A DNA stretch of 64,000 bases from Cyanophora paradoxa CCMP329. Its lineage: Eukaryota > Plantae > Glaucophyta. The translations under genes and the position numbers were made by a program. The notes under the pieces were generated by a model. It ran no database searches and had not been told where the DNA came from. It saw nothing but the letters and a program-made list of their open reading frames with translations. The stretch is from positions 124,001-188,000 of the forward strand of contig QPMI01000068.1 of NCBI GenBank assembly GCA_004431415.1, read 5' to 3'. Below, piece after piece: positions 1 to 64,000 of the stretch; position 1 is the first letter of the stretch; each line of letters begins with the position of its first letter.

Positions 1-2
1 AA

Positions 3-203
3 TTAAAGAGACGTTTTAAGCAACAAGAGTTACAGAAAGTGAAACGAGATGAGATAATGAAAATTCCACAGCAAATGAGGATTCAAGCTGTAAAGAAAAC
101 AAACACAGTGAATCGAAAAGTTGCAAAAGAGGGAATCAAACCAAATCGCAGCAAAGTTGTTAGAAAAAGGTATCAATTAAGAAGCGGATTAACTAAAAGG
201 TAG
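3..203 (+). CDS. C-terminal end of a probable Polinton-type retroviral-like (rve) integrase, 5' part outside window
   Basis: Frame 3 reads LKRRFKQQELQKVKRDEIMK...RYQLRSGLTKR*. The F/YxxxELQKV motif followed by a basic tail resembles Maverick/PLV integrase C-termini. The catalytic DDE core is not visible. Confidence 0.45.
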   Translation, partial: LKRRFKQQELQKVKRDEIMKIPQQMRIQAVKKTNTVNRKVAKEGIKPNRSKVVRKRYQLRSGLTKR

Positions 204-301
204 TTGGGTGTAATGCATATAACTTCGATTGATTAGATTTTAGATATAACTTCGATTAAATAAAATAGATTGTGACTGAGGCTTACTGAGATTTACTGAG
301 A

Positions 302-965
302 TTGGGGATTGGGTTACTGGGAATCATGCGGATATTGCTTGAAGGGGCAAATTATATTGGGGTAATTTTTGGGTGTAATGCTCACAGCTCAGCTCAACTT
401 TCATTAGCCGCGCCAGCAAATCACGTATTACAACATGCCGTTATCGATAATGTCGATGGTTTAGAATCTACCGAACTTGCACCTACTCTTAATACTTTTG
501 GTGATACGCATAAATTGCGACTCAAAGAGTTAAGATGTGACAAAAATAACGGAGTTGTGAAAACTACGAAACTTCTTGTTACAAATGCAAACTTTAACGC
601 TTTTTATGGAGATCCCGATAGTTACAATGATGATAACAAGGTAACAAACTTTGCTTATGAATCGAGAAACGGAGCGATTAAATGTAGATCGGGTGGCGCT
701 TACATTGGGGACGGACTAAGAGTTGGTGGTATCATTGGAGCGCCTCTTTTGGTTAATGATCAACCAAACCCCGATGATGAGAACACACGAATTAGGACGT
801 ATTGCCCAGGTATGAATGAGCCTTACCTAATAAAGATTTATACAATCATTATTAGTTTACAAACAGCGGTAGCCGATGTATTAGAACCCTTAGGAAATCA
901 TTATAGATATAGAGACACGATACCAGAGGACATTTACGCATTATGTAGAAGAACCGACGGAGCCG
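302..965 (+). pseudogene. 5' fragment of a viral virion/fibre-like protein, cut by the GC-rich insertion
   Basis: AT-rich open frame with beta-rich text (GAIKCRSGGAYIGDGLRVGG) ending ...YRDTIPEDIYALCRRTDGAV where base composition switches. The true start is uncertain. Confidence 0.5.
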
Positions 966-1276
966 TAAGGAGCTGTTTCGCATGTCGCAGACGGCCCCGG
1001 ACGGACCTCGACGGGCCGAAAACGGCGCGACCTTTTGGACATCCCGCTAGTTCGCGAGCTTTAACAATGGATGGAATTTGAATTTTGAACACGGCCGTGT
1101 CACGGCGGCTATCAGCCGGCTGAGTTCGAGTTCGAGCTGGCTAGACCAAATTCTATATCCCCCCAAGCCATCTCCCCCCCCTTCCAAGCCACGGCCAGCT
1201 GCAGCTAGATTGCGGCCAGCCACGGACTTGCGCGGGAAAAGCAAAAGCGCTTATAGCTTAGCGTTCGGCGATCGAG

Positions 1277-3077
1277 ATGCCGCTCTCTGTGCTGTCTGCC
1301 AAGGTCGGCTCAGCGTTCGGTTCCATTAGAGCGTGGCTGGGCGGCGCCAGCGATGGCAGGCCGCGGCACGGCCAGATTGGCGGCAGCACCTGCGGCAGCC
1401 AGGACGACCTCGGCGAGGACGTGAATCCAGACGACTTTGGCGACGCAGCTTTGAGCGAGCAAGTCGTTCAGCCTGCGCATGCAGCGCCAGCTGCGCATGC
1501 GACGGCCGCGGTCGCGCTGGCGCCTCCCGCGGCGGAGCCGGCGGGCGGGAGCGACTCCCACAAGTCTCGCCAGTACGCTCAGAGCTCGAGCAGAGCCCGG
1601 CAGCGGCTGCTGTGAGACGCCAGGGACGCCTTTGGGGGGGGGTACGCCTGTACAGCCGTGTACGCCGCCTGTCGCAGCTGCCTCATCAGCGACCCCCGTG
1701 TACACGCCTGATCGCCCGCGTCGCAAGCGGGTAGTAGCTGCGCCCTCGCAATCGCAGCCTTCGCATGATCAGCCGGCCACGCCTCCACGCACGCAGCCGC
1801 CGGCGGCAGCGGCCTCGCCAGCGACCCCCGTGGACATGCCTAAGCGCGTGAGTCGCAAGCGGGCAGCGGCGGCGACCTCCCAGCCTTCGCCCGCGGCGGC
1901 ACCGAGCGAGCAATATGAGGATCCCTTCGTTGCCATGGAGCGGTATATGGACGATCCCTCTGTCGCGCCGTCGCCTGCCAGCTCAGCCGCGAAGAAGCCA
2001 GCCCGAAGAAGCCCGCCACGTCCACCAAGCAGCAGTGCAAGCGGCGCAAGTGCGATGTCGAGATGACGGGCGAGGAGGAAGATCGATTCACCCCTGGGAC
2101 AAGCCCGGGCGGCACCGCTTTCGCATCGAGGAGGAGGACGCCGCACTCTATCGGAGGCTCACCGGCTGCAAGCGGGTTTCCGATGCGGTTCGCATGGCGT
2201 CCAAGCTCCTTGAAGCGATCGAGTACCTTCAGCAGCGTGTGCGCGCGCCGTTTCACGCCGCCGTGCGCTTCGCCCGCAGCTTGCCTCGCTGATTCGGGCC
2301 GCAGGATGTCCTAGACAAGGGTCTAACTGGCGCGGAGCTCGCCAATCAACTGAAGGCGAAAGTCGACGTGTTCCTCCGTGCACCGGCGCAGCGTGAGGAG
2401 CTCCAACAGAAGTGCAGCTCCCTGGAGCGGGAGCTCCCTGATCTGCGGTGGGCCAACAGGGAGAAGCAGCGGCAGATCGCTCAACGGGAGGAGAAGATCG
2501 CTCAGCTGGAGAAGGAGATGATGCAGCTCAACGCCAGTCTGGTGAGCCCGCCGGCCGCCGCGCCGCCCGCGCCGCCGGCGCCCGCAATGCGCTGCTGACG
2601 GCGGTCCCTCCGGCGCCCGCAGAGAGCGACTCGGGTCAAAAACCTCGAAGAGGAGTGCGAGGAGCTGCAGAACCAGAACGCTGCGCTGCAGACGAAGGTG
2701 GATGACTTGGAAAACAAGGTCCGCGATTGCCCACACGCGTGCGTGCGCCCGCTGGCGCGTAACGCGGCGCGGCGCAGGTCTCAAGGATGAAGAGGAATTG
2801 GGACTTGGAGTTGGAGCGTGAGGCGAAGGTGTGGCGGAAGGAGGAGCGCATGTACATAAAGGAGGTGGAGGAGCTGGAGGCCGTTATCGAGTATCTCTAC
2901 ATGAGGGACGTGCTCATGCGGGAACCCGGGGGCCTAGGGTCGCAGGGTGGGTCGCCGCGGTCCAGCAGCTACACGCTGCTGTGCCGCCGGAGACGTCGCC
3001 TTTCGAGGCGCCCGCCATCGGGCGCTAGCCCCGGCCCGCTCGCTTCGTCCTGCATAGCTAGAGCTCTCATCGGATGA
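1277..3077 (+). CDS. Spliced host-type gene: Pro/Ala-rich N-terminus and coiled-coil C-terminus, function unknown
   Basis: Successive coiled-coil segments in different frames (REELQQKCSSLERE..., EECEELQNQNAALQTKVDDLENK, MKRNWDLELEREAKVWRKEE) separated by short GT...CAG intervals. Confidence 0.45.
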
Positions 3078-4559
3078 GAAAAATTTGTGTTCCTTTTGCG
3101 CATGCGTCGCCCACACGACAGCCGGGCGGGGACGCGGGGCGCGGCTGGGTTGGCTAACTGTGCGTGCATCCGGAGCCTCCGAGCAAGCCTAGCCTATAAG
3201 CTCGGCGACGCTGAGCTAGGTGCGCCCGGCGCGCCTGGTAATCTGCTCGGGAAGGTCGGAACGGCTTGGGCACGGAACCGGGGTCGGCCGCAAAGGCGGA
3301 CCGTGCCAGACCCAATCGGCGCTGAGCTACGCCGGCGCGCCTGGTAATCTGCTCGGGAAGCTCGGGATGAGTCAAGGCCTCGCACCTGGGGCTGGCAATC
3401 CATGCACTGCGGCAAGCAGCCGCTGCCCCCACCGACCTCGTCTCGCAGAAGCGGGTCACGGAGATGAAGGAAGACCGCGTGAAGCGCCGCGGGCGCTCTC
3501 GTGGCATGCCGGGCCGGGCCGGGCGTATGCGTACCCGGTTGGCCAGCGGAGGAAACTCGGCTGACTGAGCGGCTCGCGCTTTCGACAACGTGGCACTGTG
3601 GCACTGTAGTACACCTGGCGAGGCGCACGCCGCGACAACGATTCGGCGAGGCGCACGCCCTCGCCCGCGAACTTGGAACATACGCACGCCTGCCCTGGAT
3701 CGCGGACCGAGCCTCGGAGACTTCCGCCCTCTCCGAGGCTCATGGCTGAAGCTGCGATAGCATGGTGCCGGCTGGCTGAGGCCGCCCGTGCCGGAGCAGC
3801 TGCAGCCGGGGCCAAGTGGCTGGCCGGCGCCTTAAGCGCGCGGCTGCACTGCGAGCGGGGAGCTGGGCTCGCTGTCGGCGGCAATCTTATCCGCTCTCAA
3901 GGTTTCGCAAGGCTGCGAGCGCGCGGCGACCCCGGTATCGCGTTCGCAATTTTTGATCTGCCAGGGAATCTGCACTCCGAGGCTTGCGATTGAAGCACGG
4001 CAGCCTCGTATCTTGATTAGAACTTTTTATTCAAGATGTAGAGGCGTCACACGGCGTTATTTAGTGCCCTGCACAAAGCCCCGCGATGGGCCCATTTAAC
4101 CCGTCATACCATATGACTCATCATACGCCTATACACTACGTTACAGCTAGTCTTCTGCTGACTTTTGGCCCTTCCAAATTGGGCCATCGCCCCAGGAGCT
4201 GGGAGACATCGAAAAAAGCTTAGAGAACCTTTTTAAAGCACTATATAAGGCCTCCTATGCAGCTGCAGGGTCGGGGGAGGCCTTGTATGGCGCGAAAATA
4301 GGCTCCCGAGGCCCCGGACTGCCAGAGTGTCCCGGAGGCCCCGACTGTCCCGCCAGGCGCCCCGCCCTGTCAGCCCGCCCCGCCAGCCCGCCCGCCACTC
4401 TCGGTAGTCACTGAGTGCCACGGTGCCACGGTGCCACGGTGCGCGCACGATAGCAGAATAACTAGTAAATCTGTCGTATTCAAGCCAGGTGCAGACTGCA
4501 GCTGGTGACTCTAGCTGCAGACATCGTCCGGCCGCGAGACGAGGACGCCGTCGCCGGCA

Positions 4560-4825
4560 GGGCGGCGACCGGCGGGCGGGGCGGGGGCCGGCGGGGCGGG
4601 GGCGGGGCCGGCGGGGCGGGGCGGGGCGGGGCGGGCGGGGCGGGGCGGGGCGGGCGGCGGGCGGGGCGGGGCGGGCGGGCGGGGCGGGGCGGGGCGGGGG
4701 CGGGGCGGGGCGGGGCGGGGCGGGGCGGGGCGGGGCGGGGGCGGGGGCCGGCGGGGCGGGGCGGGGGCCGGCGGGGCGGGGCGGGGGCCGGCGGGGCGGG
4801 GCGGCTAACGGCGGGCGGGGGCGGC
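4560..4825. repeat. (GGGGC)n low-complexity tract with G-quadruplex potential
   Basis: About 260 bp of near-continuous ggggc/gggc repeats. Confidence 0.9.
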
Positions 4826-5937
4826 TAACGGCGCTACGCTTCGTCGTCGGCATCGTCCGGCCGCGAGACGAGCACGCCGTCGCCGCGACGCAGGCGGCGG
4901 CGCTTGCACCGAGCAGCAGCAGCAGCCCCGTCCGCCTCCGCCGCCGCCTCCGCCGCCTCCGCCGCCGCCGCCGCCGCCGCCTGCTGCTGCCGGATGCGCA
5001 CCCGCTGGAAGTGCTCCGCGCACTTGAAGAGATTGTCGCCGAAATGCTCCATCTGCCCCGCCCGCCGCTGCAAGGCCGTCACGTTGTCATAGAGAGGCTT
5101 GAAGGCCGCCTCCTCGTAGAGCCCGAGGGGTCCTGCCCGCAGAAGCGCGCCGTGCTGCGGTGCTTGCGGATCTCCGACCGCAGGTTAATGGCCTCGAGGA
5201 GGTTGTTGTGCGCCAGCGCGACCTCGAACTGCTCGTACAGCTGCTCGTGCTCGCGCATCCACGCGCGCGCGTACTCCAGCAACTGCTTGAGCTCGGCCAG
5301 CTTGTATGGCCTCACCGAGTCGCGCTCTATTGCGAGGTTGACCTCCAAAGCTGCCTGGTGGCGCCGCCTGATCTCATCCTCCTCCTCGAGCGCGCGCTCC
5401 TCGTCCGCCTTCATGCGCGCCCTGCGCTCGGCGCGCTGCCGCTGGTCCATCGCTCTCCGAGTCGCTGCTGTTGATCTCGATGACAGACGAAGTCATTGGG
5501 CGATTGCACGGCGCGTTGATGGTCTCCTCCTGGTCCTCCTCCTCGGACACGTAGTCAGCGGGCATATGCTTCGCTCCACAGCTAACATAGCTACACTGTC
5601 GATGCGACATAGCTAACGCTTGAGGCTGCTTCAGGCCCACCAGCTGCAGGGCGTTCAGCTGGAGTTGGACGTTCAGCAGTTTGCGTACCCAGTCTGGGCA
5701 TGCTCCCCTTGCTTAGCGCGTCATACCCATATCGACGAGCGAGCATCGCGGCCGGCAAGGACCGCGCGGGTGGACCAGCCGCTTCGCCTAAGGTAGCTAT
5801 GCATCGCAATTGCGCATTATCGCGCATGCTGGGCTCGCCTGCTGCTCTTCGGCGCCTAACTGTCGCGGATGTGTATGCTTGCTCGCGGCGCTCGGAGCTG
5901 CCGCTTCCGCAGATGGCAGATCCTTCCTGCTGCAGGA

Positions 5938-7868
5938 TTAGGCGAGCAAGTAGCCGAGCGGGGGGCGAGGGGGAGGGGGCGCACTTGGGGACCGAGGCGG
6001 ATGCGGCGGGGGCAGGTAGGGCGGCAGCGGCCGGTGGGGCAGCAGCAGCAGGGGCCGACAGGGCGGCGACCGGCGGGGCGGGGGCGGGCGGGGCGGCGGC
6101 GGCGGCGGCCGGCAGGGCGGCGGCGGCGGGGGCCGGCGGGGCGGCGACGGCGGGGCCGGCAGGGCGGCGGCGGCGGGGGCCGGCAGGGCGGCGGCGGCAG
6201 GTTCTGAAGGGGCTGCTTCGGGGACAGGCGGCGCCTTGGCGACGGTGTTGGCGCCGGCGCGGCACCGGCGCGGGCGCTTCACGGGGACAGCCGCGAGGGG
6301 CCCCGCGAGGCTGGCGATGCGCTCGCCGTCGGGGCCGTACTCGTAGCTCGGAAGCTCGAGCGTGACGTGCCCACCTTTCCTGCCCGAGCGCTTCGTGGCC
6401 ACGATCCGACCGGGACCTGCCGCGCCCAAGGAGCAGAGCTTCGTAAGCGAGCGGCGCGGCGAGGGCGGGCCGGGCGCACGCTCGTCGAACTGGACGACGT
6501 CATGGGAGCCCGTGTGGCGCGGCACGATTAAGCCGCCGTACGCCTTCTCGACGGTGACGGTCTGCATCTCGCTGTGCTTCCGGATCGCCTTCCCGTCCGC
6601 GTCCCGCTTGCAGACGCGCTTGGACGCTTGCGCCACGCCGGAGGGACCGAGAACAGCTGCAAAGAGGTCGGAAAAAGAACAGCGAGCGGGAAAAAGGAAG
6701 CGGCTTCCACCAGCAGCGGTCTCGCGGTCCGGAAGCTCGATAACGAAGCGATTCGCCGCCGGCAGCTTGTCAACCGGGATCGGCTGGCCCGTCTTCGGGT
6801 CGATGGGCGTGGCGACGTGCGCGACCTGCGCCACGATGTTCTCCTGCGATGCGCACCGTTAGAGGATAGGAAAAAGAACTTCGAACGAGTCATAAGAGCC
6901 GCAGACCAACATTGCCGGCCCGGCCACCGGGATCTTGACGTTGACAAGCTGCGTCCCGGTCTTCCGGCGCTTGAGGGCGTTCGCGGCGGCGTCCTGAAGG
7001 TAGCCAATCGCCTCCACGCGCTCCTCCGGCCTCGACAGCGGCCGGAGGAAGCACGCCATCTTCTTCTTCGCCACTCGCTTGAGCCTCGCGTTGAAGGCGA
7101 GGGCGACGTCGAACTGGAAGGAGCCGTCGCCCGGAACGTCATGATTTGCTTACAGACGTAGATGTGGGGATCGGCGTGGTTGAGGGCTTTGTACTCGTCC
7201 GCGGCCACCACCTTCGCGGGTGCGTGAACCTGCGCGCACGGGCATCGGACGCTGGAACGGGGCGCGGGCGCGGCGGGCGGACCGTCACGTTCGAGTAGTA
7301 GATGAGGTGGTTTGCGATGGCCACGGCTGCCTGCTCCCGTCTGCCTTGATGATCACGCTGCCGAGCCCGCAGTCCTTCACATCGGAGTCCTCCGGGCGCA
7401 CGAAGCGCCGAAGGATGACGCCGTTGACGGAGTAGTTGAAGTCGCCGCGCTTCGCCTTCGTCTGTGTTGGGAACTCGCCCTCGACTCGCGCCAAAATCGT
7501 TTCACCTGGGCGCGGGAAATGGAAGGGCTTCGGGCGAACGACGCTGAGTTCTGGACACAGCTGGGTGTCTGAGCTAACTGAACAGATGACGAAGTCGCCA
7601 AGGCGAACGTGGTAGGCGCGGCCGCTGGTGTCCAGGCAGCGGACCGTTGCCGCGGGGTGCTCGCCTTGAGGATGTCGAGGTCAGGGAGCTTGGGCTCCTT
7701 CGCCTTGCGCGCCTGCTGAGTGATCTTGTTGACACGCTTCATGTTGCCCTTGCCGGCCCACGAGCTGCTGCTGTCGGGTCGCTTGCCGTGCCAGCGGTGC
7801 CGACGTCGGGCCTCGTCGAAGCCGTCATCCAGAGGCTGGGTTCCTTTCGCTTTGACTGCTTCATGCAC
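5938..7868 (-). CDS. Spliced and/or frameshifted host-type gene of unknown function
   Basis: Protein-like segments in alternating frames (MHEAVKAKG..., RGDFNYSVNGVILRRFVRP, DEYKALNHADPHIYVCKQIM, AQVAHVATPIDPKTGQP) joined by intron-like intervals. Confidence 0.4.
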
Positions 7869-9095
7869 GGCGGCGTGCAGGAATGCTCGCGCTCGGGCGT
7901 GCGCGATGGCGGGAAGCTAGCTAGTCCGGCCTAGCCGAGGGAAGCTGACTAGCAAGCCGGCCTGCTGACCGTTACTGTGACCGTTGTGGCCGCGTGTGTA
8001 CGCCACTGTGTACGAGGCCAAGTTCGAGCTCAAGTTTGCGCTGGGCTAATTTCATTGGCGGAAGAAGTTAACAATGGGCGGGGCGTGACGCAAACTCCGT
8101 TCAGTTTGAAACGAGCAAGACCACGCCTTACGATACATATTATTCCCATAGATAATTTTGGTCAGGCGTTTCACTCAATACCTCTTTTAGATACACAAGA
8201 TAACCGATTCGCGTACCCCGACCTGGAGAGAAAGTAGGTAGCGGGCTCCTGCCCGCTGGGCGCCTCTCCGGCTGCCGCGAATCGCCTCGGCGGTGCATCT
8301 AGCCCTCCTCTAGCTGGTTAGCCGCGCGTCCGTTAGGAATCCGCTCCGCGGGTCGGTTCGGCGAGCTACTCCAGCGGACATCAGCGGCGGCTTCAGCAGC
8401 TGCTCTCTCGTTCAGCCCAAGCACTTCTCTGCGGCAGCGATCGGCCGCCCGCGGCTATGGGGCCGGCGACCTGTGTTGCGCCCGCGCAGATGATCGTCGG
8501 CCGTGTGATTGCACGCCCGCGTCGCGGCCTTGGGCGTCGCGGCCGCACAGATGCTTGGATTCCTGGCGAGGCGATGTGCTTCTGAGCACTCGGGCGGCCC
8601 GGGGCCTCCCAACCCCCGCCGCAGCGGACCCCACGCGCGCGTGCGCGCGCCAACTGGAGGAGGTATCTCTCGGCCGAGGAGCACAGACCGCTGGCTGCGG
8701 CTGGCGGCGCTGTGCGCCCACCGGTTTTCACCCGGGCTCTCACGAGCTCCGGTTTCCGGTCCTCTTTTAGGATGGTGTTGCACCTGCAGCGGGGCGCAGC
8801 AGCCTTGGGATCGAGAGACGGGAGGCGGGTGGACTGGGCGCGCGCTGGAGCTACTCGCTATGGTGGAGGCGTGATCCTCCCGCTGGTAGACCAGGCTGGC
8901 CTTATCGGGGCCAGTAGTAGCACGGTGTTCTGCCCACCCACTTCCTCTCCCTCTTTATCCCTGTCAGCTGTTGTTCTCTACTGTAGTTCTAGCTTCACTG
9001 CTTCCTCCAGCACTCAAAGCTTCGGTTCCTATTTTCCAAAGATGTAAGTGCCTCAGTGCCAATCCTAGGATTCATGGTAGGCGTCGTGGTGAGAC

Positions 9096-9302
9096 AGTTT
9101 CTGTAAACTGTAATGTGGTGCTGAATGACAAATCCATCTAGCACAAGATAACCAATTTATAATAAGAGCTACACAACTCGGAAATTATAGAGTTATTATG
9201 TATGCCGAAAGAAACGACGCAATCGCCACAGCTAACCGATTCGGTCAATATCTAAATACCAATCTATACAATCCTGTCGGCGGTAGCGATCCACAACCAT
9301 AA
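9096..9302 (+). pseudogene. 3' fragment of a viral protein, probably the continuation of 302-965
   Basis: 9132-9302 reads IHLAQDNQFIIRATQLGNYRVIMYAERNDAIATANRFGQYLNTNLYNPVGGSDPQP* with no start codon of its own, in AT-rich viral-type DNA. Confidence 0.5.
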
Positions 9303-9322
9303 ATCTAAGGTATATATAGGGA

Positions 9323-9595
9323 ATGGATGAAAAAACAAGAAAGTTTATAGATACCGCTATGTCAGTCCATGGTAAGGATAAATTTGATTATACCGACACT
9401 GTTTATAAGAAAGCACAAGAAAAGGTATCTGTTAGATGCCTACAATGTAATAAAACGTTCCAAACCTACGGATTTAATCACATTAAGGGGTCAGGTTGCC
9501 GACAGTGTTCTAAAAAACACTCTCATGCATACAGAAAAAGGACAACATGGGGAATAGTCATAGAAGAGAAACCCATTATGTTGTATTTTGATTAA
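9323..9595 (+). CDS. DUF723-like Zn-ribbon protein (single repeat, no nuclease domain)
   Basis: FIxxAxxVHGxxxFDYTxxxY...VxVxCxxC...F...NHxxGxGCxxC pattern typical of this repeat in large DNA viruses and phages. Confidence 0.75.
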   Translation: MDEKTRKFIDTAMSVHGKDKFDYTDTVYKKAQEKVSVRCLQCNKTFQTYGFNHIKGSGCRQCSKKHSHAYRKRTTWGIVIEEKPIMLYFD

Positions 9596-9740
9596 ATTTT
9601 AGACATACAAATAAGAATCTTTCCACATTTGTGTCGTAGATTATACGAGTATCAAAGCAATTCGGACACGTCTTATGATAATGGATCATTATGATATCGA
9701 CAAGTTCATACGGGAATACTTTCGCTAAGATGGTGCGCAT
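9576..9740 (-). CDS. 54-aa viral ORF with CxxC (not in the ORF track)
   Basis: MRTILAKVFPYELVDIIMIHYHKTCPNCFDTRIIYDTNVERFLFVCLKFNQNTT*; fills the gap in a gene-dense region. Confidence 0.4.
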   Translation of the reverse strand: MRTILAKVFPYELVDIIMIHYHKTCPNCFDTRIIYDTNVERFLFVCLKFNQNTT

Positions 9741-9924
9741 CCTACTTAATCTCTGATATATTTATAATGGACGACCCAGTATGGAAAGAGAACCCCATAC
9801 CTAATTTCTATGAAATTGACCCAAAAGATCCATTTCAAAAATGTATATGGTTATTACATATCCTCCGAGGTATATTACTTTTAGGAGACCGAAAAAATAA
9901 AAAGAGAAGTATAGATACAGTGTA

Positions 9925-12900
9925 TCAGACACCAAATGGGATACTGTGAATGCCGTCGTTTGATATCTTCCTTTTGCTATCGATTTGGTTTAGCGCCACC
10001 CTTCTACTCTCCAAATCATATAGGCTGTGGTCTTGCCGTTGCTTGTTTCTTACTGTTACTGTTTTGGTGATGCCTTCGAATAGACATTTCTTAAAATCGT
10101 CAAAATGGACTTCCTTCGATGCTGTGCCGGACATTTTTATTTTTTCATAGGTTTCAGTTCTGAAAGCGTAAAGTTTCGATCTCAAACCCACATATTCTAA
10201 GATCTTTGCATTTGGGAATTCGTTTTTATACTTCCCCGGAGTCAATCGATTCGACAAACTATATAATGGATGATCACGATTATAATTACTCCTATCGAGG
10301 TGTTCACCTATGGCTTTCATGTCCGCATTTAGATTATCAGTTTTCAGTAATAGACAGAACGAATCGGTATCGTGGAATAGTAGCTTAGCCGTTTCCCACT
10401 TTTTCTTTACCACCTCATAGAAGAATTGATAATTATGTAACTTAGCGAAATCCAAAACGAAAGCACCAATAGCTACGGGTTTATCTAAGTTTACATGTTT
10501 CGAATACATTTCAAACGCTACGGCGTTTTCGTTTAATACATTGGTTGCTTTGATTAGTGGACTTGCGGCATATTTCTTACATAGTTTCTCACTATTGGCG
10601 ATCTTAACAGAAGAACGACCCCTACAAGATTCTAAGCATTTTCCATATATCGCATTGTTCATGAGTTTAAAAAAGTCGCTTTCGAATCTATTCCCTGACT
10701 CGTGTCGTAGTCTTGTATTCAGAGCTATGTAAGATTTCATGAAAGGAGAAGTAGCGAATGAGATCACCTTATGAATCGCTTTTATGACTACACCCTTTTT
10801 AACGAGATAGATAAGTAGAGGTTGTGAGATCACATAGTTAGTCTTTGGTGTAAATGTTGCTGTAAGTCGTGGATCTTTGGTTAATTTTTCACCTGTCATA
10901 TATAATAGGTTTTGTTGGTATTCACCTAACATATCTGTCGTAATCACTCCTTTATTCACAATAAGTGGGAAATCATAATGATCTTTGAGGGAAATAGGAT
11001 ATTCTAAATCGACCTCAATAAATGCGTTTCGTCCTTCTACTTCTTTCAGTGCCTCTGTGGTTTCTTCCCATCGATAATCACCAATAGGTAAAGGTTGGCT
11101 GAGTGCATAACCATATAGATTATTTGCGTCCAATAAAACTATATGATCATCGGGATTTTCTACCTTTGCGTATCGTGTGGGCATAGTGGCGAATCCACCC
11201 CTAATGGCTCTTTCAATAAATTCGTATTTGTCGACATCATCGATAAGTGCAATCTTTGCCTTTGTATGTTTTAACATAGCATCCCAGGATAGACCAGGAG
11301 CGCTAACATAATGACATGGATCTAATCCATATTGAGAGAACGCCAATTTACGGAATTCTTCGAATTTAAACATAAGATCGTCGACATTTGCACTTTGGAA
11401 ATCCATAAAATGCGATGCATCGATGCCCCATTGTAGCGATAGATACTGATCGAAATTTTTACTTAGAATCTCCACACGTAGCGTATCGTCTTGTTGGGCT
11501 ATCTTTCGGAATATCCCATGTCCGCATTCGTCCATTTGATCTACCACAATAGCTACCTTTGTTTGTTTAGAGATTCGCCTATGGAGGTTACAGTTTCGGC
11601 ATGCTTTCCCGATATAATCGCCCGTTTGGTGACAGTGATCGCGAACCGAAAAGTTTTCAGCTGTGAATCTTTGCAAGCAAATGTAACAATGCTTTGTGGT
11701 TCTATATTCCGCCTTCTGATCTTCTGTGAGGGGATGCATGGGAATATTTCTAAATAGGGTTTGCACTACATGAGGTCTAATTTCTATGAGTTTTGCGAAC
11801 AGCGAACCCAAAGGATCGGCTCCCTCAAAATGAAAAGCTACTACCTCTTCTCCTATTACCACTCTCAGTGACACAGCTTTAATTTCGCGTTTGGTTTTGT
11901 TTGCACTCACAGATACCGAATGATCTTCTATTTTCACGTAACAGATCACAGGAAGCCATACAGTCTTTCTTAGGTGTTTTAATCCGAATTCCATGTAAGT
12001 ATCGGGTTTTGGACATTTTCCTTTACTTTCCCTCCAATCGATGCACCGATTAGCTTCTATGTGTAGGTCTAATTTCGCCTGAGATCGGAAACGTGATAGA
12101 CAGGTTTCACAGTAATAAATGCGTCCATCACATGCTTTATCAAACGTGGTTTTAAGGAGGCGACTTAGAGACACAATAGCTACATAATGTCCTCTATTCT
12201 CCTCCGTATTTTCGATGAGTAAAAGGTTAATCTTATTCTTTCTACGTGGATTGCTCGACATATGTAACGGATAGAATGACTCCTTTTCGTTATCGGCACC
12301 GTAGATATTAACCGATAAGTCCGGGTTCTGTTCTTCGAATCGATCGATAACATCAGCATCGCATGCTACCGGAAATTCGATATTATTAAAGTTCAGTTCA
12401 TTAAGCCATCGGCGTTATTGAATGGGATCATAGCTTTTATGGCGGTTAATGTCCTTTCGATGTAGACGAGCCAAAATAGCATATTTAAAACAATCTTGTC
12501 CGTCGATATTCTTAACGTTAACGGTAGCTTTCTTTCTTGCGATCCATTCGGGAGTAGCGAAATAGCAACCACCCACCGGTGCGTAAGACATGATAACTAC
12601 CCTAAGGATCTCTAAGCGATCCAAACGATAACTATCTACTTGTTTCATTTGCTCTTGCATTTCTTGTAGAGCTTTACGCAATTCCGTATTTATATTACGG
12701 GATCGTGTGATAACAAAGTAGTCACTGTAAATGTATTTAGTAATAAAAATGCGTTCATTACTTACTTTTACGAACCGACAAACGAATGTAAGACGGACTT
12801 TAACGGCTCTTAATTGTTCTAACTTCGTTCTAATTCGCTGTGGAAGGTTAGTAGCGATGCGTTCCAAATAATCGATAGTATCGACAACTATTTGATTTCT

Positions 12901-13194
12901 TGCGCGGTAAGAATGCCACGAGTAAGCCTGATTCATTGCCTCTCCATCTTCTACTTCGGGTTCAATCGCTCCTAAGCGTTGTCCTTCGTCCATAAAGTCT
13001 TCCATTCGTTGCATACGATCGTAGAGATCATTGGCGATATCGGTGAGTTGTTGTAGTCGCGGCTTCCGATCTAAAATGGCGGCTTCTCTATCAAATTCCG
13101 CTTCGGTGATTTCACCGGTGGTTAAAAGGGTTCCCAACAGTCCGATAATCTCATTTTTCTTTTCTTTAATAAGTCTATTAGTTTGGCGGGGCAT
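9925..13194 (-). pseudogene. polB: Protein-primed family B DNA polymerase (Maverick/PLV type, ~1089 codons) with one in-frame TAA at 12415-12417
   Basis: ORFs 12415-13194 and 9925-12261 are in the same frame and the gap translates as RRWLNELNFNNIEFPV...DRFEEQN. Endonuclease-VII-like Zn motif (HCYIC...RDHCHQTG...CRNCN); polymerase motifs DANNLYG, KLMNNAIYGK, HDTDS and LRSKLYA. Confidence 0.92.
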
Positions 13195-13212
13195 CTTTGC
13201 TTTATAGGAACA

Positions 13213-13476
13213 TTATTTTTTCGGAAATGAAACGCGTTCAGGATCATAAACAGTAACTCCACGAATCCGCACTTTAACGCCCTCAGGAAGTATAAGGTTA
13301 AGTTGGACGTTATTCGCTTTGATAACATGAGTGCGGCGTTTCTTTGTTTCCAATAACGGATTATAACCGAATATCCTTTTCAAATATTCCGCTGTTGCTT
13401 CCATGGTAATTTCTTGTTTTATGTTTTGGTCTAATTCTTCATCGGTCATTTCGAAAGCAAACTTACGGGTAGCCAT
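13213..13476 (-). CDS. Small hypothetical viral protein
   Basis: MATRKFAFEMTDEEL...; sits directly upstream of polB on the same strand. Confidence 0.55.
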   Translation of the reverse strand: MATRKFAFEMTDEELDQNIKQEITMEATAEYLKRIFGYNPLLETKKRRTHVIKANNVQLNLILPEGVKVRIRGVTVYDPERVSFPKK

Positions 13477-13601
13477 TGATAACTTCGTATAGTCAAACAA
13501 AGAAATGCTTAAATATCTTGATCAATTTTTACAGATTATAGTAATAAAACACTACAAATAATATTAATAAGGATATTCACACTGAGATTTTATGTTTATA
13601 A

Positions 13602-13758
13602 AGGGGTCTTACTGAGAATGGTATGTGTAACAGGTGTAACGGGTTCATCCCAAACTTTCCCCTAGGAGGAGGTCGGCGGCTTGGAACTTTGGGGAGAACC
13701 TGTTACACCTGTTACACCTGTTACACGAGACTGAAAACCAAAAACTCCACCTGTTACA
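13602..13758. promoter_or_regulatory. Iteron hairpin, candidate replication origin (copy L)
   Basis: GTGTAACAG-type 9-mers x2 facing CTGTTACAC x3; arms 13625-13660 and 13683-13717 form an imperfect stem with a 22-nt loop; immediately downstream of the primase-helicase gene. Confidence 0.7.
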
Positions 13759-13829
13759 TTGTTAATTCTTACCATACACAGTAAGGTTATAAAAAATAGT
13801 AAGAAAGTAATCATTCAATTCATTTATAT

Positions 13830-16169
13830 TTACGCTTCTACATCATCATCCACAAATTCGTTATGGTGAATTATGGCTTTGATTCCATAATATCCACGAA
13901 TAACCGCGCCCCTTTCCCTCTTAGACTCAGACTTAACATTAAATACCTCACGCATCCGCTTACCGATGCTTGTCGGTTCCGCCTTATCATCCACTTGTCT
14001 ATATTTCTTCATGATAGAATCACTTGAAACAAAGTCGTCGCGGTTTCCTGTTCTTTCATAGGTATTTCTGATCCATTCACCGATCTTATCATTTTCAGCG
14101 AAATATTCCGATCCGTAATCGATAATAGATTGGGGCGGATTTTGCATAAGATGTGCGAGGTCTTGCGTTCTAAACATGTCCAAGAATATAGACATTTGAG
14201 CCATTTTATACTCGTCGTCATTGAGAAGATGCATTAAGGTAATATCGGCTTTCTTTTCACCTTCCTTAGGATTCGGCTTAAACACACTCTTGAATGTGCA
14301 ATAGATGAGCCGACGTAATATAGCTTCGTCAGCTTTGCTGAGAGAAAGGTTATCATTGGTGGACAGGAAGATTTGACACATCGGAATAAAGGCGACAGGA
14401 TCCTTAAAGAGAGCGCGAACCTTCATTTCGTTTCCACCTGTGATTTCCTTAATCTTACTGATTTGCAACTTATCGCCATCTTCCGCTTCGTTACTGAATA
14501 CAATTCGCTTCCCAAGAATTGCGGCAAGATCGGGCGTAGCATCTGATGAATTCTTTTTAGGCTTTGTCCAATAGCTCATGCTGATCGAGCCGTAGTAATC
14601 GCCGAATGTTTTCTTAGCCATTTCTTGCAGTAGCGACTTACCATTAGCACCTTTTCCTGACCAGAAATTGAATTTTTGGATATCAGTCCGACCTGTGAGA
14701 GCGAAAGCAAGCGCTCCGATAATATAGTTAAGCTCATCGGGATCTTCGATAATATCAGCGTAGATGGACTGAATCTTAGCGATTTTCTGACGGTCGGCAG
14801 CCATGAATTCATAGCCTACGGTCTTGCTAACCATATCATCGGGTTTTCCCTTACGGAAGGTCATAGTGTTAAGATCGAAAACACCATTCGTGAAACCGAT
14901 AATGTTAGGCACTGTATCCAATCTTTCGAAAAAGGTCGGATAACTAAACATAACGGTTAAGTCTGTCATAAGGGAAGTGCGGTAAGCAGTCTGTTTAAGA
15001 TTCTTTGCAATATTGAGAGCCAGTTTAGACTTTTCATCTAAGGATTCGCGGTTTTCTTCGTCTCTCATGGCTTTAAATCCAAGCTCATAGGAACGGTTCA
15101 TGAATGCCGCGCAAACCTTGCAGCTCATAGCGAGATAAATTCGCTTTGAGGTTTCGTCAGTCTCCCAAATACCGTAGTTAGTGTCAAATTCGAACCATGT
15201 CTTATTTGAGTAGCGATAATCATCTTTCAGGACTTCATAAGCTACTTTTGCGACATCGTAATGAGCGCCATTAGATCCAATCGCCAGATCAATAAGAGCG
15301 GAAAGCTTAACATATTGTTCTGTTTTGGTTACGATGTTAATAAATAGTTTTTTGCATCGGGAACTGTAATTAGAAACCACGAATTTGTCCTTATCGTTTC
15401 CCTGTGCTTTCATCACATACCAATTGTTCTTATCATGTGAATTATTGCAACAGGGGCATATTCCGCCTTTGTTCTGAGCAGTAAAGTTATAGCCATTTTC
15501 GGTTTGACTGATGATAGAAGGGAAATCAAAGCCAATCTCAATAAGTTTCTCATTGAGAGTGGTTAAGAATTCATTGCCTGTAATCTTTGCTTTGTCGATG
15601 TTAATAACAACATTGTGTTTATAGTTTTCGATCATCCAATTTTGGAAAGCCTCCGATGGCTCGATAAGCTCACATCCCGTAGCCCATGGCTCACGAATCC
15701 ATGTTTTACCGGGAGAGGGGCAAACATTGATAACACCAGCGGTTCCGGTAGAGCAAATCGTTTTAAAATCGATCTTCTCGTAGCCTTTGAAAGCTCCGGT
15801 TTTGTCGAATAGTTTCAGCTCATCGAACTTAGGAGGGCGTGCAAAGAACACATGGTAACCCTTCTTAGTCTTTTCAATTGGAATAGCAGCGGTGAAATCA
15901 TCAGGAAAGAGTTCTTTGAACTTGTTAAAGTCTTCTTCCTGATCGAAATCGACACAGAGGATGTTTTTAGCGAGGATACCCCACGCTACATACTTGTTTG
16001 ACTTAACCGCTTCTTCGTATCTCTTCCAATTCCATTTATCGTCCTTATGACCGAAAGCGGGAAGCTTTTCGACAGGATCGACGGGAATGAGAAGGTTTTT
16101 CGCCAGCTCATCGTTAGAGCGGAGCCAATTAGTGAGTTTCGTAAGCAGGGTTTTACTTTTGCTGTCCAT
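13830..16169 (-). CDS. PrimPol (AEP) - Zn finger - D5/SF3 helicase fusion (P4 alpha / D5-like primase-helicase)
   Basis: AEP motifs LCVDFD and TKKGYHVFF; CPCC...H...C; D5_N-like IGFTNGVFDL...GKPDDMVSKT; Walker A GKGANGKS; KRIVFSNE, KEITGG and RRL. Confidence 0.93.
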   Translation of the reverse strand: MDSKSKTLLTKLTNWLRSNDELAKNLLIPVDPVEKLPAFGHKDDKWNWKRYEEAVKSNKYVAWGILAKNILCVDFDQEEDFNKFKELFPDDFTAAIPIEKTKKGYHVFFARPPKFDELKLFDKTGAFKGYEKIDFKTICSTGTAGVINVCPSPGKTWIREPWATGCELIEPSEAFQNWMIENYKHNVVINIDKAKITGNEFLTTLNEKLIEIGFDFPSIISQTENGYNFTAQNKGGICPCCNNSHDKNNWYVMKAQGNDKDKFVVSNYSSRCKKLFINIVTKTEQYVKLSALIDLAIGSNGAHYDVAKVAYEVLKDDYRYSNKTWFEFDTNYGIWETDETSKRIYLAMSCKVCAAFMNRSYELGFKAMRDEENRESLDEKSKLALNIAKNLKQTAYRTSLMTDLTVMFSYPTFFERLDTVPNIIGFTNGVFDLNTMTFRKGKPDDMVSKTVGYEFMAADRQKIAKIQSIYADIIEDPDELNYIIGALAFALTGRTDIQKFNFWSGKGANGKSLLQEMAKKTFGDYYGSISMSYWTKPKKNSSDATPDLAAILGKRIVFSNEAEDGDKLQISKIKEITGGNEMKVRALFKDPVAFIPMCQIFLSTNDNLSLSKADEAILRRLIYCTFKSVFKPNPKEGEKKADITLMHLLNDDEYKMAQMSIFLDMFRTQDLAHLMQNPPQSIIDYGSEYFAENDKIGEWIRNTYERTGNRDDFVSSDSIMKKYRQVDDKAEPTSIGKRMREVFNVKSESKRERGAVIRGYYGIKAIIHHNEFVDDDVEA

Positions 16170-16358
16170 CGTTGCGCGTTCTACTTTAACGAAAGATAAA
16201 AATTTTTCTTGTTGATCATTTTTTGGCGCCTTGTCTTTAAATGCCCTACACTTTTTTTCTCGATGCTAAAAATCCGGATATTGTAACGCGATTACCGATT
16301 ATCGTCGGTAAGCCGCTCGAAAAATAAGTAATGATGTTTCAGCGGCAATAGCGGCATT

Positions 16359-16709
16359 TCAGTATTTGGGGGGACGTCCACGCTTTGCACTATGGATACC
16401 TTCCAATTCTTTGCGACGGTAATAGTTCTCCAAAGCTTGCTTTTTTTTGAATTCGCGGTATTCGGGGTCTTCCTCATACCTCTTTCGCATTTTCAGCACT
16501 TCACGGATCCGATAATTTAACCCATCCGCACTCTTAGGATTAAGTTTAACCTTTGGTGGTGAGTTAACAATTTCATCGCTGTCACTTTCAAATTCGAATT
16601 CAATAACGCTAACATCATCGGCGATAGCAGCCATTCTTACTTTCAGCACAGAAAATATTTTATCAGTTTGTAATATCGCTGTTTCTTTAAATACTTTTAG
16701 GGTTGTCAT
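16359..16709 (-). CDS. Small basic protein with C-terminal AT-hook, probable DNA-binding protein
   Basis: Ends KRGRPPKY; also KRYEEDPEYREFKKKQALENYYRRK. Start may be at 16709 or 16634. Confidence 0.6.
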   Translation of the reverse strand: MTTLKVFKETAILQTDKIFSVLKVRMAAIADDVSVIEFEFESDSDEIVNSPPKVKLNPKSADGLNYRIREVLKMRKRYEEDPEYREFKKKQALENYYRRKELEGIHSAKRGRPPKY

Positions 16710-16836
16710 TTTTTGGCGACCGGACAAGCTCTTGTCTACGTTTTTCTATCGCAGATGCAACGGCGTAAATCTGACGTTTCGCTAAAATAATATTATAGAC
16801 TTCTTCGAGCATTTTCCGATACTTATTACAAATATT

Positions 16837-17085
16837 TTAATTACCGCGATGTTCAAACGCTTGTCTTCGTAAATCATCACTTTGATCGACAGAAAACCGG
16901 CGACCATTTGTAGCGGGTTCTGAATGTGTGGAATCTACCGAATGTCTCCGGGACTCTCTACCTTCCGTTACATTATCTTCGGTATCTGAAAAACCAAGTT
17001 CTACGGTTGTATCACAGCATCCGCTGTGACAATTGCTTACAATGTGCAGGTTAAACATCTCTATGATCTTTTGGAGAAAGTCCAT
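16837..17085 (-). CDS. 82-aa hypothetical protein, copy 1 (copy 2 at 21829-22076 with a 1-bp deletion; copy 3 at 29316-29564)
   Basis: MDFLQKIIEMFNLHIVSNCHSGCC...; identical ORF in copies 1 and 3. Confidence 0.6.
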   Translation of the reverse strand: MDFLQKIIEMFNLHIVSNCHSGCCDTTVELGFSDTEDNVTEGRESRRHSVDSTHSEPATNGRRFSVDQSDDLRRQAFEHRGN

Positions 17086-17112
17086 CGAGAATCCTTTATT
17101 AATCAGATATAT

Positions 17113-17843
17113 TTAAAGCCAAACTCTCCGCTTGTATACTGTTGGTGCTACGGCTTTCTCTACTTCCGCTTTGGTAGCGCCAGGCTCTATGGTTCCCTTC
17201 TTTTGGTATTCATTTCATCCACCGCTTGCTCATCTATTTGTGTCTCTTTCTTCCGAATAAATTGAGTATCAGGAAGTCCCGTAATACCCATTCGGAAAAC
17301 CTCTTTACGTAACATCTCCTTCATTTTAGCGCGTTCTTTCTTCTCCATTACATACTGTTCCAGCGCACTCGACTTAGCTTCGAGATCACGTAGTTTAGCG
17401 GTCATTGTGTCCCATTCAGCCTTTGGCATTCGGTGGACGTTTTGAGTCGGAGCGACTTTATAAGTTACTTCTCCCGCCATCGATTGTATAACCTTGTCTG
17501 ATTCTTTCGAAACACCTTGACCTTTGCAGGCAAGTGCAAGATCTTGTAGACCAAGACCGCGATCATCGGCGGCACCGATAATACGACGCGCACCCTCACC
17601 GACCGCCTTCATCTTCGATGCATCCGGTGATACATTGAGTGTTTCACTTGTCGATGCTTGCGGTGCTTTGTCCGCCGGCGATTCTTCATAAGCAGCATTT
17701 AAAGGATCTTCTTCGGGTTGCGATGGTTTCACTTGATTAACTCCGTCAAATTTCATAGGTGTAGTATTAAGTGATCCGTAACTTTCACCACCGGAATATG
17801 AAATAGCCCCAGCGGGGACACCTACTTTACGTTTTGGCGGCAT
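17113..17843 (-). CDS. 243-aa hypothetical protein, copy 1 (1-bp homopolymer deletion near the 3' end)
   Basis: Matches the intact copy at 29592-30323. Confidence 0.7.
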
Positions 17844-17871
17844 TGTATCTTTAACTATATGGAAGATATTT

Positions 17872-18653
17872 TTAAAGTCCTCTCTTATATCGCATCAATT
17901 TATTCGAATGAACAGCGCTTTTAATCTCTTTTGGCGCTTCCTCCTTCTCGGGCGGTTTTAATTCGTCTTCTTTCTTTTTAGGTTTGCGATGGAACCGTGG
18001 GAATCCAAAGTTTTTAACGAGATCCGCTTTATCTACATAATACTTTACCGAATAATCAGCGGATGACCAAATGAGAAACTGATATGAATGAACGTATTCC
18101 TCAAACATCTTATAAAAAGCGTCTTTATCACGCATTATATTGTATTCTTCCTCAATTGCTTCAAGTTCTTTTCGATTAGCGGCGCTAAGAAACATTGCAT
18201 AATCCGAATTAACGCGAATAGTGGAAGAAACCTTACGCAGTTTCTGAGTTATGCAGATGCAGGACACCATACTATGGCGTCCACGCGAATATACAGAGCC
18301 AATTATTTTATCACGGGTTAGGTCTACTAACTCATTATCTATCAAATCATCCAGGATAATACACAATTGGTTAACGGGTTCCCCTTTCTCTATTTTCTCT
18401 TGTCTTTCATCGAGAAGTTTAGCGATGTAAGGCGCATCCCATTTACCGAGCTGTAATGTAGCGACATTATCCCAGAAATGATTAAAGCTAGTTCCACTTA
18501 TAACTAAACTACATCTAACTTTTTAGCATCGTGTAACTGTTTTAACCAATACTTTACCGCTTCCGACTTACCAGTAGCCGATTTTCCGATTGCAAGGACG
18601 CGAAAAGGTGGTTTTATCATTTCAGCGGCATTAAACTCTTCTAAATCCGCCAT
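17872..18653 (-). CDS. A32-like DNA packaging ATPase, copy 1 (1-bp homopolymer deletion at ~18507)
   Basis: Matches intact copies 2 and 3. Confidence 0.85.
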
Positions 18654-18735
18654 GGTGTTGTAGATCTTCTTAATAAAGATAGATAAAAATAACGAAATAT
18701 GACTAAATAATGGTAACAAACACATACACTGTTTA

Positions 18736-20131
18736 TTAGAGATTGACTCGCCTTAATCCGTCGCGGTCCGCTATGAGCATCGTGTGCATGAGAGCGCGCA
18801 CGTTAACAGTAAGGCGCATGTTTTGTGGACGTAGAGGGTTAGGAAACTTGATGAGGAGTTAGTTAGATCGACATAACCACTTTGGGCGATGTTACGAATC
18901 GCCTTCTCTCCGTCCAGACAGAAAGGCAGACCGGACAGGACATAGCGGTTAGCTTCCTTGTCCATGTTAGAACACTTGAATGCATCGGCGATGAGTTCCG
19001 CACCTTTGAGGAGTGGGATAGGCTCCGTGGAATAAAGACGCTGTCCGTTAATCTCCACCGTGTATGTGATATCCTTCGAGTCCGCATATGTTTTAAGGAC
19101 ACTGTGGGAGCCGCTGTTATCCTGACCAGTTTTAAGGTAATCACGAACCGAGAATAGAAGAGCGAAAGCAAGCCCCGACATTTGGCTAATGTTAATACGG
19201 TTAGGTTGGTTATTGCCGTTGGCGGCAACATCGAAAGCATCGACGTAGCCGATGTCGATAGCCGGAATCGCAATACCAGTAGTCTTAACCTTTTCAATGA
19301 CCGTAGCAAACAGCTCATCGGAAACATTGACGGCATGCATGTAAAGGCGTGGGTTGGTGATCATAATAGTATCCACAGGTGCAGATGATGGAATGGACAG
19401 ACCGGTAATGGTTCCAGTTGTGATGTTTTGACCAACATTGGCAAGAGTTACACCGGTGGCGCTTCCGAGACCATCATTAGCGGTTTGATCGGCAGCAGCT
19501 CCGACAACCGGAAGAGCGCGACCACCATAAGAAGTCTCAATGAATCCACCCTTAGCGGGGTCACGGAACCATGCGGTAACTACCATTTCCCCTGAGAGCG
19601 CGCCAAGGGGTAGATAGCTATTTAACCACGGCACCGGGATTTCCACAAAGAATGATCCACCAAGTCGGTTAGTTCCGTGTTGTGGGATGCCGTGTAGGAA
19701 GCCAGCCGAACGTTTCTTTTTCGCTAGCTGATCCTCCGAATAGTAAACCAGAGGGAAGTGAGCGAGGAAATCAGAAGGCACAGTGAAAAGGTAAGAGCCA
19801 TACGAGATTTCGAGACGCTCTACGAGAGCGCCGACGGGGCGGACATAACCATTACGAACCAAATCGGTATCACCGATGAAACCCGCAATTTCGCTAAGAT
19901 CAAAAGCGAGTTCCAGCTTACCGATAAAGTTGTAACGTGGGAGTTTGAAACTTACTCGTTGCGCAGCGTTGTTAGGGAAGGTTGTCGATGGGCTAACAGT
20001 AACGAGAACGGGTTTAGTCTTCGATTCCAGACCAAGCATAAGCGAGTTATCGAGGAAGAACGCCTTCGCCTCTTCGGGGTGGTTAGCGCCTCTTTGAGGG
20101 AAAGACGTTGGAGGGTTGTTGTGACGTCCAT
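18736..20131 (-). CDS. Major capsid protein, copy 1 (two 1-bp homopolymer deletions)
   Basis: Matches the intact 465-aa copy at 31217-32614. Confidence 0.8.
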
Positions 20132-20182
20132 GTTTTCTCTTTTACAATAATAAAATATAAAAATTCTGTGAATGATCCTTAA

Positions 20183-21193
20183 TTATCCAAAATTGCAAAT
20201 CACCGGATAATTTGGGTGAGTTTCTCTCATTCTCATTTTGAAATACTCATAAATAGGATCACCGGCGGGTTCTTCACCATATCGGATCTCGAAAGTTAAA
20301 TGGACAGGTTGCCCCTCGAAATCAATTAATTCGTTTTGAGCATTCACAATTTCTACGGACATTTGAGAGATTGCGAATGGTTTCCCGTAATACTTGTATA
20401 ACGGGTTTGCTTCTGTTGAATTATAAACAACGTGTTCCGCAAAGTCTTTATCTTGCACCACGAGTTTATGGAAGTATCCAGATAGGAGACCATCGGCACA
20501 TTGAACGAGGTCACCCAGTTCTTTTACTCTTACGAATAATACATTATCTTTGCAACTCTCAGTAGGGAATGTCGAGATGATACCATGAACATTAGCACCT
20601 GTAAAGATAGGATCATATTCAGTTGAGTAAATGTTAGATTTGATAAATCGGTTACCGGCTCTTCCGGCATCGAGACCAAGCATACGACCGTGTCGGTTTG
20701 ATTTTTCAGCCATCGAACTAGAAGGATCCTTAGCAGTTGTGAATGCTATGTAAAATTCATGAGGAGCATAGAATATTACGTGTTTCTCTACGGTATCCCA
20801 TTTACACCTTATTTGAGGATCAGGTGTTAAACCAGCAAACCGAGTATTAATACGGTTTACTAATTCCTGATGCGTATTAATTACTAAGCTTCCGCTACTT
20901 TGACCGGGACGAATTGAGCGCCAAACATCAAAACCGGGAGCGGGAGCATTGGTAGAGTTGATCGCTGAATTAGCGATACTAAAATTAATAGTGAAAGAAT
21001 CAGTAACTGTGACATCTCCGGGGACACTTTCATCGCTGATAAGAGGAATGGAGTTATAGAATTCCGCCGAAACAAGTCGGACAGCTCTTACATTCTCATA
21101 CATCTTTGGTAATTCAGCGATAAACTTAGACGTCGGCGCATCGAGATTAGGAGCCTGTCTAAATGATGAAACTTCGACATATTCGACCGGCAT
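20183..21193 (-). CDS. Minor capsid (penton) protein 1, copy 1
   Basis: VEVSSFR...SKFIAELPKMYENVRAVRLVSAEFYNS and VEIVNAQNELIDFEGQPVHLTFEI, a single-jelly-roll penton signature. Confidence 0.8.
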   Translation of the reverse strand: MPVEYVEVSSFRQAPNLDAPTSKFIAELPKMYENVRAVRLVSAEFYNSIPLISDESVPGDVTVTDSFTINFSIANSAINSTNAPAPGFDVWRSIRPGQSSGSLVINTHQELVNRINTRFAGLTPDPQIRCKWDTVEKHVIFYAPHEFYIAFTTAKDPSSSMAEKSNRHGRMLGLDAGRAGNRFIKSNIYSTEYDPIFTGANVHGIISTFPTESCKDNVLFVRVKELGDLVQCADGLLSGYFHKLVVQDKDFAEHVVYNSTEANPLYKYYGKPFAISQMSVEIVNAQNELIDFEGQPVHLTFEIRYGEEPAGDPIYEYFKMRMRETHPNYPVICNFG

Positions 21194-21222
21194 GTTTCTT
21201 TAATCTATATTCATATAATAAA

Positions 21223-21689
21223 ATGATTCGTCTTATCAATGTCGATAGTAGAGATCGACAACAAGGACAAAAAGAAAACTCTTATAGGGTTGCACTCACA
21301 AGACCAATAACCAAACCACGGCAATGTCGCGTTTTGTATGCTGAGATTCCGAACAGTATATATAATTCAATAGGAACCGATTATATAACGATTCGTTATA
21401 ATATCGATGGTGTTTATATAAATCAGCAACTGTTTCCATTACCGAGTGGTTACATAAATCAAGGACACTTTGGCGTGACACAACCATATAATTATGGTTT
21501 GAACTTTGCGGTTACTGAGAATATATTATTTAAGATCTACTACAATCCGACGACATACAAATTAGAGTTTTATAGTAATTTCGCTTTTGAACTCATCGCC
21601 GGAAATAATAGGATAGCTAAGTTATTGGGTCTCAGTGCAACAACATTATTAGGTAGCGCAGGACAGATAATAGATAATAATAGGTCTTT
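21223..21689 (+). pseudogene. Penton 2, 5' half, truncated at junction J1
   Basis: Identical to 26215 onward up to ...IIDNNRS, then jumps to the sequence of 16694; the chimeric frame ends at 21864. Confidence 0.85.
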
Positions 21690-22103
21690 TAGGGTTGTCA
21701 TTTTTTGGCGACCGGACAAGCTCTTGTCTACGTTTTTCTATCGCAGATGCAACGGCGTAAATCTGACGTTTCGCTTAAATAATATTATAGACTTCTTCGA
21801 GCATTTTCCGATACTTATTACAAATATTTTAATTACCGCGATGTTCAAACGCTTGTCTTCGTAAATCATCACTTTGATCGACAGAAAACCGGCGACCATT
21901 TGTAGCGGGTTCTGAATGTGTGGAATCTACCGAATGTCTCCGGACTCTCTACCTTCCGTTACATTATCTTCGGTATCTGAAAAACCAAGTTCTACGGTTG
22001 TATCACAGCATCCGCTGTGACAATTGCTTACAATGTGCAGGTTAAACATCTCTATGATCTTTTGGAGAAAGTCCATCGAGAATCCTTTATTAATCAGATA
22101 TAT

Positions 22104-22834
22104 TTAAAGCCAAACTCTCCGCTTGTATACTGTTGGTGCTACGGCTTTCTCTACTTCCGCTTTGGTAGCGCCAGGCTCTATGGTTCCCTTCTTTTTGGTA
22201 TTCATTTCATCCACCGCTTGCTCATCTATTTGTGTCTCTTTCTTCCGAATAAATTGAGTATCAGGAAGTCCCGTAATACCCATTCGGAAAACCTCTTTAC
22301 GTAACATCTCCTTCATTTTAGCGCGTTCTTTCTTCTCCATTACATACTGTTCCAGCGCACTCGACTTAGCTTCGAGATCACGTAGTTTAGCGGTCATTGT
22401 GTCCCATTCAGCCTTTGGCATTCGGTGGACGTTTTGAGTCGGAGCGACTTTATAAGTTACTTCTCCCGCCATCGATTGTATAACCTTGTCTGATTCTTTC
22501 GAAACACCTTGACCTTTGCAGGCAAGTGCAAGATCTTGTAGACCAAGACCGCGATCATCGGCGGCACCGATAATACGACGCGCACCCTCACCGACCGCCT
22601 TCATCTTCGATGCATCCGGTGATACATTGAGTGTTTCACTTGTCGATGCTTGCGGTGCTTTGTCCGCCGGCGATTCTTCATAAGCAGCATTTAAAGGATC
22701 TTCTTCGGGTTGCGATGGTTTCACTTGATTAACTCCGTCAAATTTCATAGGTGTAGTATTAAGTGATCCGTAACTTTCACCACCGGAATATGAAATAGCC
22801 CCAGCGGGACACCTACTTTACGTTTTGGCGGCAT
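22104..22834 (-). CDS. 243-aa hypothetical protein, copy 2 (1-bp deletion near the 5' end)
   Basis: Matches 29592-30323. Confidence 0.7.
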
Positions 22835-22862
22835 TGTATCTTTAACTATATGGAAGATATTT

Positions 22863-23645
22863 TTAAAGTCCTCTCTTATATCGCATCAATTTATTCGAAT
22901 GAACAGCGCTTTTAATCTCTTTTGGCGCTTCCTCCTTCTCGGGCGGTTTTAATTCGTCTTCTTTCTTTTTAGGTTTGCGATGGAACCGTGGGAATCCAAA
23001 GTTTTTAACGAGATCCGCTTTATCTACATAATACTTTACCGAATAATCAGCGGATGACCAAATGAGAAACTGATATGAATGAACGTATTCCTCAAACATC
23101 TTATAAAAAGCGTCTTTATCACGCATTATATTGTATTCTTCCTCAATTGCTTCAAGTTCTTTTCGATTAGCGGCGCTAAGAAACATTGCATAATCCGAAT
23201 TAACGCGAATAGTGGAAGAAACCTTACGCAGTTTCTGAGTTATGCAGATGCAGGACACCATACTATGGCGTCCACGCGAATATACAGAGCCAATTATTTT
23301 ATCACGGGTTAGGTCTACTAACTCATTATCTATCAAATCATCCAGGATAATACACAATTGGTTAACGGGTTCCCCTTTCTCTATTTTCTCTTGTCTTTCA
23401 TCGAGAAGTTTAGCGATGTAAGGCGCATCCCATTTACCGAGCTGTAATGTAGCGACATTATCCCAGAAATGATTAAAGCTAGTTCCACTTATAACTAAAA
23501 CTACATCTAACCTTTTAGCATCGTGTAACTGTTTTAACCAATACTTTACCGCTTCCGACTTACCAGTAGCCGATTTTCCGATTGCAAGGACGCGAAAAGG
23601 TGGTTTTATCATTTCAGCGGCATTAAACTCTTCTAAATCCGCCAT
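22863..23645 (-). CDS. A32-like DNA packaging ATPase, copy 2
   Basis: Walker A IGKSATGKS, Walker B IILDD, RGRH arginine finger and ITQ motif. Likely start MADLEEF. Confidence 0.92.
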   Translation of the reverse strand: MADLEEFNAAEMIKPPFRVLAIGKSATGKSEAVKYWLKQLHDAKRLDVVLVISGTSFNHFWDNVATLQLGKWDAPYIAKLLDERQEKIEKGEPVNQLCIILDDLIDNELVDLTRDKIIGSVYSRGRHSMVSCICITQKLRKVSSTIRVNSDYAMFLSAANRKELEAIEEEYNIMRDKDAFYKMFEEYVHSYQFLIWSSADYSVKYYVDKADLVKNFGFPRFHRKPKKKEDELKPPEKEEAPKEIKSAVHSNKLMRYKRGL

Positions 23646-23727
23646 GGTGTTGTAGATCTTCTTAATAAAGATAGATAAAAATAACGAAATATGACTAAAT
23701 AATGGTAACAAACACATACACTGTTTA

Positions 23728-25123
23728 TTAGAGATTGACTCGCCTTAATCCGTCGCGGTCCGCTATGAGCATCGTGTGCATGAGAGCGCGCACGTTAACA
23801 GTAAGGCGCATGTTTTGTGGGACGTAGAGGGTTAGGAAACTTGATGAGGAGTTAGTTAGATCGACATAACCACTTTGGGCGATGTTACGAATCGCCTTCT
23901 CTCCGTCCAGACAGAAAGGCAGACCGGACAGGACATAGCGGTTAGCTTCCTTGTCCATGTTAGAACACTTGAATGCATCGGCGATGAGTTCCGCACCTTT
24001 GAGGAGTGGGATAGGCTCCGTGGAATAAAGACGCTGTCCGTTAATCTCCACCGTGTATGTGATATCCTTCGAGTCCGCATATGTTTTAAGGACACTGTGG
24101 GAGCCGCTGTTATCCTGACCAGTTTTAAGGTAATCACGAACCGAGAATAGAAGAGCGAAAGCAAGCCCCGACATTTGGCTAATGTTAATACGGTTAGGTT
24201 GGTTATTGCCGTTGGCGGCAACATCGAAAGCATCGACGTAGCCGATGTCGATAGCCGGAATCGCAATACCAGTAGTCTTAACCTTTTCAATGACCGTAGC
24301 AAACAGCTCATCGGAAACATTGACGGCATGCATGTAAAGGCGTGGGTTGGTGATCATAATAGTATCCACAGGTGCAGATGATGGAATGGACAGACCGGTA
24401 ATGGTTCCAGTTGTGATGTTTTGACCAACATTGGCAAGAGTTACACCGGTGGCGCTTCCGAGACCATCATTAGCGGTTTGATCGGCAGCAGCTCCGACAA
24501 CCGGAAGAGCGCGACCACCATAAGAAGTCTCAATGAATCCACCCTTAGCGGGGTCACGGAACCATGCGGTAACTACCATTTCCCCTGAGAGCGCGCCAAG
24601 GGGTAGATAGCTATTTAACCACGGCACCGGGATTTCCACAAAGAATGATCCACCAAGTCGGTTAGTTCCGTGTTGTGGGATGCCGTGTAGGAAGCCAGCC
24701 GAACGTTTCTTTTTCGCTAGCTGATCCTCCGAATAGTAAACCAGAGGGAAGTGAGCGAGGAAATCAGAAGGCACAGTGAAAAGGTAAGAGCCATACGAGA
24801 TTTCGAGACGCTCTACGAGAGCGCCGACGGGCGGACATAACCATTACGAACCAAATCGGTATCACCGATGAAACCCGCAATTTCGCTAAGATCAAAAGCG
24901 AGTTCCAGCTTACCGATAAAGTTGTAACGTGGGAGTTTGAAACTTACTCGTTGCGCAGCGTTGTTAGGGAAGGTTGTCGATGGGCTAACAGTAACGAGAA
25001 CGGGTTTAGTCTTCGATTCCAGACCAAGCATAAGCGAGTTATCGAGGAAGAACGCCTTCGCCTCTTCGGGGTGGTTAGCGCCTCTTTGAGGGAAAGACGT
25101 TGGAGGGTTGTTGTGACGTCCAT
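23728..25123 (-). CDS. Major capsid protein, copy 2 (two 1-bp homopolymer deletions)
   Basis: Matches 31217-32614. Confidence 0.8.
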
Positions 25124-25174
25124 GTTTTCTCTTTTACAATAATAAAATATAAAAATTCTGTGAATGATCCTTAA

Positions 25175-26185
25175 TTATCCAAAATTGCAAATCACCGGAT
25201 AATTTGGGTGAGTTTCTCTCATTCTCATTTTGAAATACTCATAAATAGGATCACCGGCGGGTTCTTCACCATATCGGATCTCGAAAGTTAAATGGACAGG
25301 TTGCCCCTCGAAATCAATTAATTCGTTTTGAGCATTCACAATTTCTACGGACATTTGAGAGATTGCGAATGGTTTCCCGTAATACTTGTATAACGGGTTT
25401 GCTTCTGTTGAATTATAAACAACGTGTTCCGCAAAGTCTTTATCTTGCACCACGAGTTTATGGAAGTATCCAGATAGGAGACCATCGGCACATTGAACGA
25501 GGTCACCCAGTTCTTTTACTCTTACGAATAATACATTATCTTTGCAACTCTCAGTAGGGAATGTCGAGATGATACCATGAACATTAGCACCTGTAAAGAT
25601 AGGATCATATTCAGTTGAGTAAATATTAGATTTGATAAATCGGTTACCGGCTCTTCCGGCATCGAGACCAAGCATACGACCGTGTCGGTTTGATTTTTCA
25701 GCCATCGAACTAGAAGGATCCTTAGCAGTTGTGAATGCTATGTAAAATTCATGAGGAGCATAGAATATTACGTGTTTCTCTACGGTATCCCATTTACACC
25801 TTATTTGAGGATCAGGTGTTAAACCAGCAAACCGAGTATTAATACGGTTTACTAATTCCTGATGCGTATGAATTACTAAGCTTCCGCTACTTTGACCGGG
25901 ACGAATTGAGCGCCAAACATCAAAACCGGGAGCGGGAGCATTGGTAGAGTTGATCGCTGAATTAGCGATACTAAAATTAATAGTGAAAGAATCAGTAACT
26001 GTGACATCTCCGGGGACACTTTCATCGCTGATAAGAGGAATGGAGTTATAGAATTCCGCCGAAACAAGTCGGACAGCTCTTACATTCTCATACATCTTTG
26101 GTAATTCAGCGATAAACTTAGACGTCGGCGCATCGAGATTAGGAGCCTGTCTAAATGATGAAACTTCGACATATTCGACCGGCAT
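25175..26185 (-). CDS. Minor capsid (penton) protein 1, copy 2
   Basis: As copy 1 with one N-to-H substitution. Confidence 0.8.
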   Translation of the reverse strand: MPVEYVEVSSFRQAPNLDAPTSKFIAELPKMYENVRAVRLVSAEFYNSIPLISDESVPGDVTVTDSFTINFSIANSAINSTNAPAPGFDVWRSIRPGQSSGSLVIHTHQELVNRINTRFAGLTPDPQIRCKWDTVEKHVIFYAPHEFYIAFTTAKDPSSSMAEKSNRHGRMLGLDAGRAGNRFIKSNIYSTEYDPIFTGANVHGIISTFPTESCKDNVLFVRVKELGDLVQCADGLLSGYFHKLVVQDKDFAEHVVYNSTEANPLYKYYGKPFAISQMSVEIVNAQNELIDFEGQPVHLTFEIRYGEEPAGDPIYEYFKMRMRETHPNYPVICNFG

Positions 26186-26214
26186 GTTTCTTTAATCTAT
26201 ATTCATATAATAAA

Positions 26215-27126
26215 ATGATTCGTCTTATCAATGTCGATAGTAGAGATCGACAACAAGGACAAAAAGAAAACTCTTATAGGGTTGCACTCACAAGACCAAT
26301 AACCAAACCACGGCAATGTCGCGTTTTGTATGCTGAGATTCCGAACAGTATATATAATTCAATAGGAACCGATTATATAACGATTCGTTATAATATCGAT
26401 GGTGTTTATATAAATCAGCAACTGTTTCCATTACCGAGTGGTTACATAAATCAAGGACACTTTGGCGTGACACAACCATATAATTATGGTTTGAACTTTG
26501 CGGTTACTGAGAATATATTATTTAAGATCTACTACAATCCGACGACATACAAATTAGAGTTTTATAGTAATTTCGCTTTTGAACTCATCGCCGGAAATAA
26601 TAGGATAGCTAAGTTATTGGGTCTCAGTGCAACAACATTATTAGGTAGCGCAGGACAGATAATAGATAATAATAGGTCTTTATATGCTCCCGAAAATATC
26701 TTATTTTACGCGGGGACTCCGATAACACCAGATCACCCACAGTGGGGGATAACATTCGAGGGAGCGGAGTTAGTAGCGGCACCGATGGCTTTTAAAGCGG
26801 TTAGTCCAAAGATGGCGGACATGAACGCTGAACAATACATTTATATGCACATTAAAGAAATTGCCACATTTGCTTCGAACCATCATGTAGTTCCGAAATC
26901 GCAACCACAGAACCAAGGCGCAATTTTGCGTTTACAATTAAGTCAGGACATCGGAAAGTATATATACCATAGCGGAGAGCATGGCGAATACATAAAAATA
27001 AACGATCGTAATTTGGTGATTAATGAGTTAACGGTAGAATTTCGTGATTATTACGGTGATCTTGTTGATATGAACGGAATCGATAATTCGTTTGAGTTGG
27101 AGTTTTTAGCGTTAGGTATTGATTAG
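26215..27126 (+). CDS. Minor capsid (penton) protein 2, intact (303 aa)
   Basis: INVDSRDR...YRVAL...LYAEIPNSIYN and LTVEFRDYYGDLVDMNGIDNSFELEF, classic PLV/NCLDV penton motifs. Confidence 0.88.
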   Translation: MIRLINVDSRDRQQGQKENSYRVALTRPITKPRQCRVLYAEIPNSIYNSIGTDYITIRYNIDGVYINQQLFPLPSGYINQGHFGVTQPYNYGLNFAVTENILFKIYYNPTTYKLEFYSNFAFELIAGNNRIAKLLGLSATTLLGSAGQIIDNNRSLYAPENILFYAGTPITPDHPQWGITFEGAELVAAPMAFKAVSPKMADMNAEQYIYMHIKEIATFASNHHVVPKSQPQNQGAILRLQLSQDIGKYIYHSGEHGEYIKINDRNLVINELTVEFRDYYGDLVDMNGIDNSFELEFLALGID

Positions 27127-27830
27127 TCTTCTTTGTCATCGGTGAATGGGTCATGATCACCGAATATATCCACAAGTATTATATTATTATCATTTAGATC
27201 GGCTATATACCATCCTGTTTCTTTTGTCCAAATTGCACCATGTTTATGTAGCAATTTACGGAGACTTTTACGGCTTCTGATGACTAAACCGAATTCTTCG
27301 AATTTATCATGAACACTTGAAAGATCACGTTTAGGCACGTTTAGATAAACCCGACGGTCTAACTTTTCTCTTTCCAGCCGATGTGCAATATAATCAATTT
27401 CATGCCTTACACGAACCAGAAGAAAACATAATTCGTTTTGTAGCTCGATTTCATCATTGAAAACCTCCGTTAAATCCAAGATTTTGCGATAATGTGCAAT
27501 GTTAACCCTTTCATCCTCTTCTATTTCATCATCATCCATACGACAAAACCTATTATCATAGGTATGAACATATACTTCTTTGGTATTTGACGGATAGTAA
27601 CCAATAGATGAGATATGAGTAAGTTTAAGATCATCACCGAATCCATGCCGTCCGACTTGAATAGCATGACTAACTATATGCATTTGATCAAGATGAAACT
27701 TATCTATTTTAAGAATTTCTGAAAAAGCCGGGTTTCCTTCTATTTTAATATCGAAAACACGCCCTCTTATGTCATCAGCATCTCTAATAATACGTCTCGT
27801 TCCATCAGGTGCAATTTCGACGCGAGCCAT
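27123..27830 (-). CDS. 235-aa protein with DUF5710-like C-terminus, copy a
   Basis: RVYLNVP...KHGAIWTKETGWYI resembles the DUF5710 pattern YLNVP...GARWD...WY. Confidence 0.55.
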   Translation of the reverse strand: MARVEIAPDGTRRIIRDADDIRGRVFDIKIEGNPAFSEILKIDKFHLDQMHIVSHAIQVGRHGFGDDLKLTHISSIGYYPSNTKEVYVHTYDNRFCRMDDDEIEEDERVNIAHYRKILDLTEVFNDEIELQNELCFLLVRVRHEIDYIAHRLEREKLDRRVYLNVPKRDLSSVHDKFEEFGLVIRSRKSLRKLLHKHGAIWTKETGWYIADLNDNNIILVDIFGDHDPFTDDKED

Positions 27831-28306
27831 CGTTACTTATCTCTTACACAGAAAATATTTTTCTTTCTTAACCCTCTATATCACAACTTCCTTAAATCAA
27901 TTTGTGTAGCTCACGGGGCTTTCATTTTTCGCACGATATACAGTGAGACTTTCATTTTTACTGTCGATAAAATCAGGTTACCTGAGTGTTAAACGTCAAG
28001 GTTTTCGCAAAATATGAAAAAGTTAACGATAGAACAGACAGTAAAACAGGTTGCTGTAAGTGTTTATTGATGAACAACAAAACAATTATTTGTAAATACT
28101 CAATAAACTGATTTACTGTTATATTTAAAGATCTCTTCTTGTAGCGGAGCGAAAGAAATGTAATATATCATCGTTAATAGAAGAGAGGATAATAGGTATC
28201 TTTGGTGGATCTCCACATACGGAGAGACATAAAGTATCGAGATTTCCGACACGGTAATAAGTGGTAAAAGAAGATGTAACAGGTTAATTAATTGTGATTC
28301 AGTGTA

Positions 28307-28379
28307 GTGTAACAGGTGTAACAGGTTCTCCCCAAAGTTCCAAGCCGCCGACCTCCTCCTAGGGGAAAGTTTGGGATGA
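28307..28379. promoter_or_regulatory. Iteron hairpin, truncated copy ending at junction J2
   Basis: Identical to 35797-35869, then CAT, then internal penton-1 sequence. Confidence 0.8.
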
Positions 28380-28382
28380 CAT

Positions 28383-29176
28383 TACTTTGACCGGGACGAA
28401 TTGAGCGCCAAACATCAAAACCGGGAGCGGGAGCATTGGTAGAGTTGATCGCTGAATTAGCGATACTAAAATTAATAGTGAAAGAATCAGTAACTGTGAC
28501 ATCTCCGGGGACACTTTCATCGCTGATAAGAGGAATGGAGTTATAGAATTCCGCCGAAACAAGTCGGACAGCTCTTACATTCTCATACATCTTTGGTAAT
28601 TCAGCGATAAACTTAGACGTCGGCGCATCGAGATTAGGAGCCTGTCTAAATGATGAAACTTCGACATATTCGACCGGCATGTTTCTTTAATCTATATTCA
28701 TATAATAAAATGATTCGTCTTATCAATGTCGATAGTAGAGATCGACAACAAGGACAAAAAGAAAACTCTTATAGGGTTGCACTCACAAGACCAATAACCA
28801 AACCACGGCAATGTCGCGTTTTGTATGCTGAGATTCCGAACAGTATATATAATTCAATAGGAACCGATTATATAACGATTCGTTATAATATCGATGGTGT
28901 TTATATAAATCAGCAACTGTTTCCATTACCGAGTGGTTACATAAATCAAGGACACTTTGGCGTGACACAACCATATAATTATGGTTTGAACTTTGCGGTT
29001 ACTGAGAATATATTATTTAAGATCTACTACAATCCGACGACATACAAATTAGAGTTTTATAGTAATTTCGCTTTTGAACTCATCGCCGGAAATAATAGGA
29101 TAGCTAAGTTATTGGGTCTCAGTGCAACAACATTATTAGGTAGCGCAGGACAGATAATAGATAATAATAGGTCTTT
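28383..29176. pseudogene. 5' fragments of penton 1 (28383-28680, minus) and penton 2 (28710-29176, plus) between J2 and the second J1
   Basis: Copy of 20896-21689. Confidence 0.88.
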
Positions 29177-29591
29177 TAGGGTTGTCATTTTTTGGCGACC
29201 GGACAAGCTCTTGTCTACGTTTTTCTATCGCAGATGCAACGGCGTAAATCTGACGTTTCGCTTAAATAATATTATAGACTTCTTCGAGCATTTTCCGATA
29301 CTTATTACAAATATTTTAATTACCGCGATGTTCAAACGCTTGTCTTCGTAAATCATCACTTTGATCGACAGAAAACCGGCGACCATTTGTAGCGGGTTCT
29401 GAATGTGTGGAATCTACCGAATGTCTCCGGGACTCTCTACCTTCCGTTACATTATCTTCGGTATCTGAAAAACCAAGTTCTACGGTTGTATCACAGCATC
29501 CGCTGTGACAATTGCTTACAATGTGCAGGTTAAACATCTCTATGATCTTTTGGAGAAAGTCCATCGAGAATCCTTTATTAATCAGATATAT

Positions 29592-30323
29592 TTAAAGCCA
29601 AACTCTCCGCTTGTATACTGTTGGTGCTACGGCTTTCTCTACTTCCGCTTTGGTAGCGCCAGGCTCTATGGTTCCCTTCTTTTTGGTATTCATTTCATCC
29701 ACCGCTTGCTCATCTATTTGTGTCTCTTTCTTCCGAATAAATTGAGTATCAGGAAGTCCCGTAATACCCATTCGGAAAACCTCTTTACGTAACATCTCCT
29801 TCATTTTAGCGCGTTCTTTCTTCTCCATTACATACTGTTCCAGCGCACTCGACTTAGCTTCGAGATCACGTAGTTTAGCGGTCATTGTGTCCCATTCAGC
29901 CTTTGGCATTCGGTGGACGTTTTGAGTCGGAGCGACTTTATAAGTTACTTCTCCCGCCATCGATTGTATAACCTTGTCTGATTCTTTCGAAACACCTTGA
30001 CCTTTGCAGGCAAGTGCAAGATCTTGTAGACCAAGACCGCGATCATCGGCGGCACCGATAATACGACGCGCACCCTCACCGACCGCCTTCATCTTCGATG
30101 CATCCGGTGATACATTGAGTGTTTCACTTGTCGATGCTTGCGGTGCTTTGTCCGCCGGCGATTCTTCATAAGCAGCATTTAAAGGATCTTCTTCGGGTTG
30201 CGATGGTTTCACTTGATTAACTCCGTCAAATTTCATAGGTGTAGTATTAAGTGATCCGTAACTTTCACCACCGGAATATGAAATAGCCCCAGCGGGGACA
30301 CCTACTTTACGTTTTGGCGGCAT
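29592..30323 (-). CDS. 243-aa hypothetical protein, intact copy 3 (NLS-like PPKRKV N-terminus, coiled coil)
   Basis: Open ORF downstream of the ATPase; starts MPPKRKV. Confidence 0.75.
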   Translation of the reverse strand: MPPKRKVGVPAGAISYSGGESYGSLNTTPMKFDGVNQVKPSQPEEDPLNAAYEESPADKAPQASTSETLNVSPDASKMKAVGEGARRIIGAADDRGLGLQDLALACKGQGVSKESDKVIQSMAGEVTYKVAPTQNVHRMPKAEWDTMTAKLRDLEAKSSALEQYVMEKKERAKMKEMLRKEVFRMGITGLPDTQFIRKKETQIDEQAVDEMNTKKKGTIEPGATKAEVEKAVAPTVYKRRVWL

Positions 30324-30351
30324 TGTATCTTTAACTATATGGAAGATATTT

Positions 30352-31134
30352 TTAAAGTCCTCTCTTATATCGCATCAATTTATTCGAATGAACAGCGCTT
30401 TTAATCTCTTTTGGCGCTTCCTCCTTCTCGGGCGGTTTTAATTCGTCTTCTTTCTTTTTAGGTTTGCGATGGAACCGTGGGAATCCAAAGTTTTTAACGA
30501 GATCCGCTTTATCTACATAATACTTTACCGAATAATCAGCGGATGACCAAATGAGAAACTGATATGAATGAACGTATTCCTCAAACATCTTATAAAAAGC
30601 GTCTTTATCACGCATTATATTGTATTCTTCCTCAATTGCTTCAAGTTCTTTTCGATTAGCGGCGCTAAGAAACATTGCATAATCCGAATTAACGCGAATA
30701 GTGGAAGAAACCTTACGCAGTTTCTGAGTTATGCAGATGCAGGACACCATACTATGGCGTCCACGCGAATATACAGAGCCAATTATTTTATCACGGGTTA
30801 GGTCTACTAACTCATTATCTATCAAATCATCCAGGATAATACACAATTGGTTAACGGGTTCCCCTTTCTCTATTTTCTCTTGTCTTTCATCGAGAAGTTT
30901 AGCGATGTAAGGCGCATCCCATTTACCGAGCTGTAATGTAGCGACATTATCCCAGAAATGATTAAAGCTAGTTCCACTTATAACTAAAACTACATCTAAC
31001 TTTTTAGCATCGTGTAACTGTTTTAACCAATACTTTACCGCTTCCGACTTACCAGTAGCCGATTTTCCGATTGCAAGGACGCGAAAAGGTGGTTTTATCA
31101 TTTCAGCGGCATTAAACTCTTCTAAATCCGCCAT
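30352..31134 (-). CDS. A32-like DNA packaging ATPase, copy 3
   Basis: Same motifs as copy 2. Confidence 0.92.
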   Translation of the reverse strand: MADLEEFNAAEMIKPPFRVLAIGKSATGKSEAVKYWLKQLHDAKKLDVVLVISGTSFNHFWDNVATLQLGKWDAPYIAKLLDERQEKIEKGEPVNQLCIILDDLIDNELVDLTRDKIIGSVYSRGRHSMVSCICITQKLRKVSSTIRVNSDYAMFLSAANRKELEAIEEEYNIMRDKDAFYKMFEEYVHSYQFLIWSSADYSVKYYVDKADLVKNFGFPRFHRKPKKKEDELKPPEKEEAPKEIKSAVHSNKLMRYKRGL

Positions 31135-31216
31135 GGTGTTGTAGATCTTCTTAATAAAGATAGATAAAAATAACGAAATATGACTAAATAATGGTAACAA
31201 ACACATACACTGTTTA

Positions 31217-32614
31217 TTAGAGATTGACTCGCCTTAATCCGTCGCGGTCCGCTATGAGCATCGTGTGCATGAGAGCGCGCACGTTAACAGTAAGGCGCAT
31301 GTTTTGTGGGACGTAGAGGGTTAGGAAACTTGATGAGGAGTTAGTTAGATCGACATAACCACTTTGGGCGATGTTACGAATCGCCTTCTCTCCGTCCAGA
31401 CAGAAAGGCAGACCGGACAGGACATAGCGGTTAGCTTCCTTGTCCATGTTAGAACACTTGAATGCATCGGCGATGAGTTCCGCACCTTTGAGGAGTGGGA
31501 TAGGCTCCGTGGAATAAAGACGCTGTCCGTTAATCTCCACCGTGTATGTGATATCCTTCGAGTCCGCATATGTTTTAAGGACACTGTGGGAGCCGCTGTT
31601 ATCCTGACCAGTTTTAAGGTAATCACGAACCGAGAATAGAAGAGCGAAAGCAAGCCCCGACATTTGGCTAATGTTAATACGGTTAGGTTGGTTATTGCCG
31701 TTGGCGGCAACATCGAAAGCATCGACGTAGCCGATGTCGATAGCCGGAATCGCAATACCAGTAGTCTTAACCTTTTCAATGACCGTAGCAAACAGCTCAT
31801 CGGAAACATTGACGGCATGCATGTAAAGGCGTGGGTTGGTGATCATAATAGTATCCACAGGTGCAGATGATGGAATGGACAGACCGGTAATGGTTCCAGT
31901 TGTGATGTTTTGACCAACATTGGCAAGAGTTACACCGGTGGCGCTTCCGAGACCATCATTAGCGGTTTGATCGGCAGCAGCTCCGACAACCGGAAGAGCG
32001 CGACCACCATAAGAAGTCTCAATGAATCCACCCTTAGCGGGGTCACGGAACCATGCGGTAACTACCATTTCCCCTGAGAGCGCGCCAAGGGGTAGATAGC
32101 TATTTAACCACGGCACCGGGATTTCCACAAAGAATGATCCACCAAGTCGGTTAGTTCCGTGTTGTGGGATGCCGTGTAGGAAGCCAGCCGAACGTTTCTT
32201 TTTCGCTAGCTGATCCTCCGAATAGTAAACCAGAGGGAAGTGAGCGAGGAAATCAGAAGGCACAGTGAAAAGGTAAGAGCCATACGAGATTTCGAGACGC
32301 TCTACGAGAGCGCCGACGGGGCGGACATAACCATTACGAACCAAATCGGTATCACCGATGAAACCCGCAATTTCGCTAAGATCAAAAGCGAGTTCCAGCT
32401 TACCGATAAAGTTGTAACGTGGGAGTTTGAAACTTACTCGTTGCGCAGCGTTGTTAGGGAAGGTTGTCGATGGGCTAACAGTAACGAGAACGGGTTTAGT
32501 CTTCGATTCCAGACCAAGCATAAGCGAGTTATCGAGGAAGAACGCCTTCGCCTCTTCGGGGGTGGTTAGCGCCTCTTTGAGGGAAAGACGTTGGAGGGTT
32601 GTTGTGACGTCCAT
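31217..32614 (-). CDS. Double-jelly-roll major capsid protein, intact (465 aa)
   Basis: Size and position between penton and ATPase; VSFKLPR, GALVERLEISYG, FFVEIPVPW, YLPLGALSGEMVVTAWFR and TVEINGQ motifs typical of DJR capsids. Confidence 0.87.
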   Translation of the reverse strand: MDVTTTLQRLSLKEALTTPEEAKAFFLDNSLMLGLESKTKPVLVTVSPSTTFPNNAAQRVSFKLPRYNFIGKLELAFDLSEIAGFIGDTDLVRNGYVRPVGALVERLEISYGSYLFTVPSDFLAHFPLVYYSEDQLAKKKRSAGFLHGIPQHGTNRLGGSFFVEIPVPWLNSYLPLGALSGEMVVTAWFRDPAKGGFIETSYGGRALPVVGAAADQTANDGLGSATGVTLANVGQNITTGTITGLSIPSSAPVDTIMITNPRLYMHAVNVSDELFATVIEKVKTTGIAIPAIDIGYVDAFDVAANGNNQPNRINISQMSGLAFALLFSVRDYLKTGQDNSGSHSVLKTYADSKDITYTVEINGQRLYSTEPIPLLKGAELIADAFKCSNMDKEANRYVLSGLPFCLDGEKAIRNIAQSGYVDLTNSSSSFLTLYVPQNMRLTVNVRALMHTMLIADRDGLRRVNL

Positions 32615-32665
32615 GTTTTCTCTTTTACAATAATAAAATATAAAAATTCTGTGAATGATCCTTAA

Positions 32666-33676
32666 TTATCCAAAATTGCAAATCACCGGATAATTTGGGT
32701 GAGTTTCTCTCATTCTCATTTTGAAATACTCATAAATAGGATCACCGGCGGGTTCTTCACCATATCGGATCTCGAAAGTTAAATGGACAGGTTGCCCCTC
32801 GAAATCAATTAATTCGTTTTGAGCATTCACAATTTCTACGGACATTTGAGAGATTGCGAATGGTTTCCCGTAATACTTGTATAACGGGTTTGCTTCTGTT
32901 GAATTATAAACAACGTGTTCCGCAAAGTCTTTATCTTGCACCACGAGTTTATGGAAGTATCCAGATAGGAGACCATCGGCACATTGAACGAGGTCACCCA
33001 GTTCTTTTACTCTTACGAATAATACATTATCTTTGCAACTCTCAGTAGGGAATGTCGAGATGATACCATGAACATTAGCACCTGTAAAGATAGGATCATA
33101 TTCAGTTGAGTAAATATTAGATTTGATAAATCGGTTACCGGCTCTTCCGGCATCGAGACCAAGCATACGACCGTGTCGGTTTGATTTTTCAGCCATCGAA
33201 CTAGAAGGATCCTTAGCAGTTGTGAATGCTATGTAAAATTCATGAGGAGCATAGAATATTACGTGTTTCTCTACGGTATCCCATTTACACCTTATTTGAG
33301 GATCAGGTGTTAAACCAGCAAACCGAGTATTAATACGGTTTACTAATTCCTGATGCGTATGAATTACTAAGCTTCCGCTACTTTGACCGGGACGAATTGA
33401 GCGCCAAACATCAAAACCGGGAGCGGGAGCATTGGTAGAGTTGATCGCTGAATTAGCGATACTAAAATTAATAGTGAAAGAATCAGTAACTGTGACATCT
33501 CCGGGGACACTTTCATCGCTGATAAGAGGAATGGAGTTATAGAATTCCGCCGAAACAAGTCGGACAGCTCTTACATTCTCATACATCTTTGGTAATTCAG
33601 CGATAAACTTAGACGTCGGCGCATCGAGATTAGGAGCCTGTCTAAATGATGAAACTTCGACATATTCGACCGGCAT
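32666..33676 (-). CDS. Minor capsid (penton) protein 1, copy 3
   Basis: Same protein sequence as copy 2. Confidence 0.8.
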   Translation of the reverse strand: MPVEYVEVSSFRQAPNLDAPTSKFIAELPKMYENVRAVRLVSAEFYNSIPLISDESVPGDVTVTDSFTINFSIANSAINSTNAPAPGFDVWRSIRPGQSSGSLVIHTHQELVNRINTRFAGLTPDPQIRCKWDTVEKHVIFYAPHEFYIAFTTAKDPSSSMAEKSNRHGRMLGLDAGRAGNRFIKSNIYSTEYDPIFTGANVHGIISTFPTESCKDNVLFVRVKELGDLVQCADGLLSGYFHKLVVQDKDFAEHVVYNSTEANPLYKYYGKPFAISQMSVEIVNAQNELIDFEGQPVHLTFEIRYGEEPAGDPIYEYFKMRMRETHPNYPVICNFG

Positions 33677-33705
33677 GTTTCTTTAATCTATATTCATATA
33701 ATAAA

Positions 33706-34616
33706 ATGATTCGTCTTATCAATGTCGATAGTAGAGATCGACAACAAGGACAAAAAGAAAACTCTTATAGGGTTGCACTCACAAGACCAATAACCAAACC
33801 ACGGCAATGTCGCGTTTTGTATGCTGAGATTCCGAACAGTATATATAATTCAATAGGAACCGATTATATAACGATTCGTTATAATATCGATGGTGTTTAT
33901 ATAAATCAGCAACTGTTTCCATTACCGAGTGGTTACATAAATCAAGGACACTTTGGCGTGACACAACCATATAATTATGGTTTGAACTTTGCGGTTACTG
34001 AGAATATATTATTTAAGATCTACTACAATCCGACGACATACAAATTAGAGTTTTATAGTAATTTCGCTTTTGAACTCATCGCCGGAAATAATAGGATAGC
34101 TAAGTTATTGGGTCTCAGTGCAACAACATTATTAGGTAGCGCAGGACAGATAATAGATAATAATAGGTCTTTATATGCTCCCGAAAATATCTTATTTTAC
34201 GCGGGGACTCCGATAACACCAGATCACCCACAGTGGGGGATAACATTCGAGGGAGCGGAGTTAGTAGCGGCACCGATGGCTTTTAAAGCGGTTAGTCCAA
34301 AGATGGCGGACATGAACGCTGAACAATACATTTATATGCACATTAAAGAAATTGCCACATTTGCTTCGAACCATCATGTAGTTCCGAAATCGCAACCACA
34401 GAACCAAGGCGCAATTTTGCGTTTACAATTAAGTCAGGACATCGGAAAGTATATATACCATAGCGGAGAGCATGGCGAATACATAAAATAAACGATCGTA
34501 ATTTGGTGATTAATGAGTTAACGGTAGAATTTCGTGATTATTACGGTGATCTTGTTGATATGAACGGAATCGATAATTCGTTTGAGTTGGAGTTTTTAGC
34601 GTTAGGTATTGATTAG
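33706..34616 (+). CDS. Minor capsid (penton) protein 2, second full-length copy (1-bp A-run deletion at ~34486)
   Basis: Matches 26215-27126. Confidence 0.8.
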
Positions 34617-35320
34617 TCTTCTTTGTCATCGGTGAATGGGTCATGATCACCGAATATATCCACAAGTATTATATTATTATCATTTAGATCGGCTATATAC
34701 CATCCTGTTTCTTTTGTCCAAATTGCACCATGTTTATGTAGCAATTTACGGAGACTTTTACGGCTTCTGATGACTAAACCGAATTCTTCGAATTTATCAT
34801 GAACACTTGAAAGATCACGTTTAGGCACGTTTAGATAAACCCGACGGTCTAACTTTTCTCTTTCCAGCCGATGTGCAATATAATCAATTTCATGCCTTAC
34901 ACGAACCAGAAGAAAACATAATTCGTTTTGTAGCTCGATTTCATCATTGAAAACCTCCGTTAAATCCAAGATTTTGCGATAATGTGCAATGTTAACCCTT
35001 TCATCCTCTTCTATTTCATCATCATCCATACGACAAAACCTATTATCATAGGTATGAACATATACTTCTTTGGTATTTGACGGATAGTAACCAATAGATG
35101 AGATATGAGTAAGTTTAAGATCATCACCGAATCCATGCCGTCCGACTTGAATAGCATGACTAACTATATGCATTTGATCAAGATGAAACTTATCTATTTT
35201 AAGAATTTCTGAAAAAGCCGGGTTTCCTTCTATTTTAATATCGAAAACACGCCCTCTTATGTCATCAGCATCTCTAATAATACGTCTCGTTCCATCAGGT
35301 GCAATTTCGACGCGAGCCAT
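34613..35320 (-). CDS. 235-aa DUF5710-like protein, copy b
   Basis: Same protein sequence as 27123-27830. Confidence 0.55.
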   Translation of the reverse strand: MARVEIAPDGTRRIIRDADDIRGRVFDIKIEGNPAFSEILKIDKFHLDQMHIVSHAIQVGRHGFGDDLKLTHISSIGYYPSNTKEVYVHTYDNRFCRMDDDEIEEDERVNIAHYRKILDLTEVFNDEIELQNELCFLLVRVRHEIDYIAHRLEREKLDRRVYLNVPKRDLSSVHDKFEEFGLVIRSRKSLRKLLHKHGAIWTKETGWYIADLNDNNIILVDIFGDHDPFTDDKED

Positions 35321-35796
35321 CGTTACTTATCTCTTACACAGAAAATATTTTTCTTTCTTAACCCTCTATATCACAACTTCCTTAAATCAATTTGTGTAGC
35401 TCACGGGGCTTTCATTTTTCGCACGATATACAGTGAGACTTTCATTTTTACTGTCGATAAAATCAGGTTACCTGAGTGTTAAACGTCAAGGTTTTCGCAA
35501 AATATGAAAAAGTTAACGATAGAACAGACAGTAAAACAGGTTGCTGTAAGTGTTTATTGATGAACAACAAAACAATTATTTGTAAATACTCAATAAACTG
35601 ATTTACTGTTATATTTAAAGATCTCTTCTTGTAGCGGAGCGAAAGAAATGTAATATATCATCGTTAATAGAAGAGAGGATAATAGGTATCTTTGGTGGAT
35701 CTCCACATACGGAGAGACATAAAGTATCGAGATTTCCGACACGGTAATAAGTGGTAAAAGAAGATGTAACAGGTTAATTAATTGTGATTCAGTGTA

Positions 35797-35911
35797 GTGT
35801 AACAGGTGTAACAGGTTCTCCCCAAAGTTCCAAGCCGCCGACCTCCTCCTAGGGGAAAGTTTGGGATGAACCCGTTACACCTGTTACACTAACCATTTTC
35901 AGTAAGAACCC
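35797..35911. promoter_or_regulatory. Iteron hairpin, candidate origin (copy R), inverted relative to copy L
   Basis: 35797-35889 is the exact reverse complement of 13625-13717 (93 bp); weaker similarity continues to ~35911. Confidence 0.75.
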
Positions 35912-36220
35912 AATAAAATAACATAATATCAGTCATAAATAATCATATAATATCATCAAGTATCATATAGTATCTTTCTTATAATATACACTCCGCTTCC
36001 CACGCAGCACATTGTAGTTGTTTACGTTATAATGCGGCGCCATATCAGCTCCATATTATCCTCGCATTATATCCAAAAGAACATTTTATTATTTTTCGAC
36101 GGAATTCCGTTAGAATTTCATACATATTTCTTTTGATACATTTTACATATTTTACATATTTTCAATCACAATACATACACATATTATTTCCATATCATTA
36201 TACACGATAATGCGTAATAT

Positions 36221-36518
36221 CACACATAGACAATGCCCGCGTTTTATCAGGAGGCGTGATATAATTTATCTAAGTTTAAAATCCACCTCAAATACAAATG
36301 ATTACGAGAGATAGAGGTAAAAGACATCGGAGATACGAGTAAATTAAGTTTAAGTAAGGGTTTGATTAGGATTATATATAAAATACGCACATAAAAGACA
36401 AGAATAAAGGATAAAATACACATAAATATCGTTAAATATGCAAGAAATATAGGTAAAATATAAACAAATTATAATTAAACTTAGCCGAGGGATAAAACGC
36501 GGGCATTGTCTATGTGTG
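36221..36518. repeat. 28-bp perfect inverted repeat at the right end of the viral island
   Basis: CACACATAGACAATGCCCGCGTTTTATC (36221-36248) and its reverse complement (36491-36518); GC-rich host DNA starts right after. Confidence 0.9.
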
Positions 36519-36864
36519 GTACCTGTGCATGTGCAGGAGGACGACGAGAAGGAGGTCGAGGAGGAGGAGGATATCGATGACGAATAGGATGTATCTTAGT
36601 CATTTGGGGGCCCTAGGCCTCTTACGTGCAGGGGGGCGCCTCCTTTCTGTCATTTTGTTAGGGTTCTCCAGTACCTGCGGAACTCCGTGCGGAACGTGCG
36701 GAGCTCCGGATCAGTTCCGGTTCCGGGTGGTCTGCCCGGAACTCCGTACGGAGCGGCAACCCTAGCGGCCGGTTGTCACGTGCACAGTGTGGGGCTGCTG
36801 GGGCACTGTGGGCCCAGTGTGGGGCCAGTGTGGGCATGCGTGCGCTCACTGCTCAGCTGCGCTG

Positions 36865-36993
36865 CGCATGCGCGTTCACGTGGCAGCCCACTGGCAGGCG
36901 CCGCCAGGCGGTGACAGCGGTGTTTTACTACTGGTCCGAACTCAAAGTGCCAATTGAGTATGAGGTCCGGAGTTTGAATAGGGGCTCCGTCGC
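36865..36993. repeat. Diverged ~130-bp host repeat, second copy at ~48902-49030
   Basis: Shared cgcgttcac.tggcagcccactggcag...ctcaaagtgccaattgagtatgaggtc.ggagtttgaataggggctccgtcgcg. Confidence 0.85.
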
Positions 36994-38039
36994 GTACCGT
37001 GGACTCCGTAGTACGCTACTGGTACGTACCCGGTATACTAGGCTAGTACGGGGCCTCTATAGCTACAGCCACGGCTGCTGAGCCGCCTACAGGCAGCTTC
37101 GGGATTTGCGCTCTCAATGCGTAAATCGAGTTTTGCGCCGACGGAATGCGAACAAAGAAGACCGTAGCCGAGCGCCAGGCACGAAAGAGCTGAGCGACTC
37201 GCTAGCCGCGGAAGCGGCGCGAGGCGAGCACGGGATTAGCAGCAGGCTGCTGCGAGCGCCCCTCAAGGGACTAGCTGAGCTAGCCGTTGGGCCGAGCCAG
37301 CGGGCTTGAAGCCGCCGAGCTCCGGGGGGTACGCTGATTCGGGGTTTCCCTTCACGCCCAGCTTCGCTCGCGGCCGCCCCAGGCCACGAAGCGACCAGCG
37401 GCGAAGCGAAATCGCCACAGCCAGCACTGCAGTCACTCCTAAGCAGCCCTGTCGGACCGGCGGCCGCACTTCTCGGCCGTCCCTCCAATTGCACAGAGCT
37501 GACCAACTCTGCAGCACCACGGCTCGCCATAGCTGCAGTGGAGCGCGATCCCGCGGCAGCAACTGCGCATGCCTCGATGGCTGGCCGGCGCAAACCCTGT
37601 TCCCAGCGATCCTCCCGGAATCGGCCTCGGGCCCCGATTCACGCTTGAATCTGGTTCCTTACTGCCGTGCCGGTACGTGGATTCACGTCCGGGCCCGCCC
37701 GCCACGCTCGCATTCCGCGCGCGCTGGCTATCCCGGGGGCCCACCGTCAGTCCGCGGCCGCCGGCTTGCCTATACACTCTATATAAGCGTGTATTGAGAC
37801 CCGCCGCGCGATTCCTCCGGTTCCCTGACCAATTCCTGCACGCATGCTCCGGAGCTCCTCGGCGCTCGCACCGGACGTCGACACCGCCGCTGTGCCACGC
37901 CGGCGGAGCTCGCGCAGGACTGCCCCGGCCTGCTGGCGCGCGCGCTGCAGACCCACCGCGAAGTCGGGGCTTGGATCGTGCCTTACGCGTGATCCACCGA
38001 CGGACGGTGCCCAGCCGCTCGCGCGGCTCGGGGAGGCGA

Positions 38040-39320
38040 CGGAGTACTAGTACGGCTCTCGCGTGCGCCTCGCGCTGTGGGACGGCCCGCGTGCGCCTCG
38101 CGCTGTGGTCCCTGTACTCGGAGTTCGGAGGCCGCGCGCGACTCGCTGTGGCCCGATCCCCCCGGCGGATTCCGGCCGCGACCGCGGCCGGCGAACTTCC
38201 ACCAGGAGCACGGATCTCGCGAGCGCCTCGCTGTGAGATGGGCCCGCGTGCGTTCGTCGCTGTGGGCCCCCGTGCAAGGAGTTCCGGGGCCGCGTGCGCC
38301 CCGCTGTGGCCCCAGACCGCTTCAGCGGCACCGGCCGCTCCCGCGGCCGCGAACTCCCAACCTGGCCTTCGAATTCGACTCCCGCGTGCGCCTCGCGCTG
38401 CGGGACGGCCCGCGTGCGCCTCGCGCTGTGGGCCCCCTACTCGGAGTTCGGAGGCCGCGCGCGACTCTCGCTGCGGCCCGCTCCGCCCCCGGCGGACCCC
38501 GGCCGCGCCCGCGGCCGGCGAACTTCGACCAGGAGCACGGGTCTCGCGAGCGCCTCGCTGTGAGATGGGCCCGCGAGCGTTCGTCGCCGTGGGCCCCCGT
38601 GCGCGGAGCTCCGGGCCGGGGCCGCGTGCGTCTCGCTGTGGCCCCAGAGCTTCACCCCGGAGTACGGCTCTCGCGTGCGCCTCGATCGCTGCGGGACAGC
38701 CCGCGAGCGTGCGCGCTGTGGGCCCTGTACATATATATATATACTCGGAGTTCGGAGGCCGCGCGCGACTCTCGCTGTGGCCCGATCCGCCCCGGCGGAT
38801 CCCGGCCGCACCCGCGGCCGGCGAGCTTCCACCAGGAGCACGGATCTCGCGAGCGCCTCGCTGTGAGATGGGCCCGCGAGCGTTCGTCGCTGTGGACCCC
38901 CGTGCGCGGAGCTCCGGGGCCGCGTGCGTCTCGCTGTGGCCCCAGATCTAGAGCTTCACCCCGGAGTACGGCTCTCGCGTGCGCCTCGCCCGCTGCGAGA
39001 CGGCCCGCGAGCGTGCGCGCTGTGGGCCCTGTACTCGGGTTCGGAGGCCGCGCGCGACTCTCGCTAGCGCTGTGGCCCGATCCGCCCCGGCGGATTCCGG
39101 CCGCACCCGCGGCCGGCGAACTTCCACCAGGAGCACGGATCTCGCGAGCGCCTCGCTGTGAGATGGGCCCGCGAGCGTTCGTCGCTGTGGACCCCCGTGC
39201 GCGGAGTTCCGGGGCCGCGTGCGTCGCGCTGTGGCCCCAGAGCTTCACGCCGGAGTACGGACCTCGCGTGCGCCCCGCTGCGAGACGGCCCGCGAGCGTG
39301 CGCGCTGCGGGCCCCGGACT
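38040..39320. repeat. About four ~300-bp tandem units built from a shorter GCGTGCGCCTCGCGCTGTGG-like subrepeat
   Basis: The anchor caggagcacgg recurs near 38202, 38530, 38833 and 39128. Confidence 0.85.
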
Positions 39321-39959
39321 CGGAGTGCGTTACGCTGCGGACTATAGCTACGACTCTCGCTGGCACGCGCGCTGCGAGTATTAGTCGGCCCGCTGGCGCG
39401 TCTCGAGCTCGCTGCGGACTAGCCGCTAGCGCTAGCGCTGCTGGCGCGACCGCTACAGCCTCGCGATCGATCGCGATCGCAGAGTGTTTTGTTTGTTTTT
39501 GGTCAATTCTAGTCGATTCAAGGATTGACTCGACCTTAAAACAAAAACAAAAACAAAAAACAAAAAACAACGGACGTACCCGTTGTACCGGCCGGACTCC
39601 GGACTCCGGAGCCGCCGGACCCGCGGTCCCGCGCCGCGCGGTCTCACTGCCGCAGTGCCAGGCCGCTGACTCAGTGAGGCGGGCACTTCCGGGGGATCCG
39701 CTGCCGCAGTGCCGCCGCTGCGGCGCCGCACGGCATGCGCAGTCTGCAGTGGCAGTACAGCCGCAGTGCCGCAGTGCGAGCTCGAGTCGGCCGGCGCCCG
39801 CAGCTGCAGCTGCCAGGCTGGCGCTTCCGCTACCGCAGTGCTGCCGCTGCCCCAGTGGCGCGTTACGCTGCGGACTACGGTCCCCGCTTGCGCTCTAGAT
39901 TTCGCTGCGAGTCGGCCTGCTGGCGACCTTCCGCGCATCCGCGCCGCACCCTTGCGCAA

Positions 39960-42900
39960 CCCGGGCCCCCGCACCGCAGCTCGGCTCGCCGCCGCCGCCG
40001 GACCTGCCTGCGCAGGGCGGGCCGGCCGCTGGCCCGCCTGCGGCACTCCCCGGCTGGAGCCCAGGGCTCCACCTCCGTCCCGAGGTCCGAAAACGACCTC
40101 GCGCGGCCCCGCACCGCCGCGCCACCCGCCGCCGCCGCCTGACCTGCTTGCGCAGGGCGGGCCGGCCGCTGGCTCGCACGCAGCGCTCCCCGGCTGGAGC
40201 CCAGGGCTCCGCCTCCGCCCGAGGTCCGTCACGACCTTGCGCGGCCCCCGCGCCGCCGCTCGACCCGCCGCCGCCGCCTGACCTGCTTACGCAGGGCGGG
40301 CCGGCCGCTGGCTCGCCTGCCGCGCTCTCCGGCTGGAGCCTTGGTCTCCACCTCCGCCCGAGGTCCGTCACGGCCTCGCGCGGCCCCGCGCCGCCGCTCG
40401 ACCCGCCACCGTGGCACCGCCGCCTGACCTGCTTGCACAGGGCGGGCCGACCGCTGGCGCGCCTGCGACGCTCCCCGGCTGGAGCCCAGGGCTCCACCTC
40501 CGCCCCGAGGTCCGAAAACGACCTCGCACGACCCCGCACCGCCGCGCCACCCGCCGCCGCCGCCTGACCTGCTTGCGCAGGGCGGGCCGACCGCTGGCTC
40601 GCCTGCGGCGCTCTCCGGCTGGAGCCCAGGGCTCCGCCTCCGCCCCGAGGGCGGGCCGGCCGCTGGCTCGCCTGCCGCGCTCTCCGGCTGGAGCCCTTGG
40701 GCTCCACCTCCGCCCCGAGGCCCGTCACGGCCTCGCGCGGCCCCCGCACCGCCGCTCAACCCGCCACCGTGGCACCGCCGCCTGTCCTGCTTGCGCAGGG
40801 CGGGCCGACCGCTGGCTCGCCTGCGGCGCTCCCCGGCTGGAGCCCCGGGCCCCGCCCCCGCCCCGAGGTCCGAAAACGACCTTGCGCGGCCCCACGCCCG
40901 CGCTCGACCCGCCGCCGCCGCATAACCTGCTTGCGTAGGGCGGGCCGGCCGCTGGCTCGCCTACCGCGCTCTCCGGCGGGAGCCCAGGGCTCCACCTCCG
41001 CCCCGAGGTCCGTCACGGCCTCGCACGGCCCCGCGCCGCCGCTCGACCCGCCGCCGCCGCCTGACCTGCTTGCGCAGGGCGGGCCGGCCGCTGGCCCGCC
41101 TGCGGCGCTCTCCGGCTGGAGCCTTGGGCTTCACCTCCGCCCCGAGGTCCGTCACGGCCTCGCGCGGCCCCGCACCGCCGCTCGACTCGCCGCCGCCGCC
41201 GGACCTGCTTACGCAGGGCGGGCCGGCCGCTGGCTCGCATGCGGCGCTCTCGGGCTGGAGCCCTTGGGCCCCACCTCCGCCCCGAGGTCCGTCACAGCCT
41301 CGCGCGGCCCCGCGCCGCCGCGCGACCTGCCGCCGCCGCCTGACCTGCTTGCGCAGGGCGGGCCGACCGCTGGCTCGCCTGCGACATTCGCCGGTTGGAG
41401 CCCTTGGGCCCCACCTCCACCCCGAGGTCTGAAGCGGCCTCGCGCGACCCCGCGCCGCCGCTCGACACACCGCTGCCGCCTGACCTGCTTGCGCAGGCCA
41501 GGCCGGCCGCTGGCTCGCCTGCCGCGCTCTCCGGCTGGAGCCCAGGGCTCCACCTCCGCCCCGAGGTCCGTCACGGCCTCGCGCGGCCCCGCGCTGCCGC
41601 TCGACCCGCCGCCGCCGCATAACCTGCTTGCGCAGGGCGGGCCGACCGCTGGCTCGCATGCAGCCCTCCCCGGCCGGAGCCTTGGTCTCCACCGCCGCCC
41701 CGAGGTCCGTCACGGCCTAGCGCGGCCCCGCGCCGCCGCTCGACCCTCCGCCGCCGCATAACCTGCTTGCGCAGGGCGGGCCGACCGCTGGCTCGCCTGC
41801 GGCGCTCCCCGGCTGGAGCCCAGGGCTCCGCCTCCGCCCCGAGGTACGTCACGGCTTCGCGAGGCCCCGCGCTGCCGCTCGACACGCCGCCGCCGCCTGA
41901 CCTGCTTGCGCAGGGCGGGCCGGCCGCTGGCTCGCACGCAGCACTCTCCGGCTGGAGCCCAGGGCTCCACCTCCGCCCCGAGGTCCGTCACGGCCTCGCG
42001 CGGCCCCGCGCTGCTGCTCGACCCGCCGCCACCGCATAACCTGCTTGCGCAGGGCGGGCCGACCGCCGTCTCGCCTGCGGTACTCTCCGGCTGGGGCCCA
42101 GGGCCCGCCCCCGCCCCGAGGTCCGTCACGGCCTTGCGCGGCCCCCGTGCCGCCGCTCGACCCGCCGCCGCCGCCTGACCTGCTTGCGCAGGGCGGGCCG
42201 GCCGCTGGCTCGCACGCCGCGCTCTTCAGCTGGAGCCCAGGGCTCCACCGCTACCCCGAGGTCCGTCACGGCCTAGCGCGGCCCCGCGCTGCAGCTCGGC
42301 GTACCGCCACTGCCTGACCTGCCTGCACAGGGCGGGCCGGCCGCTGGCTCGCCTGCCGCGCTCTCCGGTTGGGGCCCAGAGCTCCACTTCCGCCCCGAGG
42401 TCCATCACGGCCTCGCGCAGCCCCGCGCTGCCGCTCGACCCGCCGCCGCCGCATCACCTGCTGGCGCAGGGCGGGCTGGCCGCTGGCTCGCACGCAGCGC
42501 TCCCCGGCTGAGCCCAGGGCTCCACCTCCGCCCCGAGGTCCGTCTCGGCCCCGCGCGGCTTCGGGCTGCCGCTCGACCCACCGCCGCCGCATAACCTGCT
42601 GGCGCGGGGCTGGCCGGCCGCTGGCTCGCATGCAGCGCTCCCCGGCTGGAACCCAAGGCCCCACCTCCGCCCCGAGGTCCGTCACGGCCTCGCGCAGCCC
42701 CGCGCGGCCGCTCGACCCGCCGCCGCCGCGTAACCTGCTTGCGCAGGGCGGGCCGGCCGCTGGCTCGCACACAGCGCTCCCCGGCTGGAGCCCAGGGCTC
42801 CACCTCCGCCCCGAGGTCCATCACGGCCTCGTGCTGCCCCGCACTGCCGCTCGACCAGCCGCCGCCGCAAAACCTGCTTGCGCAGGGCGGGCCGTCCGCT

Positions 42901-45900
42901 GGCTCGCATACAGCGCTCCCCGGCTGGAGCCCAGGGCCCCACTTCCGCCCCGAGGTCCGTCACGGCCTCGCGCGGCCCCGCGCTGCTGCTCGACATGCCA
43001 CTGCCGCCTGACCTGCTTGCGCAGGGCGGGCCGGCCGCTGGCTCGCACGCAGCGCCCCCCGGCTGGAGCCCGGGGCTCTACCTCCGTCCCGAGGTCCGTC
43101 ACGGCCTCGCGCGGCCCCGCGCTGCTACTCGACCCGCCGCCGCCACATAACCTGCCTGCGCAGGGCCGGCCGCTGGTGCGCATGCAGCGCTCCCCGGCTG
43201 GAGCCCAGGGCTCCACCACCGCCCCGAGGTCCGCCACGGCCTCGCGCTCCCCTGTGCTGCCGCTCGACACGCCGCCGCCGCATAACCTGCCCGCGCAGGG
43301 CGGGCCGGCCGCTGGCTCGTCCGCAGCGCCCCCCGGCTGGAGCTCAAGGCGCCACCGCCGCCCCGAGGTCCGTCACGGCCTCGCCCGACCCGCGCTGCCG
43401 CTCGACCCGCCGCCGCCGCATACCCTGCTTGCGCAGGGCGGGCCGGCCGCTGGCTCGTATGCAGCGCTTCCCGGCTGGAGCCCAGGGCTCCACCTCCGCC
43501 CCGAGGTCCATCACGGCCTCGCGCAGCCCCGCGCTGCTGCTCGACCCGCCGCCGCCGCATAACCCGCTTGCGCAGGGCGGGCCGGCCGCTGGCTCGCATG
43601 CAGCGCTCCCCAACTGGAGTCCAGGGCTCCACCTCCGCCCAGAGGTCCGTCACGGCCTCGCGCGGCCCCGCGCTGCCGCTCGACCCGCCGCCGCCGCATA
43701 ACCTGCTTGCGCAGGGCGGGCCGGCCGCTGGCTCGCATGCAGCCCTCCCCGGCCGGAGCCTTGGTCTCCACCGCCGCCCCGAGGTCCGTCACGGCCTAGC
43801 GCGGCCCCGCGCTGCAGCTCGGCGTACCGCCACTGCCTGACCTGCCTGCACAGGGCGGGCCGGCCGCTGGCTCGCATACAGCGCTCCCCGGCTGGAGCCC
43901 AGGGCCCCACCTCCGCCCCGAGGTCCGTCACGGCCTCGCGCGGCCCCGTGCTGCCGCTCGACCCACCGCCGCCGCCTGGCCTGCTTGCGCAGGGCGGGCC
44001 GGCCGCTGGCTCGCCTGCCGCGCTCCCCGGCTGGAGCCCTTGGGCTCCACCTCCGCCCCGAGGTCCGTTCACGGCCTCATGCGGCCCTGCACCACCACTC
44101 GACCGCCGCCGCCGCATAACCTGCTTGCGCAGGACGGGACGGCCGCTGGCTCGCATACAGCGCTCCCCGGCTGGAGCCCAGGGCTCCACCTCCGCCCCGA
44201 GGTCCGAAAACGACCTCGCGCGGCCCCGCACCGCCGCGCCACCCGCCGCCGCCGCCTGACCTGCTTGCGCAGGGCGGGCCGACCGCTGGCTCGCCTGCGG
44301 CGCTCTCCGGCTGGAGCCCAGGGCCCCGCCCCCGCCCCGAGGTCCGTCACGGCCTTGCGCGGCCCCCGCGCCGCCGCTCGACCCGCCGCCGCCGCCTGAC
44401 CTGCTTGCGCAGGGCGGGCCGGCCGCTGGCTCGCATGCCGCGCTCTCCAGCTGGAGCCCAGGGCTCCACCGCTACCCGAGGTCCGTCACGGCCTCGCGCG
44501 GCCCCGCGCTGCAGCTCGGCGTACCGCCACTGCCTGACCCGCTGGCGCAGGGCGGGCCGGCCGCTGGCTCGTCCGCCGCGCTCTCCGGCTGGAGCCCAAG
44601 GCTCCACCGCCGCCCCGAAGTCCTTGACGGCCTCGCACGGCCCCACTCCACCACCCGGCTTGCCGCCGCCGCCTGCCCTACGGGTGCAGGGCGGGCCGGC
44701 CGCTGGCCCGCCCACCGCGCTCCTGCTGGAGCTCAAGGCTCCACCACCTCCCCGAGGTCTGCAGCGACCTCGCGCGGCCCGGCGCCGCCGCCCAGCTCGC
44801 TGCCTCCGCCTGATTGGCTGGCACAGGGCGGGCCGGCCCCTAGCCCGCCCGCGGCCGTCGGACGCTTCCTGGCTGGAGCTCAAGGCTCCGCCACCGCCCC
44901 AAGGGCGGGCCGGCTGGTGGACCGCGCGCAGCGCCTCCTGCGGTAGCTAAAAGCTCCGCCGCCGCCCGAAGGTCCGTAGCGGCCTTGCGCGGCCCCGCGC
45001 GGCCGCTCGACCCGCTACCGCCGTCGGACCTACTCGCGAAGGGGCAGGCCGGTCGCTGGCTCGCCAGCAGCGCTCTCCTGCTGGAGCTCAAGCCTCCACC
45101 ACCGCCCCGAGGTCTGCAGCGACCTCGCACGGCCCCGCACTGCCGCTCGGCTCGCCGCCGCCGCCTCGCCTGCTTGCGCAGGGCGGGCCGGCCTCTGGCT
45201 CGCCCGCGTCGCCCCCCTGCTGGAGCTCAAGGCTCCTTCGCGGCCCCGCGGTCCGAAAACGACCTTGCGCGGCCCCACGCCCGCGCTCGACCCGCCGCCG
45301 CCGCATAACCTGCTTGCGTAGGGCGGGCCGGCCGCTGGCTCGCCTACCGCGCTCTCCGGCGGGAGCCCAGGGCTCCACCTCCGCCCCGAGGTCCGTCACG
45401 GCCTCGCGCGGCCCCGCGCCGCCGCTCGACCCGCCGCCGCCGCCCGACCTGCTGGCGCAGGGCGGGCCGGCCCCTGGCTCGCCCGCAAGGCCCCTGGCTG
45501 AAGCTCCAGGCCCCGCCACTACACCGAGGGCTACTGCGACCTCGCGTGGCCCCGCGCCGCCGCTCGGCTCGCCGCCGCCGCCTGACCTGCTTGCGCAGGG
45601 CGGGCCCGGCCAGCCGCTGGCTCGCCCGCAGCGCCTCATACTGGAACTCAAAGCTCCGCCGCCGCCCCAAGGTCCGTGGCGACCTCGCGCGGCCCCATGC
45701 CACAGCTCGGCTCGCCACCACCGCCTGACCTGCGTACGCAAGGCGGGCCGGCCTCTAGCTCGCCCGCGACGCTTCCTGGCTGGAGCTCAAGGCTCCACCC
45801 CCGCCCCGAGGTCTGCAGCGACCTCGCGCGGCCCCGCGCCGCCGCTCGACCCGCCGCCGCCGCATAACCTGCTTGCGCAGGGCGGGCCGGCCTCTGGCTC

Positions 45901-46250
45901 GCCAGCCGCGCTCTCCTGCTGGAGCTCATGGCCCCATCACCGCCCCGGGGTCCGTCACGGCCTCGCGCGGCCCGCGCTGCCGCCGCTTCGCCTGCTGGCG
46001 CAGGGTGGGCTGACCGCTGGCTCGCCCACGGTGCTGTCCCACGGGCGCTCCAGGCCCTGAGGCCCCGCGACTGCTCCCGCGGCCTTCTGCGGCCCCCACA
46101 CCTCCACGCGGCGCGCTTCCGCCGCCTAACCTGCTTGCACAGGGCAGGACGGTGGTGGGCTCACTTTCGGTGCTCACCGGCTGGGATGGTTTTAGATTCC
46201 GCCGCGGCCCCGAGGTCCGTAACGGCCTCGCGCGACTTCACGCCGACGCG
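39960..46250. repeat. GC-rich ~139-bp satellite array, roughly 45 units, degenerating at the right end
   Basis: The unit gaggtccgtcacggcctcgcgcggccccgcg...ctgcttgcgcagggcgggccggccgctggctcgc...ggagcccagggctccacctccgcccc recurs at ~139-bp spacing. Confidence 0.95.
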
Positions 46251-49179
46251 CAGTGCGACCGCCTTGCCCGCCCTCCACCCGTAGCGCGCCCCTGGCCCGC
46301 ACCGCCCAGCATGACTTGTCGGCGGCGGGGATCTGGCGGCGCAACTATCAAGCGCCGCCCCGGTTCGTCGACTGTCCCATAGGGGTACGACGAGAACCCC
46401 CCCAGCCTTCTGTGCCGGCTCGTTCCCTCGGGCTTCTTGGCCCGCCCCGGCCCCATGTTGTTGTCCGAATTCACGCTCTCTGCCCGTCCCTCCTACAGCG
46501 CAGTGCGCTGGGGGATAGGGGCTCAGCGTCCGAGACACGTTGGGGTAGCGGGGGAGGAGGAAAGAGAGGGGGGGGGGGCAGGAGGAGGGTGGATCAACCC
46601 TCACCCTCTTGATCACTTTTGTCCTTATGTATGCTATTCTGGCTGGCTGTGACCTGACTCTTGTTTGGTAGGGGGTACTGCATTCGTGCTGCGTTCGCTA
46701 CGCTCACCCCCGCGGCCTCCGGCGGCGGTACCCGGCTTCGGATCCCCGAACCCGGAAGAAACCGCGTACCCCTCCCCGGGGTACGCCGTTCGCCCCAACC
46801 GGCCCCACAAGGCGCGGCCCGAGGCCGAACGCGTACCCCGGAGAGGGGTACGGCGTCAGAGCGGCCCCGATCAAGTGTACCCCGAGCGGGGTACCCCGAT
46901 CGGCCCCGCGACGGCCCGAGCGGAGTACCCCGAGCGGGGTACACCGTCTCGACCCGCAACGGCCCTCCCCGGGGTACAGGCGCCTAGCACGCTTACCCCG
47001 GAGAGTTCTTGTTCCGGAACTCGCAAGGGCGAGGCCGGAATGGCATACGGCGATCCGCCCTGGTCGATCGCCAACGTATTATGATACGTGGTTCCCGGGA
47101 AAGCAGCCTTGAGCTGCCGTACCTCAGGGCCCAACCCGATGCGCTATCCGTGCATCTAGCTAAGTAGTGTCAGGCGTAAGATAGCTAGGTCTTCTGCATT
47201 CGAATGAAGCGAGGCGTAAATCGGGATTTGCGCTCTCAATGCGTAAATCGAGTTTTGCGCCGACGGAATGCGAACAAAGAAGACCGTAGCCGAGCGCCAG
47301 GCACGAAAGAGCTGAGCGACTCGCTAGCCGCGGAAGCGGCGCGAGGCGAGCACGGGATTAGCAGCAGGCTGCTGCGAGCGCCCCTCAAGGGACTAGCTGA
47401 GCTAGCCGTTGGGCCGAGCCAGCGGGCTTGAAGCCGCCGAGCTCCGGGGGGTACGCTGATTCGGGGTTTCCCTTCACGCCCAGCTTCGCTCGCGGCCGCC
47501 CCAGGCCACGAAGCGACCAGCGGCGAAGCGAAATCGCTCCCGCCCACCTCCCCGCGATTTTTCCTTCCGGGGCGCCGAACCTCGCCACCCAGCGAGCCCC
47601 GGCGCCGCGAAAAGTTCGCGCAAAAAGGCAATGCATACGGCGACCAGCGCCAGCGTTCGCCGAGGGTATTATAATACGTGGTTCCTTGCCGTCTCCTGTG
47701 CACACGGTTCCGGATGTTACTCCCGCTCGGTGCCGGCCACCAGCGCGGACGTGGTCGTGCACAGCTGATCCGTGGTAATTTACAATGGTTCCGTCGAAGA
47801 TTCGGGCACGAACCGCGCAGACTCGGTGTACCGGTCGTCATTCGTGTTTCCAGGCGCGTCCGCTGGGCCCACTTGTGCCGGGCCGGGGTCCAGCGCGCCC
47901 CCAAGAAACAGTCGCGCGGCTTCGTGGAGAATCTCGAGTTTTCCCCGCTGGGTTTTACCCTGTTTTCCTCTGGACCCGTGGGTGCCGAGCCGGGGTCCAG
48001 CGCGCATGACCGTTACGCGGTTTTCCCGCGGTAACTTGCTGGTTTTCGAGTCTGCCGCCCCGGCGCGGGGGGAGACTTCGCGCATGATTCGGAGTCCTGT
48101 TGGTTTTTGATGAGCCTCGGTTGTCGTACGTTGTACGACTCCTTGGTCTCATGGTCGTCTGCGGACGACGGGCACGCTACGCGTGTGGTAGGGGGTACTG
48201 CATTCGTGCTGCGTTCGCTACGCTCACCCCCGCGGCCTCCGGCGGCGGTACCCGGCTTCGGATCCCCGAACCCGGAAGAAACCGCGTACCCCTCCCCGGG
48301 GTACGCCGTTCGCCCCAACCGGCCCCACAAGGCGCGGCCCGAGGCCGAACGCGTACCCCGGAGAGGGGTACGGCGTCAGAGCGGCCCCGATCAAGTGTAC
48401 CCCCGAGCGGGGTACCCCGATCGGCCCCGCGACGGCCCCGAGCGGAGTACCCCGAGCGGGGTACACCGTCTCGACCCGCAACGGCCCTCCCCGGGGTACA
48501 GGCGCCTAGCACGCTTACCCCGGAGAGTTCTTGTTCCGGAACTCGCAAGGGCGAGGCCGGAATGGCATACGGCGATCCGCCCTGGTCGATCGCCAACGTA
48601 TTATGATACGTGGTTCCCGGGAAAGCAGCCTTGAGCTGCCGTACCTCAGGGCCCAACCCGATGCGCTATCCCGTGCATCTAGCTAAGTAGTGTCAGGCGT
48701 AAGATAGCTAGGTCTTCTGCATTCGAATGAAGCGAGGCGTAAAGCCAGCTGCGCAGCCTGCAGGCTGCAGCTGGCATGCTGCCAGGCTGGCTGGTTAACG
48801 TTGTGCCAGCCTCTAGATCTGCCAGCCCAGTGCCAGGCTGCCAGCGCAAGCTTAAGTCAAGTGCGTTGGCCAACGCATGCGCATTGCGCAGTCACGCGCG
48901 TGCGCTGCGCGTTCACATGGCAGCCCACTGGCAGTCGCCGCCAGGCGGCGACAGCGGTCTTCTACTACTGGTCCGTACTCAAAGTGCCAATTGAGTATGA
49001 GGTCGGGAGTTTGAATAGGGGCTCCGTCGCGATTTGGCTCGGCTGTTGCGTACTACTCGTGTTTTTTTACGTGTGTGCGCTTGCGTCATAAGTAATAAGT
49101 TATAACTTAGTATATTGCAACTTGGCAAGTCCGAACTGTCCGCGGTACTAAGTTACTACTAACACGGTAGTAACACCCT

Positions 49180-50012
49180 TCAAGTGCCCCTTGCAAGTTG
49201 ATTAATTGCTCGCGGTACTAAGACCCTTGCTAATTTGAGAAAAAAAGGTGCTCCGAAGGATCAGCTGCAGCCTGCAGGCAGTGATGTTATTCCGAATTAA
49301 CCGAAAAACTGCCCATTCCTGGAATTAATACTTCCTGGAATATTCCTAGTAAGATTCCGAATTCTTTATTGTTTCTAGAAACCCTTCCCTCATACATGCA
49401 TACCGCACCCCACGCCGGCCCAGCCCCGCCCTGCCCACCCCTCCCCGCTTTGCGAGACCACTGTATGAACTGTCAAGCATTAAATATTGAAGCATATTCA
49501 TGCGTTCGAAGGTGCAGCAGTGAGCACGAGCTGTCGTCGTCGCCGCGAGTCGACGTCATCGGGCAGACCGCTTGTGGAGGCGACTCCGACGGGCCAGCTG
49601 AGCCCTCGTTCTCACCAGACATCGATTTGCGATGCGGGCGCGCTCTGCTGGACGCTGTGTGCTGCGTTCTGGCGGAAAATCCCATGCACGAACAAGTACC
49701 CCCCCTTATTCGGAACAATTCCTGAAAGAACGGCGTTCCCAGCACCATTCCAGGAATTATTCCTGGAATAGAATTAAAAAATGTTTCTAGAAAGAATGCC
49801 ATCAGTGCCTGCAGGCCTAGCCCGGCCTAGTAGGCCTAGGCATTTGTAACTTTAAGTGCTAGTACTGTGCTACCCAAAGTGCCCCTTGCAAGTTGATTTA
49901 TTGCTCGCGGTACTAAGACCCTTGCTAATTTGAGAAAAAAAAGGTGCTCCGAAGGATCAGCTGCAGCCTGCAGGCCTAGCTATAGCCTAGTAGGCCTAGG
50001 CATTTGTAACTT
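49180..50012. repeat. Local duplication: first copy (49180-49852) carries the MITE, second copy (~49877-50012) is empty
   Basis: aagtgccccttgcaagttgatt...ggtgctccgaaggatcagctgcagcctgcaggc occurs twice. Confidence 0.88.
49279..49807. mobile_element. hAT-type MITE, 529 bp
   Basis: 8-bp TSD CCTGCAGG (49271-49278 and 49808-49815); imperfect 14-bp TIR (CAGTGATGTTATTC versus CACTGATGGCATTC); subterminal TTCCTGGAA/GAATTATTCC repeats. Confidence 0.8.
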
Positions 50013-50715
50013 GCTGAATTGTAAGTGCTACCGTAGTACCCAGCTGCTACCAGGTTTTATAACTTATAATTACCGGGCCGGCGGCGCGGCGCCAGTAACT
50101 TAGCAAGGGGCCAGTACTACAGTGACTCTAGATCTCAGCCTTGAGTCTCAGTCATGATCACAGTCAGGGGGGCTGCAGCTGACCGACTGGGTCAGCCGGG
50201 GGCCTGACTGCTCGACACTGCCGCAGTGCGTCGACAGCCCTACGTATACCGTGTAACTTCAACGGTGGAAGGCTTAAATACCGCGTCACAAATTAGCGCG
50301 TTCCAAAACTTTGGGCCCGATTTGCGCTTTACCGCGCTACCAAATTACCGCGTTCGAGCCGCTCCTAAGAGCCGCTGACCTCCAAATTACTCGGTACCGG
50401 GTGCTCCTAAGAGCCGCTGACCTCCTTTTCTTCGTCACTTTGTACCGCAGAGTGTCGTAGCTCGGGCCCGCTGCCGCTGGCCATGGGCCGCTGCGCAGCC
50501 TGCGCGGCGCTGCGCGGACATCCACATCGATCGCCGGGTCGCGATCCTACGTACAGCTCTCCCCTTGGTGAGACTTTGGGAGAGATGCCATGATGCCGCA
50601 GCTGAGGGTCATTATAATTAGCGCTAGCGCACCGCCCGTGTGATTATGACGAGCTCGAAACCCTGTCCTTACTGCAGCTGCTCCACCTGTGCGCAGCATC
50701 TGTCGCTGAGTCAGC

Positions 50716-52130
50716 ATGGGCGTGGCAAAGAGCACGATATGCTACGATGTGTGCAAGGAGAGCGGGGGATCAATCGTCAGAGGCGACCCTCTCAACAGGG
50801 TCGGATACGAACCCCCGCTGAAGGTCTTCACCGAAGGCAGTACGTTCAAGTCTAACATGGATGAATGGAAGGCGTGGTTCAACAATTTCGGACATGCGTA
50901 CGCATTGTGAATGATCATGATCATTCTGAATTCGAATCCGTTGTGCAGGTGTAGAGTGAGCGGTGGAACATGCTACGTGGTGAAAGGCGAGGAAAATTAC
51001 TTCAATGTTCCGGTGAGCGACAGCACATGTACACTGCATGCGCACATACTCGGCTTTGCATTGCAAATTGACGCAGGAGGCACGAATTGCATTGAAGTAA
51101 CGCGCCACGCAGGCGGCTGAAATTATCACTGTTGGCGGTGTAAAGGTCGAGAAGGGTTCGCGCATTATAACCGTGTTGGATTGCTTTGCAATTGCTGATC
51201 AAAAACTCACGAACGGCTAGGCTTCTACAACAAAGCATGTTTTAAGGGTGCGTATTGCATTTATGATCACGATTCAATTCTTCATATTGCATTTGTTTAT
51301 AAATCTGAATCTGCGCGTGCATCCACGCGACGCAGAGTCCGATTGCACGGGGACCAAGGCTTATCAGACAACTTCCGTGTCGACCGACTTTTACAAAGTG
51401 TAAGAGAATTCGTAATGTGCTCCTTTCAACGCGGCCGTATACGTAATGCTCCCTTCTGATCAGTTGCAACGGGAATGGATACAAATCAGTGGCGGTGCAG
51501 TGGGGGAATGAGTCCGCGTACGGGAGCTGCTACAATGTGAGCGCATCTGGCGAGACAGACGCCAAGAAGACGTGAGTGATGATCATTTCACAGAGATCAA
51601 TCGTGGACTAAATTTGCACGCGCAATTTGCACAGCATTAACTGGAAGTTGGTCGAGGTGAATTTGTTCAAATTAAAGCCTTTCTCTGATATGATATTCTT
51701 ATTTCTTTTTCTTTTCCCTTATGATTAGGGCGAGAACGCGATTAAAGTTGGTGGCACCCTGGTTCTCAAGGGTAAGAAGAATTTGTCGTACATATCTATA
51801 TATGGCCACCGATCGGCCGTGCGGGGAAAAGGATGAATATTCTGACGAGGACTCCGGTCCAGGCGCGAACAACAAGGCATGCTATACTGGAAAGGATTGT
51901 ACCGGATCGCAGGCTCTCACGACGTAAGTCCGGATTTCAAAAATTAATTCATGATCAGCCAAGCTCGATAGCAAGATTCCAGCTCATAGAGAGAGAATTT
52001 ACGTATACAAACCCATTGCAGGAACGGCGTCGGAGAAGATTTTTACAATGCGTGTGTTGCCAAGGGTCACAAGTCCCTCGGAGTGCAGACAACTTGGGAC
52101 GATTCGAACAAGGCTATGTGCTTCAATGTG
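50716..52130 (+). CDS. Multi-exon host gene with short exons, Cys-containing, function unknown
   Basis: Repeated short GT...AG intervals (about 51572-51634, 51657-51728 and 51772-51862) between short protein-like blocks. Exon structure not resolved. Confidence 0.35.
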
Positions 52131-52717
52131 AGCTCGACGGGCGAGACCAACACCAATAAGACGTGAGCTGTTCACTGAGTCATTCAAACTTGAGAAAGTC
52201 TCCAGAAAGAAGATGCACATGCGCAGGGTCGCTTACAAGCCGGCTTCGAGACTGGAGGAAGAAATTCCGGAAGTCGAAGAAGATGGCATCGACGTCGAGG
52301 ACGCGGAGATGGATCTTTTCGAGGCCTCTCTTGCCATCGAGCTAGAGCTTGCGATGGATGCGTCCGTCCTTCTCGCAGACGGTTAGAAAAAGGCTTGAAG
52401 AGTTCTTGAAATCTCAAGTAATCTTGAAAGTCAGACAATTGGACACAATACAGAGAGTCTCGCTGACGAGTGTCTAGCGACTGAAGTTCACTGGCTGGCT
52501 CACTTGCCTCCTCCCCCCCTCCCACCCTCCCCCCACCCCCACCCCACCCCCGCGCACACACGTGCACTTAATTCATTCTCCGCCCACGGCCGTCATTCTC
52601 TTTTTTTCCTCTGCTCTTCCTGCACTGGGAAGCGGGCTGCTCTACTGGACAGCTTCTCAAATTTAAATGGGCCGAGCTCCTCACCGCTGCGAACGCGGAT
52701 CGTAGACGCGGCACTTC

Positions 52718-53300
52718 CTACGCGCTGCCGCCCGGCGCCTCGGCCCGGCTTCGGAGCCGCATCTCGTAGAGCTGCTGGATCTGCGCGGCCGTCGCGGCGT
52801 CCTGCGCGGGTCCGTGAGCTGCTTTCGTCGCCTTAGAAACAGCAAGACGGACGTTCTGGCACAGTCGCTTCGACCCCGAACCAGCAGCGCCACCTGCCGC
52901 GCGCTCGCTAAGCGGAGCCGCAGGCTTAAGCAACCGCCCGCAGCCGCGGCCTGGCCGCACCTCGTCGTCTAGGCTGTCCAGGATGGCCTCCAGCGCGTCC
53001 GGCAGGTCGAGGCCCGCGGCGGGGTACAGCTCCCGCTGCTTCACCAGCAGGCGCGTTCGGAGTTTCGCAGCGGGCCGCAGGATCAGGGCGCGCCCCGTCA
53101 GCGCCAGCCGCCGGAGGCACCGCAGCCTGCCTCCGCTCAGCTTGGAAAGGTCCTAAGAAACCAAGCAAAGCACTCTGGGGACTTGTCCTCAAGGAGGCAA
53201 GTGCGGCGCATCCACTCGAGGACGGATGCCGGGCCCCACTGCAGCACGGCCGCGGGGTCGAGCGGGGGCTGGGGCGGCTCTGAGGAGGGTGGTCGGCCAG
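52718..53300 (-). CDS. Host gene fragment with a SAM-like domain
   Basis: VLQWGPASVLEWMRR [intron] LSGGRLRCLRRLALTGRALIL resembles the SAM WxxxxVxxW...GxxL pattern. Confidence 0.3.
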
Positions 53301-54465
53301 CGCATCGGAGAGGAGAGAGAGCCAAAGAGATGCGAACCGGCATGAGGCTGCTGAGAGGACGGCGAGGGCGCCGAGGCAGAGCCGGGCAGAACTGCCGGGG
53401 AAGGGCTGGGCTCTGCGGCTGCGCTCTAGATCTGCGGGCCTGTGGCGGGCGGCGGGGGCGGGGGCTGGGGCTCGTCCAGGGCTCGGTTGGCGCGCGGGAG
53501 CTCGCGCCGCTCGAGCCGCCGCCGCCGCCGCGGATGCCCCAGGGCCAGCCCTCCCTTTCTTTGGAGATGCTCGCCCAGTCGCGGCCGAGGCGGCGGGCGG
53601 GCGCTGCGGCTGCTCCGTCCGCTGCGCCCGGGAGGCCGCCCGAGGTTTCCGCTAGAGAACTGCCGCGGCCGCCGCCCGCAGGGGACGATCGCCCCCGCTT
53701 CTCCTTCCGCCCTACATCGACGCCCGCTTCTCGCTCGTCGCTGCGGCGCTTAAGCTTGGGGCGCGGCGGCGCTGCTCGCGAGGGGCGTGTCTACCCGAGT
53801 CTACCGTAGTGAGGTATATATATATATATTGTTGCCAGCCTGGTTTCAGAAGTCTTGCTGTACCTTCCGGGACCGCACCACGGCTCCCAATACAGCCCCA
53901 CCACCCCTCGGGGCAATCTCGCGTGTAGCGCACGGGCTGGGAGCACAGCTGGGCAGCCACAGCACAGCAGAGCGGGCCAACAAGACCAATAATAATATCA
54001 TGATATATACTAGTAGCTAGCGCTAGCCTAGTAGCTCGCTCAATCGACCGCCCGGCTCGAACTCCGGATCTGACCGTCGGACGTCGAAAGAACTTGCGCT
54101 CCAGCGCTCGCTCGAGCGGCCGCGGTCGGGAGCCTGGCTTCCGAGCTCGAACTTCGGAAGCTAGCTCACGATTATCAAACCTCAGAGCCTACTCGTTCGC
54201 CACAGAATCGATGTCGTGGGGGTAGCAGCGGGGCGGCCAGTCGCGCTCGCCGGCGCCGGCACCGACGGCGCCCCCGGGGCCCTGCACACGCGGCGAGCAC
54301 AGCAAGTCAGGCCTAGCAGGGCAACAGATCTCAGACCCTGCCAGCTGCGGACCTGCATGAGAAACTGGGCAGGTCCGGTGGGTCCGGCGGGGCCTGCAGA
54401 GTCGGGGGATGACTCCTGGAGGGGCGAGTGGCAGGCCGCCGCGTACACTGCCGGTACCCCCCAAC

Positions 54466-54504
54466 GATCAGATCAGATCAGATCAGATCAGATCAGATCA
54501 GATC
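54466..54504. repeat. (GATCA)n microsatellite
   Basis: About 8 perfect pentamer units. Confidence 0.95.
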
Positions 54505-54700
54505 ACCGTGGAGGTGCGGGTGGCGCTTGGCCTGCGCTGGGCCGGCGCCAGCCGACGCCGCCGGGGCGCCGCGGGGAGCGCCGGCAGATCCCACCTCGGT
54601 GCGGGCGTCGGCGTCCTCCATAGTGACCTCCGCGTCGCCCCCGCCCCGGATCGGCACCACTGCGCAGGCCCGGTGACTCACTGAGTCCCGAGGCGTCTTT

Positions 54701-54825
54701 GGGGGAAGGGAAGGGGGGTGGGGGGTGGGGGTGGGGGTGGGGGGGTGGGGTGGGGGTGGGTGGGTGGGGTGGGGGTGGGGTGGGTGGGGGAGGGTGGGGT
54801 GGGGTGGGGGGGGGGGGGGGGGGGG
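54701..54825. repeat. (GGGGT)n / poly-G tract
   Basis: Directly visible; probably intronic. Confidence 0.9.
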
Positions 54826-54949
54826 ACGGCGGCACCGACGACCTGCGGGTGCCGGCGGCGCCCCTCGGGGCCTGCGAGGGGTGCGTTCAGAGAGGCGCGG
54901 AGCGAGCGAGAGGGATGTGCGCGCGCGAGAGCGCGCGCACTCTGGCTGC

Positions 54950-55903
54950 GGGCAGCGCGGGCCGCCTCGATGATATGACGGTCAACGGGGTTCGGCTGGA
55001 CCTGGCGGGGGCCCCGGTGAGCGCGAGCGAGCCCGAGGGGCAAGCCAGCGCAGCTCGACGCACGGGGGCGCTCGAGGACTCCCCCGCCAAGGCCCGTATC
55101 TCGTCCTGCCGGCGTGCGCAGAGCGCGCGCGAGAGTTAAGAGCGGTGAGCTGCGCCCCGGCCGCTGGGCGCGCGCGCCTGCAGGGCGGCGAGGCGGGCGC
55201 GCTGCGAGTCGAACTGTGCCTCCGTGTGCGCCACCTCCGAAGCCAGGCGCCGAACCTCTGCCTCCATCTCCGCCAGGCGGCCCGGACCCGGCGCCGGCGC
55301 GCCCGCCGCCGCCGCCGCGTCCGAGCGGGGCGCGCGCGCGCCCAGCGCGGCGCGGATGGCGGCCGCGCAGGAGTCGAAGCGCAGCGCTTCGGCGTCGGAC
55401 AAAAGCGCGGGGAGGGGAATGCCGGCGGGGACGTGGAGCAGCCCCGTCCTTAGGTAGTCGAGCAGAACCGCAAAGCGTTCGGGGGCCCTGCGATGGCCCA
55501 CCGTCAGAGGTGAAAGAGCGCAGCTGGAGGGGCGCTCGCCGGTCGAGGAAGATAGGCCGCCCGTGCGCCCCGCCGTGCGCGTCCGCGAGCGCCTCGCGAT
55601 AGAGCGGCGACTGCGGTTCGGCGGCCCTGCGGGGGTGATCAGGCGCGGCAGGAATGGCCGCAGCGCCCAAGACGCACAGGGTCGAAAGACGGGTCCGCAT
55701 CAGCTTTCCGCCCTGCGCACGCGGCGAATGATCAATGTTTACAGCAGACGAAGAGTAAGAGCGCGGACTACGGCCCCGCGTGGGCTCTCCTTGGCGAGAG
55801 CCGCGCGCATCAATGGCGGGCGGCGCACGGCATCGATGGTCACGGAAGCTTCGGCAGCGTGTTCAGGAGCGTGGTGCAGATCGACAGACGTGCCGGGGTC
55901 CAT
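54950..55903 (-). CDS. Spliced BTB/POZ (KCTD / K+ channel T1-type) domain protein with coiled coil; 3' end uncertain
   Basis: Exon 55903-55829 (MDPG...SVTIDA) splices to 55712 (GGKLMRTRLSTL...PIFLDR), then APERFAVLLDYLRTGLL...LLSDAEAL, a T1-type BTB consensus. Confidence 0.8.
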
Positions 55904-55997
55904 TCTGTGAAGCGGCTGAAGTTGGCAGTGAGCCCCTGCGGGGGGTACACGCAGTCGCCTGTGTCGTTAGAGCACGGTCGAAGCATTGCGACCAGCC

Positions 55998-58183
55998 ATG
56001 CTCGGCTACGTGCGGGCGAAAGAGGACCTCGTCCATGTAAAGCGCGTCATCGAGAAGGGCGAGATCCGAGCGGATGGCCTCGACAGAGAGCTCGCCCAGC
56101 TCGACGCCAAGCTCAGCTCCGAGCTTGCGGCGATGCAGGCTGCCCTGCAGGAGGAAAGCAGCGCGGTCGCTGCTGCGCAGGCCAAGGCCGAGGAAGTCAA
56201 CGCGGTCCTTTCCAAGACGATCACATCTGTGACCTCCCTCGCTGCATGCGTGGTGCGCACCGCCTTACATCTCCGCTATGATGGCTTGTGCCGCCTCAGC
56301 GGCGCCCTTCGTGGCCCTTTCATGGCGGATTGCGTCCGCCACCGCCTCCCGTCGATCCGATCCGAGCCCCTCGAGCGCAGTCGTCGCTGTCATCGAACCG
56401 GGAACGCGTCGATGACTTTGTGGAGCGCTGCCATCAGGTCCCCGCGCCCCCGGCCGATAATTGGTCGTTCGAACGTAACCGGCCAGCAGGAGCTGGCCTC
56501 CTCGAGGCACGAGCGCGCGGCGATGCATAAGCGCATGGATCAGCTCGAGATGGGCTTCCGCCGCGTCTCGGAGGAGAATGACCTGCTCCGGGCGCAGCTC
56601 GGTCTCCTCCACCAGGTTTCTGGCGGGAAGGTGGGCGCCGCCCCGCGCCCGCCCCGCTGCGCGTGCGCCGATAGAGCGAGCGCTCTCAGATGCAGCAGTT
56701 CGTACCGGCGGCGGAGGCGAAGGCGAAAGAGACGGACTCGGCGGCTGCGCGGCTGATGACGATCATCCTGGAGCACGAGCGGCTGAGGCGCGTGGCGGCG
56801 GAACAGCAGGAGCGGATCGAATCCCTGACGGGCCGCATCGAATCGCTCACGGTGGACCTTCTCGACGCGGACCGCCGCTTTGCCGACTTTCAGGTCCGCT
56901 GTTCCCCTCGCCGCGCCGCGCCGCGCAGGCTGAGCGCGCGTTCAGCGCGAGGAGACCGCCCGCGTGGCGGAGCGGCTCCGGCTGGAGGGCATGTGCCGCG
57001 CGTTGGCGTCCAAGCTGTCGCAGGCCGCCTCGGTCAAGGATGGGGAGGAGCCGCTGGCGGCGCCGCCCGTCGCCGCCGCCCCGACGACGGGCCTGACGCC
57101 CTCGTCGTCCCTGCCGCCGTCCCCCTGCGACCCGTCGCCCGAGGAGCCGTCGACCCCCGAGCAGCTCAAGGCGGCGCCCGCCGCGCCCGAGCCCGCGGCG
57201 GCGGCCCCGGCCCCGGCGGCGGAGGCGAAGGAGGAAGAGCCGGCGGCCGCGGCGGGGGAGGAGCGCGCCGAGGCCGAGTTGGAGTCGCCCGCTGAGCTGG
57301 CGTCGCTGCACGCCGCCTCGGCCGCCTTCGCGCGGGCCGTGGCTGCCGACGCTGTCTTCGCCGCCTCGGGCGAGGCGCGCCGCGCCGAGGGCGACGCCGG
57401 TCGGCCCGAGCTGGCCCGCCTCGGAGAGGCTCTGGACGTCCTCGTCGCGGCCGGCTCGCGCGGCCGGTGCGCCCTTCTCTCGTCGTTGTTTGTTGTTGTC
57501 GTCGTCGAGCCGGGGCGCAGGTCGGCCGGGCTGCTGGGCCGCCGCCGGGCGGGGGGCTACGGCGCCTGGGAGCTCCTGCACTCGCACGCGACGGGCGCCG
57601 AGGAGGAAGACGCCCGCCGCTCGGAGGCGCCCCTCGCCCCCTACGGTGCGCCCCCTCCGCCCCTCCGCCCCCTCTGGTTTCCGAGGCCGCGCCCGCCCGC
57701 CCGCGCAGCCGCCGCCGCCGCCGCCGGCCGCGAGCTCACCCGCATCCTTTCCGACATGGTTGAGGCAAGCGCGCACGCGCCGCGCGCGCGCCTTCGCCTC
57801 TCTAACCAAGGCCGGGGCCGGCAGGTCGCGGCGGCGCGGGGCGAGCTGAAGGGCCGCTCGGCGCTCGACGTGCGCCGCGCGCAGCTGGCGGCCTTCGTGC
57901 GGGGCGCCCTCAAGTGCGCCTCCGCCTCCGCCTCCGCCTCCGCCTCCCGCCCCGCCTCCGCCCCTCACGGCGCGGGGGGCGGCAGCAAGCGGGTGCTCTC
58001 GGAGACCGTGCACGCGGCGCTGGAGCACCACGCGGCCGGCGGCGACCTCGCGGCCACGCACGAGCCGGGGGCGCCCATATCCCTCCCGAGGTCCGGGACG
58101 GCGCCGCCGCCGCCCTGGCGCCCCTGCGCCACGCCGGGCCCTTCGCCTACAGCATCGGCCTGCGCTTCGAGGACCGCGAGTGA
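55998..58183 (+). CDS. Spliced host coiled-coil / Ala-Pro-rich protein, function unknown
   Basis: Heptad-rich exons (LDRELAQLDAKLSSELAAMQAALQEE; MDQLEMGFRRVSEENDLLRAQL; EQQERIESLTGRIESL) separated by intron-like intervals. Confidence 0.5.
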
Positions 58184-61100
58184 GGCCCGGGGCGGCTGCA
58201 CCGCGCCCGGCCCGCCGAGCGACGCGCGAGGGGCGCGGCGAGACCCCGCGGCGCGCGGCTCTCCCCGCGAGCGACCCTGGGAGTGCCGCAGCCGCCGCCT
58301 GTTTTCTGTGTATGTCTATGTGTGTTGGAGCTTTCAAGCGACCGGTTGCGAGGTGCAGCCATTCCTCGCGATCGTGCGCATCCGTCGCGGCGCACGCATG
58401 CTTATATATGCCCTCCGGATCCCGCCGCGGCGCTCGAGCTGGGGCGTTATATTGTGCAACACCTTCGCTTCGCGATATCGATCGACTACAATAGTTGAAT
58501 CTCGACAGAAACCGATATCGCGATCGCGGATTGCAAAAATTGCTTATACCGCTTCGAATTCGATTCTTCATAAAACAAATGATCATGAAAGAGATCTTAA
58601 GCTTGCAATTGCCATATATGATATATAGATCGACTGCTCGACCGATATCGATGTCAACGTTTCTGGGCTATATATGGCCACTTCATGATCATTCGCTCTT
58701 TTTACTACTAAGTTATACATGTGGTCAGCTGCAAGACAAATATTAATCTTTCCGATATAATCTTGAGCAGTGACTCAGACAGACTGCCAATAATGAATTG
58801 CTGCAGCATCGAAGCTGCAGCTCGTTCCGATCCGCTCATTCCGGGGCCAGGCCTAGAACAATAGGGAATGCTGTGTGCCTCAGGGCCTGAGCATACCGAC
58901 AAACGTTACTGAGTTATACACTAAATCACGAAATAAACGATTTCTCAATAGCACTGGGGCACGTTTTGTGCGCGGGGCGGGCCTGCCTATCTCGGCAAGG
59001 TTTATACACTAAAGAAACGAAAGAAACAAGCTCTAGATCTAGATATCGAGGGCGACGACAAATGCGTGCGATGAAATCCTTAGAATGGGCAATTTTTGTG
59101 TCAAAATAGTACTGAGTAATGTACAATGTATACGTAGCTATAGACTCGGAGATAAAAGGAAAACGCGATTCGAAGGGCGGCCGTGCACGTGATTACCAAG
59201 GCGATAGTACGTACAGATTGCACTATAGGAAATTGAAAGTTGGACTGCGGCTCTCAGAGTCTTGGATGCTACCTAGAACAGCGGAAACCTGACGTAATGT
59301 CCCACGAAGCGAAGTTGCGACCGGGCCGGGCGGACCCGGGCGCGACCCTTCGTCGTTTCGATGGCAAGCAAAGGAAGACGCGGCGATCCCGAGGCGGCGG
59401 CAGCCGAAGTCAAGGGTTACGAGTTCCGTCTAGAAGCCGCCGGAGCAGTCGCCGCGGCCGAGCAGCTGCAGGCCCATCCCTACGCCCGGAAGCCGGTCGC
59501 GGGGGCTCCCCATCTGAGTCGAGATCCACGACGGAACAGGAGCCGAGGGCAGGCCCCACTGCTCCGCCAGCGGCGCGATCGGGACCTGCAGCTGCGCCGG
59601 CGCGATACGAATGTCAGAAAATTGCCGAATTCGAAAGGAATCTGAGTGGCGGAGCCGGCGCCGGCGCGCGCACCGGGCGCATGCGGGACGCAGGCACGTG
59701 CACGGGCCGAAGACTCTGGCCATGGCCGGCGAAAGATTGGAAGAGGAACAATTCGCCAGGGGCCGCCCCGACCGGCGCGCCGCCAAAGGCGAGGGGCGCA
59801 GCACCCGCTTCCGCCGCCAGTGAGCCGCGGAAGGCAAGGGGCGCAAAGTAGGAGTCGTCGTCGGCTGCAGCCACAGCCGGGAAGCCGTGCAGGGCGTGCG
59901 CGACCAGCGCGGGGTCGACCTCCCTAGCGTCGATCGCGATCCCGGCGCCGAAGTCGAAGGCGGCGTCGCGGTCGAGGTCGTCGAGGGGCGCCGGCGGGCT
60001 CGCGCACGTCCCGGGCGAGCTGGGCACGCTCCACGCCGCCTCCGAATTCGAAGCGGACGCCGATCGCGAGGCGCACGAGGCGGCGGCGGATCCCGCGGTC
60101 GGGTGCATCTGCACGGCCGCCGCCGCCGCCGCCGCCGCCGCAGCTGACGGCGCCGCCGCCGCGCAGGAGGCGATGCTGGAGCGGCGGCTCGCGGCCGAGG
60201 CCGAGGACCTCCCCGAGCGCGCGCTGCAGCCCGAGCCCGAGGGCGATCGCGAGCTGGCCTCCAGCTTCACGCGGACGGCGCGGTCGACGTCGGCCTGCAC
60301 GCGCCGCGACCGCTTTCGCTTCGCCATCGCCCCGGCTGCGCGCGCGGAAAGGACTCGCGTCGGCGGACAGGTGCAGGCGCGCGACAGGTCGCGATCGGCG
60401 TGATCGCAATCGTCATTGTCGCTCACCCTTCAGCTCATGAAGGACCTCGGGAGGGGCGGCCCGCGAGGCAAGGCCGGCCTTGTGTGCCCGCGTGACAATC
60501 TCGATCACCCCGCGGGGGCTAATGCTCGGCTTGATGTCTTCGCCGGCCGCGGTTTGCGTCTGGCTGCCGATGCGTTCGACTTGGATCTTGAGCTCGAAAG
60601 TGCGCCTCTCGTGCCGAAACTGCGGTGCGATGCGTTAGGAATATATGGTCATGATCGAGAGCACAATTGCAAGCAAATGGGCAACTACAAATATCGATGA
60701 GAGCCGATAAAGTTCGAATTCGTGTATATTTTTGCATACAAGAATCTCACCGTGGAAGCCAGGACGCCGAAAGTCTCTCCAGATTCTCCATTCTCGTTGA
60801 TCGTCATCCGCACCTAACCGAAACGTTACCCATCGCGATGAGTACGGATTCATTCAATGAGCCCCCCGCGAGTGAACAGATCTACACTGTGATAGCTAGA
60901 AGCTGCAGACACTGGTACGCATGTAAGCGCAAGGACTCACCACGCGCGTCTGCCGCGAATTGCGAAGGGCGCTGGAGCCGTTGGCGCCGACCTCGAACTC
61001 GAGCAGGGGGCCGCCGTCCTCTTTCGCGGGCGCCTCGTCGATCTCCTCCAAATCGTCCAGCGCCACGTCTCCGTCTGTACATGTGCGGATGCATGCGTTC

Positions 61101-62061
61101 GCAGACGGCGACAGAGAGGAGGGGTATCCACGCGAGAGACTCGCACGTTTCGCGGCGAGCTCGCGGAGCCGCTTCGTTCGCCCGTACTTGGCCGGCTTGT
61201 CCGGTCGCACGGCGTGCATGACCGTGCTCCCGTCGTCTGAAAGAGCGCACCGCCAGAGCGCCAGCGTTAGCGCACATCGAGGAGGCTGACCGCATTCATG
61301 CGCACCTTGGTAGACCAGCGACACCTGAAGCGACGTGCCCATCCAGGACGCGATAGCAGCGGGACTCAGGTCGGCGAGTCGAAGCTTGTATTGCCTGCGA
61401 AGTCCGAATTCGCATATGCGTGAGAAAGGTTCCTTGACAAATTAAACATCGGGCCGCAAGTCGGCAAACAAGCTTCAATTGCAACATACATAATTATGAG
61501 TGCACGTGGGATCTGCATCCGCAGCTCCTAAAAGCATTTCACTAGCGTATAGCTACATACATGGAATGCGCGCGCGTTTAAGCTTCCGTGCACGCTAAAT
61601 AACTATAAGATCACCTTTATTTTCGATAGGCCGCTAGGTATATATACGGGCCTTTGTGAAGCGTTGAGCTCTCGAGCTTGCCCCTTCGCTGTCAATGCAT
61701 TGTTAACCCTCGGAGGTTGCATGAGTCACGCGTCGCGGAGGTTTGGGTGTTATATTGCGATCAGGTACACGCTGCACTAACAGGGGGGCTAGCACTAACC
61801 GACGCGGGGAGTAACAGCCGGTGTACCCCTCGGGGGGCCTCCCGGCCTCTAACGATGCTCAGGCTCTAACTGAATGCTGTACCCCCCGCTGTTACTGCCC
61901 GAACCTTCCGAACTTGCGTAATTCGGCCTCGCCCTGTACCCAGTGGCTGGTGTCGTCCATCCATTCGCGTACCTCCCTCTGACGCTTGAGTGACTCACGC
62001 TGCTCGGGGTAGGGAGGGGGGCCTTCGAGGCGGGGTGGGGAAGGGGGTACGGTGGCAAAAT

Positions 62062-62628
62062 TCAGCCACTCGGGGGTATGCCGAATTCGCCGTGAACGAT
62101 CCTCTGCGGTGTGAAATACCGGTCGCTGCTCACGGCCAAGTGGAAGAACGCGCTCCTGAGCCCGGAGAGGAAGCGTGGTTGCATGAATGGCTGCTGGAGG
62201 GACTCGTCGCGCCAGGGGGCTACGAAATCAATGATACGCTGCTGTACCTGCGCGGGCAGGGCAAGGATCTGGCTCTTGCGGTTCGCAAAGGCCGTCCACA
62301 GCGCTTGCAGGTCGGCCCAATCGCCGTTCAGATCCCTGCGTTCGCGCCTCAGGTACGATCTCGGGTTCTCTGTCATACCCATCAAGCCCGCGGCCCTGAT
62401 CATCTCCCTGTCCGGGAGCTCTCGCTCGTCGTGGAATTCGTCTCTAATCCAGCGCACAAGGTAGAGCACGCGCTCCATGAAGTTCTCCGCCGGCGAGCCG
62501 CCCCCTGAGGACGTGCGCCTCCCCTCCAGCACTGCGTTCGCATCCTCCAAGTCCACGTTCCGCTGTCGAATCTCCCCGTCCAGGTCGCCGTTGTTGTACA
62601 GCACGTCGGACTCGCGTGTTCGCGCCAT
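62062..62628 (-). CDS. Intronless 188-aa orphan protein, paralogue of 62663-63358
   Basis: Shares F..V..L.RW, AG, SY.R, W.A....I..LP......I, RD and LS.LRSA with its neighbour. Confidence 0.7.
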   Translation of the reverse strand: MARTRESDVLYNNGDLDGEIRQRNVDLEDANAVLEGRRTSSGGGSPAENFMERVLYLVRWIRDEFHDERELPDREMIRAAGLMGMTENPRSYLRRERRDLNGDWADLQALWTAFANRKSQILALPAQVQQRIIDFVAPWRDESLQQPFMQPRFLSGLRSAFFHLAVSSDRYFTPQRIVHGEFGIPPSG

Positions 62629-62662
62629 GCTCGCGGCTCGGTGAGAATTTATACCTGTACCC

Positions 62663-63358
62663 CTACTCGCGGTCGGGGTACCTGTCGCCGGGCATCAGCC
62701 TCGCGCGCTTCCGCATCTCCGCCTCCCCGGGTAGCCAGTTCTTCGGGTCGTTGCTCCACTCCTCCCATTCGCGTATGTCCCGTCTGACGTCACGCGGGCG
62801 GGGGCGTTTATCGGTGGGGCGGGCGGGGCTGGCAGGGCCTGGCGCGGGGGTTGAGGCCCCTGTTCCACGAGTACTCGGGTACTCTTCCCATCCCAGGGGT
62901 ACCAGATTCATCGGAATTGGCTCAACTTCGAATTGGGGCTTTTTGACGTGATAATCATAGTTTGTGACATACGCCGTCACAGCCGAGCGCAAGCGCGAGA
63001 GGTCGCGCAAATTTACGTCGTCCCATTGCGAGTCCCTTGCCTTCGCGTACCACTCGAGGATTTGCATGCGAATGTGGTCCGGGAGGGTCGAGAGTATGCT
63101 GAGCTTGGAGCCCAGGGCGAACCAGATGCGCTTGAACTCGTCGATAATCCTGCCCTCGTCGTGGCTCCGGACGTATGAGGCCCCGCCATAGTTGTAATGG
63201 CTGTCCAGCCACCCTGCCCGGGCCAGCTCCAGCACCGGCCAGGGTTGGCGCTGTCGATTCGGTCGCGAGGCCTGCTCTACCACCCAGCGTCTAAGGTCCT
63301 TGACCTGATCTATGAACTGTGCGATCACGTCCTTGGGCGCTTCCTCTGCATCCGACAT
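62663..63358 (-). CDS. Intronless ~231-aa orphan protein, paralogue of 62062-62628
   Basis: See the neighbouring ORF; likely start MSDAEEAPK. Confidence 0.7.
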   Translation of the reverse strand: MSDAEEAPKDVIAQFIDQVKDLRRWVVEQASRPNRQRQPWPVLELARAGWLDSHYNYGGASYVRSHDEGRIIDEFKRIWFALGSKLSILSTLPDHIRMQILEWYAKARDSQWDDVNLRDLSRLRSAVTAYVTNYDYHVKKPQFEVEPIPMNLVPLGWEEYPSTRGTGASTPAPGPASPARPTDKRPRPRDVRRDIREWEEWSNDPKNWLPGEAEMRKRARLMPGDRYPDRE

Positions 63359-63408
63359 TTGCAATTGCACACATCAAGAAATTCTAAACGCTACTGCGAG
63401 ACCAAGTC

Positions 63409-64000
63409 ATGCATACCGATACAGATTGCGAGACTTGCGAGAACTTGCAACAGGGGAGCGCGGCGTGGCACGCGGCGCGCCGCGAAAAGCTAACTGCCTC
63501 GAACTTTGCGGCTGCGTGCGGCATAAATCCCTGGAAATCCAGGGCCCGCCTCTGGGCGGAGCTAAGCGGCATAGCGGAGGAAAACAACTTCGACAACCCT
63601 GCGCTAACCTACGGGCATGACTATGAGCCCTTCGCGGTCTCTCTCTACAAAACGTCGAACAACAACGTGGACGTGCAACATACTGGATTGCACGAACATA
63701 AGGAACTGCCCTTCCTGGCGGGCAGCCCGGACGGGCTGATTGGAAGCGATCGTATACTTGAAATAAAATGCCCCTACAAACAAGAACTCTACGAAAAGGT
63801 CCCAACTTATTACATGCCCCAGCTCCAGGGCCTGCTGGACATAACGGGCCGCGAGTGGGCCGAACTTTTTTGCTTCACTCCTCTGCGCGTGCAAACGTGG
63901 TACGTCAGACGGGACGAGAGGTACATCAAGCTCATGAGGAAGTGCTTACATCTATTTTGGATGCACGTCAAGGAGGGCACGCCGCCCGAGCCCTACAGCG
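63409..64000 (+). CDS. YqaJ-like viral recombinase / lambda-exonuclease family nuclease (runs off the window; not in the ORF track)
   Basis: QQGSAAWHAARREKLTAS...GINPW...NPALTYGHDYEP...FLAGSPDGLI...LEIKCP...YYMPQLQG. Confidence 0.92.
   Translation, partial: MHTDTDCETCENLQQGSAAWHAARREKLTASNFAAACGINPWKSRARLWAELSGIAEENNFDNPALTYGHDYEPFAVSLYKTSNNNVDVQHTGLHEHKELPFLAGSPDGLIGSDRILEIKCPYKQELYEKVPTYYMPQLQGLLDITGREWAELFCFTPLRVQTWYVRRDERYIKLMRKCLHLFWMHVKEGTPPEPYS

Follow-up and report, generated by a model that had tools for sequence, protein, structure and literature searches.

The exonuclease (Exo) motifs of protein-primed PolB enzymes (pPolBs) are conserved across polintons according to the cited passages of PMC10748475; for the general setting we refer to the sections of PMC10120064 drawn on here. 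In excerpts of PMC11161782, the pPolB of mavirus is described as keeping no more than a remnant of its exonuclease domain, and exonuclease loss is said to accompany helicase gain, independently in the mavirus and Tlr types, a statement repeated in portions of PMC13215967 and PMC12721341. Passages of two 2026 preprints report frequent module swaps and elements carrying both a pPolB and a D5 helicase, a combination interpreted there as a transient replacement state. The duplex-opening tunnel of phi29 is built from the exonuclease domain together with TPR2 (excerpts of PMC4974454 and PMC6351526), and mutants of the exonuclease site are defective in strand displacement (PMC6351526, same excerpt). 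Highly derived enzymes are the basis of the published idea that, in small DNA viruses of eukaryotes, helicase gain compensates for exonuclease loss. Our literature search returned no description of a Maverick-type polymerase with a deletion such as the one reported below, and supplements, which lay outside that search, may list the element.

A polinton-like provirus with a Maverick-type polymerase

The window analysed here is the whole stretch of 64,000 nucleotides of Cyanophora paradoxa CCMP329 DNA (contig QPMI01000068.1), and it contains an AT-rich element that is a polinton-like provirus (Table 1). Of the polinton-like-virus gene set, an A32 gene, a likely major capsid gene and a putative minor capsid gene were present, the minor capsid label being given from size and position. 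No terminal inverted repeats were found at the AT-rich ends of the element, no rve integrase was matched among the element ORFs scanned (this copy may be incomplete; a search for integrase patterns produced a single match, by chance, within the helicase), and neither a protease gene nor a stand-alone exonuclease gene was found in the element. The capsid protein is likely of the double jelly-roll type, as suggested by Atlas features with a weak recognition score, and the other copies of its gene are frameshifted. The Sputnik/virophage MCP Pfam had no match in the element, though the same family was detected in other loci: virophage-type capsid genes occur at L052:10119-12044 and L067:13596-15323, on contigs with exonuclease-intact Maverick-type polymerases. 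On another polinton-like contig, an ORF with phospholipase A2-like and ADP-ribosyltransferase-like domains was seen (L060:6201-7595).

Table 1. Features of the element and its polymerase gene, in window coordinates
Feature	Position	Strand	Details
AT-rich polinton-like provirus	9100..36520	.	about 40% GC in 60-79% GC host DNA; ends approximate
pPolB gene, 1089 codons	9925..13194	-	terminal-protein-like region, vOTU, exonuclease remnant with Zn/EndoVII-like insert, polymerase
Polymerase motifs A, B, C, intact, with TPR1 and TPR2 regions between	10360..11130	-	DANNLYG 11110-11130; KLMNNAIYGK 10639-10668; HDTDS 10360-10374; from alignment and predicted model
Deletion junction and ExoIII remnant	11377..11421	-	in-frame deletion of ~94 residues; DASHFMDF 11398-11421, then SANVDD 11377-11394; Asp to Asn; new Asp three residues on
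ExoII remnant VDQMDECGH	11518-11544	-	catalytic Asp deleted; His/Asn/Tyr replaced
Endonuclease-VII-like His-Me/Zn insert	11560..11748	-	conserved residues kept; Pfam PF02945 E 1.7e-4 (below cut-off); PHROG endonuclease VII E 1e-6
ExoI remnant YVKIE	11926-11940	-	Asp to Lys; Glu kept (E423)
vOTU-like protease region	12130..12573	-	Cys (DCFKY 12481-12495) and His (GHYVAI 12175-12192) kept; label inferred by comparison with an excerpt of PMC11161782
In-frame TAA splitting the window copy of pPolB	12415..12417	-	absent from the four sequencing runs compared
Small ORF, 102 codons stop to stop	13213..13521	-	no match in family search
Hairpin with TGTTACAC repeats	13586..13760	.	DNA fold z -4.06; inverted copy 35797-35930 (92.5%), half copy 28307-28379
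PrimPol-D5 (superfamily 3) primase-helicase, 779 aa	13830..16169	-	open frame; Pfam Prim-Pol, D5_N, DUF5906; PHROGs primase E 1e-63
A32-type packaging ATPase	30352..31206	-	Pfam; further copies 22863-23717 and, broken, near 17872-18700
Likely major capsid protein, 465 aa	31217..32614	-	ESM Atlas features 0.98 to viral clusters, Capsid_N on 12-18% of members; weak recognition score

The capsid module (16694-35869) contains near-identical tandem repeats of 5.0 kb and 7.5 kb (99.8-99.9%, small indels between), a repeat junction falls in the hairpin loop (28379/35869), and these repeats may be a true amplification or a long-read assembly artefact. At the left end of the element, an ORF at 9320-9595 matches HNH-endonuclease-associated families, and a one-base insertion at 9319 is carried by part of the contigs from four runs. 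Past the right repeat come about 600 bases of AT-rich non-coding DNA (35930-36520), and where these meet the host DNA there is an inverted repeat of 72% (36218-36288/36451-36521). The host flank holds a 317-base exact repeat (37099-37415 and 47221-47537), a long, very GC-rich degenerate satellite (38000-46500) and an ORF (63388-63999) that matches RecE/YqaJ-like recombination exonucleases and perhaps belongs to a second viral insertion.

The ORF list and the alignment identify the 1089-codon frame as a Maverick-type pPolB gene, with 30-37% identity to hundreds of Maverick-type pPolBs; a PDB sequence search with it returned 0 matches. The gene starts upstream of an 829-aa ORF, and the part upstream of that ORF aligns at 37% identity with the N-terminus of its closest relative, P0002. 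The terminal-protein-like region, which is outside the folded model, aligns with Maverick-type N-termini. At the site of the in-frame TAA another base is found in four of the four runs (single covering contig each), and 6 of the 9 main ORFs use TAA as a normal stop, which also rules out its recoding as a sense codon; therefore the stop is a property of the window copy or of the assembly. The catalytic aspartates of motifs A, B and C are present, KxY is intact as well, and the TPR1 and TPR2 blocks are free of deletions relative to homologues. The first-pass annotation had recorded the three polymerase motifs correctly, and it had missed the N-terminal part, the in-frame stop and the published helicase link; its suggestion of a repurposed polymerase found no support, all polymerase, TPR and vOTU features being kept.

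Erosion of the exonuclease

Comparison was made with an alignment of 420 homologous proteins, in which the counts for each motif cover only proteins with a residue at the column or in ungapped register. All four exonuclease acids are present in 287 of the 289 proteins with a residue at all four columns, whereas in the window pPolB the ExoI Glu is the sole survivor of the DEDD catalytic set (ExoI D/E, ExoII D, ExoIII Y/D). The ExoI Asp, which is D in all 289 other proteins with a residue there, is K; the ExoII Asp (D in 311/314 homologues) is deleted; and the ExoIII Tyr (263/265) and Asp (265/265, in-register reads among 417) are Phe and Asn. Between the Asp of a conserved 'DS' and the Phe of 'FE' the spacer is 19 residues long, whereas its median length is 113 in the homologues that cover it (325 of 418); an in-frame loss of ~94 residues follows from this, which takes in the SL and KGxxPY segments. 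The eroded motifs of the first annotation, YVKIE, VDQMDECGH and DASHFMDF, the last at the junction, were all recovered, on the minus strand, and the earlier estimate of some 100 residues missing in frame is borne out.

Replacement acids at the ExoI or ExoII Asp positions, named beforehand as a sign of a rebuilt site, were sought in the sequences, and none is common to the window pPolB and P0002. The acids that these two proteins share in the exonuclease region are also acidic in intact proteins, except for an Asp three residues beyond the ExoIII position (ExoIII+3). Judged from its sequence, the window pPolB is thus very probably devoid of proofreading, in agreement with the first-pass proposal of a naturally proofreading-deficient enzyme.

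The 829-residue part of the pPolB gave a predicted model with pLDDT 89.6 that matches phi29 polymerase (Z 21.6, rmsd 3.2, 478 aligned; Foldseek E 1e-15) from the first exonuclease strand onward, the next family following at Z 10.4. Modelled alone (pLDDT 87.6), the exonuclease remnant finds its match in the exonuclease domain of phi29 (Z 9.8, rmsd 3.1, 129 aligned) and also in RNase T (Z 8.1). Both models were guided by alignments of intact proteins, and they predict that the remnant keeps an RNase H-like DEDD exonuclease fold.

The loss is shared by a relative

P0002 (1083 aa, open frame; 46% identity to the window pPolB over full coverage) was the only close match in three full-length searches, the others reaching 30-39% identity. 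It shares with the window pPolB the 19-residue spacer, the one-residue deletion of the ExoII Asp and the ExoIII Asn, and its ExoI acids are Gln and Lys, with Lys at the Glu position. The two proteins form a clade with 100/100 support on columns outside the exonuclease (24 rows) and with support 100 among 134 rows. The polymerase blocks of the two are 41-67% identical (45-67% for motif A, TPR1, fingers, TPR2 and palm), compared with 54% for the vOTU and for the Zn insert, 42% for the C-terminal remnant and 20% for the ExoI block.

At least 20 sequencing runs of one organism (15 named studies and four further rows) carry 0.55-0.64 of the words sampled from 9925-13600. Variants were analysed in four runs, on the best-supported 40 of 446 variant rows, which is why no dN/dS estimate is given. 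Of these 40 rows, 23 fall in the pPolB gene, three of them within the exonuclease region; with the stop site excluded 22 remain, 21 of them synonymous where 21% would be expected (p 1e-13), and in the helicase gene the best-supported rows are synonymous in 9 of 11 cases. No insertion or joint was seen at the deletion junction among the rows listed for the four runs, and contigs at 11380 extend at least 42 bases each way, crossing the junction without a listed gap but by less than the 31 bases required as threshold; beyond the loose ends listed, rare copies with a complete exonuclease domain may exist. The same deletion in a protein of 46% identity, together with the synonymous variation, therefore indicates at the sequence level that the exonuclease loss is lineage-fixed and not the decay of one copy; copy-specific decay had been foreseen as the outcome if close relatives kept a full exonuclease, and the closest relative found shares the loss.

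A further Maverick-type polymerase, P0177/P0421 (Logan), has eroded ExoI, ExoII and ExoIII motifs and a 31-residue spacer. It has in common with the window pPolB and P0002 the new ExoIII+3 Asp, a Trp ahead of the DS strand and, in the thumb KxKG, a residue other than Lys at the position of the second Lys. In free trees P0177 falls outside the window/P0002 clade; a single origin of P0177 and the pair was recovered in 0% of 200 bootstrap trees, with an AU p of 0.38, and in another tree the AU p was 0.67, the constrained tree scoring higher; neither value rejects it. P0177 shares 7 of 90 derived columns with the pair, a number matched by 18 of 275 intact proteins. On these sequence comparisons, a separate exonuclease loss in P0177 appears somewhat more likely than a single origin with the pair. 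P0076 was considered as a further loss on account of its 52-residue spacer and rejected, as it keeps the ExoII and ExoIII Asp and closely resembles the intact P0011.

No sister element was found in viral-contig scans using the polymerase, capsid, helicase and P0177, and a viral-contig scan with P0002 gave one relative, which is exonuclease-intact. Metagenome and alignment scans yielded 35 and 33 loci, in which ExoIII YxxxD was present in 26 of 27 readable ORFs, the remaining one being edge-cut. Shorter proteins were searched as well, and the best 120 of 500 matches contained no close fragment.

An adjacent PrimPol-D5 helicase gene

The helicase gene lies 640 bases upstream of pPolB on the same strand and is intact, as had been noted from the sequence. 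The window helicase had 0 matches in 69 loci around related polymerases, where A32, the positive control, was found in 12. These control loci are partial: 29 of at least 10 kb contain 144 ORFs, the 76 longest of which (26 loci) were scanned, and D5_N, DUF5906 and Prim-Pol were each absent from these 76 long ORFs of partial loci. The control loci hold an rve integrase in 13 cases and one superfamily-2 helicase (L066). The pairing of an exonuclease-less Maverick-type polymerase with such a helicase is seen in one element only.

Contig sequence connects the small ORF with the hairpin and the hairpin with the helicase end; in run X1, one contig joins 13239 to 13770, that is, the polymerase side to the helicase end. 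An inverted-repeat pair (13586/35930) flanks the helicase and capsid genes, with the polymerase lying beyond it. Just upstream of the pPolB start codon the contigs diverge, with loose ends at 13198, and the summed depth is higher for the polymerase than for the helicase, by a measure unsuited to ranking. The hairpin behind the helicase gene, inverted 22 kb away, is possibly a replication origin; among 104 viral loci carrying the motif there are 8 in which its 19-mer follows DUF927/DUF3987 genes at a distance of about 100-400 bases, and the window helicase had 0 matches in these 104 loci.

Discussion

We propose, with a probability of roughly 0.6, that the window pPolB is a protein-primed replicase without proofreading, whose trimmed exonuclease domain serves as a scaffold and for which the D5 helicase supplies unwinding. 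The terminal-protein region would prime synthesis and then be cut off by the vOTU, and the trimmed domain is predicted to be retained as a fold scaffold. Strand displacement would be weakened because in phi29 it depends on the exonuclease domain; the D5 helicase would make up for this weakness, and copying fidelity would be lower. On its sequence features, the pPolB is likely a working but error-prone copier, and it probably leans on the adjacent helicase gene.

It could be argued that the main role left to the pPolB is protein-primed initiation, or that it is being lost, with the PrimPol-helicase and a host or giant-virus polymerase doing most of the copying from a hairpin origin. The PrimPol domain, the strong hairpin with short repeats directly behind the helicase gene, the recurrence of the hairpin 19-mer behind DUF927/DUF3987 genes and the interpretation of double replication genes as transient elsewhere (excerpt of a 2026 preprint) fit this scheme, but it is an unlikely one, given that all polymerase motifs have survived a protein divergence of 54%, as have TPR2 and the thumb, and that the synonymous variation misfits a gene being lost. 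An account in which the polymerase cassette forms a module of its own or is swapped freely, with the helicase no partner and the exonuclease loss otherwise caused, draws on the position of the polymerase outside the inverted repeats, its variable upstream ends and differing depth, and the frequent swapping of replication modules among PLVs reported in part of a 2026 preprint. We consider it improbable in view of the single continuous AT-rich block with both genes on one strand, the contigs that link small ORF to hairpin and hairpin to helicase end or join both sides directly, and the absence of such a helicase from the scanned loci of intact relatives.

Editing might also survive in another way, the metal site being rebuilt with the ExoIII+3 Asp or the EndoVII-like insert acting as nuclease. 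The new Asp occurs in all three exonuclease-less proteins and in 0 of 265 intact ones, and the His-Me residues of the insert are kept; however, neither the ExoI nor the ExoII Asp remains, P0002 has Lys in place of the ExoI Glu, the new Asp sits in the model at the start of a shortened helix, where it would fit helix capping, and the insert is equally present in exonuclease-intact polymerases. A single Asp cannot replace the two-metal site of DEDD nucleases, and we judge survival of editing very unlikely. The decay of a single, dead integrated copy, or else faulty assembly, to which the in-frame stop of the window copy and the frameshifts in the duplicated capsid genes might point, is hardly credible as a general explanation: for the exonuclease loss it is refuted by the same deletion in P0002, and the synonymous variation and the clean junction among the rows listed for four runs also speak against it, so that it stands for the stop codon only.

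More tentatively, and with the odds somewhat against it, proofreading may have been lost repeatedly in Maverick-type polymerases by the same route, each time after helicase gain, with the catalytic Asp gone, the helical block before ExoIII excised and a new Asp arising at the same spot. The window lineage would then be a living halfway stage from the full polinton to the stripped mavirus and Tlr types, and its enzyme a naturally occurring mutator replicase in an endogenous virus with multiple copies.

The window pPolB is a near-complete Maverick-type enzyme whose exonuclease is dead and trimmed and whose architecture is near that of intact relatives, and it makes the compensation idea testable side by side, in fidelity, strand displacement and helicase dependence. 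The concrete reason suggested by the reading favoured here is loss of strand displacement rather than a fidelity trade-off, and faster sequence change is predicted in the window virus family.

Comparison with known systems

Like the Maverick/Polinton (adintovirus-type) pPolBs, the window pPolB has a terminal-protein-like region, the vOTU Cys and His, an EndoVII-like insert, motifs A, B and C and TPR1/2, but its exonuclease motifs are lost and ~94 aa deleted, and its element carries a PrimPol-D5 helicase, with integrase and protease not found. With mavirus it has in common a protein-primed PolB without working exonuclease and an S3H gene in the element (excerpts of PMC11161782 and PMC13215967). 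In contrast to the mavirus remnant, it keeps ~210 residues, including the Zn insert, in a predicted phi29-domain fold; its nearest relatives are intact Maverick-type enzymes (in trees without mavirus), and no virophage capsid family was matched. The Tlr1/transpoviron pPolB-S1H fusions, with a TP-vOTU-palm arrangement in the published excerpts, have likewise lost the exonuclease and gained a helicase, whereas the window helicase belongs to superfamily 3 and is a separate gene with PrimPol, and the exonuclease fold is largely kept. Laboratory mutants of the phi29 exonuclease site share the fold (Z 21.6) and the loss of catalytic aspartates, while the loss in the window is natural, lineage-fixed and accompanied by a large deletion. 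Exonuclease loss with helicase gain is thus already published for the mavirus and Tlr types, and the window element is a new, less advanced instance of it.

Follow-up and report, generated by a model that had tools for sequence, protein, structure and literature searches.

How Polinton-like viruses (PLVs) and D5-type primase-helicases choose the site at which replication starts is the question addressed here. It is raised by a stretch of 64,000 nucleotides of Cyanophora paradoxa DNA (the window), in which two inverted hairpins made of short facing iterons bracket a primase-helicase gene and a set of morphogenetic genes, with the gene of a Polinton-type family B polymerase (pPolB) outside them. 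We read the hairpins as twin origin copies of a dual-replicase Polinton-like virus, not as the ends of a separate 9.8-kb element, and give this reading a probability slightly above one half (about 0.55). Repeats acting as PLV origins and repeats separating replicases have already been proposed in the accessible text of two sources (PMC11296320; 10.64898/2026.10.13.758929). New here are a defined iteron and the twin layout.

The hairpin pair

The core of the left hairpin (L, 13625-13717) is the exact reverse complement of the right one (R, 35797-35889) over 93 bp, and neither side extends this exact identity. Both copies fold as DNA hairpins (free energies of -29.8 and -26.9 kcal/mol, with z scores of -8.6 and -7.7), with an energy equalled by none of 200 shuffles. 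All six occurrences of the iteron doublet in the window fall inside the hairpins, whereas shuffled sequence contained 0.00 on average (100 shuffles). The L spacer is 61 bp long, GC-rich and self-complementary; a third inner iteron reaches to 13726, and a lone iteron lies about 30 bp inward of each hairpin copy. AT content is 43% in the hairpin spacer and 64-79% in the DNA outside the arms. From the PrimPol-D5 stop codon to the last iteron of L the distance is 103 bp, and the span of 22,265 bp between the hairpins, less duplications of 4,992 and 7,487 bp, leaves an enclosed block of 9,786 bp. The original prediction of an exact 93-bp inverted pair, of a stem-loop of facing iterons in each copy, of L just downstream of the primase-helicase gene and of a block of about 9.8 kb without the duplications is reproduced in all these respects.

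That prediction also held the flanks to be diverged, which is true of the inner side and further outside and not of the DNA adjoining the outer arms. With mismatches allowed, the match between L and R grows to 134 bp at 92.5% (13586-13717 against 35930-35797), because a box of about 20 bp is common to both outer sides (16/20) and is followed by AT-rich bases (12/20). Beyond these bases and along the inner flanks, L and R agree at 2-10 of 20 positions per ungapped 20-bp bin. Conservation of the R outer box up to 35906, followed by divergence, is seen in three contigs of run X18 and three of run X3. An assembly artefact was rejected as the source of the pair, since both hairpin regions with their distinct flanks are covered in all four runs.

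The element and its genes

The hairpins lie in an AT-rich element (35-50% GC, against mostly 60-80% in the flanks) whose family is multi-copy, with many divergent contigs in each of the four runs. Genes for a PrimPol-SF3 helicase and for pPolB are both present, and the element is likely a Polinton-like virus; its features are collected in Table 1.

Table 1. Coordinates of the features discussed, in window positions
Feature	Coordinates	Strand	Remarks
Zinc-finger / HNH-endonuclease-associated fragment	9323..9595	+	Pfam and PHROG searches
Polinton-type family B polymerase (pPolB)	9925..13194	-	PHROG 1907 E 7.6e-9; outside hairpin pair
Outer box of L	13605..13624	.	16/20 identical to that of R; 79% AT DNA outward
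Hairpin L, candidate origin	13625..13726	.	2 outer and 3 inner 9-bp iterons
Lone inner iteron of L	13749..13757	-	mirrored at 35766-35774 and 28276-28284
PrimPol (AEP)-D5/SF3 helicase, 779 aa	13830..16169	-	Pfam Prim-Pol, D5_N, DUF5906
Tandem duplication 1	16694..26681	+	4,992-bp unit, 99.8% identical
Tandem duplication 2	20896..35869	+	7,487-bp unit, 99.9% identical; ends within hairpin
Putative minor capsid protein 2, intact	26155..27126	+	shifted copy 33646-34491
Third hairpin copy, 73 bp, truncated	28307..28379	.	duplication junction J2 cuts at loop/arm boundary
A32-like packaging ATPase, intact	30352..31206	-	Pfam Pox_A32 E 4e-10
Likely major capsid protein (MCP)	31217..32614	-	Atlas 0.98 to Capsid_N clusters; hhalign E 3.5e-4
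Putative minor capsid protein 1	32666..33676	-	further copies 20183-21193, 25175-26185
235-aa ORF beside hairpin R	34613..35320	-	second copy 27123-27830; no family found
Hairpin R	35797..35889	.	exact inverted copy of L; right edge of AT-rich element 632 bp away
Outer box of R	35890..35909	.	retained to 35906 in other family contigs, divergence beyond
31-bp inverted repeat around ~240 bp	36218..36521	.	right edge of AT-rich element

Junction J1 of the first duplication was found in contigs of two of the four runs, both from one sample, and junction J2 of the second is among the joints listed for none of the four, a non-listing that is no proof of absence. Contigs of unit C are deeper than those of unit B in X18, X2 and X3, as J2 would predict, and hairpin R exceeds its neighbouring bins 3-11 times in summed depth; since depth is no copy number, neither observation counts as evidence. 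Comparison of 8400-9950 or 1-1300 with 35890-37100 for terminal inverted repeats of the whole element gave a best E of 0.019, and the left end was not located. Searches of IMG/VR yielded no relatives via the primase, an MCP alignment or the PrimPol-type homologue P0007; the outer-box pattern has one match there, without a tblastn match to any element protein.

A model of the PrimPol-SF3 protein folded with 60 sequences (pLDDT 77) resolves residues ~270-770 and leaves the PrimPol domain at low confidence. Its last 80 residues are predicted to form a winged helix (pLDDT 81-92), and residues 286-752 align with the SaPI5 primase-helicase 7om0 (Z 29.2, rmsd 5.3, 395 residues aligned). The protein is likely the origin-binding initiator. 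In pPolB a Cys/His pair is present together with the polymerase motifs, and the exonuclease motifs look degenerate. An in-frame stop at 12415-12417 in the window is absent from the contigs of all four runs, and 27 of the 31 variants listed across copies fall at third codon positions, and the gene is under purifying selection.

Other copies of the A32-like ATPase lie at 22863-23717 and, broken, at 17872-18725. For the MCP candidate, the Atlas clusters that it resembles contain Capsid_N in 12-18% of their members (recognition 1830, below 2300), and the hhalign comparison with a 56-sequence giant-virus MCP profile reached a probability of 37%, five control proteins reaching at most 0.14%. Pfam, PHROG and PDB sequence searches gave this candidate no useful match, an HMM search using the giant-virus MCP profile reached no significance (best E 0.028, for P0002), and just two full-length relatives are present among 1.84 billion representatives. 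The nearest relative of the MCP is a EukProt protein. The two putative minor capsid ORFs, which we assume to merit the name from a penton-like N-terminal motif, give weak pairwise matches (E 0.08 and 0.017) and no match in Pfam or PHROG. Of the gene content first attributed to the block, the primase-helicase and the ATPase stand, and the capsid and penton labels are tentative, their evidence being weak.

The block had further been said to exclude pPolB and an integrase. The polymerase does lie outside the pair; an integrase was not detected by Pfam in 21 ORFs and 96 frames of the window (93 of the 150 frames of at least 100 aa outside the element and satellite, plus three short ones). An RVE integrase is likewise absent from the frames scanned, and the element may continue to the left of the window. 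No recombinase was found in the scanned window frames by Pfam or PHROG, and ORF 326-955 and frame 9129-9302, supposed halves of one fibre-like gene, gave no homologue when searched.

Iterons beside helicase genes in other DNA

An exact scan of IMG/VR for the 16-bp iteron doublet gave at least 123 loci, 80 of them with flanks. Of the 80 flanked loci listed, 38 have at least two iterons in each direction within 200 bp; with a scrambled 16-mer the count was 0 of 34. Once 17 collagen-coding loci had been removed, a DUF927, VapE or AAA_25 helicase was found to end at the doublet in 22 of the 33 listed loci with an adjacent long ORF, and in none of the 13 adjacent ORFs of the scrambled-motif control; among the matches listed, clustered at 50% identity, the doublet-adjacent helicases make up 11 of 20 clusters. 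These bacterial helicases are mainly of the DUF927 or VapE type, not D5. The full facing pattern occurs at eight metagenome and four genome loci, and nine of these 12 (three of the nine being one element) lie at, or at most 0.9 kb from, the 3' end of a D5, DUF927 or VapE helicase gene. Spacers elsewhere have 49-84% AT (six metagenome loci) and 55-73% AT (four genome loci), versus 43% here. The twin layout is without parallel among the 12 loci, because none has a distant second copy of its spacer.

The closest protein relatives found are giant-virus D5 proteins. Facing 7-mer iterons at most 400 nt downstream were seen at none of 74 giant-virus D5 loci (5 of 79 having been dropped for short flanks or no match) and at 10 of 1310 controls; an extension of the iteron origin to giant-virus D5 genes is unsupported.

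A P4/SaPI-like internal origin, as first suggested, is supported by comparative evidence, that is, by the doublet 3' of helicase genes and by the predicted winged helix. The likeness does not extend to the spacer, which is GC-rich, whereas SaPI origins have an AT-rich centre, a point against an origin. One X18 contig, in which 13239 is joined to 13770 and hairpin L is missing, likewise speaks against the twin-origin reading, as do the DUF927 or VapE type of most of the bacterial helicases, the lack of facing iterons at the giant-virus D5 loci and the twin layout having no parallel. On these comparisons the pair is best read, and likely, as two inverted copies of a SaPI/pRN1-like origin.

Other readings of the pair

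The hairpins could instead be the still-active termini of a primase-type PLV of about 10 kb that excises, replicates and is packaged apart from the pPolB arm. A replicase, an ATPase, a likely MCP and putative pentons all lie within the block, the outer box is common to both copies and symmetric, as expected of termini, and polisuviruses with tandem or dual replicases and internal repeats are on record (accessible text of 10.64898/2026.10.13.758929). One X18 contig joins 13645 to 13707 on opposite strands (depth 135, side 35), and its best reading is a reversed loop adjoining the primase-side flank. Excision of the block by arm exchange between L and R would leave the same joint; however, it is a single contig in one of four runs, for which a plain loop flip is an equally good explanation. 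Against free termini, contigs of the pPolB-side flank reach L or its outer edge in two of the four runs (13268-13640 in X2, 13268-13587 in X3) at depths similar to that of the primase gene, coverage continues outside R to about 36,500 (X3 contig 36176-36504), and neither Pfam nor PHROG reveals an integrase or recombinase in the block. The independent 9.8-kb subgenome originally envisaged is weakened by this joining of the pPolB-side flank to L and by the third-position variants of pPolB, and we regard it as unlikely that the hairpins are such termini. Two full replication modes, with protein-primed pPolB serving the whole element beside a bacterial-type iteron pair, the 9.8-kb primase-capsid block being excised or flipped by arm exchange and then maintained as a subgenome, and the loop flip-flopping from copy to copy, seem distinctly unlikely.

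Alternatively, recombination at the pair might turn the morphogenesis block round with respect to pPolB, giving flip-flop isomers. That the 93 bp match exactly, non-iteron spacer included, amid diverged flanks is suggestive of exchange between the two copies; signs of rearrangement at the hairpin are the loop-flip contig and a duplication that breaks off where loop and arm meet. We nevertheless find inversion very unlikely: the scanned frames hold no recombinase, which could be supplied in trans, no joint of L-outer to R-inner DNA is among those listed, though unitigs, which break inside the 93-bp repeat, could hardly show one, and J2 is likewise missing from the listed joints.

Were L the origin and R a recent functionless copy produced by local rearrangement, the exact identity would fit, at a locus where duplications have been frequent of late (99.8-99.9% identical). 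However, the core is exact and the outer box is not, the lone inner iteron is retained at a different spacing, and contigs with a diverged R-inner flank occur (22 differences in 255), none of them shown to enter the hairpin, all of which leaves this view with a slim chance. Giant-virus and virophage transcripts end at 3'-end hairpins, and a role of the pair as such RNA-level signals would suit the stable fold of L shortly past the primase-helicase stop, but it is highly improbable, as no ATG-started ORF of at least 60 aa ends at R, which is located upstream of the 235-aa ORF at a distance of 477 bp, the hairpins have no Rfam match, and structure alone needs neither exact iterons nor an exact second copy. 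Sigma-70 scans gave no match.

A possible mode of initiation

If the hairpins are twin origins, the winged-helix domains of the helicase, with one hexamer on each arm, would recognise the TGTAAC iterons in the way that SaPI5 PriRep recognises TGCAAC. The GC-rich spacer would extrude a pRN1-type stem-loop and the AT-rich DNA beyond the arms would melt; the PrimPol domain would prime, and either PrimPol or pPolB would elongate. Synthesis from the two inverted origins would begin on opposite strands, or run in opposite directions, over the morphogenesis block. Occasional exchange between the copies may keep L and R identical, and a possible ancestor of the pair is the end module of a primase-type PLV to which the pPolB arm was added later.

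Published inverted repeats of PLVs have been proposed as origins without a defined binding site in the accessible text. The present element offers a candidate 6-bp iteron, a single base removed from a SaPI iteron of solved structure, and a domain of 80 residues that is predicted to recognise it, and a direct binding assay is therefore feasible. With its twin layout and a conserved pPolB alongside, it also exemplifies two replicases sharing a genome, which bears on the swapping of replication modules among these viruses.

Comparison with known systems

With regard to what defines a Polinton-like virus, a packaging ATPase and multi-copy, low-GC insertion in a eukaryotic genome are present, as is the protein-primed PolB that marks a Maverick-Polinton in the strict sense. 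A literature search that took in few subscription papers listed no report, for PLVs or for virophages, of genome isomers or of an origin built from iterons.

Phage P4 has a characteristic iteron sequence and two separate iteron sites, and its alpha protein resembles the present case as a primase-helicase with two such sites, binding being predicted here. Unlike here, the P4 primase is of the Toprim type, not AEP, and the P4 sites are not known to form an exact inverted pair around capsid genes. Iteron binding by the P4 alpha primase-helicase involves a winged helix (PMC4234260, accessible text).

In SaPI5, the winged helix of PriRep binds TGCAACC/TGCAAC iterons (10.64898/2026.10.17.759575, available part). 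The likeness extends to a primase-SF3 helicase with a C-terminal winged helix (here predicted), to opposed short iterons directly 3' of the helicase gene (true of L and not of R) and to the motif, TGCAAC and TGTAAC being one base apart. The SaPI origin, as the accessible texts describe it, is single, about 300 bp long and AT-rich at its centre (10.64898/2026.10.17.759575; PMC7581432), whereas here a GC-rich 93-bp hairpin occurs twice, inverted, in a eukaryotic element with pPolB.

Plasmid pRN1 and the phage BIP-1 replicon share with this element a PrimPol-SF3-winged helix protein (the winged helix being predicted here) whose gene has a stem-loop of about 100 nt immediately on its 3' side; in pRN1 this stem-loop is required (100 nt; PMC4234260, accessible text). 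By the same text, pRN1 has one origin, no iterons and a stem-loop of unconserved sequence, and specific in vitro binding of ORF904 to the stem-loop region was not seen (PMC4234260); here, in contrast, iterons are present and recur in unrelated elements.

The 'replicative end module' of PLVs likewise places inverted repeats, proposed as origin, beside a primase-helicase. In the accessible description these repeats are termini, with an adjacent tyrosine recombinase and no defined iteron (PMC11296320), whereas here the left repeat is internal and no recombinase was found in the window.

A further related layout is that of tandem and dual-replicase polisuviruses with internal repeats, in which pPolB and AEP-SF3 occur together and repeats other than TIRs separate the modules (10.64898/2026.10.13.758929, seen in part). 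The text of that paper does not use the words iteron or hairpin; its Figure 6 legend, as available, names palindromic repeats, and the layout may be similar. In polisuviruses, according to the same accessible text, the repeats flank a single replicase and set it off from the morphogenic module, whereas the repeats described here enclose the primase together with the morphogenic genes and leave pPolB outside.

Paired hairpins as candidate origins

We read hairpins L and R as the paired origins of a dual-replicase element (probability about 0.55), a model built on the observed anatomy, gene content, family structure and motif association. The two copies are reverse complements without mismatch across 93 bp (93/93 positions) and the remaining 20-bp flanking bins match at 2-10 positions, which bears out the exact pair with diverged flanks of the original prediction. 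Allowing mismatches lengthens the repeat to 134 bp (92.5% identity), because L and R share an outer box (16/20) and AT-rich bases. Both copies fold as hairpins (z -8.6 and -7.7) within flanking DNA of 64-79% AT. The iteron is a 9-bp repeat with a TGTAAC core; its 16-bp doublet has six matches in the window, every one inside the hairpins (expected 0.00).

Features of the window
Feature	Position	Size	Remarks
Hairpin L	13625-13717	93 bp	3' of PrimPol-D5 gene
Hairpin R	35797-35889	93 bp
Third hairpin copy	28307-28379	73 bp	ends at duplication junction
PrimPol-D5 gene	13830-16169 (-)
pPolB	9925-13194 (-)		outside hairpin pair
Inverted repeat	36218-36521	31 bp	around ~240 bp A-rich DNA; right edge of element
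Contig-covered segment	36176-36504		X3 contig, 16 differences
Second, unrelated duplicated unit	46663-47220, 48183-48743		99.3% identical
Its hairpins	46765-46852, 48285-48372	88 bp	GC-rich, z -6.5
AT-rich stretch	1-960		window start; 210-aa ORF part
Short frame	9129-9302		left edge of element
GC-rich tandem array	39962-46250		unit ~139 bp
Smaller GC-rich tandem array	38049-39330
YqaJ-like viral recombinase domain	63388-63999		E 6e-30; cut by window end

Gene content and duplications

The hairpins enclose the PrimPol-D5 protein, an A32 ATPase, a probable capsid protein, a pair of putative pentons and some further, unassigned ORFs. The predicted primase-helicase and ATPase are present; the MCP is likely from two weak indications, its Atlas features and its similarity to a giant-virus capsid profile for which the controls were clean, and the pentons stay putative. 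Only two full-length relatives of the likely capsid protein were found. Its residues 232-296 are matched 16 times, as repeats, in a 4,613-aa database protein (P0003). Left of L lie a zinc-finger fragment and the family B polymerase, pPolB, correctly placed outside the pair by the prediction; the single in-frame stop of this gene does not appear in the contigs of any of four runs. The integrase also expected outside the block was not recovered, no integrase or recombinase having been found in the window frames scanned. By our reading, the exonuclease motifs of pPolB look degenerate. In other such viruses, loss of the pPolB exonuclease is described as accompanying gain of a helicase (10.1101/2024.03.18.585575).

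The order of units is A B C, B C D, C, B C D E owing to two tandem duplications of 4,992 and 7,487 bp, whose copies are 0-4 substitutions and 1-6 indel bases apart per unit. Once these are removed the block measures 9,786 bp, in agreement with the ~9.8 kb proposed. The element has 35-50% GC and its flanks mostly 60-80%. Sequence comparison revealed no terminal repeats that enclose the AT-rich element as a whole; the 31-bp inverted repeat at its right edge may represent an end structure used in protein priming.

Elsewhere in the window, the 88-bp hairpins consist of facing GTACCCC-type repeats, with further such repeats alongside and no rep gene found near them. The ORF part at the window start and the short frame at the element's left edge, separated by ~8 kb of GC-rich DNA, resemble by their motifs the halves of one split fibre-like gene, for which a search found no homologue.

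A multi-copy family

The element is a multi-copy family: the primase region is present in twenty runs of the source organism, and many divergent contigs are spread over the whole element in all four runs compared (from at most three samples). On the pPolB side, contigs starting at 13268 reach 13640 in run X2 and 13587 in X3, with depths similar to that of the primase gene. Among the best-supported variants listed (top 40 rows of each variant table), third codon positions account for 27 of 31 in pPolB, with the stop position excluded, and for 10 of 11 in the ATPase gene. Hence pPolB belongs to the same element as a conserved component. This lessens the case for a subgenome independent of it, and a nested replicon of the enclosed block is unlikely. 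The outer box of R is kept to 35906 in three contigs each of X18 and X3 that diverge thereafter, so the hairpin module outlasts its flanks; one X18 contig, which joins 13239 to 13770 without hairpin L, tells against uniformity.

A further X18 contig (one of the four runs, depth 135) carries an opposite-strand joint from 13645 to 13707. Read in register, this joint shows the loop turned round relative to the arm and flank on the primase side, consistent with either a flipped loop or an exchange of arms between L and R. The junction of the 7,487-bp duplication (J2) cuts the hairpin at this same loop/arm boundary. Among the joints listed for the unitigs, which break within a repeat of 93 bp, the 4,992-bp junction (J1) occurs in X17 and X18, from one sample, and J2 does not occur. 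The joint and the J2 cut are hints, not proof, that the hairpin is a rearrangement site; a truly invertible segment between the hairpins is improbable.

Iterons beside helicase genes elsewhere

The exact doublet occurs at no fewer than (at least) 123 IMG/VR loci, 80 of those listed having flanks; iterons run in both directions at 38 of these 80, as against 0/34 with a scrambled motif. With 17 collagen-coding loci left out, a long ORF ends at the motif in 33 listed loci, 22 of them encoding DUF927, VapE or AAA_25 helicases (0/13 in controls), or 11 of 20 listed independent clusters. The full facing pattern, opposed iterons around a spacer, was found at 12 metagenome and genome loci, and in nine cases it sits by the 3' end of a D5, DUF927 or VapE helicase gene. 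These associations support the TGTAAC iteron as a probable mark of helicase origins elsewhere. Facing iterons lie downstream of none of 74 giant-virus D5 genes, the closest protein relatives found. A second distant copy was found at none of the 12 facing-pattern loci, although several of these have short flanks. That the second copy in the window lacks a function is a slim prospect.

At IMG/VR, metagenome and genome loci (L015, L019, L035, L072, L077, L237, L316, L317 and L319, among others) the iteron lies 3' of DUF927, VapE and D5 genes, whose helicases belong to different superfamilies; this suggests a winged-helix recognition code common to unrelated initiators. Plasmid-like contigs (L239/L240/L243 and L242) carry amplified iteron arrays of 1-2 kb behind a DUF927 primase-helicase gene; in L242 the unit is also inverted, with copies within about 1 kb.

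Proposed mechanism

In the paired-origin model, the winged helix of the primase-helicase would bind the iterons, and the stem-loop would extrude while the AT-rich flanks melt. PrimPol would then prime and either PrimPol or pPolB elongate, L and R firing in opposite directions, and exchange between them would homogenise the copies. A role of the hairpins as an RNA signal is the least probable reading.

Comparison with known systems

The winged helix of SaPI5 PriRep binds TGCAAC(C) iterons (10.64898/2026.10.17.759575), the origins of SaPI and SCCmec immediately follow the helicase gene on its 3' side (PMC7581432) and pRN1 needs a stem-loop 3' of its PrimPol-SF3-wH gene (PMC4234260). In structural comparison the window PrimPol-D5 protein can be aligned to members of the D5 family and to SaPI5 (7om0, the SaPI5 primase-helicase: Z 29.2, rmsd 5.3, 395 residues) and ends in a predicted winged helix with a basic wing. 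The predicted SaPI/P4-like internal origin finds support in the iteron-helicase association and the SaPI5-like fold, but the centre does not fit: unlike that of SaPI, the window spacer is GC-rich (43% AT, below the 49-84% of ten comparison spacers) and self-complementary, resembling the pRN1 stem-loop.

Inverted-repeat origins for Polinton-like virus (PLV) primase-helicases (PMC11296320) and dual-replicase genomes with internal repeats (10.64898/2026.10.13.758929) have already been proposed, and pPolB or primase-helicase modules are common in PLVs (PMC10120064, PMC7805220, 10.64898/2026.06.19.733378). Our search of mainly open-access literature listed no paper that describes, for a PLV, either an origin made of iterons or isomeric genomes. 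The novelty lies in a defined SaPI-like iteron set within a pRN1-like hairpin, of which one eukaryotic element holds two exactly matching, inverted copies.

Follow-up and report, generated by a model that had tools for sequence, protein, structure and literature searches.

Nested tandem duplications across the capsid genes of an endogenous Polinton-like virus in Cyanophora paradoxa

The window analyzed here, 64,000 nt of Cyanophora paradoxa CCMP329 DNA (GCA_004431415.1, QPMI01000068.1:124001-188000), holds an embedded Polinton-like virus (PLV) that is set off by its GC content, 40.5% versus ~60–80% in most of the GC-rich, repeat-rich flanks (Table 1). The element is integrated and lies within the ~14–40 kb size range of PLVs, at ~27.5 kb with its duplications and, by arithmetic, ~14,980 bp without both. 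Its gene set comprises a double jelly-roll capsid protein, an A32 ATPase, a protein-primed PolB (pPolB), and a D5 primase-helicase. The outer borders, which are approximate, show no likeness to each other, and no target-site duplication was called from them. Scanning the element's ORFs together with 14 frames at the borders gave no match to an integrase (rve or tyrosine recombinase), with ORF235, ORF243, and ORF116 left unassigned, and neither the rve integrase nor the Ulp1 cysteine protease Pfam family matched any ORF scanned.

Table 1. Features of the element and its repeats, in window coordinates
Feature	Position	Strand	Remarks
Endogenous Polinton-like virus	9100..36560		Borders approximate, from GC profile
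Zinc-finger/HNH-endonuclease-like fragment, 90 aa	9323..9595	+	PHROG endonuclease E 2e-10; Pfam DUF4379 below cut-off
pPolB	9925..13194	-	Contigs of 4/4 runs differ from the window at 12415
Left inverted repeat	13581..13717		137 nt, 91% complementary to right repeat; itself a ~95-nt imperfect hairpin, z -6.2
Prim-Pol/D5-like primase-helicase, 779 aa	13830..16169	-	Single copy, frame whole; Pfam D5_N, DUF5906, Prim-Pol; PHROG primase E 1e-63
ORF116, 116 aa	16359..16709	-	Function unassigned; single copy; J1 acceptor at its 5' edge
Copy 1 of 4,996-bp unit	16694..21689		ORF82, ORF243, ATPase, MCP, penton 1, 5' half of penton 2
Truncated penton 2 made by J1	21163..21864	+	First 175/323 aa, then foreign residues
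J1, first occurrence	21686..21689		4-nt microhomology; penton 2 interior joined to 16694
Copy 2 of unit	21686..26681		As assembled, ORF243 and MCP frames broken, ATPase and penton 1 intact
Penton 2, likely minor capsid protein, 323 aa	26155..27126	+	Only whole copy as assembled
ORF235, first of two copies	27123..27830	-	Function unassigned
Truncated penton 1 made by J2	28288..28680	-	99/336 aa fused to hairpin-derived residues
Partial right inverted repeat, 73 nt	28307..28379		Cut within second hairpin arm; hairpin lost, z +1.5
J2, sole occurrence	28380..28382		3-nt filler; cut hairpin joined to penton 1 interior (equivalent to 20896)
Second truncated penton 2	28650..29351	+	
J1, second occurrence	29173..29176		Identical to first
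Copy 3 of unit	29173..34172		ORF243, ATPase, MCP, penton 1 all whole
A32-like genome packaging ATPase, copy 3	30352..31206	-	Pfam Pox_A32 E 4e-10, above cut-off
MCP, predicted double jelly-roll, 465 aa, copy 3	31217..32614	-	Only whole MCP as assembled
Penton 1, 336 aa, putative second minor capsid protein	32666..33676	-	Also whole at 20183-21193, 25175-26185
Penton 2, last copy	33646..34616	+	One-base homopolymer indel breaks frame as assembled
ORF235, second copy	34613..35320	-	
Right inverted repeat with ~97-nt hairpin	35797..35933		z -7.9; J2 donor break at 35869
AT-rich segment near right border	36218..36521		Closed by 31-bp near-perfect inverted repeat, z -6.7

The element carries both replication genes expected of a PLV, pPolB and a primase-helicase. 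Each occurs once, in agreement with the original prediction that the replication genes had stayed single copy. The polymerase has an endonuclease insert and is closest to Polinton-type enzymes (35–45% identity). This copy of polB contains one premature stop, which could be an assembly error of the kind that the available part of PMC10120064 describes in other protist viral insertions; the gene looks conserved in the virus family, where 21 of the 23 polB differences listed are silent. With a stop in polB and no integrase match, this copy is probably not autonomous. The 137-nt inverted repeats are internal, with polB outside the pair. A D5 element nested into a separate polB element was considered and is not favored, given a family contig in which the polB side runs into the repeat; the link onward across the hairpin to D5 falls outside what that contig shows. 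An apparent flipped isomer of the hairpin occurs in one family contig, from one of four runs, and a search of viral contigs with a hairpin motif gave 0 matches.

The predicted major capsid protein (MCP) gave a low-confidence structure model (pLDDT 48.9), whose named top matches in Foldseek are nonetheless MCPs (E 1e-11). In VIA, each of its ten highest-ranked matches is a capsid or scaffold protein of the double jelly-roll type (best match: Z 12.7, rmsd 3.8, 150 aligned). These model comparisons point to a double jelly-roll capsid protein of the kind expected in a PLV. The sequence is very divergent: 1.84 billion representatives yielded three matches, two of them true relatives, and the third (P0003), a repetitive non-viral protein, was dropped from the MCP alignment. 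Queries with the MCP and the ATPase, which is of the A32/FtsK-like packaging type found in PLVs, retrieved no related loci from viral or metagenome contigs, and PDB sequence searches gave nothing useful. Penton 2 is likely a minor capsid protein, a lead drawn from its ESM Atlas features (0.97 to viral clusters) and from two Atlas clusters in which 13% of members are annotated with DUF5901 and 17% with V18-19. Penton 1 bears a weak C-terminal likeness to penton 2 (E 0.017), and its fold model was unusable (pLDDT 33). Neither penton had a Pfam or PHROG match of weight, and ORF235 had no usable match in Atlas, Pfam, or PHROG.

Self-BLAST and global alignments resolve the capsid region into a unit present three times (99.8–99.9% identity) and a longer stretch present twice (20896–28379 and 28383–35869, 99.92% identity). 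The repeat periods are 4,992 and 7,487 bp, the smaller nested in the larger. The same alignments bore out the proposal that J1 occurs twice, at 21686 and 29173, and J2 once, and that a 4,992-bp duplication sits within a ~7.49-kb duplication that includes J1. A microhomology of at least four letters, as at J1, is shared in 1.9% of random joins within the element. J2 has no microhomology and breaks inside the palindromic right inverted repeat; a template for its filler was looked for near the junction and not found. Together the two hairpins make up 0.95% of the element, and the probability that one end out of four would land there is ~4%. A 794-bp segment is present four times, and the switch from copy 1 to copy 2/3 alleles falls across it. 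None of the contig pieces listed bridges J1 or J2, so the reality of the two junctions rests on the assembly. A search of metagenome contigs for the J1 stretch gave 0 exact matches.

The capsid module had been described as amplified threefold. This stands for ORF82, ORF243, the ATPase, the MCP, and penton 1 but not for penton 2, which exists as two full-length and two truncated genes; penton 1 also has a fourth, truncated copy. Other parts occur twice rather than three times: ORF235, ~500 bp of non-coding sequence, and 73 nt from the right inverted repeat. The earlier account had passed over the hairpin break and 3-nt filler at J2, the doubling of an unrelated gene, the three truncated pentons, the polB stop, and the indels.

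The virus belongs to a multi-copy family present in 20 public DNA runs of one organism. We compared the locus with family contigs assembled from four short-read runs; these contigs come as hundreds of pieces, with many variants in each run. Family contigs supplied depth in 30/30 bins of both compared stretches, and no gene loss relative to the family was evident. Capsid-gene bins show higher contig depth, a quantity that does not equal copy number. Most family differences are silent (56 of the 65 classed). At 31610 and 31622, all three copies hold letters that are absent from the contigs of 4/4 runs. The three copies therefore stem from one progenitor, and the contigs drop rare variants of the locus and cannot show absence; with that limit, J2 was not listed as a joint in contigs of 4/4 runs over 7400–21689. 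A 1,494-bp deletion in a different member of the family has a 3-nt filler of the J2 kind (3/4 runs), and family contigs hold three further skip-type joints of 83–212 bp, so rearranged copies are common in this virus family. One joint, 20698 to 20899 (2/4 runs), lands 3 nt from the J2 acceptor and is probably a divergent penton segment.

Copy 1 carries the family's alleles. It differs from copies 2 and 3 by substitutions at 16784/21776/29263, 20633/25625/33116, and 20878/25870/33361, and 23512 is a change private to copy 2 that alters one ATPase residue; all four sites are exactly as first proposed. Divergence between copies amounts to 3/4,202 and 1/7,484 bases. Family contigs have the copy 1 allele at 29263 and 33116 wherever these are listed, and a contig on 20667–21224, which spans 20878, shows zero differences from copy 1. 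Copies 2 and 3 therefore share derived changes, which supports the proposed two-step nested order. In the step 1 interval the three substitutions all lie on one side (0 vs. 3, p = 0.25). Two of the three coding changes between copies alter an amino acid, compared with 9 of the 65 listed family differences (p = 0.066), a neutral signal that comes from three changes.

Eight one-base homopolymer indel sites also separate the copies. Those in copy 1 break its ORF243, ATPase, and MCP as assembled; copy 3 has no indel against the contigs of the four runs over 26690–33370. All four one-base indels of copy 1, together with two in the host flank, are read the opposite way in the contigs that cover them. 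One site is common to copies 1 and 2 versus copy 3; being off the tree, it requires a repeated error or gene conversion. The one-base indels probably represent errors of the long-read consensus.

We favor, with somewhat better than even confidence, a history in which one integrated copy underwent two nested head-to-tail duplications through successive, unselected end-joining repair in the host chromosome. A first step would have copied 16694–21689 through the microhomology join at J1, and three substitutions would then have fallen in the second unit. In a second step, a break inside the palindromic right inverted repeat would have been joined, with filler, into penton 1, copying 7,487 bp and J1 with it. 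On this view the tripling of the capsid genes would reflect where they sit, between the D5 gene and the right hairpin, and not selection. Most likely, then, the array records DNA-repair accidents in an inactive copy and not selection for more capsid protein. The sequence is compatible with duplication either before integration or after it.

An assembly artifact, in which all or part of the array was created by chimeric reads or by a mistaken route through near-identical copies, seems rather unlikely to us; two loci might, for example, have been joined in the four-copy segment, by the assembler or by recombination. The abundance and variety of family copies in each run would invite such an error, the homopolymer signature occurs in virus and flank alike, false consensus on protist viral insertions has been described (PMC10120064, in the portion available), and the allele switch coincides with the four-copy segment. 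However, J1 is letter-identical at both occurrences, and the copies share private alleles while differing by nested substitutions as well as by indels, the latter distinct in each copy as separate read piles would give. J2 falls on a hairpin, and its filler matches that of the family deletion seen in short-read contigs. Even a mis-join of two loci would leave J1 and J2 real within one locus.

We also consider unlikely an origin in a viral phase, in which an over-length or defective genome carrying J1 was replicated extrachromosomally and, on integration by host end joining, two such molecules were joined end to middle at the hairpin, giving J2. The hairpin repeat that donates J2 is an expected place for a genome end or origin, the flipped isomer in a single contig fits such a phase, as does the failure to find an integrase in the ORFs and border frames scanned, and faster viral mutation would account for three substitutions between the steps. 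Yet classical defective viral genomes lose essential genes and keep the origin and packaging ends, and no such gene loss is evident in this array against the family contigs: it is larger, not deleted (27.5 vs. 15 kb), having gained 12.5 kb. The family contig that joins the polB side to the repeat argues that the hairpin is not simply a genome end, and the copy-to-copy changes lack the family's silent bias, a weak point. A more elaborate version, which we hold to be distinctly improbable, is that an undescribed PLV lineage, its capsid almost devoid of known relatives, replicates or rearranges via palindromic repeats within the genome, which would switch between two isomers while the polymerase module stays outside the pair; breaking and joining at the hairpin would yield junction-bearing, capsid-enriched genomes that are copied as viruses and integrated without an integrase, and the array would be their fossil. 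The locus would gain in importance if the isomers were real or if J1 proved to move among loci or inside particles; we found no description of traveling junctions or hairpin isomers for Polinton-like viruses in the literature searched.

Least probable is the accordion-like selection for dosage raised in the original prediction, in which host or virus gains from a triple dose of ATPase, MCP, and penton in poxvirus style: the ATPase, MCP, and penton 1 are indeed tripled against single polB and D5, the divergent penton start region is kept in each unit, and each of the three MCP frames would be intact were the indels errors, but when two duplications of these sizes were placed at random in coordinate simulations the same dosage pattern arose 11% of the time, and 65% of the time with the second one ending, like J2, in the hairpin, the units cut both penton genes and are not centered on a selected gene beyond chance, three truncated pentons were made, ORF235 and part of the hairpin were doubled, and two of three coding changes alter residues.

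Tandem duplication in an integrated copy has a published parallel. According to the available part of its description, the endogenous Tsv element of Tetraselmis striata, which guided Tsv-S2b, has a 5,441-bp tandem duplication missing from the genome of the matching virus (10.1101/2025.10.09.676808). Both are integrated algal PLVs with a kilobase internal tandem duplication, one in Tetraselmis and two nested in Cyanophora; the Tsv clade has a tyrosine recombinase and 0.6–1.7 kb terminal repeats, whereas the Cyanophora element has 137-nt internal repeats and no integrase that we could find. Protist endogenous PLVs, as far as the accessible text of PMC10120064 and PMC12220804 goes, resemble it in size (14–40 kb), GC contrast with the host, many copies per genome, and pairing of an MCP with pPolB or a primase-helicase, and their apparent frameshifts are often assembly errors. 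They usually have an rve or tyrosine-recombinase integrase and terminal repeats, and the Cyanophora element differs in having both pPolB and D5 with an inverted repeat between. It shares with Maverick/Polinton elements, as partly seen in PMC11071308, a pPolB with endonuclease insert and ATPase, MCP, and likely minor capsid genes; in the strict sense of that class pPolB is present, rve integrase and Ulp1 were not detected, and the Prim-Pol/D5 helicase is extra. The vaccinia K3L accordion (PMC6115191, in part) likewise shows head-to-tail copies, a repeated breakpoint, and copy-marking single-base variants, but it is a selected array of variable copy number in a replicating virus population, whereas the Cyanophora array, with two distinct breakpoints, one nested in the other, belongs to a single integrated copy whose polymerase is broken. 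Compared with the end-module turnover model for PLVs, as outlined in the available part of PMC11296320, the element has its PolB beyond the repeat pair and gave no tyrosine recombinase match; in keeping with that model, the D5-like primase-helicase adjoins the inverted repeat and PolB is also present.

Under the reading of unselected repair, the locus carries modest weight as a clean, ordered case of an integrated DNA virus scrambled in a host chromosome, and it illustrates that extra capsid genes in viral insertions are not necessarily a sign of selection. Of greater interest as a lead is the virus, with its very divergent capsid, its internal hairpin repeats, and one hint of flip isomers. 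The alleles that tell the copies apart make the expression of each copy directly testable.

Self-BLAST of the window bore out both the three near-identical units and the longer duplication of the original prediction (see the table), and global alignments confirmed periods of 4,992 and 7,487 bp. These alignments also recovered J1, the junction inside the putative minor capsid gene penton 2, with its 4-nt microhomology at both occurrences, and reproduced all four substitutions listed earlier among the copies. Some details had been missed: J2, the junction of the second duplication, contains a 3-nt filler and no microhomology, and the copies are separated by eight one-base indel sites, every one in a homopolymer run. 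J2's donor end, which also went unnoticed, sits within the hairpin of the right inverted repeat, at 13 nt inside its second arm.

Coordinates of features discussed in the text (window positions)
Feature	Position	Remark
Second AT-rich island	1-1000	39% GC, cut by window start
251-aa ORF	326-1081	in second island
High-copy host repeat	7400-8830	left flank
12-bp direct repeat	8194-8205 / 9142-9153	brackets 948 bp
Main AT-rich island	~9.1 to 36.6 kb	40.5% GC
PolB premature stop	12415-12417	
Inverted repeats, left / right	13581-13717 / 35797-35933	137 nt each
Family deletion	14949-16444	1,494 bp
12-nt AT-rich motif	16649, 27849, 35339	identical
Copies 1 / 2 / 3	16694-21689 / 21686-26681 / 29173-34172	
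Longer duplication	20896-28379 / 28383-35869	
J1	21686, 29173	
J2	28380-28382	
MCP	31217-32614	
Right-border segment	36218-36521	31-bp near-perfect inverted repeat
Recent host duplication	37099-37415 / 47221-47537	100% identical
Shorter arrays	38049-39326	128-295-bp units
Satellite	39967-46250	139-bp unit, ~45 copies, ~79% GC
Host duplicates	46663-47220 / 48183-48743	99.3% identical

The main AT-rich island is flanked by GC-rich, repeat-rich DNA, and the element measures ~15.0 kb once the duplications are subtracted. Its genes include one for a protein-primed PolB of the Polinton type, which contains an endonuclease VII insert and whose single reading frame is interrupted once by a premature stop; a Prim-Pol/D5 helicase is also encoded, as is an A32 ATPase. 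The 465-aa protein (MCP) has the predicted fold of a double jelly-roll capsid protein; its model is weak (pLDDT 48.9), and capsid proteins rank first in both fold searches. The penton labels are weaker than the capsid's: that of penton 2 comes from an Atlas lead, and that of penton 1 from where the gene lies and from a resemblance to penton 2 at E 0.017. Neither an integrase nor a protease turned up among the element's ORFs and the border frames scanned. By its capsid, ATPase, replication genes, and size, the element is a Polinton-like virus; it differs from a Maverick in the strict sense (as defined in PMC11071308), having neither rve integrase nor protease in the ORFs scanned.

The MCP represents a poorly sampled capsid lineage. 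It had no Pfam or PHROG match, one match (58% identity) among 7,997 candidates scored, and three among 1.84 billion representative proteins, one of them spurious, which leaves two true relatives. The nearest named MCP bears a EukProt identifier in a style that we take to be a glaucophyte's. PMC8502044 mentions adintovirus-like proteins from a glaucophyte. On these grounds the host, a eukaryote with GC-rich DNA, is probably an alga. The 12-nt AT-rich motif lies ahead of the ORF116 region on the minus strand and of each copy of ORF235, and is a candidate promoter element of the virus. The right-border segment, AT-rich and strongly strand-biased, is a possible true terminus.

Between 72 and 85% of the sampled words of 26690-33370 were present in 20 of the 24 public runs listed, which carry one organism label throughout, come from 15 studies (four rows name none), and consist of short-read contigs only; the best-matching run may be the window's own source. 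When aligned to the window, contigs revealed a polymorphic multi-copy family, with 276-481 and 199-932 records per run in two stretches. Silent changes made up 56 of the 65 family differences classed, namely those in polB, D5, ATPase, MCP, and penton 1 among the 80 difference rows listed (341 in all), with the polB stop and 14 rows outside the five genes omitted, neighbouring changes within one codon classed singly, and one of the 65 rows also a copy-to-copy site. Hence the family diverged as functional viruses. Rearrangement also affects other family members: in three of the four runs compared, contigs lack 1,494 bp, comprising most of ORF116 together with D5's 5′ half, and have a 3-nt filler at the joint, and further family joints skip 83, 212, and 200 bp. 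Contigs of three of the four runs also skip the 948 bp between the 12-bp direct repeats, which may be an insert at the left edge of the virus (a weak signal, the shorter side being 22 letters).

A better lead than the capsid triplication is offered by the internal palindromic hairpins and their possible isomers. Each inverted repeat is palindromic and lies within the element, with polB located beyond the pair, a layout not peculiar to the window because one family contig (depth 301) has the same join of the polB side to the repeat. In one of the four runs, a contig of depth 135 links 13645 with the opposite strand at 13707, its shorter side being 35 letters long. Its 35 letters from 13707 match the inner flank at 35 of 35 positions (left) and 30 of 35 (right) vs. 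22 of 35 for the outer flank; because they match the inner, not the outer, flank, we suspect a flipped hairpin isomer, a lead only from this one contig. The literature searched, including the accessible text of PMC12220804, PMC12721341, and PMC11296320, contains no description of hairpin isomers in Polinton-like viruses. At 13717 and 13805, other family contigs continue from the repeat into sequence that differs from the window's.

Family contigs carry copy 1's alleles at 29263, at 33116, and across 20878, and because of this match copies 2 and 3 have derived changes in common; the nested order originally proposed is thus well supported. All three copies descend from one progenitor, since the letters at 31610 and 31622 are common to them and absent from contigs of all four runs. 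Divergence is 7.1e-4 for step 1 (the duplication that made J1) and 1.3e-4 for step 2 (J2), so that both duplications are recent, on very small counts. The one-base homopolymer indels are best read as long-read consensus errors, because covering contigs have the opposite state at copy 1's four and at two in the host flank, and because the host duplicates have the same signature as the virus (one substitution and three one-base homopolymer indels in 561 bp); they may instead be real private changes. Such errors are a known residue in assemblies (PMC8812927, PMC10120064).

No contig piece among those listed bridges J1 or J2, a weak test given that these short-read contigs drop the locus's rare variants (31610, 31622). 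We consider it unlikely that the array is an assembly artefact, given that J1 is letter-identical at both occurrences, that its microhomology has a 1.9% chance and the position of J2 inside the hairpin ~4% for one of four ends, that substitutions among the copies are nested, and that the J2 filler matches that of the family deletion seen in short reads; such an artefact would be favoured by the family's high copy number, the window's long-read error signature, a switch of alleles spanning a 794-bp segment present four times, and one indel common to copies 1 and 2.

The capsid module was said to be tripled, which holds for ATPase, MCP, and penton 1 (also ORF82 and ORF243) but not for penton 2, with two full-length and two truncated copies. 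A fourth, truncated penton 1 exists, and both ORF235 and a portion of the right hairpin occur twice. In the assembly, copy 3 alone has intact MCP and ORF243 frames, ATPase is intact there and in copy 2, and a single penton 2 is intact. The proposed selection for dosage was not supported. Of 4,000 simulations placing the observed duplication lengths at random coordinates, 10.9% gave the pattern seen here, with at least three copies of MCP, ATPase, and penton 1 and one each of polB and D5; when the second duplication ended in the right hairpin and was 1-12 kb long, 65% gave three MCP genes alongside unduplicated replication genes. Two of three coding changes between copies alter a residue vs. 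9 of 65 family differences (Fisher p = 0.066), a weak sign of drift. Dosage selection is thus unneeded. Head-to-tail arrangement is the array's sole likeness to the vaccinia accordion (PMC6115191), and none of the titles, opening abstract lines, and excerpts covered by the literature search describes a nested capsid-module triplication in Polinton-like viruses.

Our best reading is that one copy, probably inactive, of a divergent family of Polinton-like viruses underwent two duplications without selection for either. The first duplication would have arisen through microhomology-mediated end joining or template switching, and a break in the palindromic repeat would have started the second, with repair leaving the short filler. 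Palindromes are known to be fragile sites (PMC7999016). The host chromosome is the somewhat favoured setting of these duplications, ahead of replicating viral DNA before integration, which seems rather improbable.

The second AT-rich island may be one end of a further viral insertion, and its 251-aa ORF has no Pfam or PHROG match. In all four runs compared, the left flank is a very high-copy host repeat, with no Pfam match in the frames scanned. The right flank contains the satellite, the shorter arrays, and both pairs of host duplicates, which are recent.
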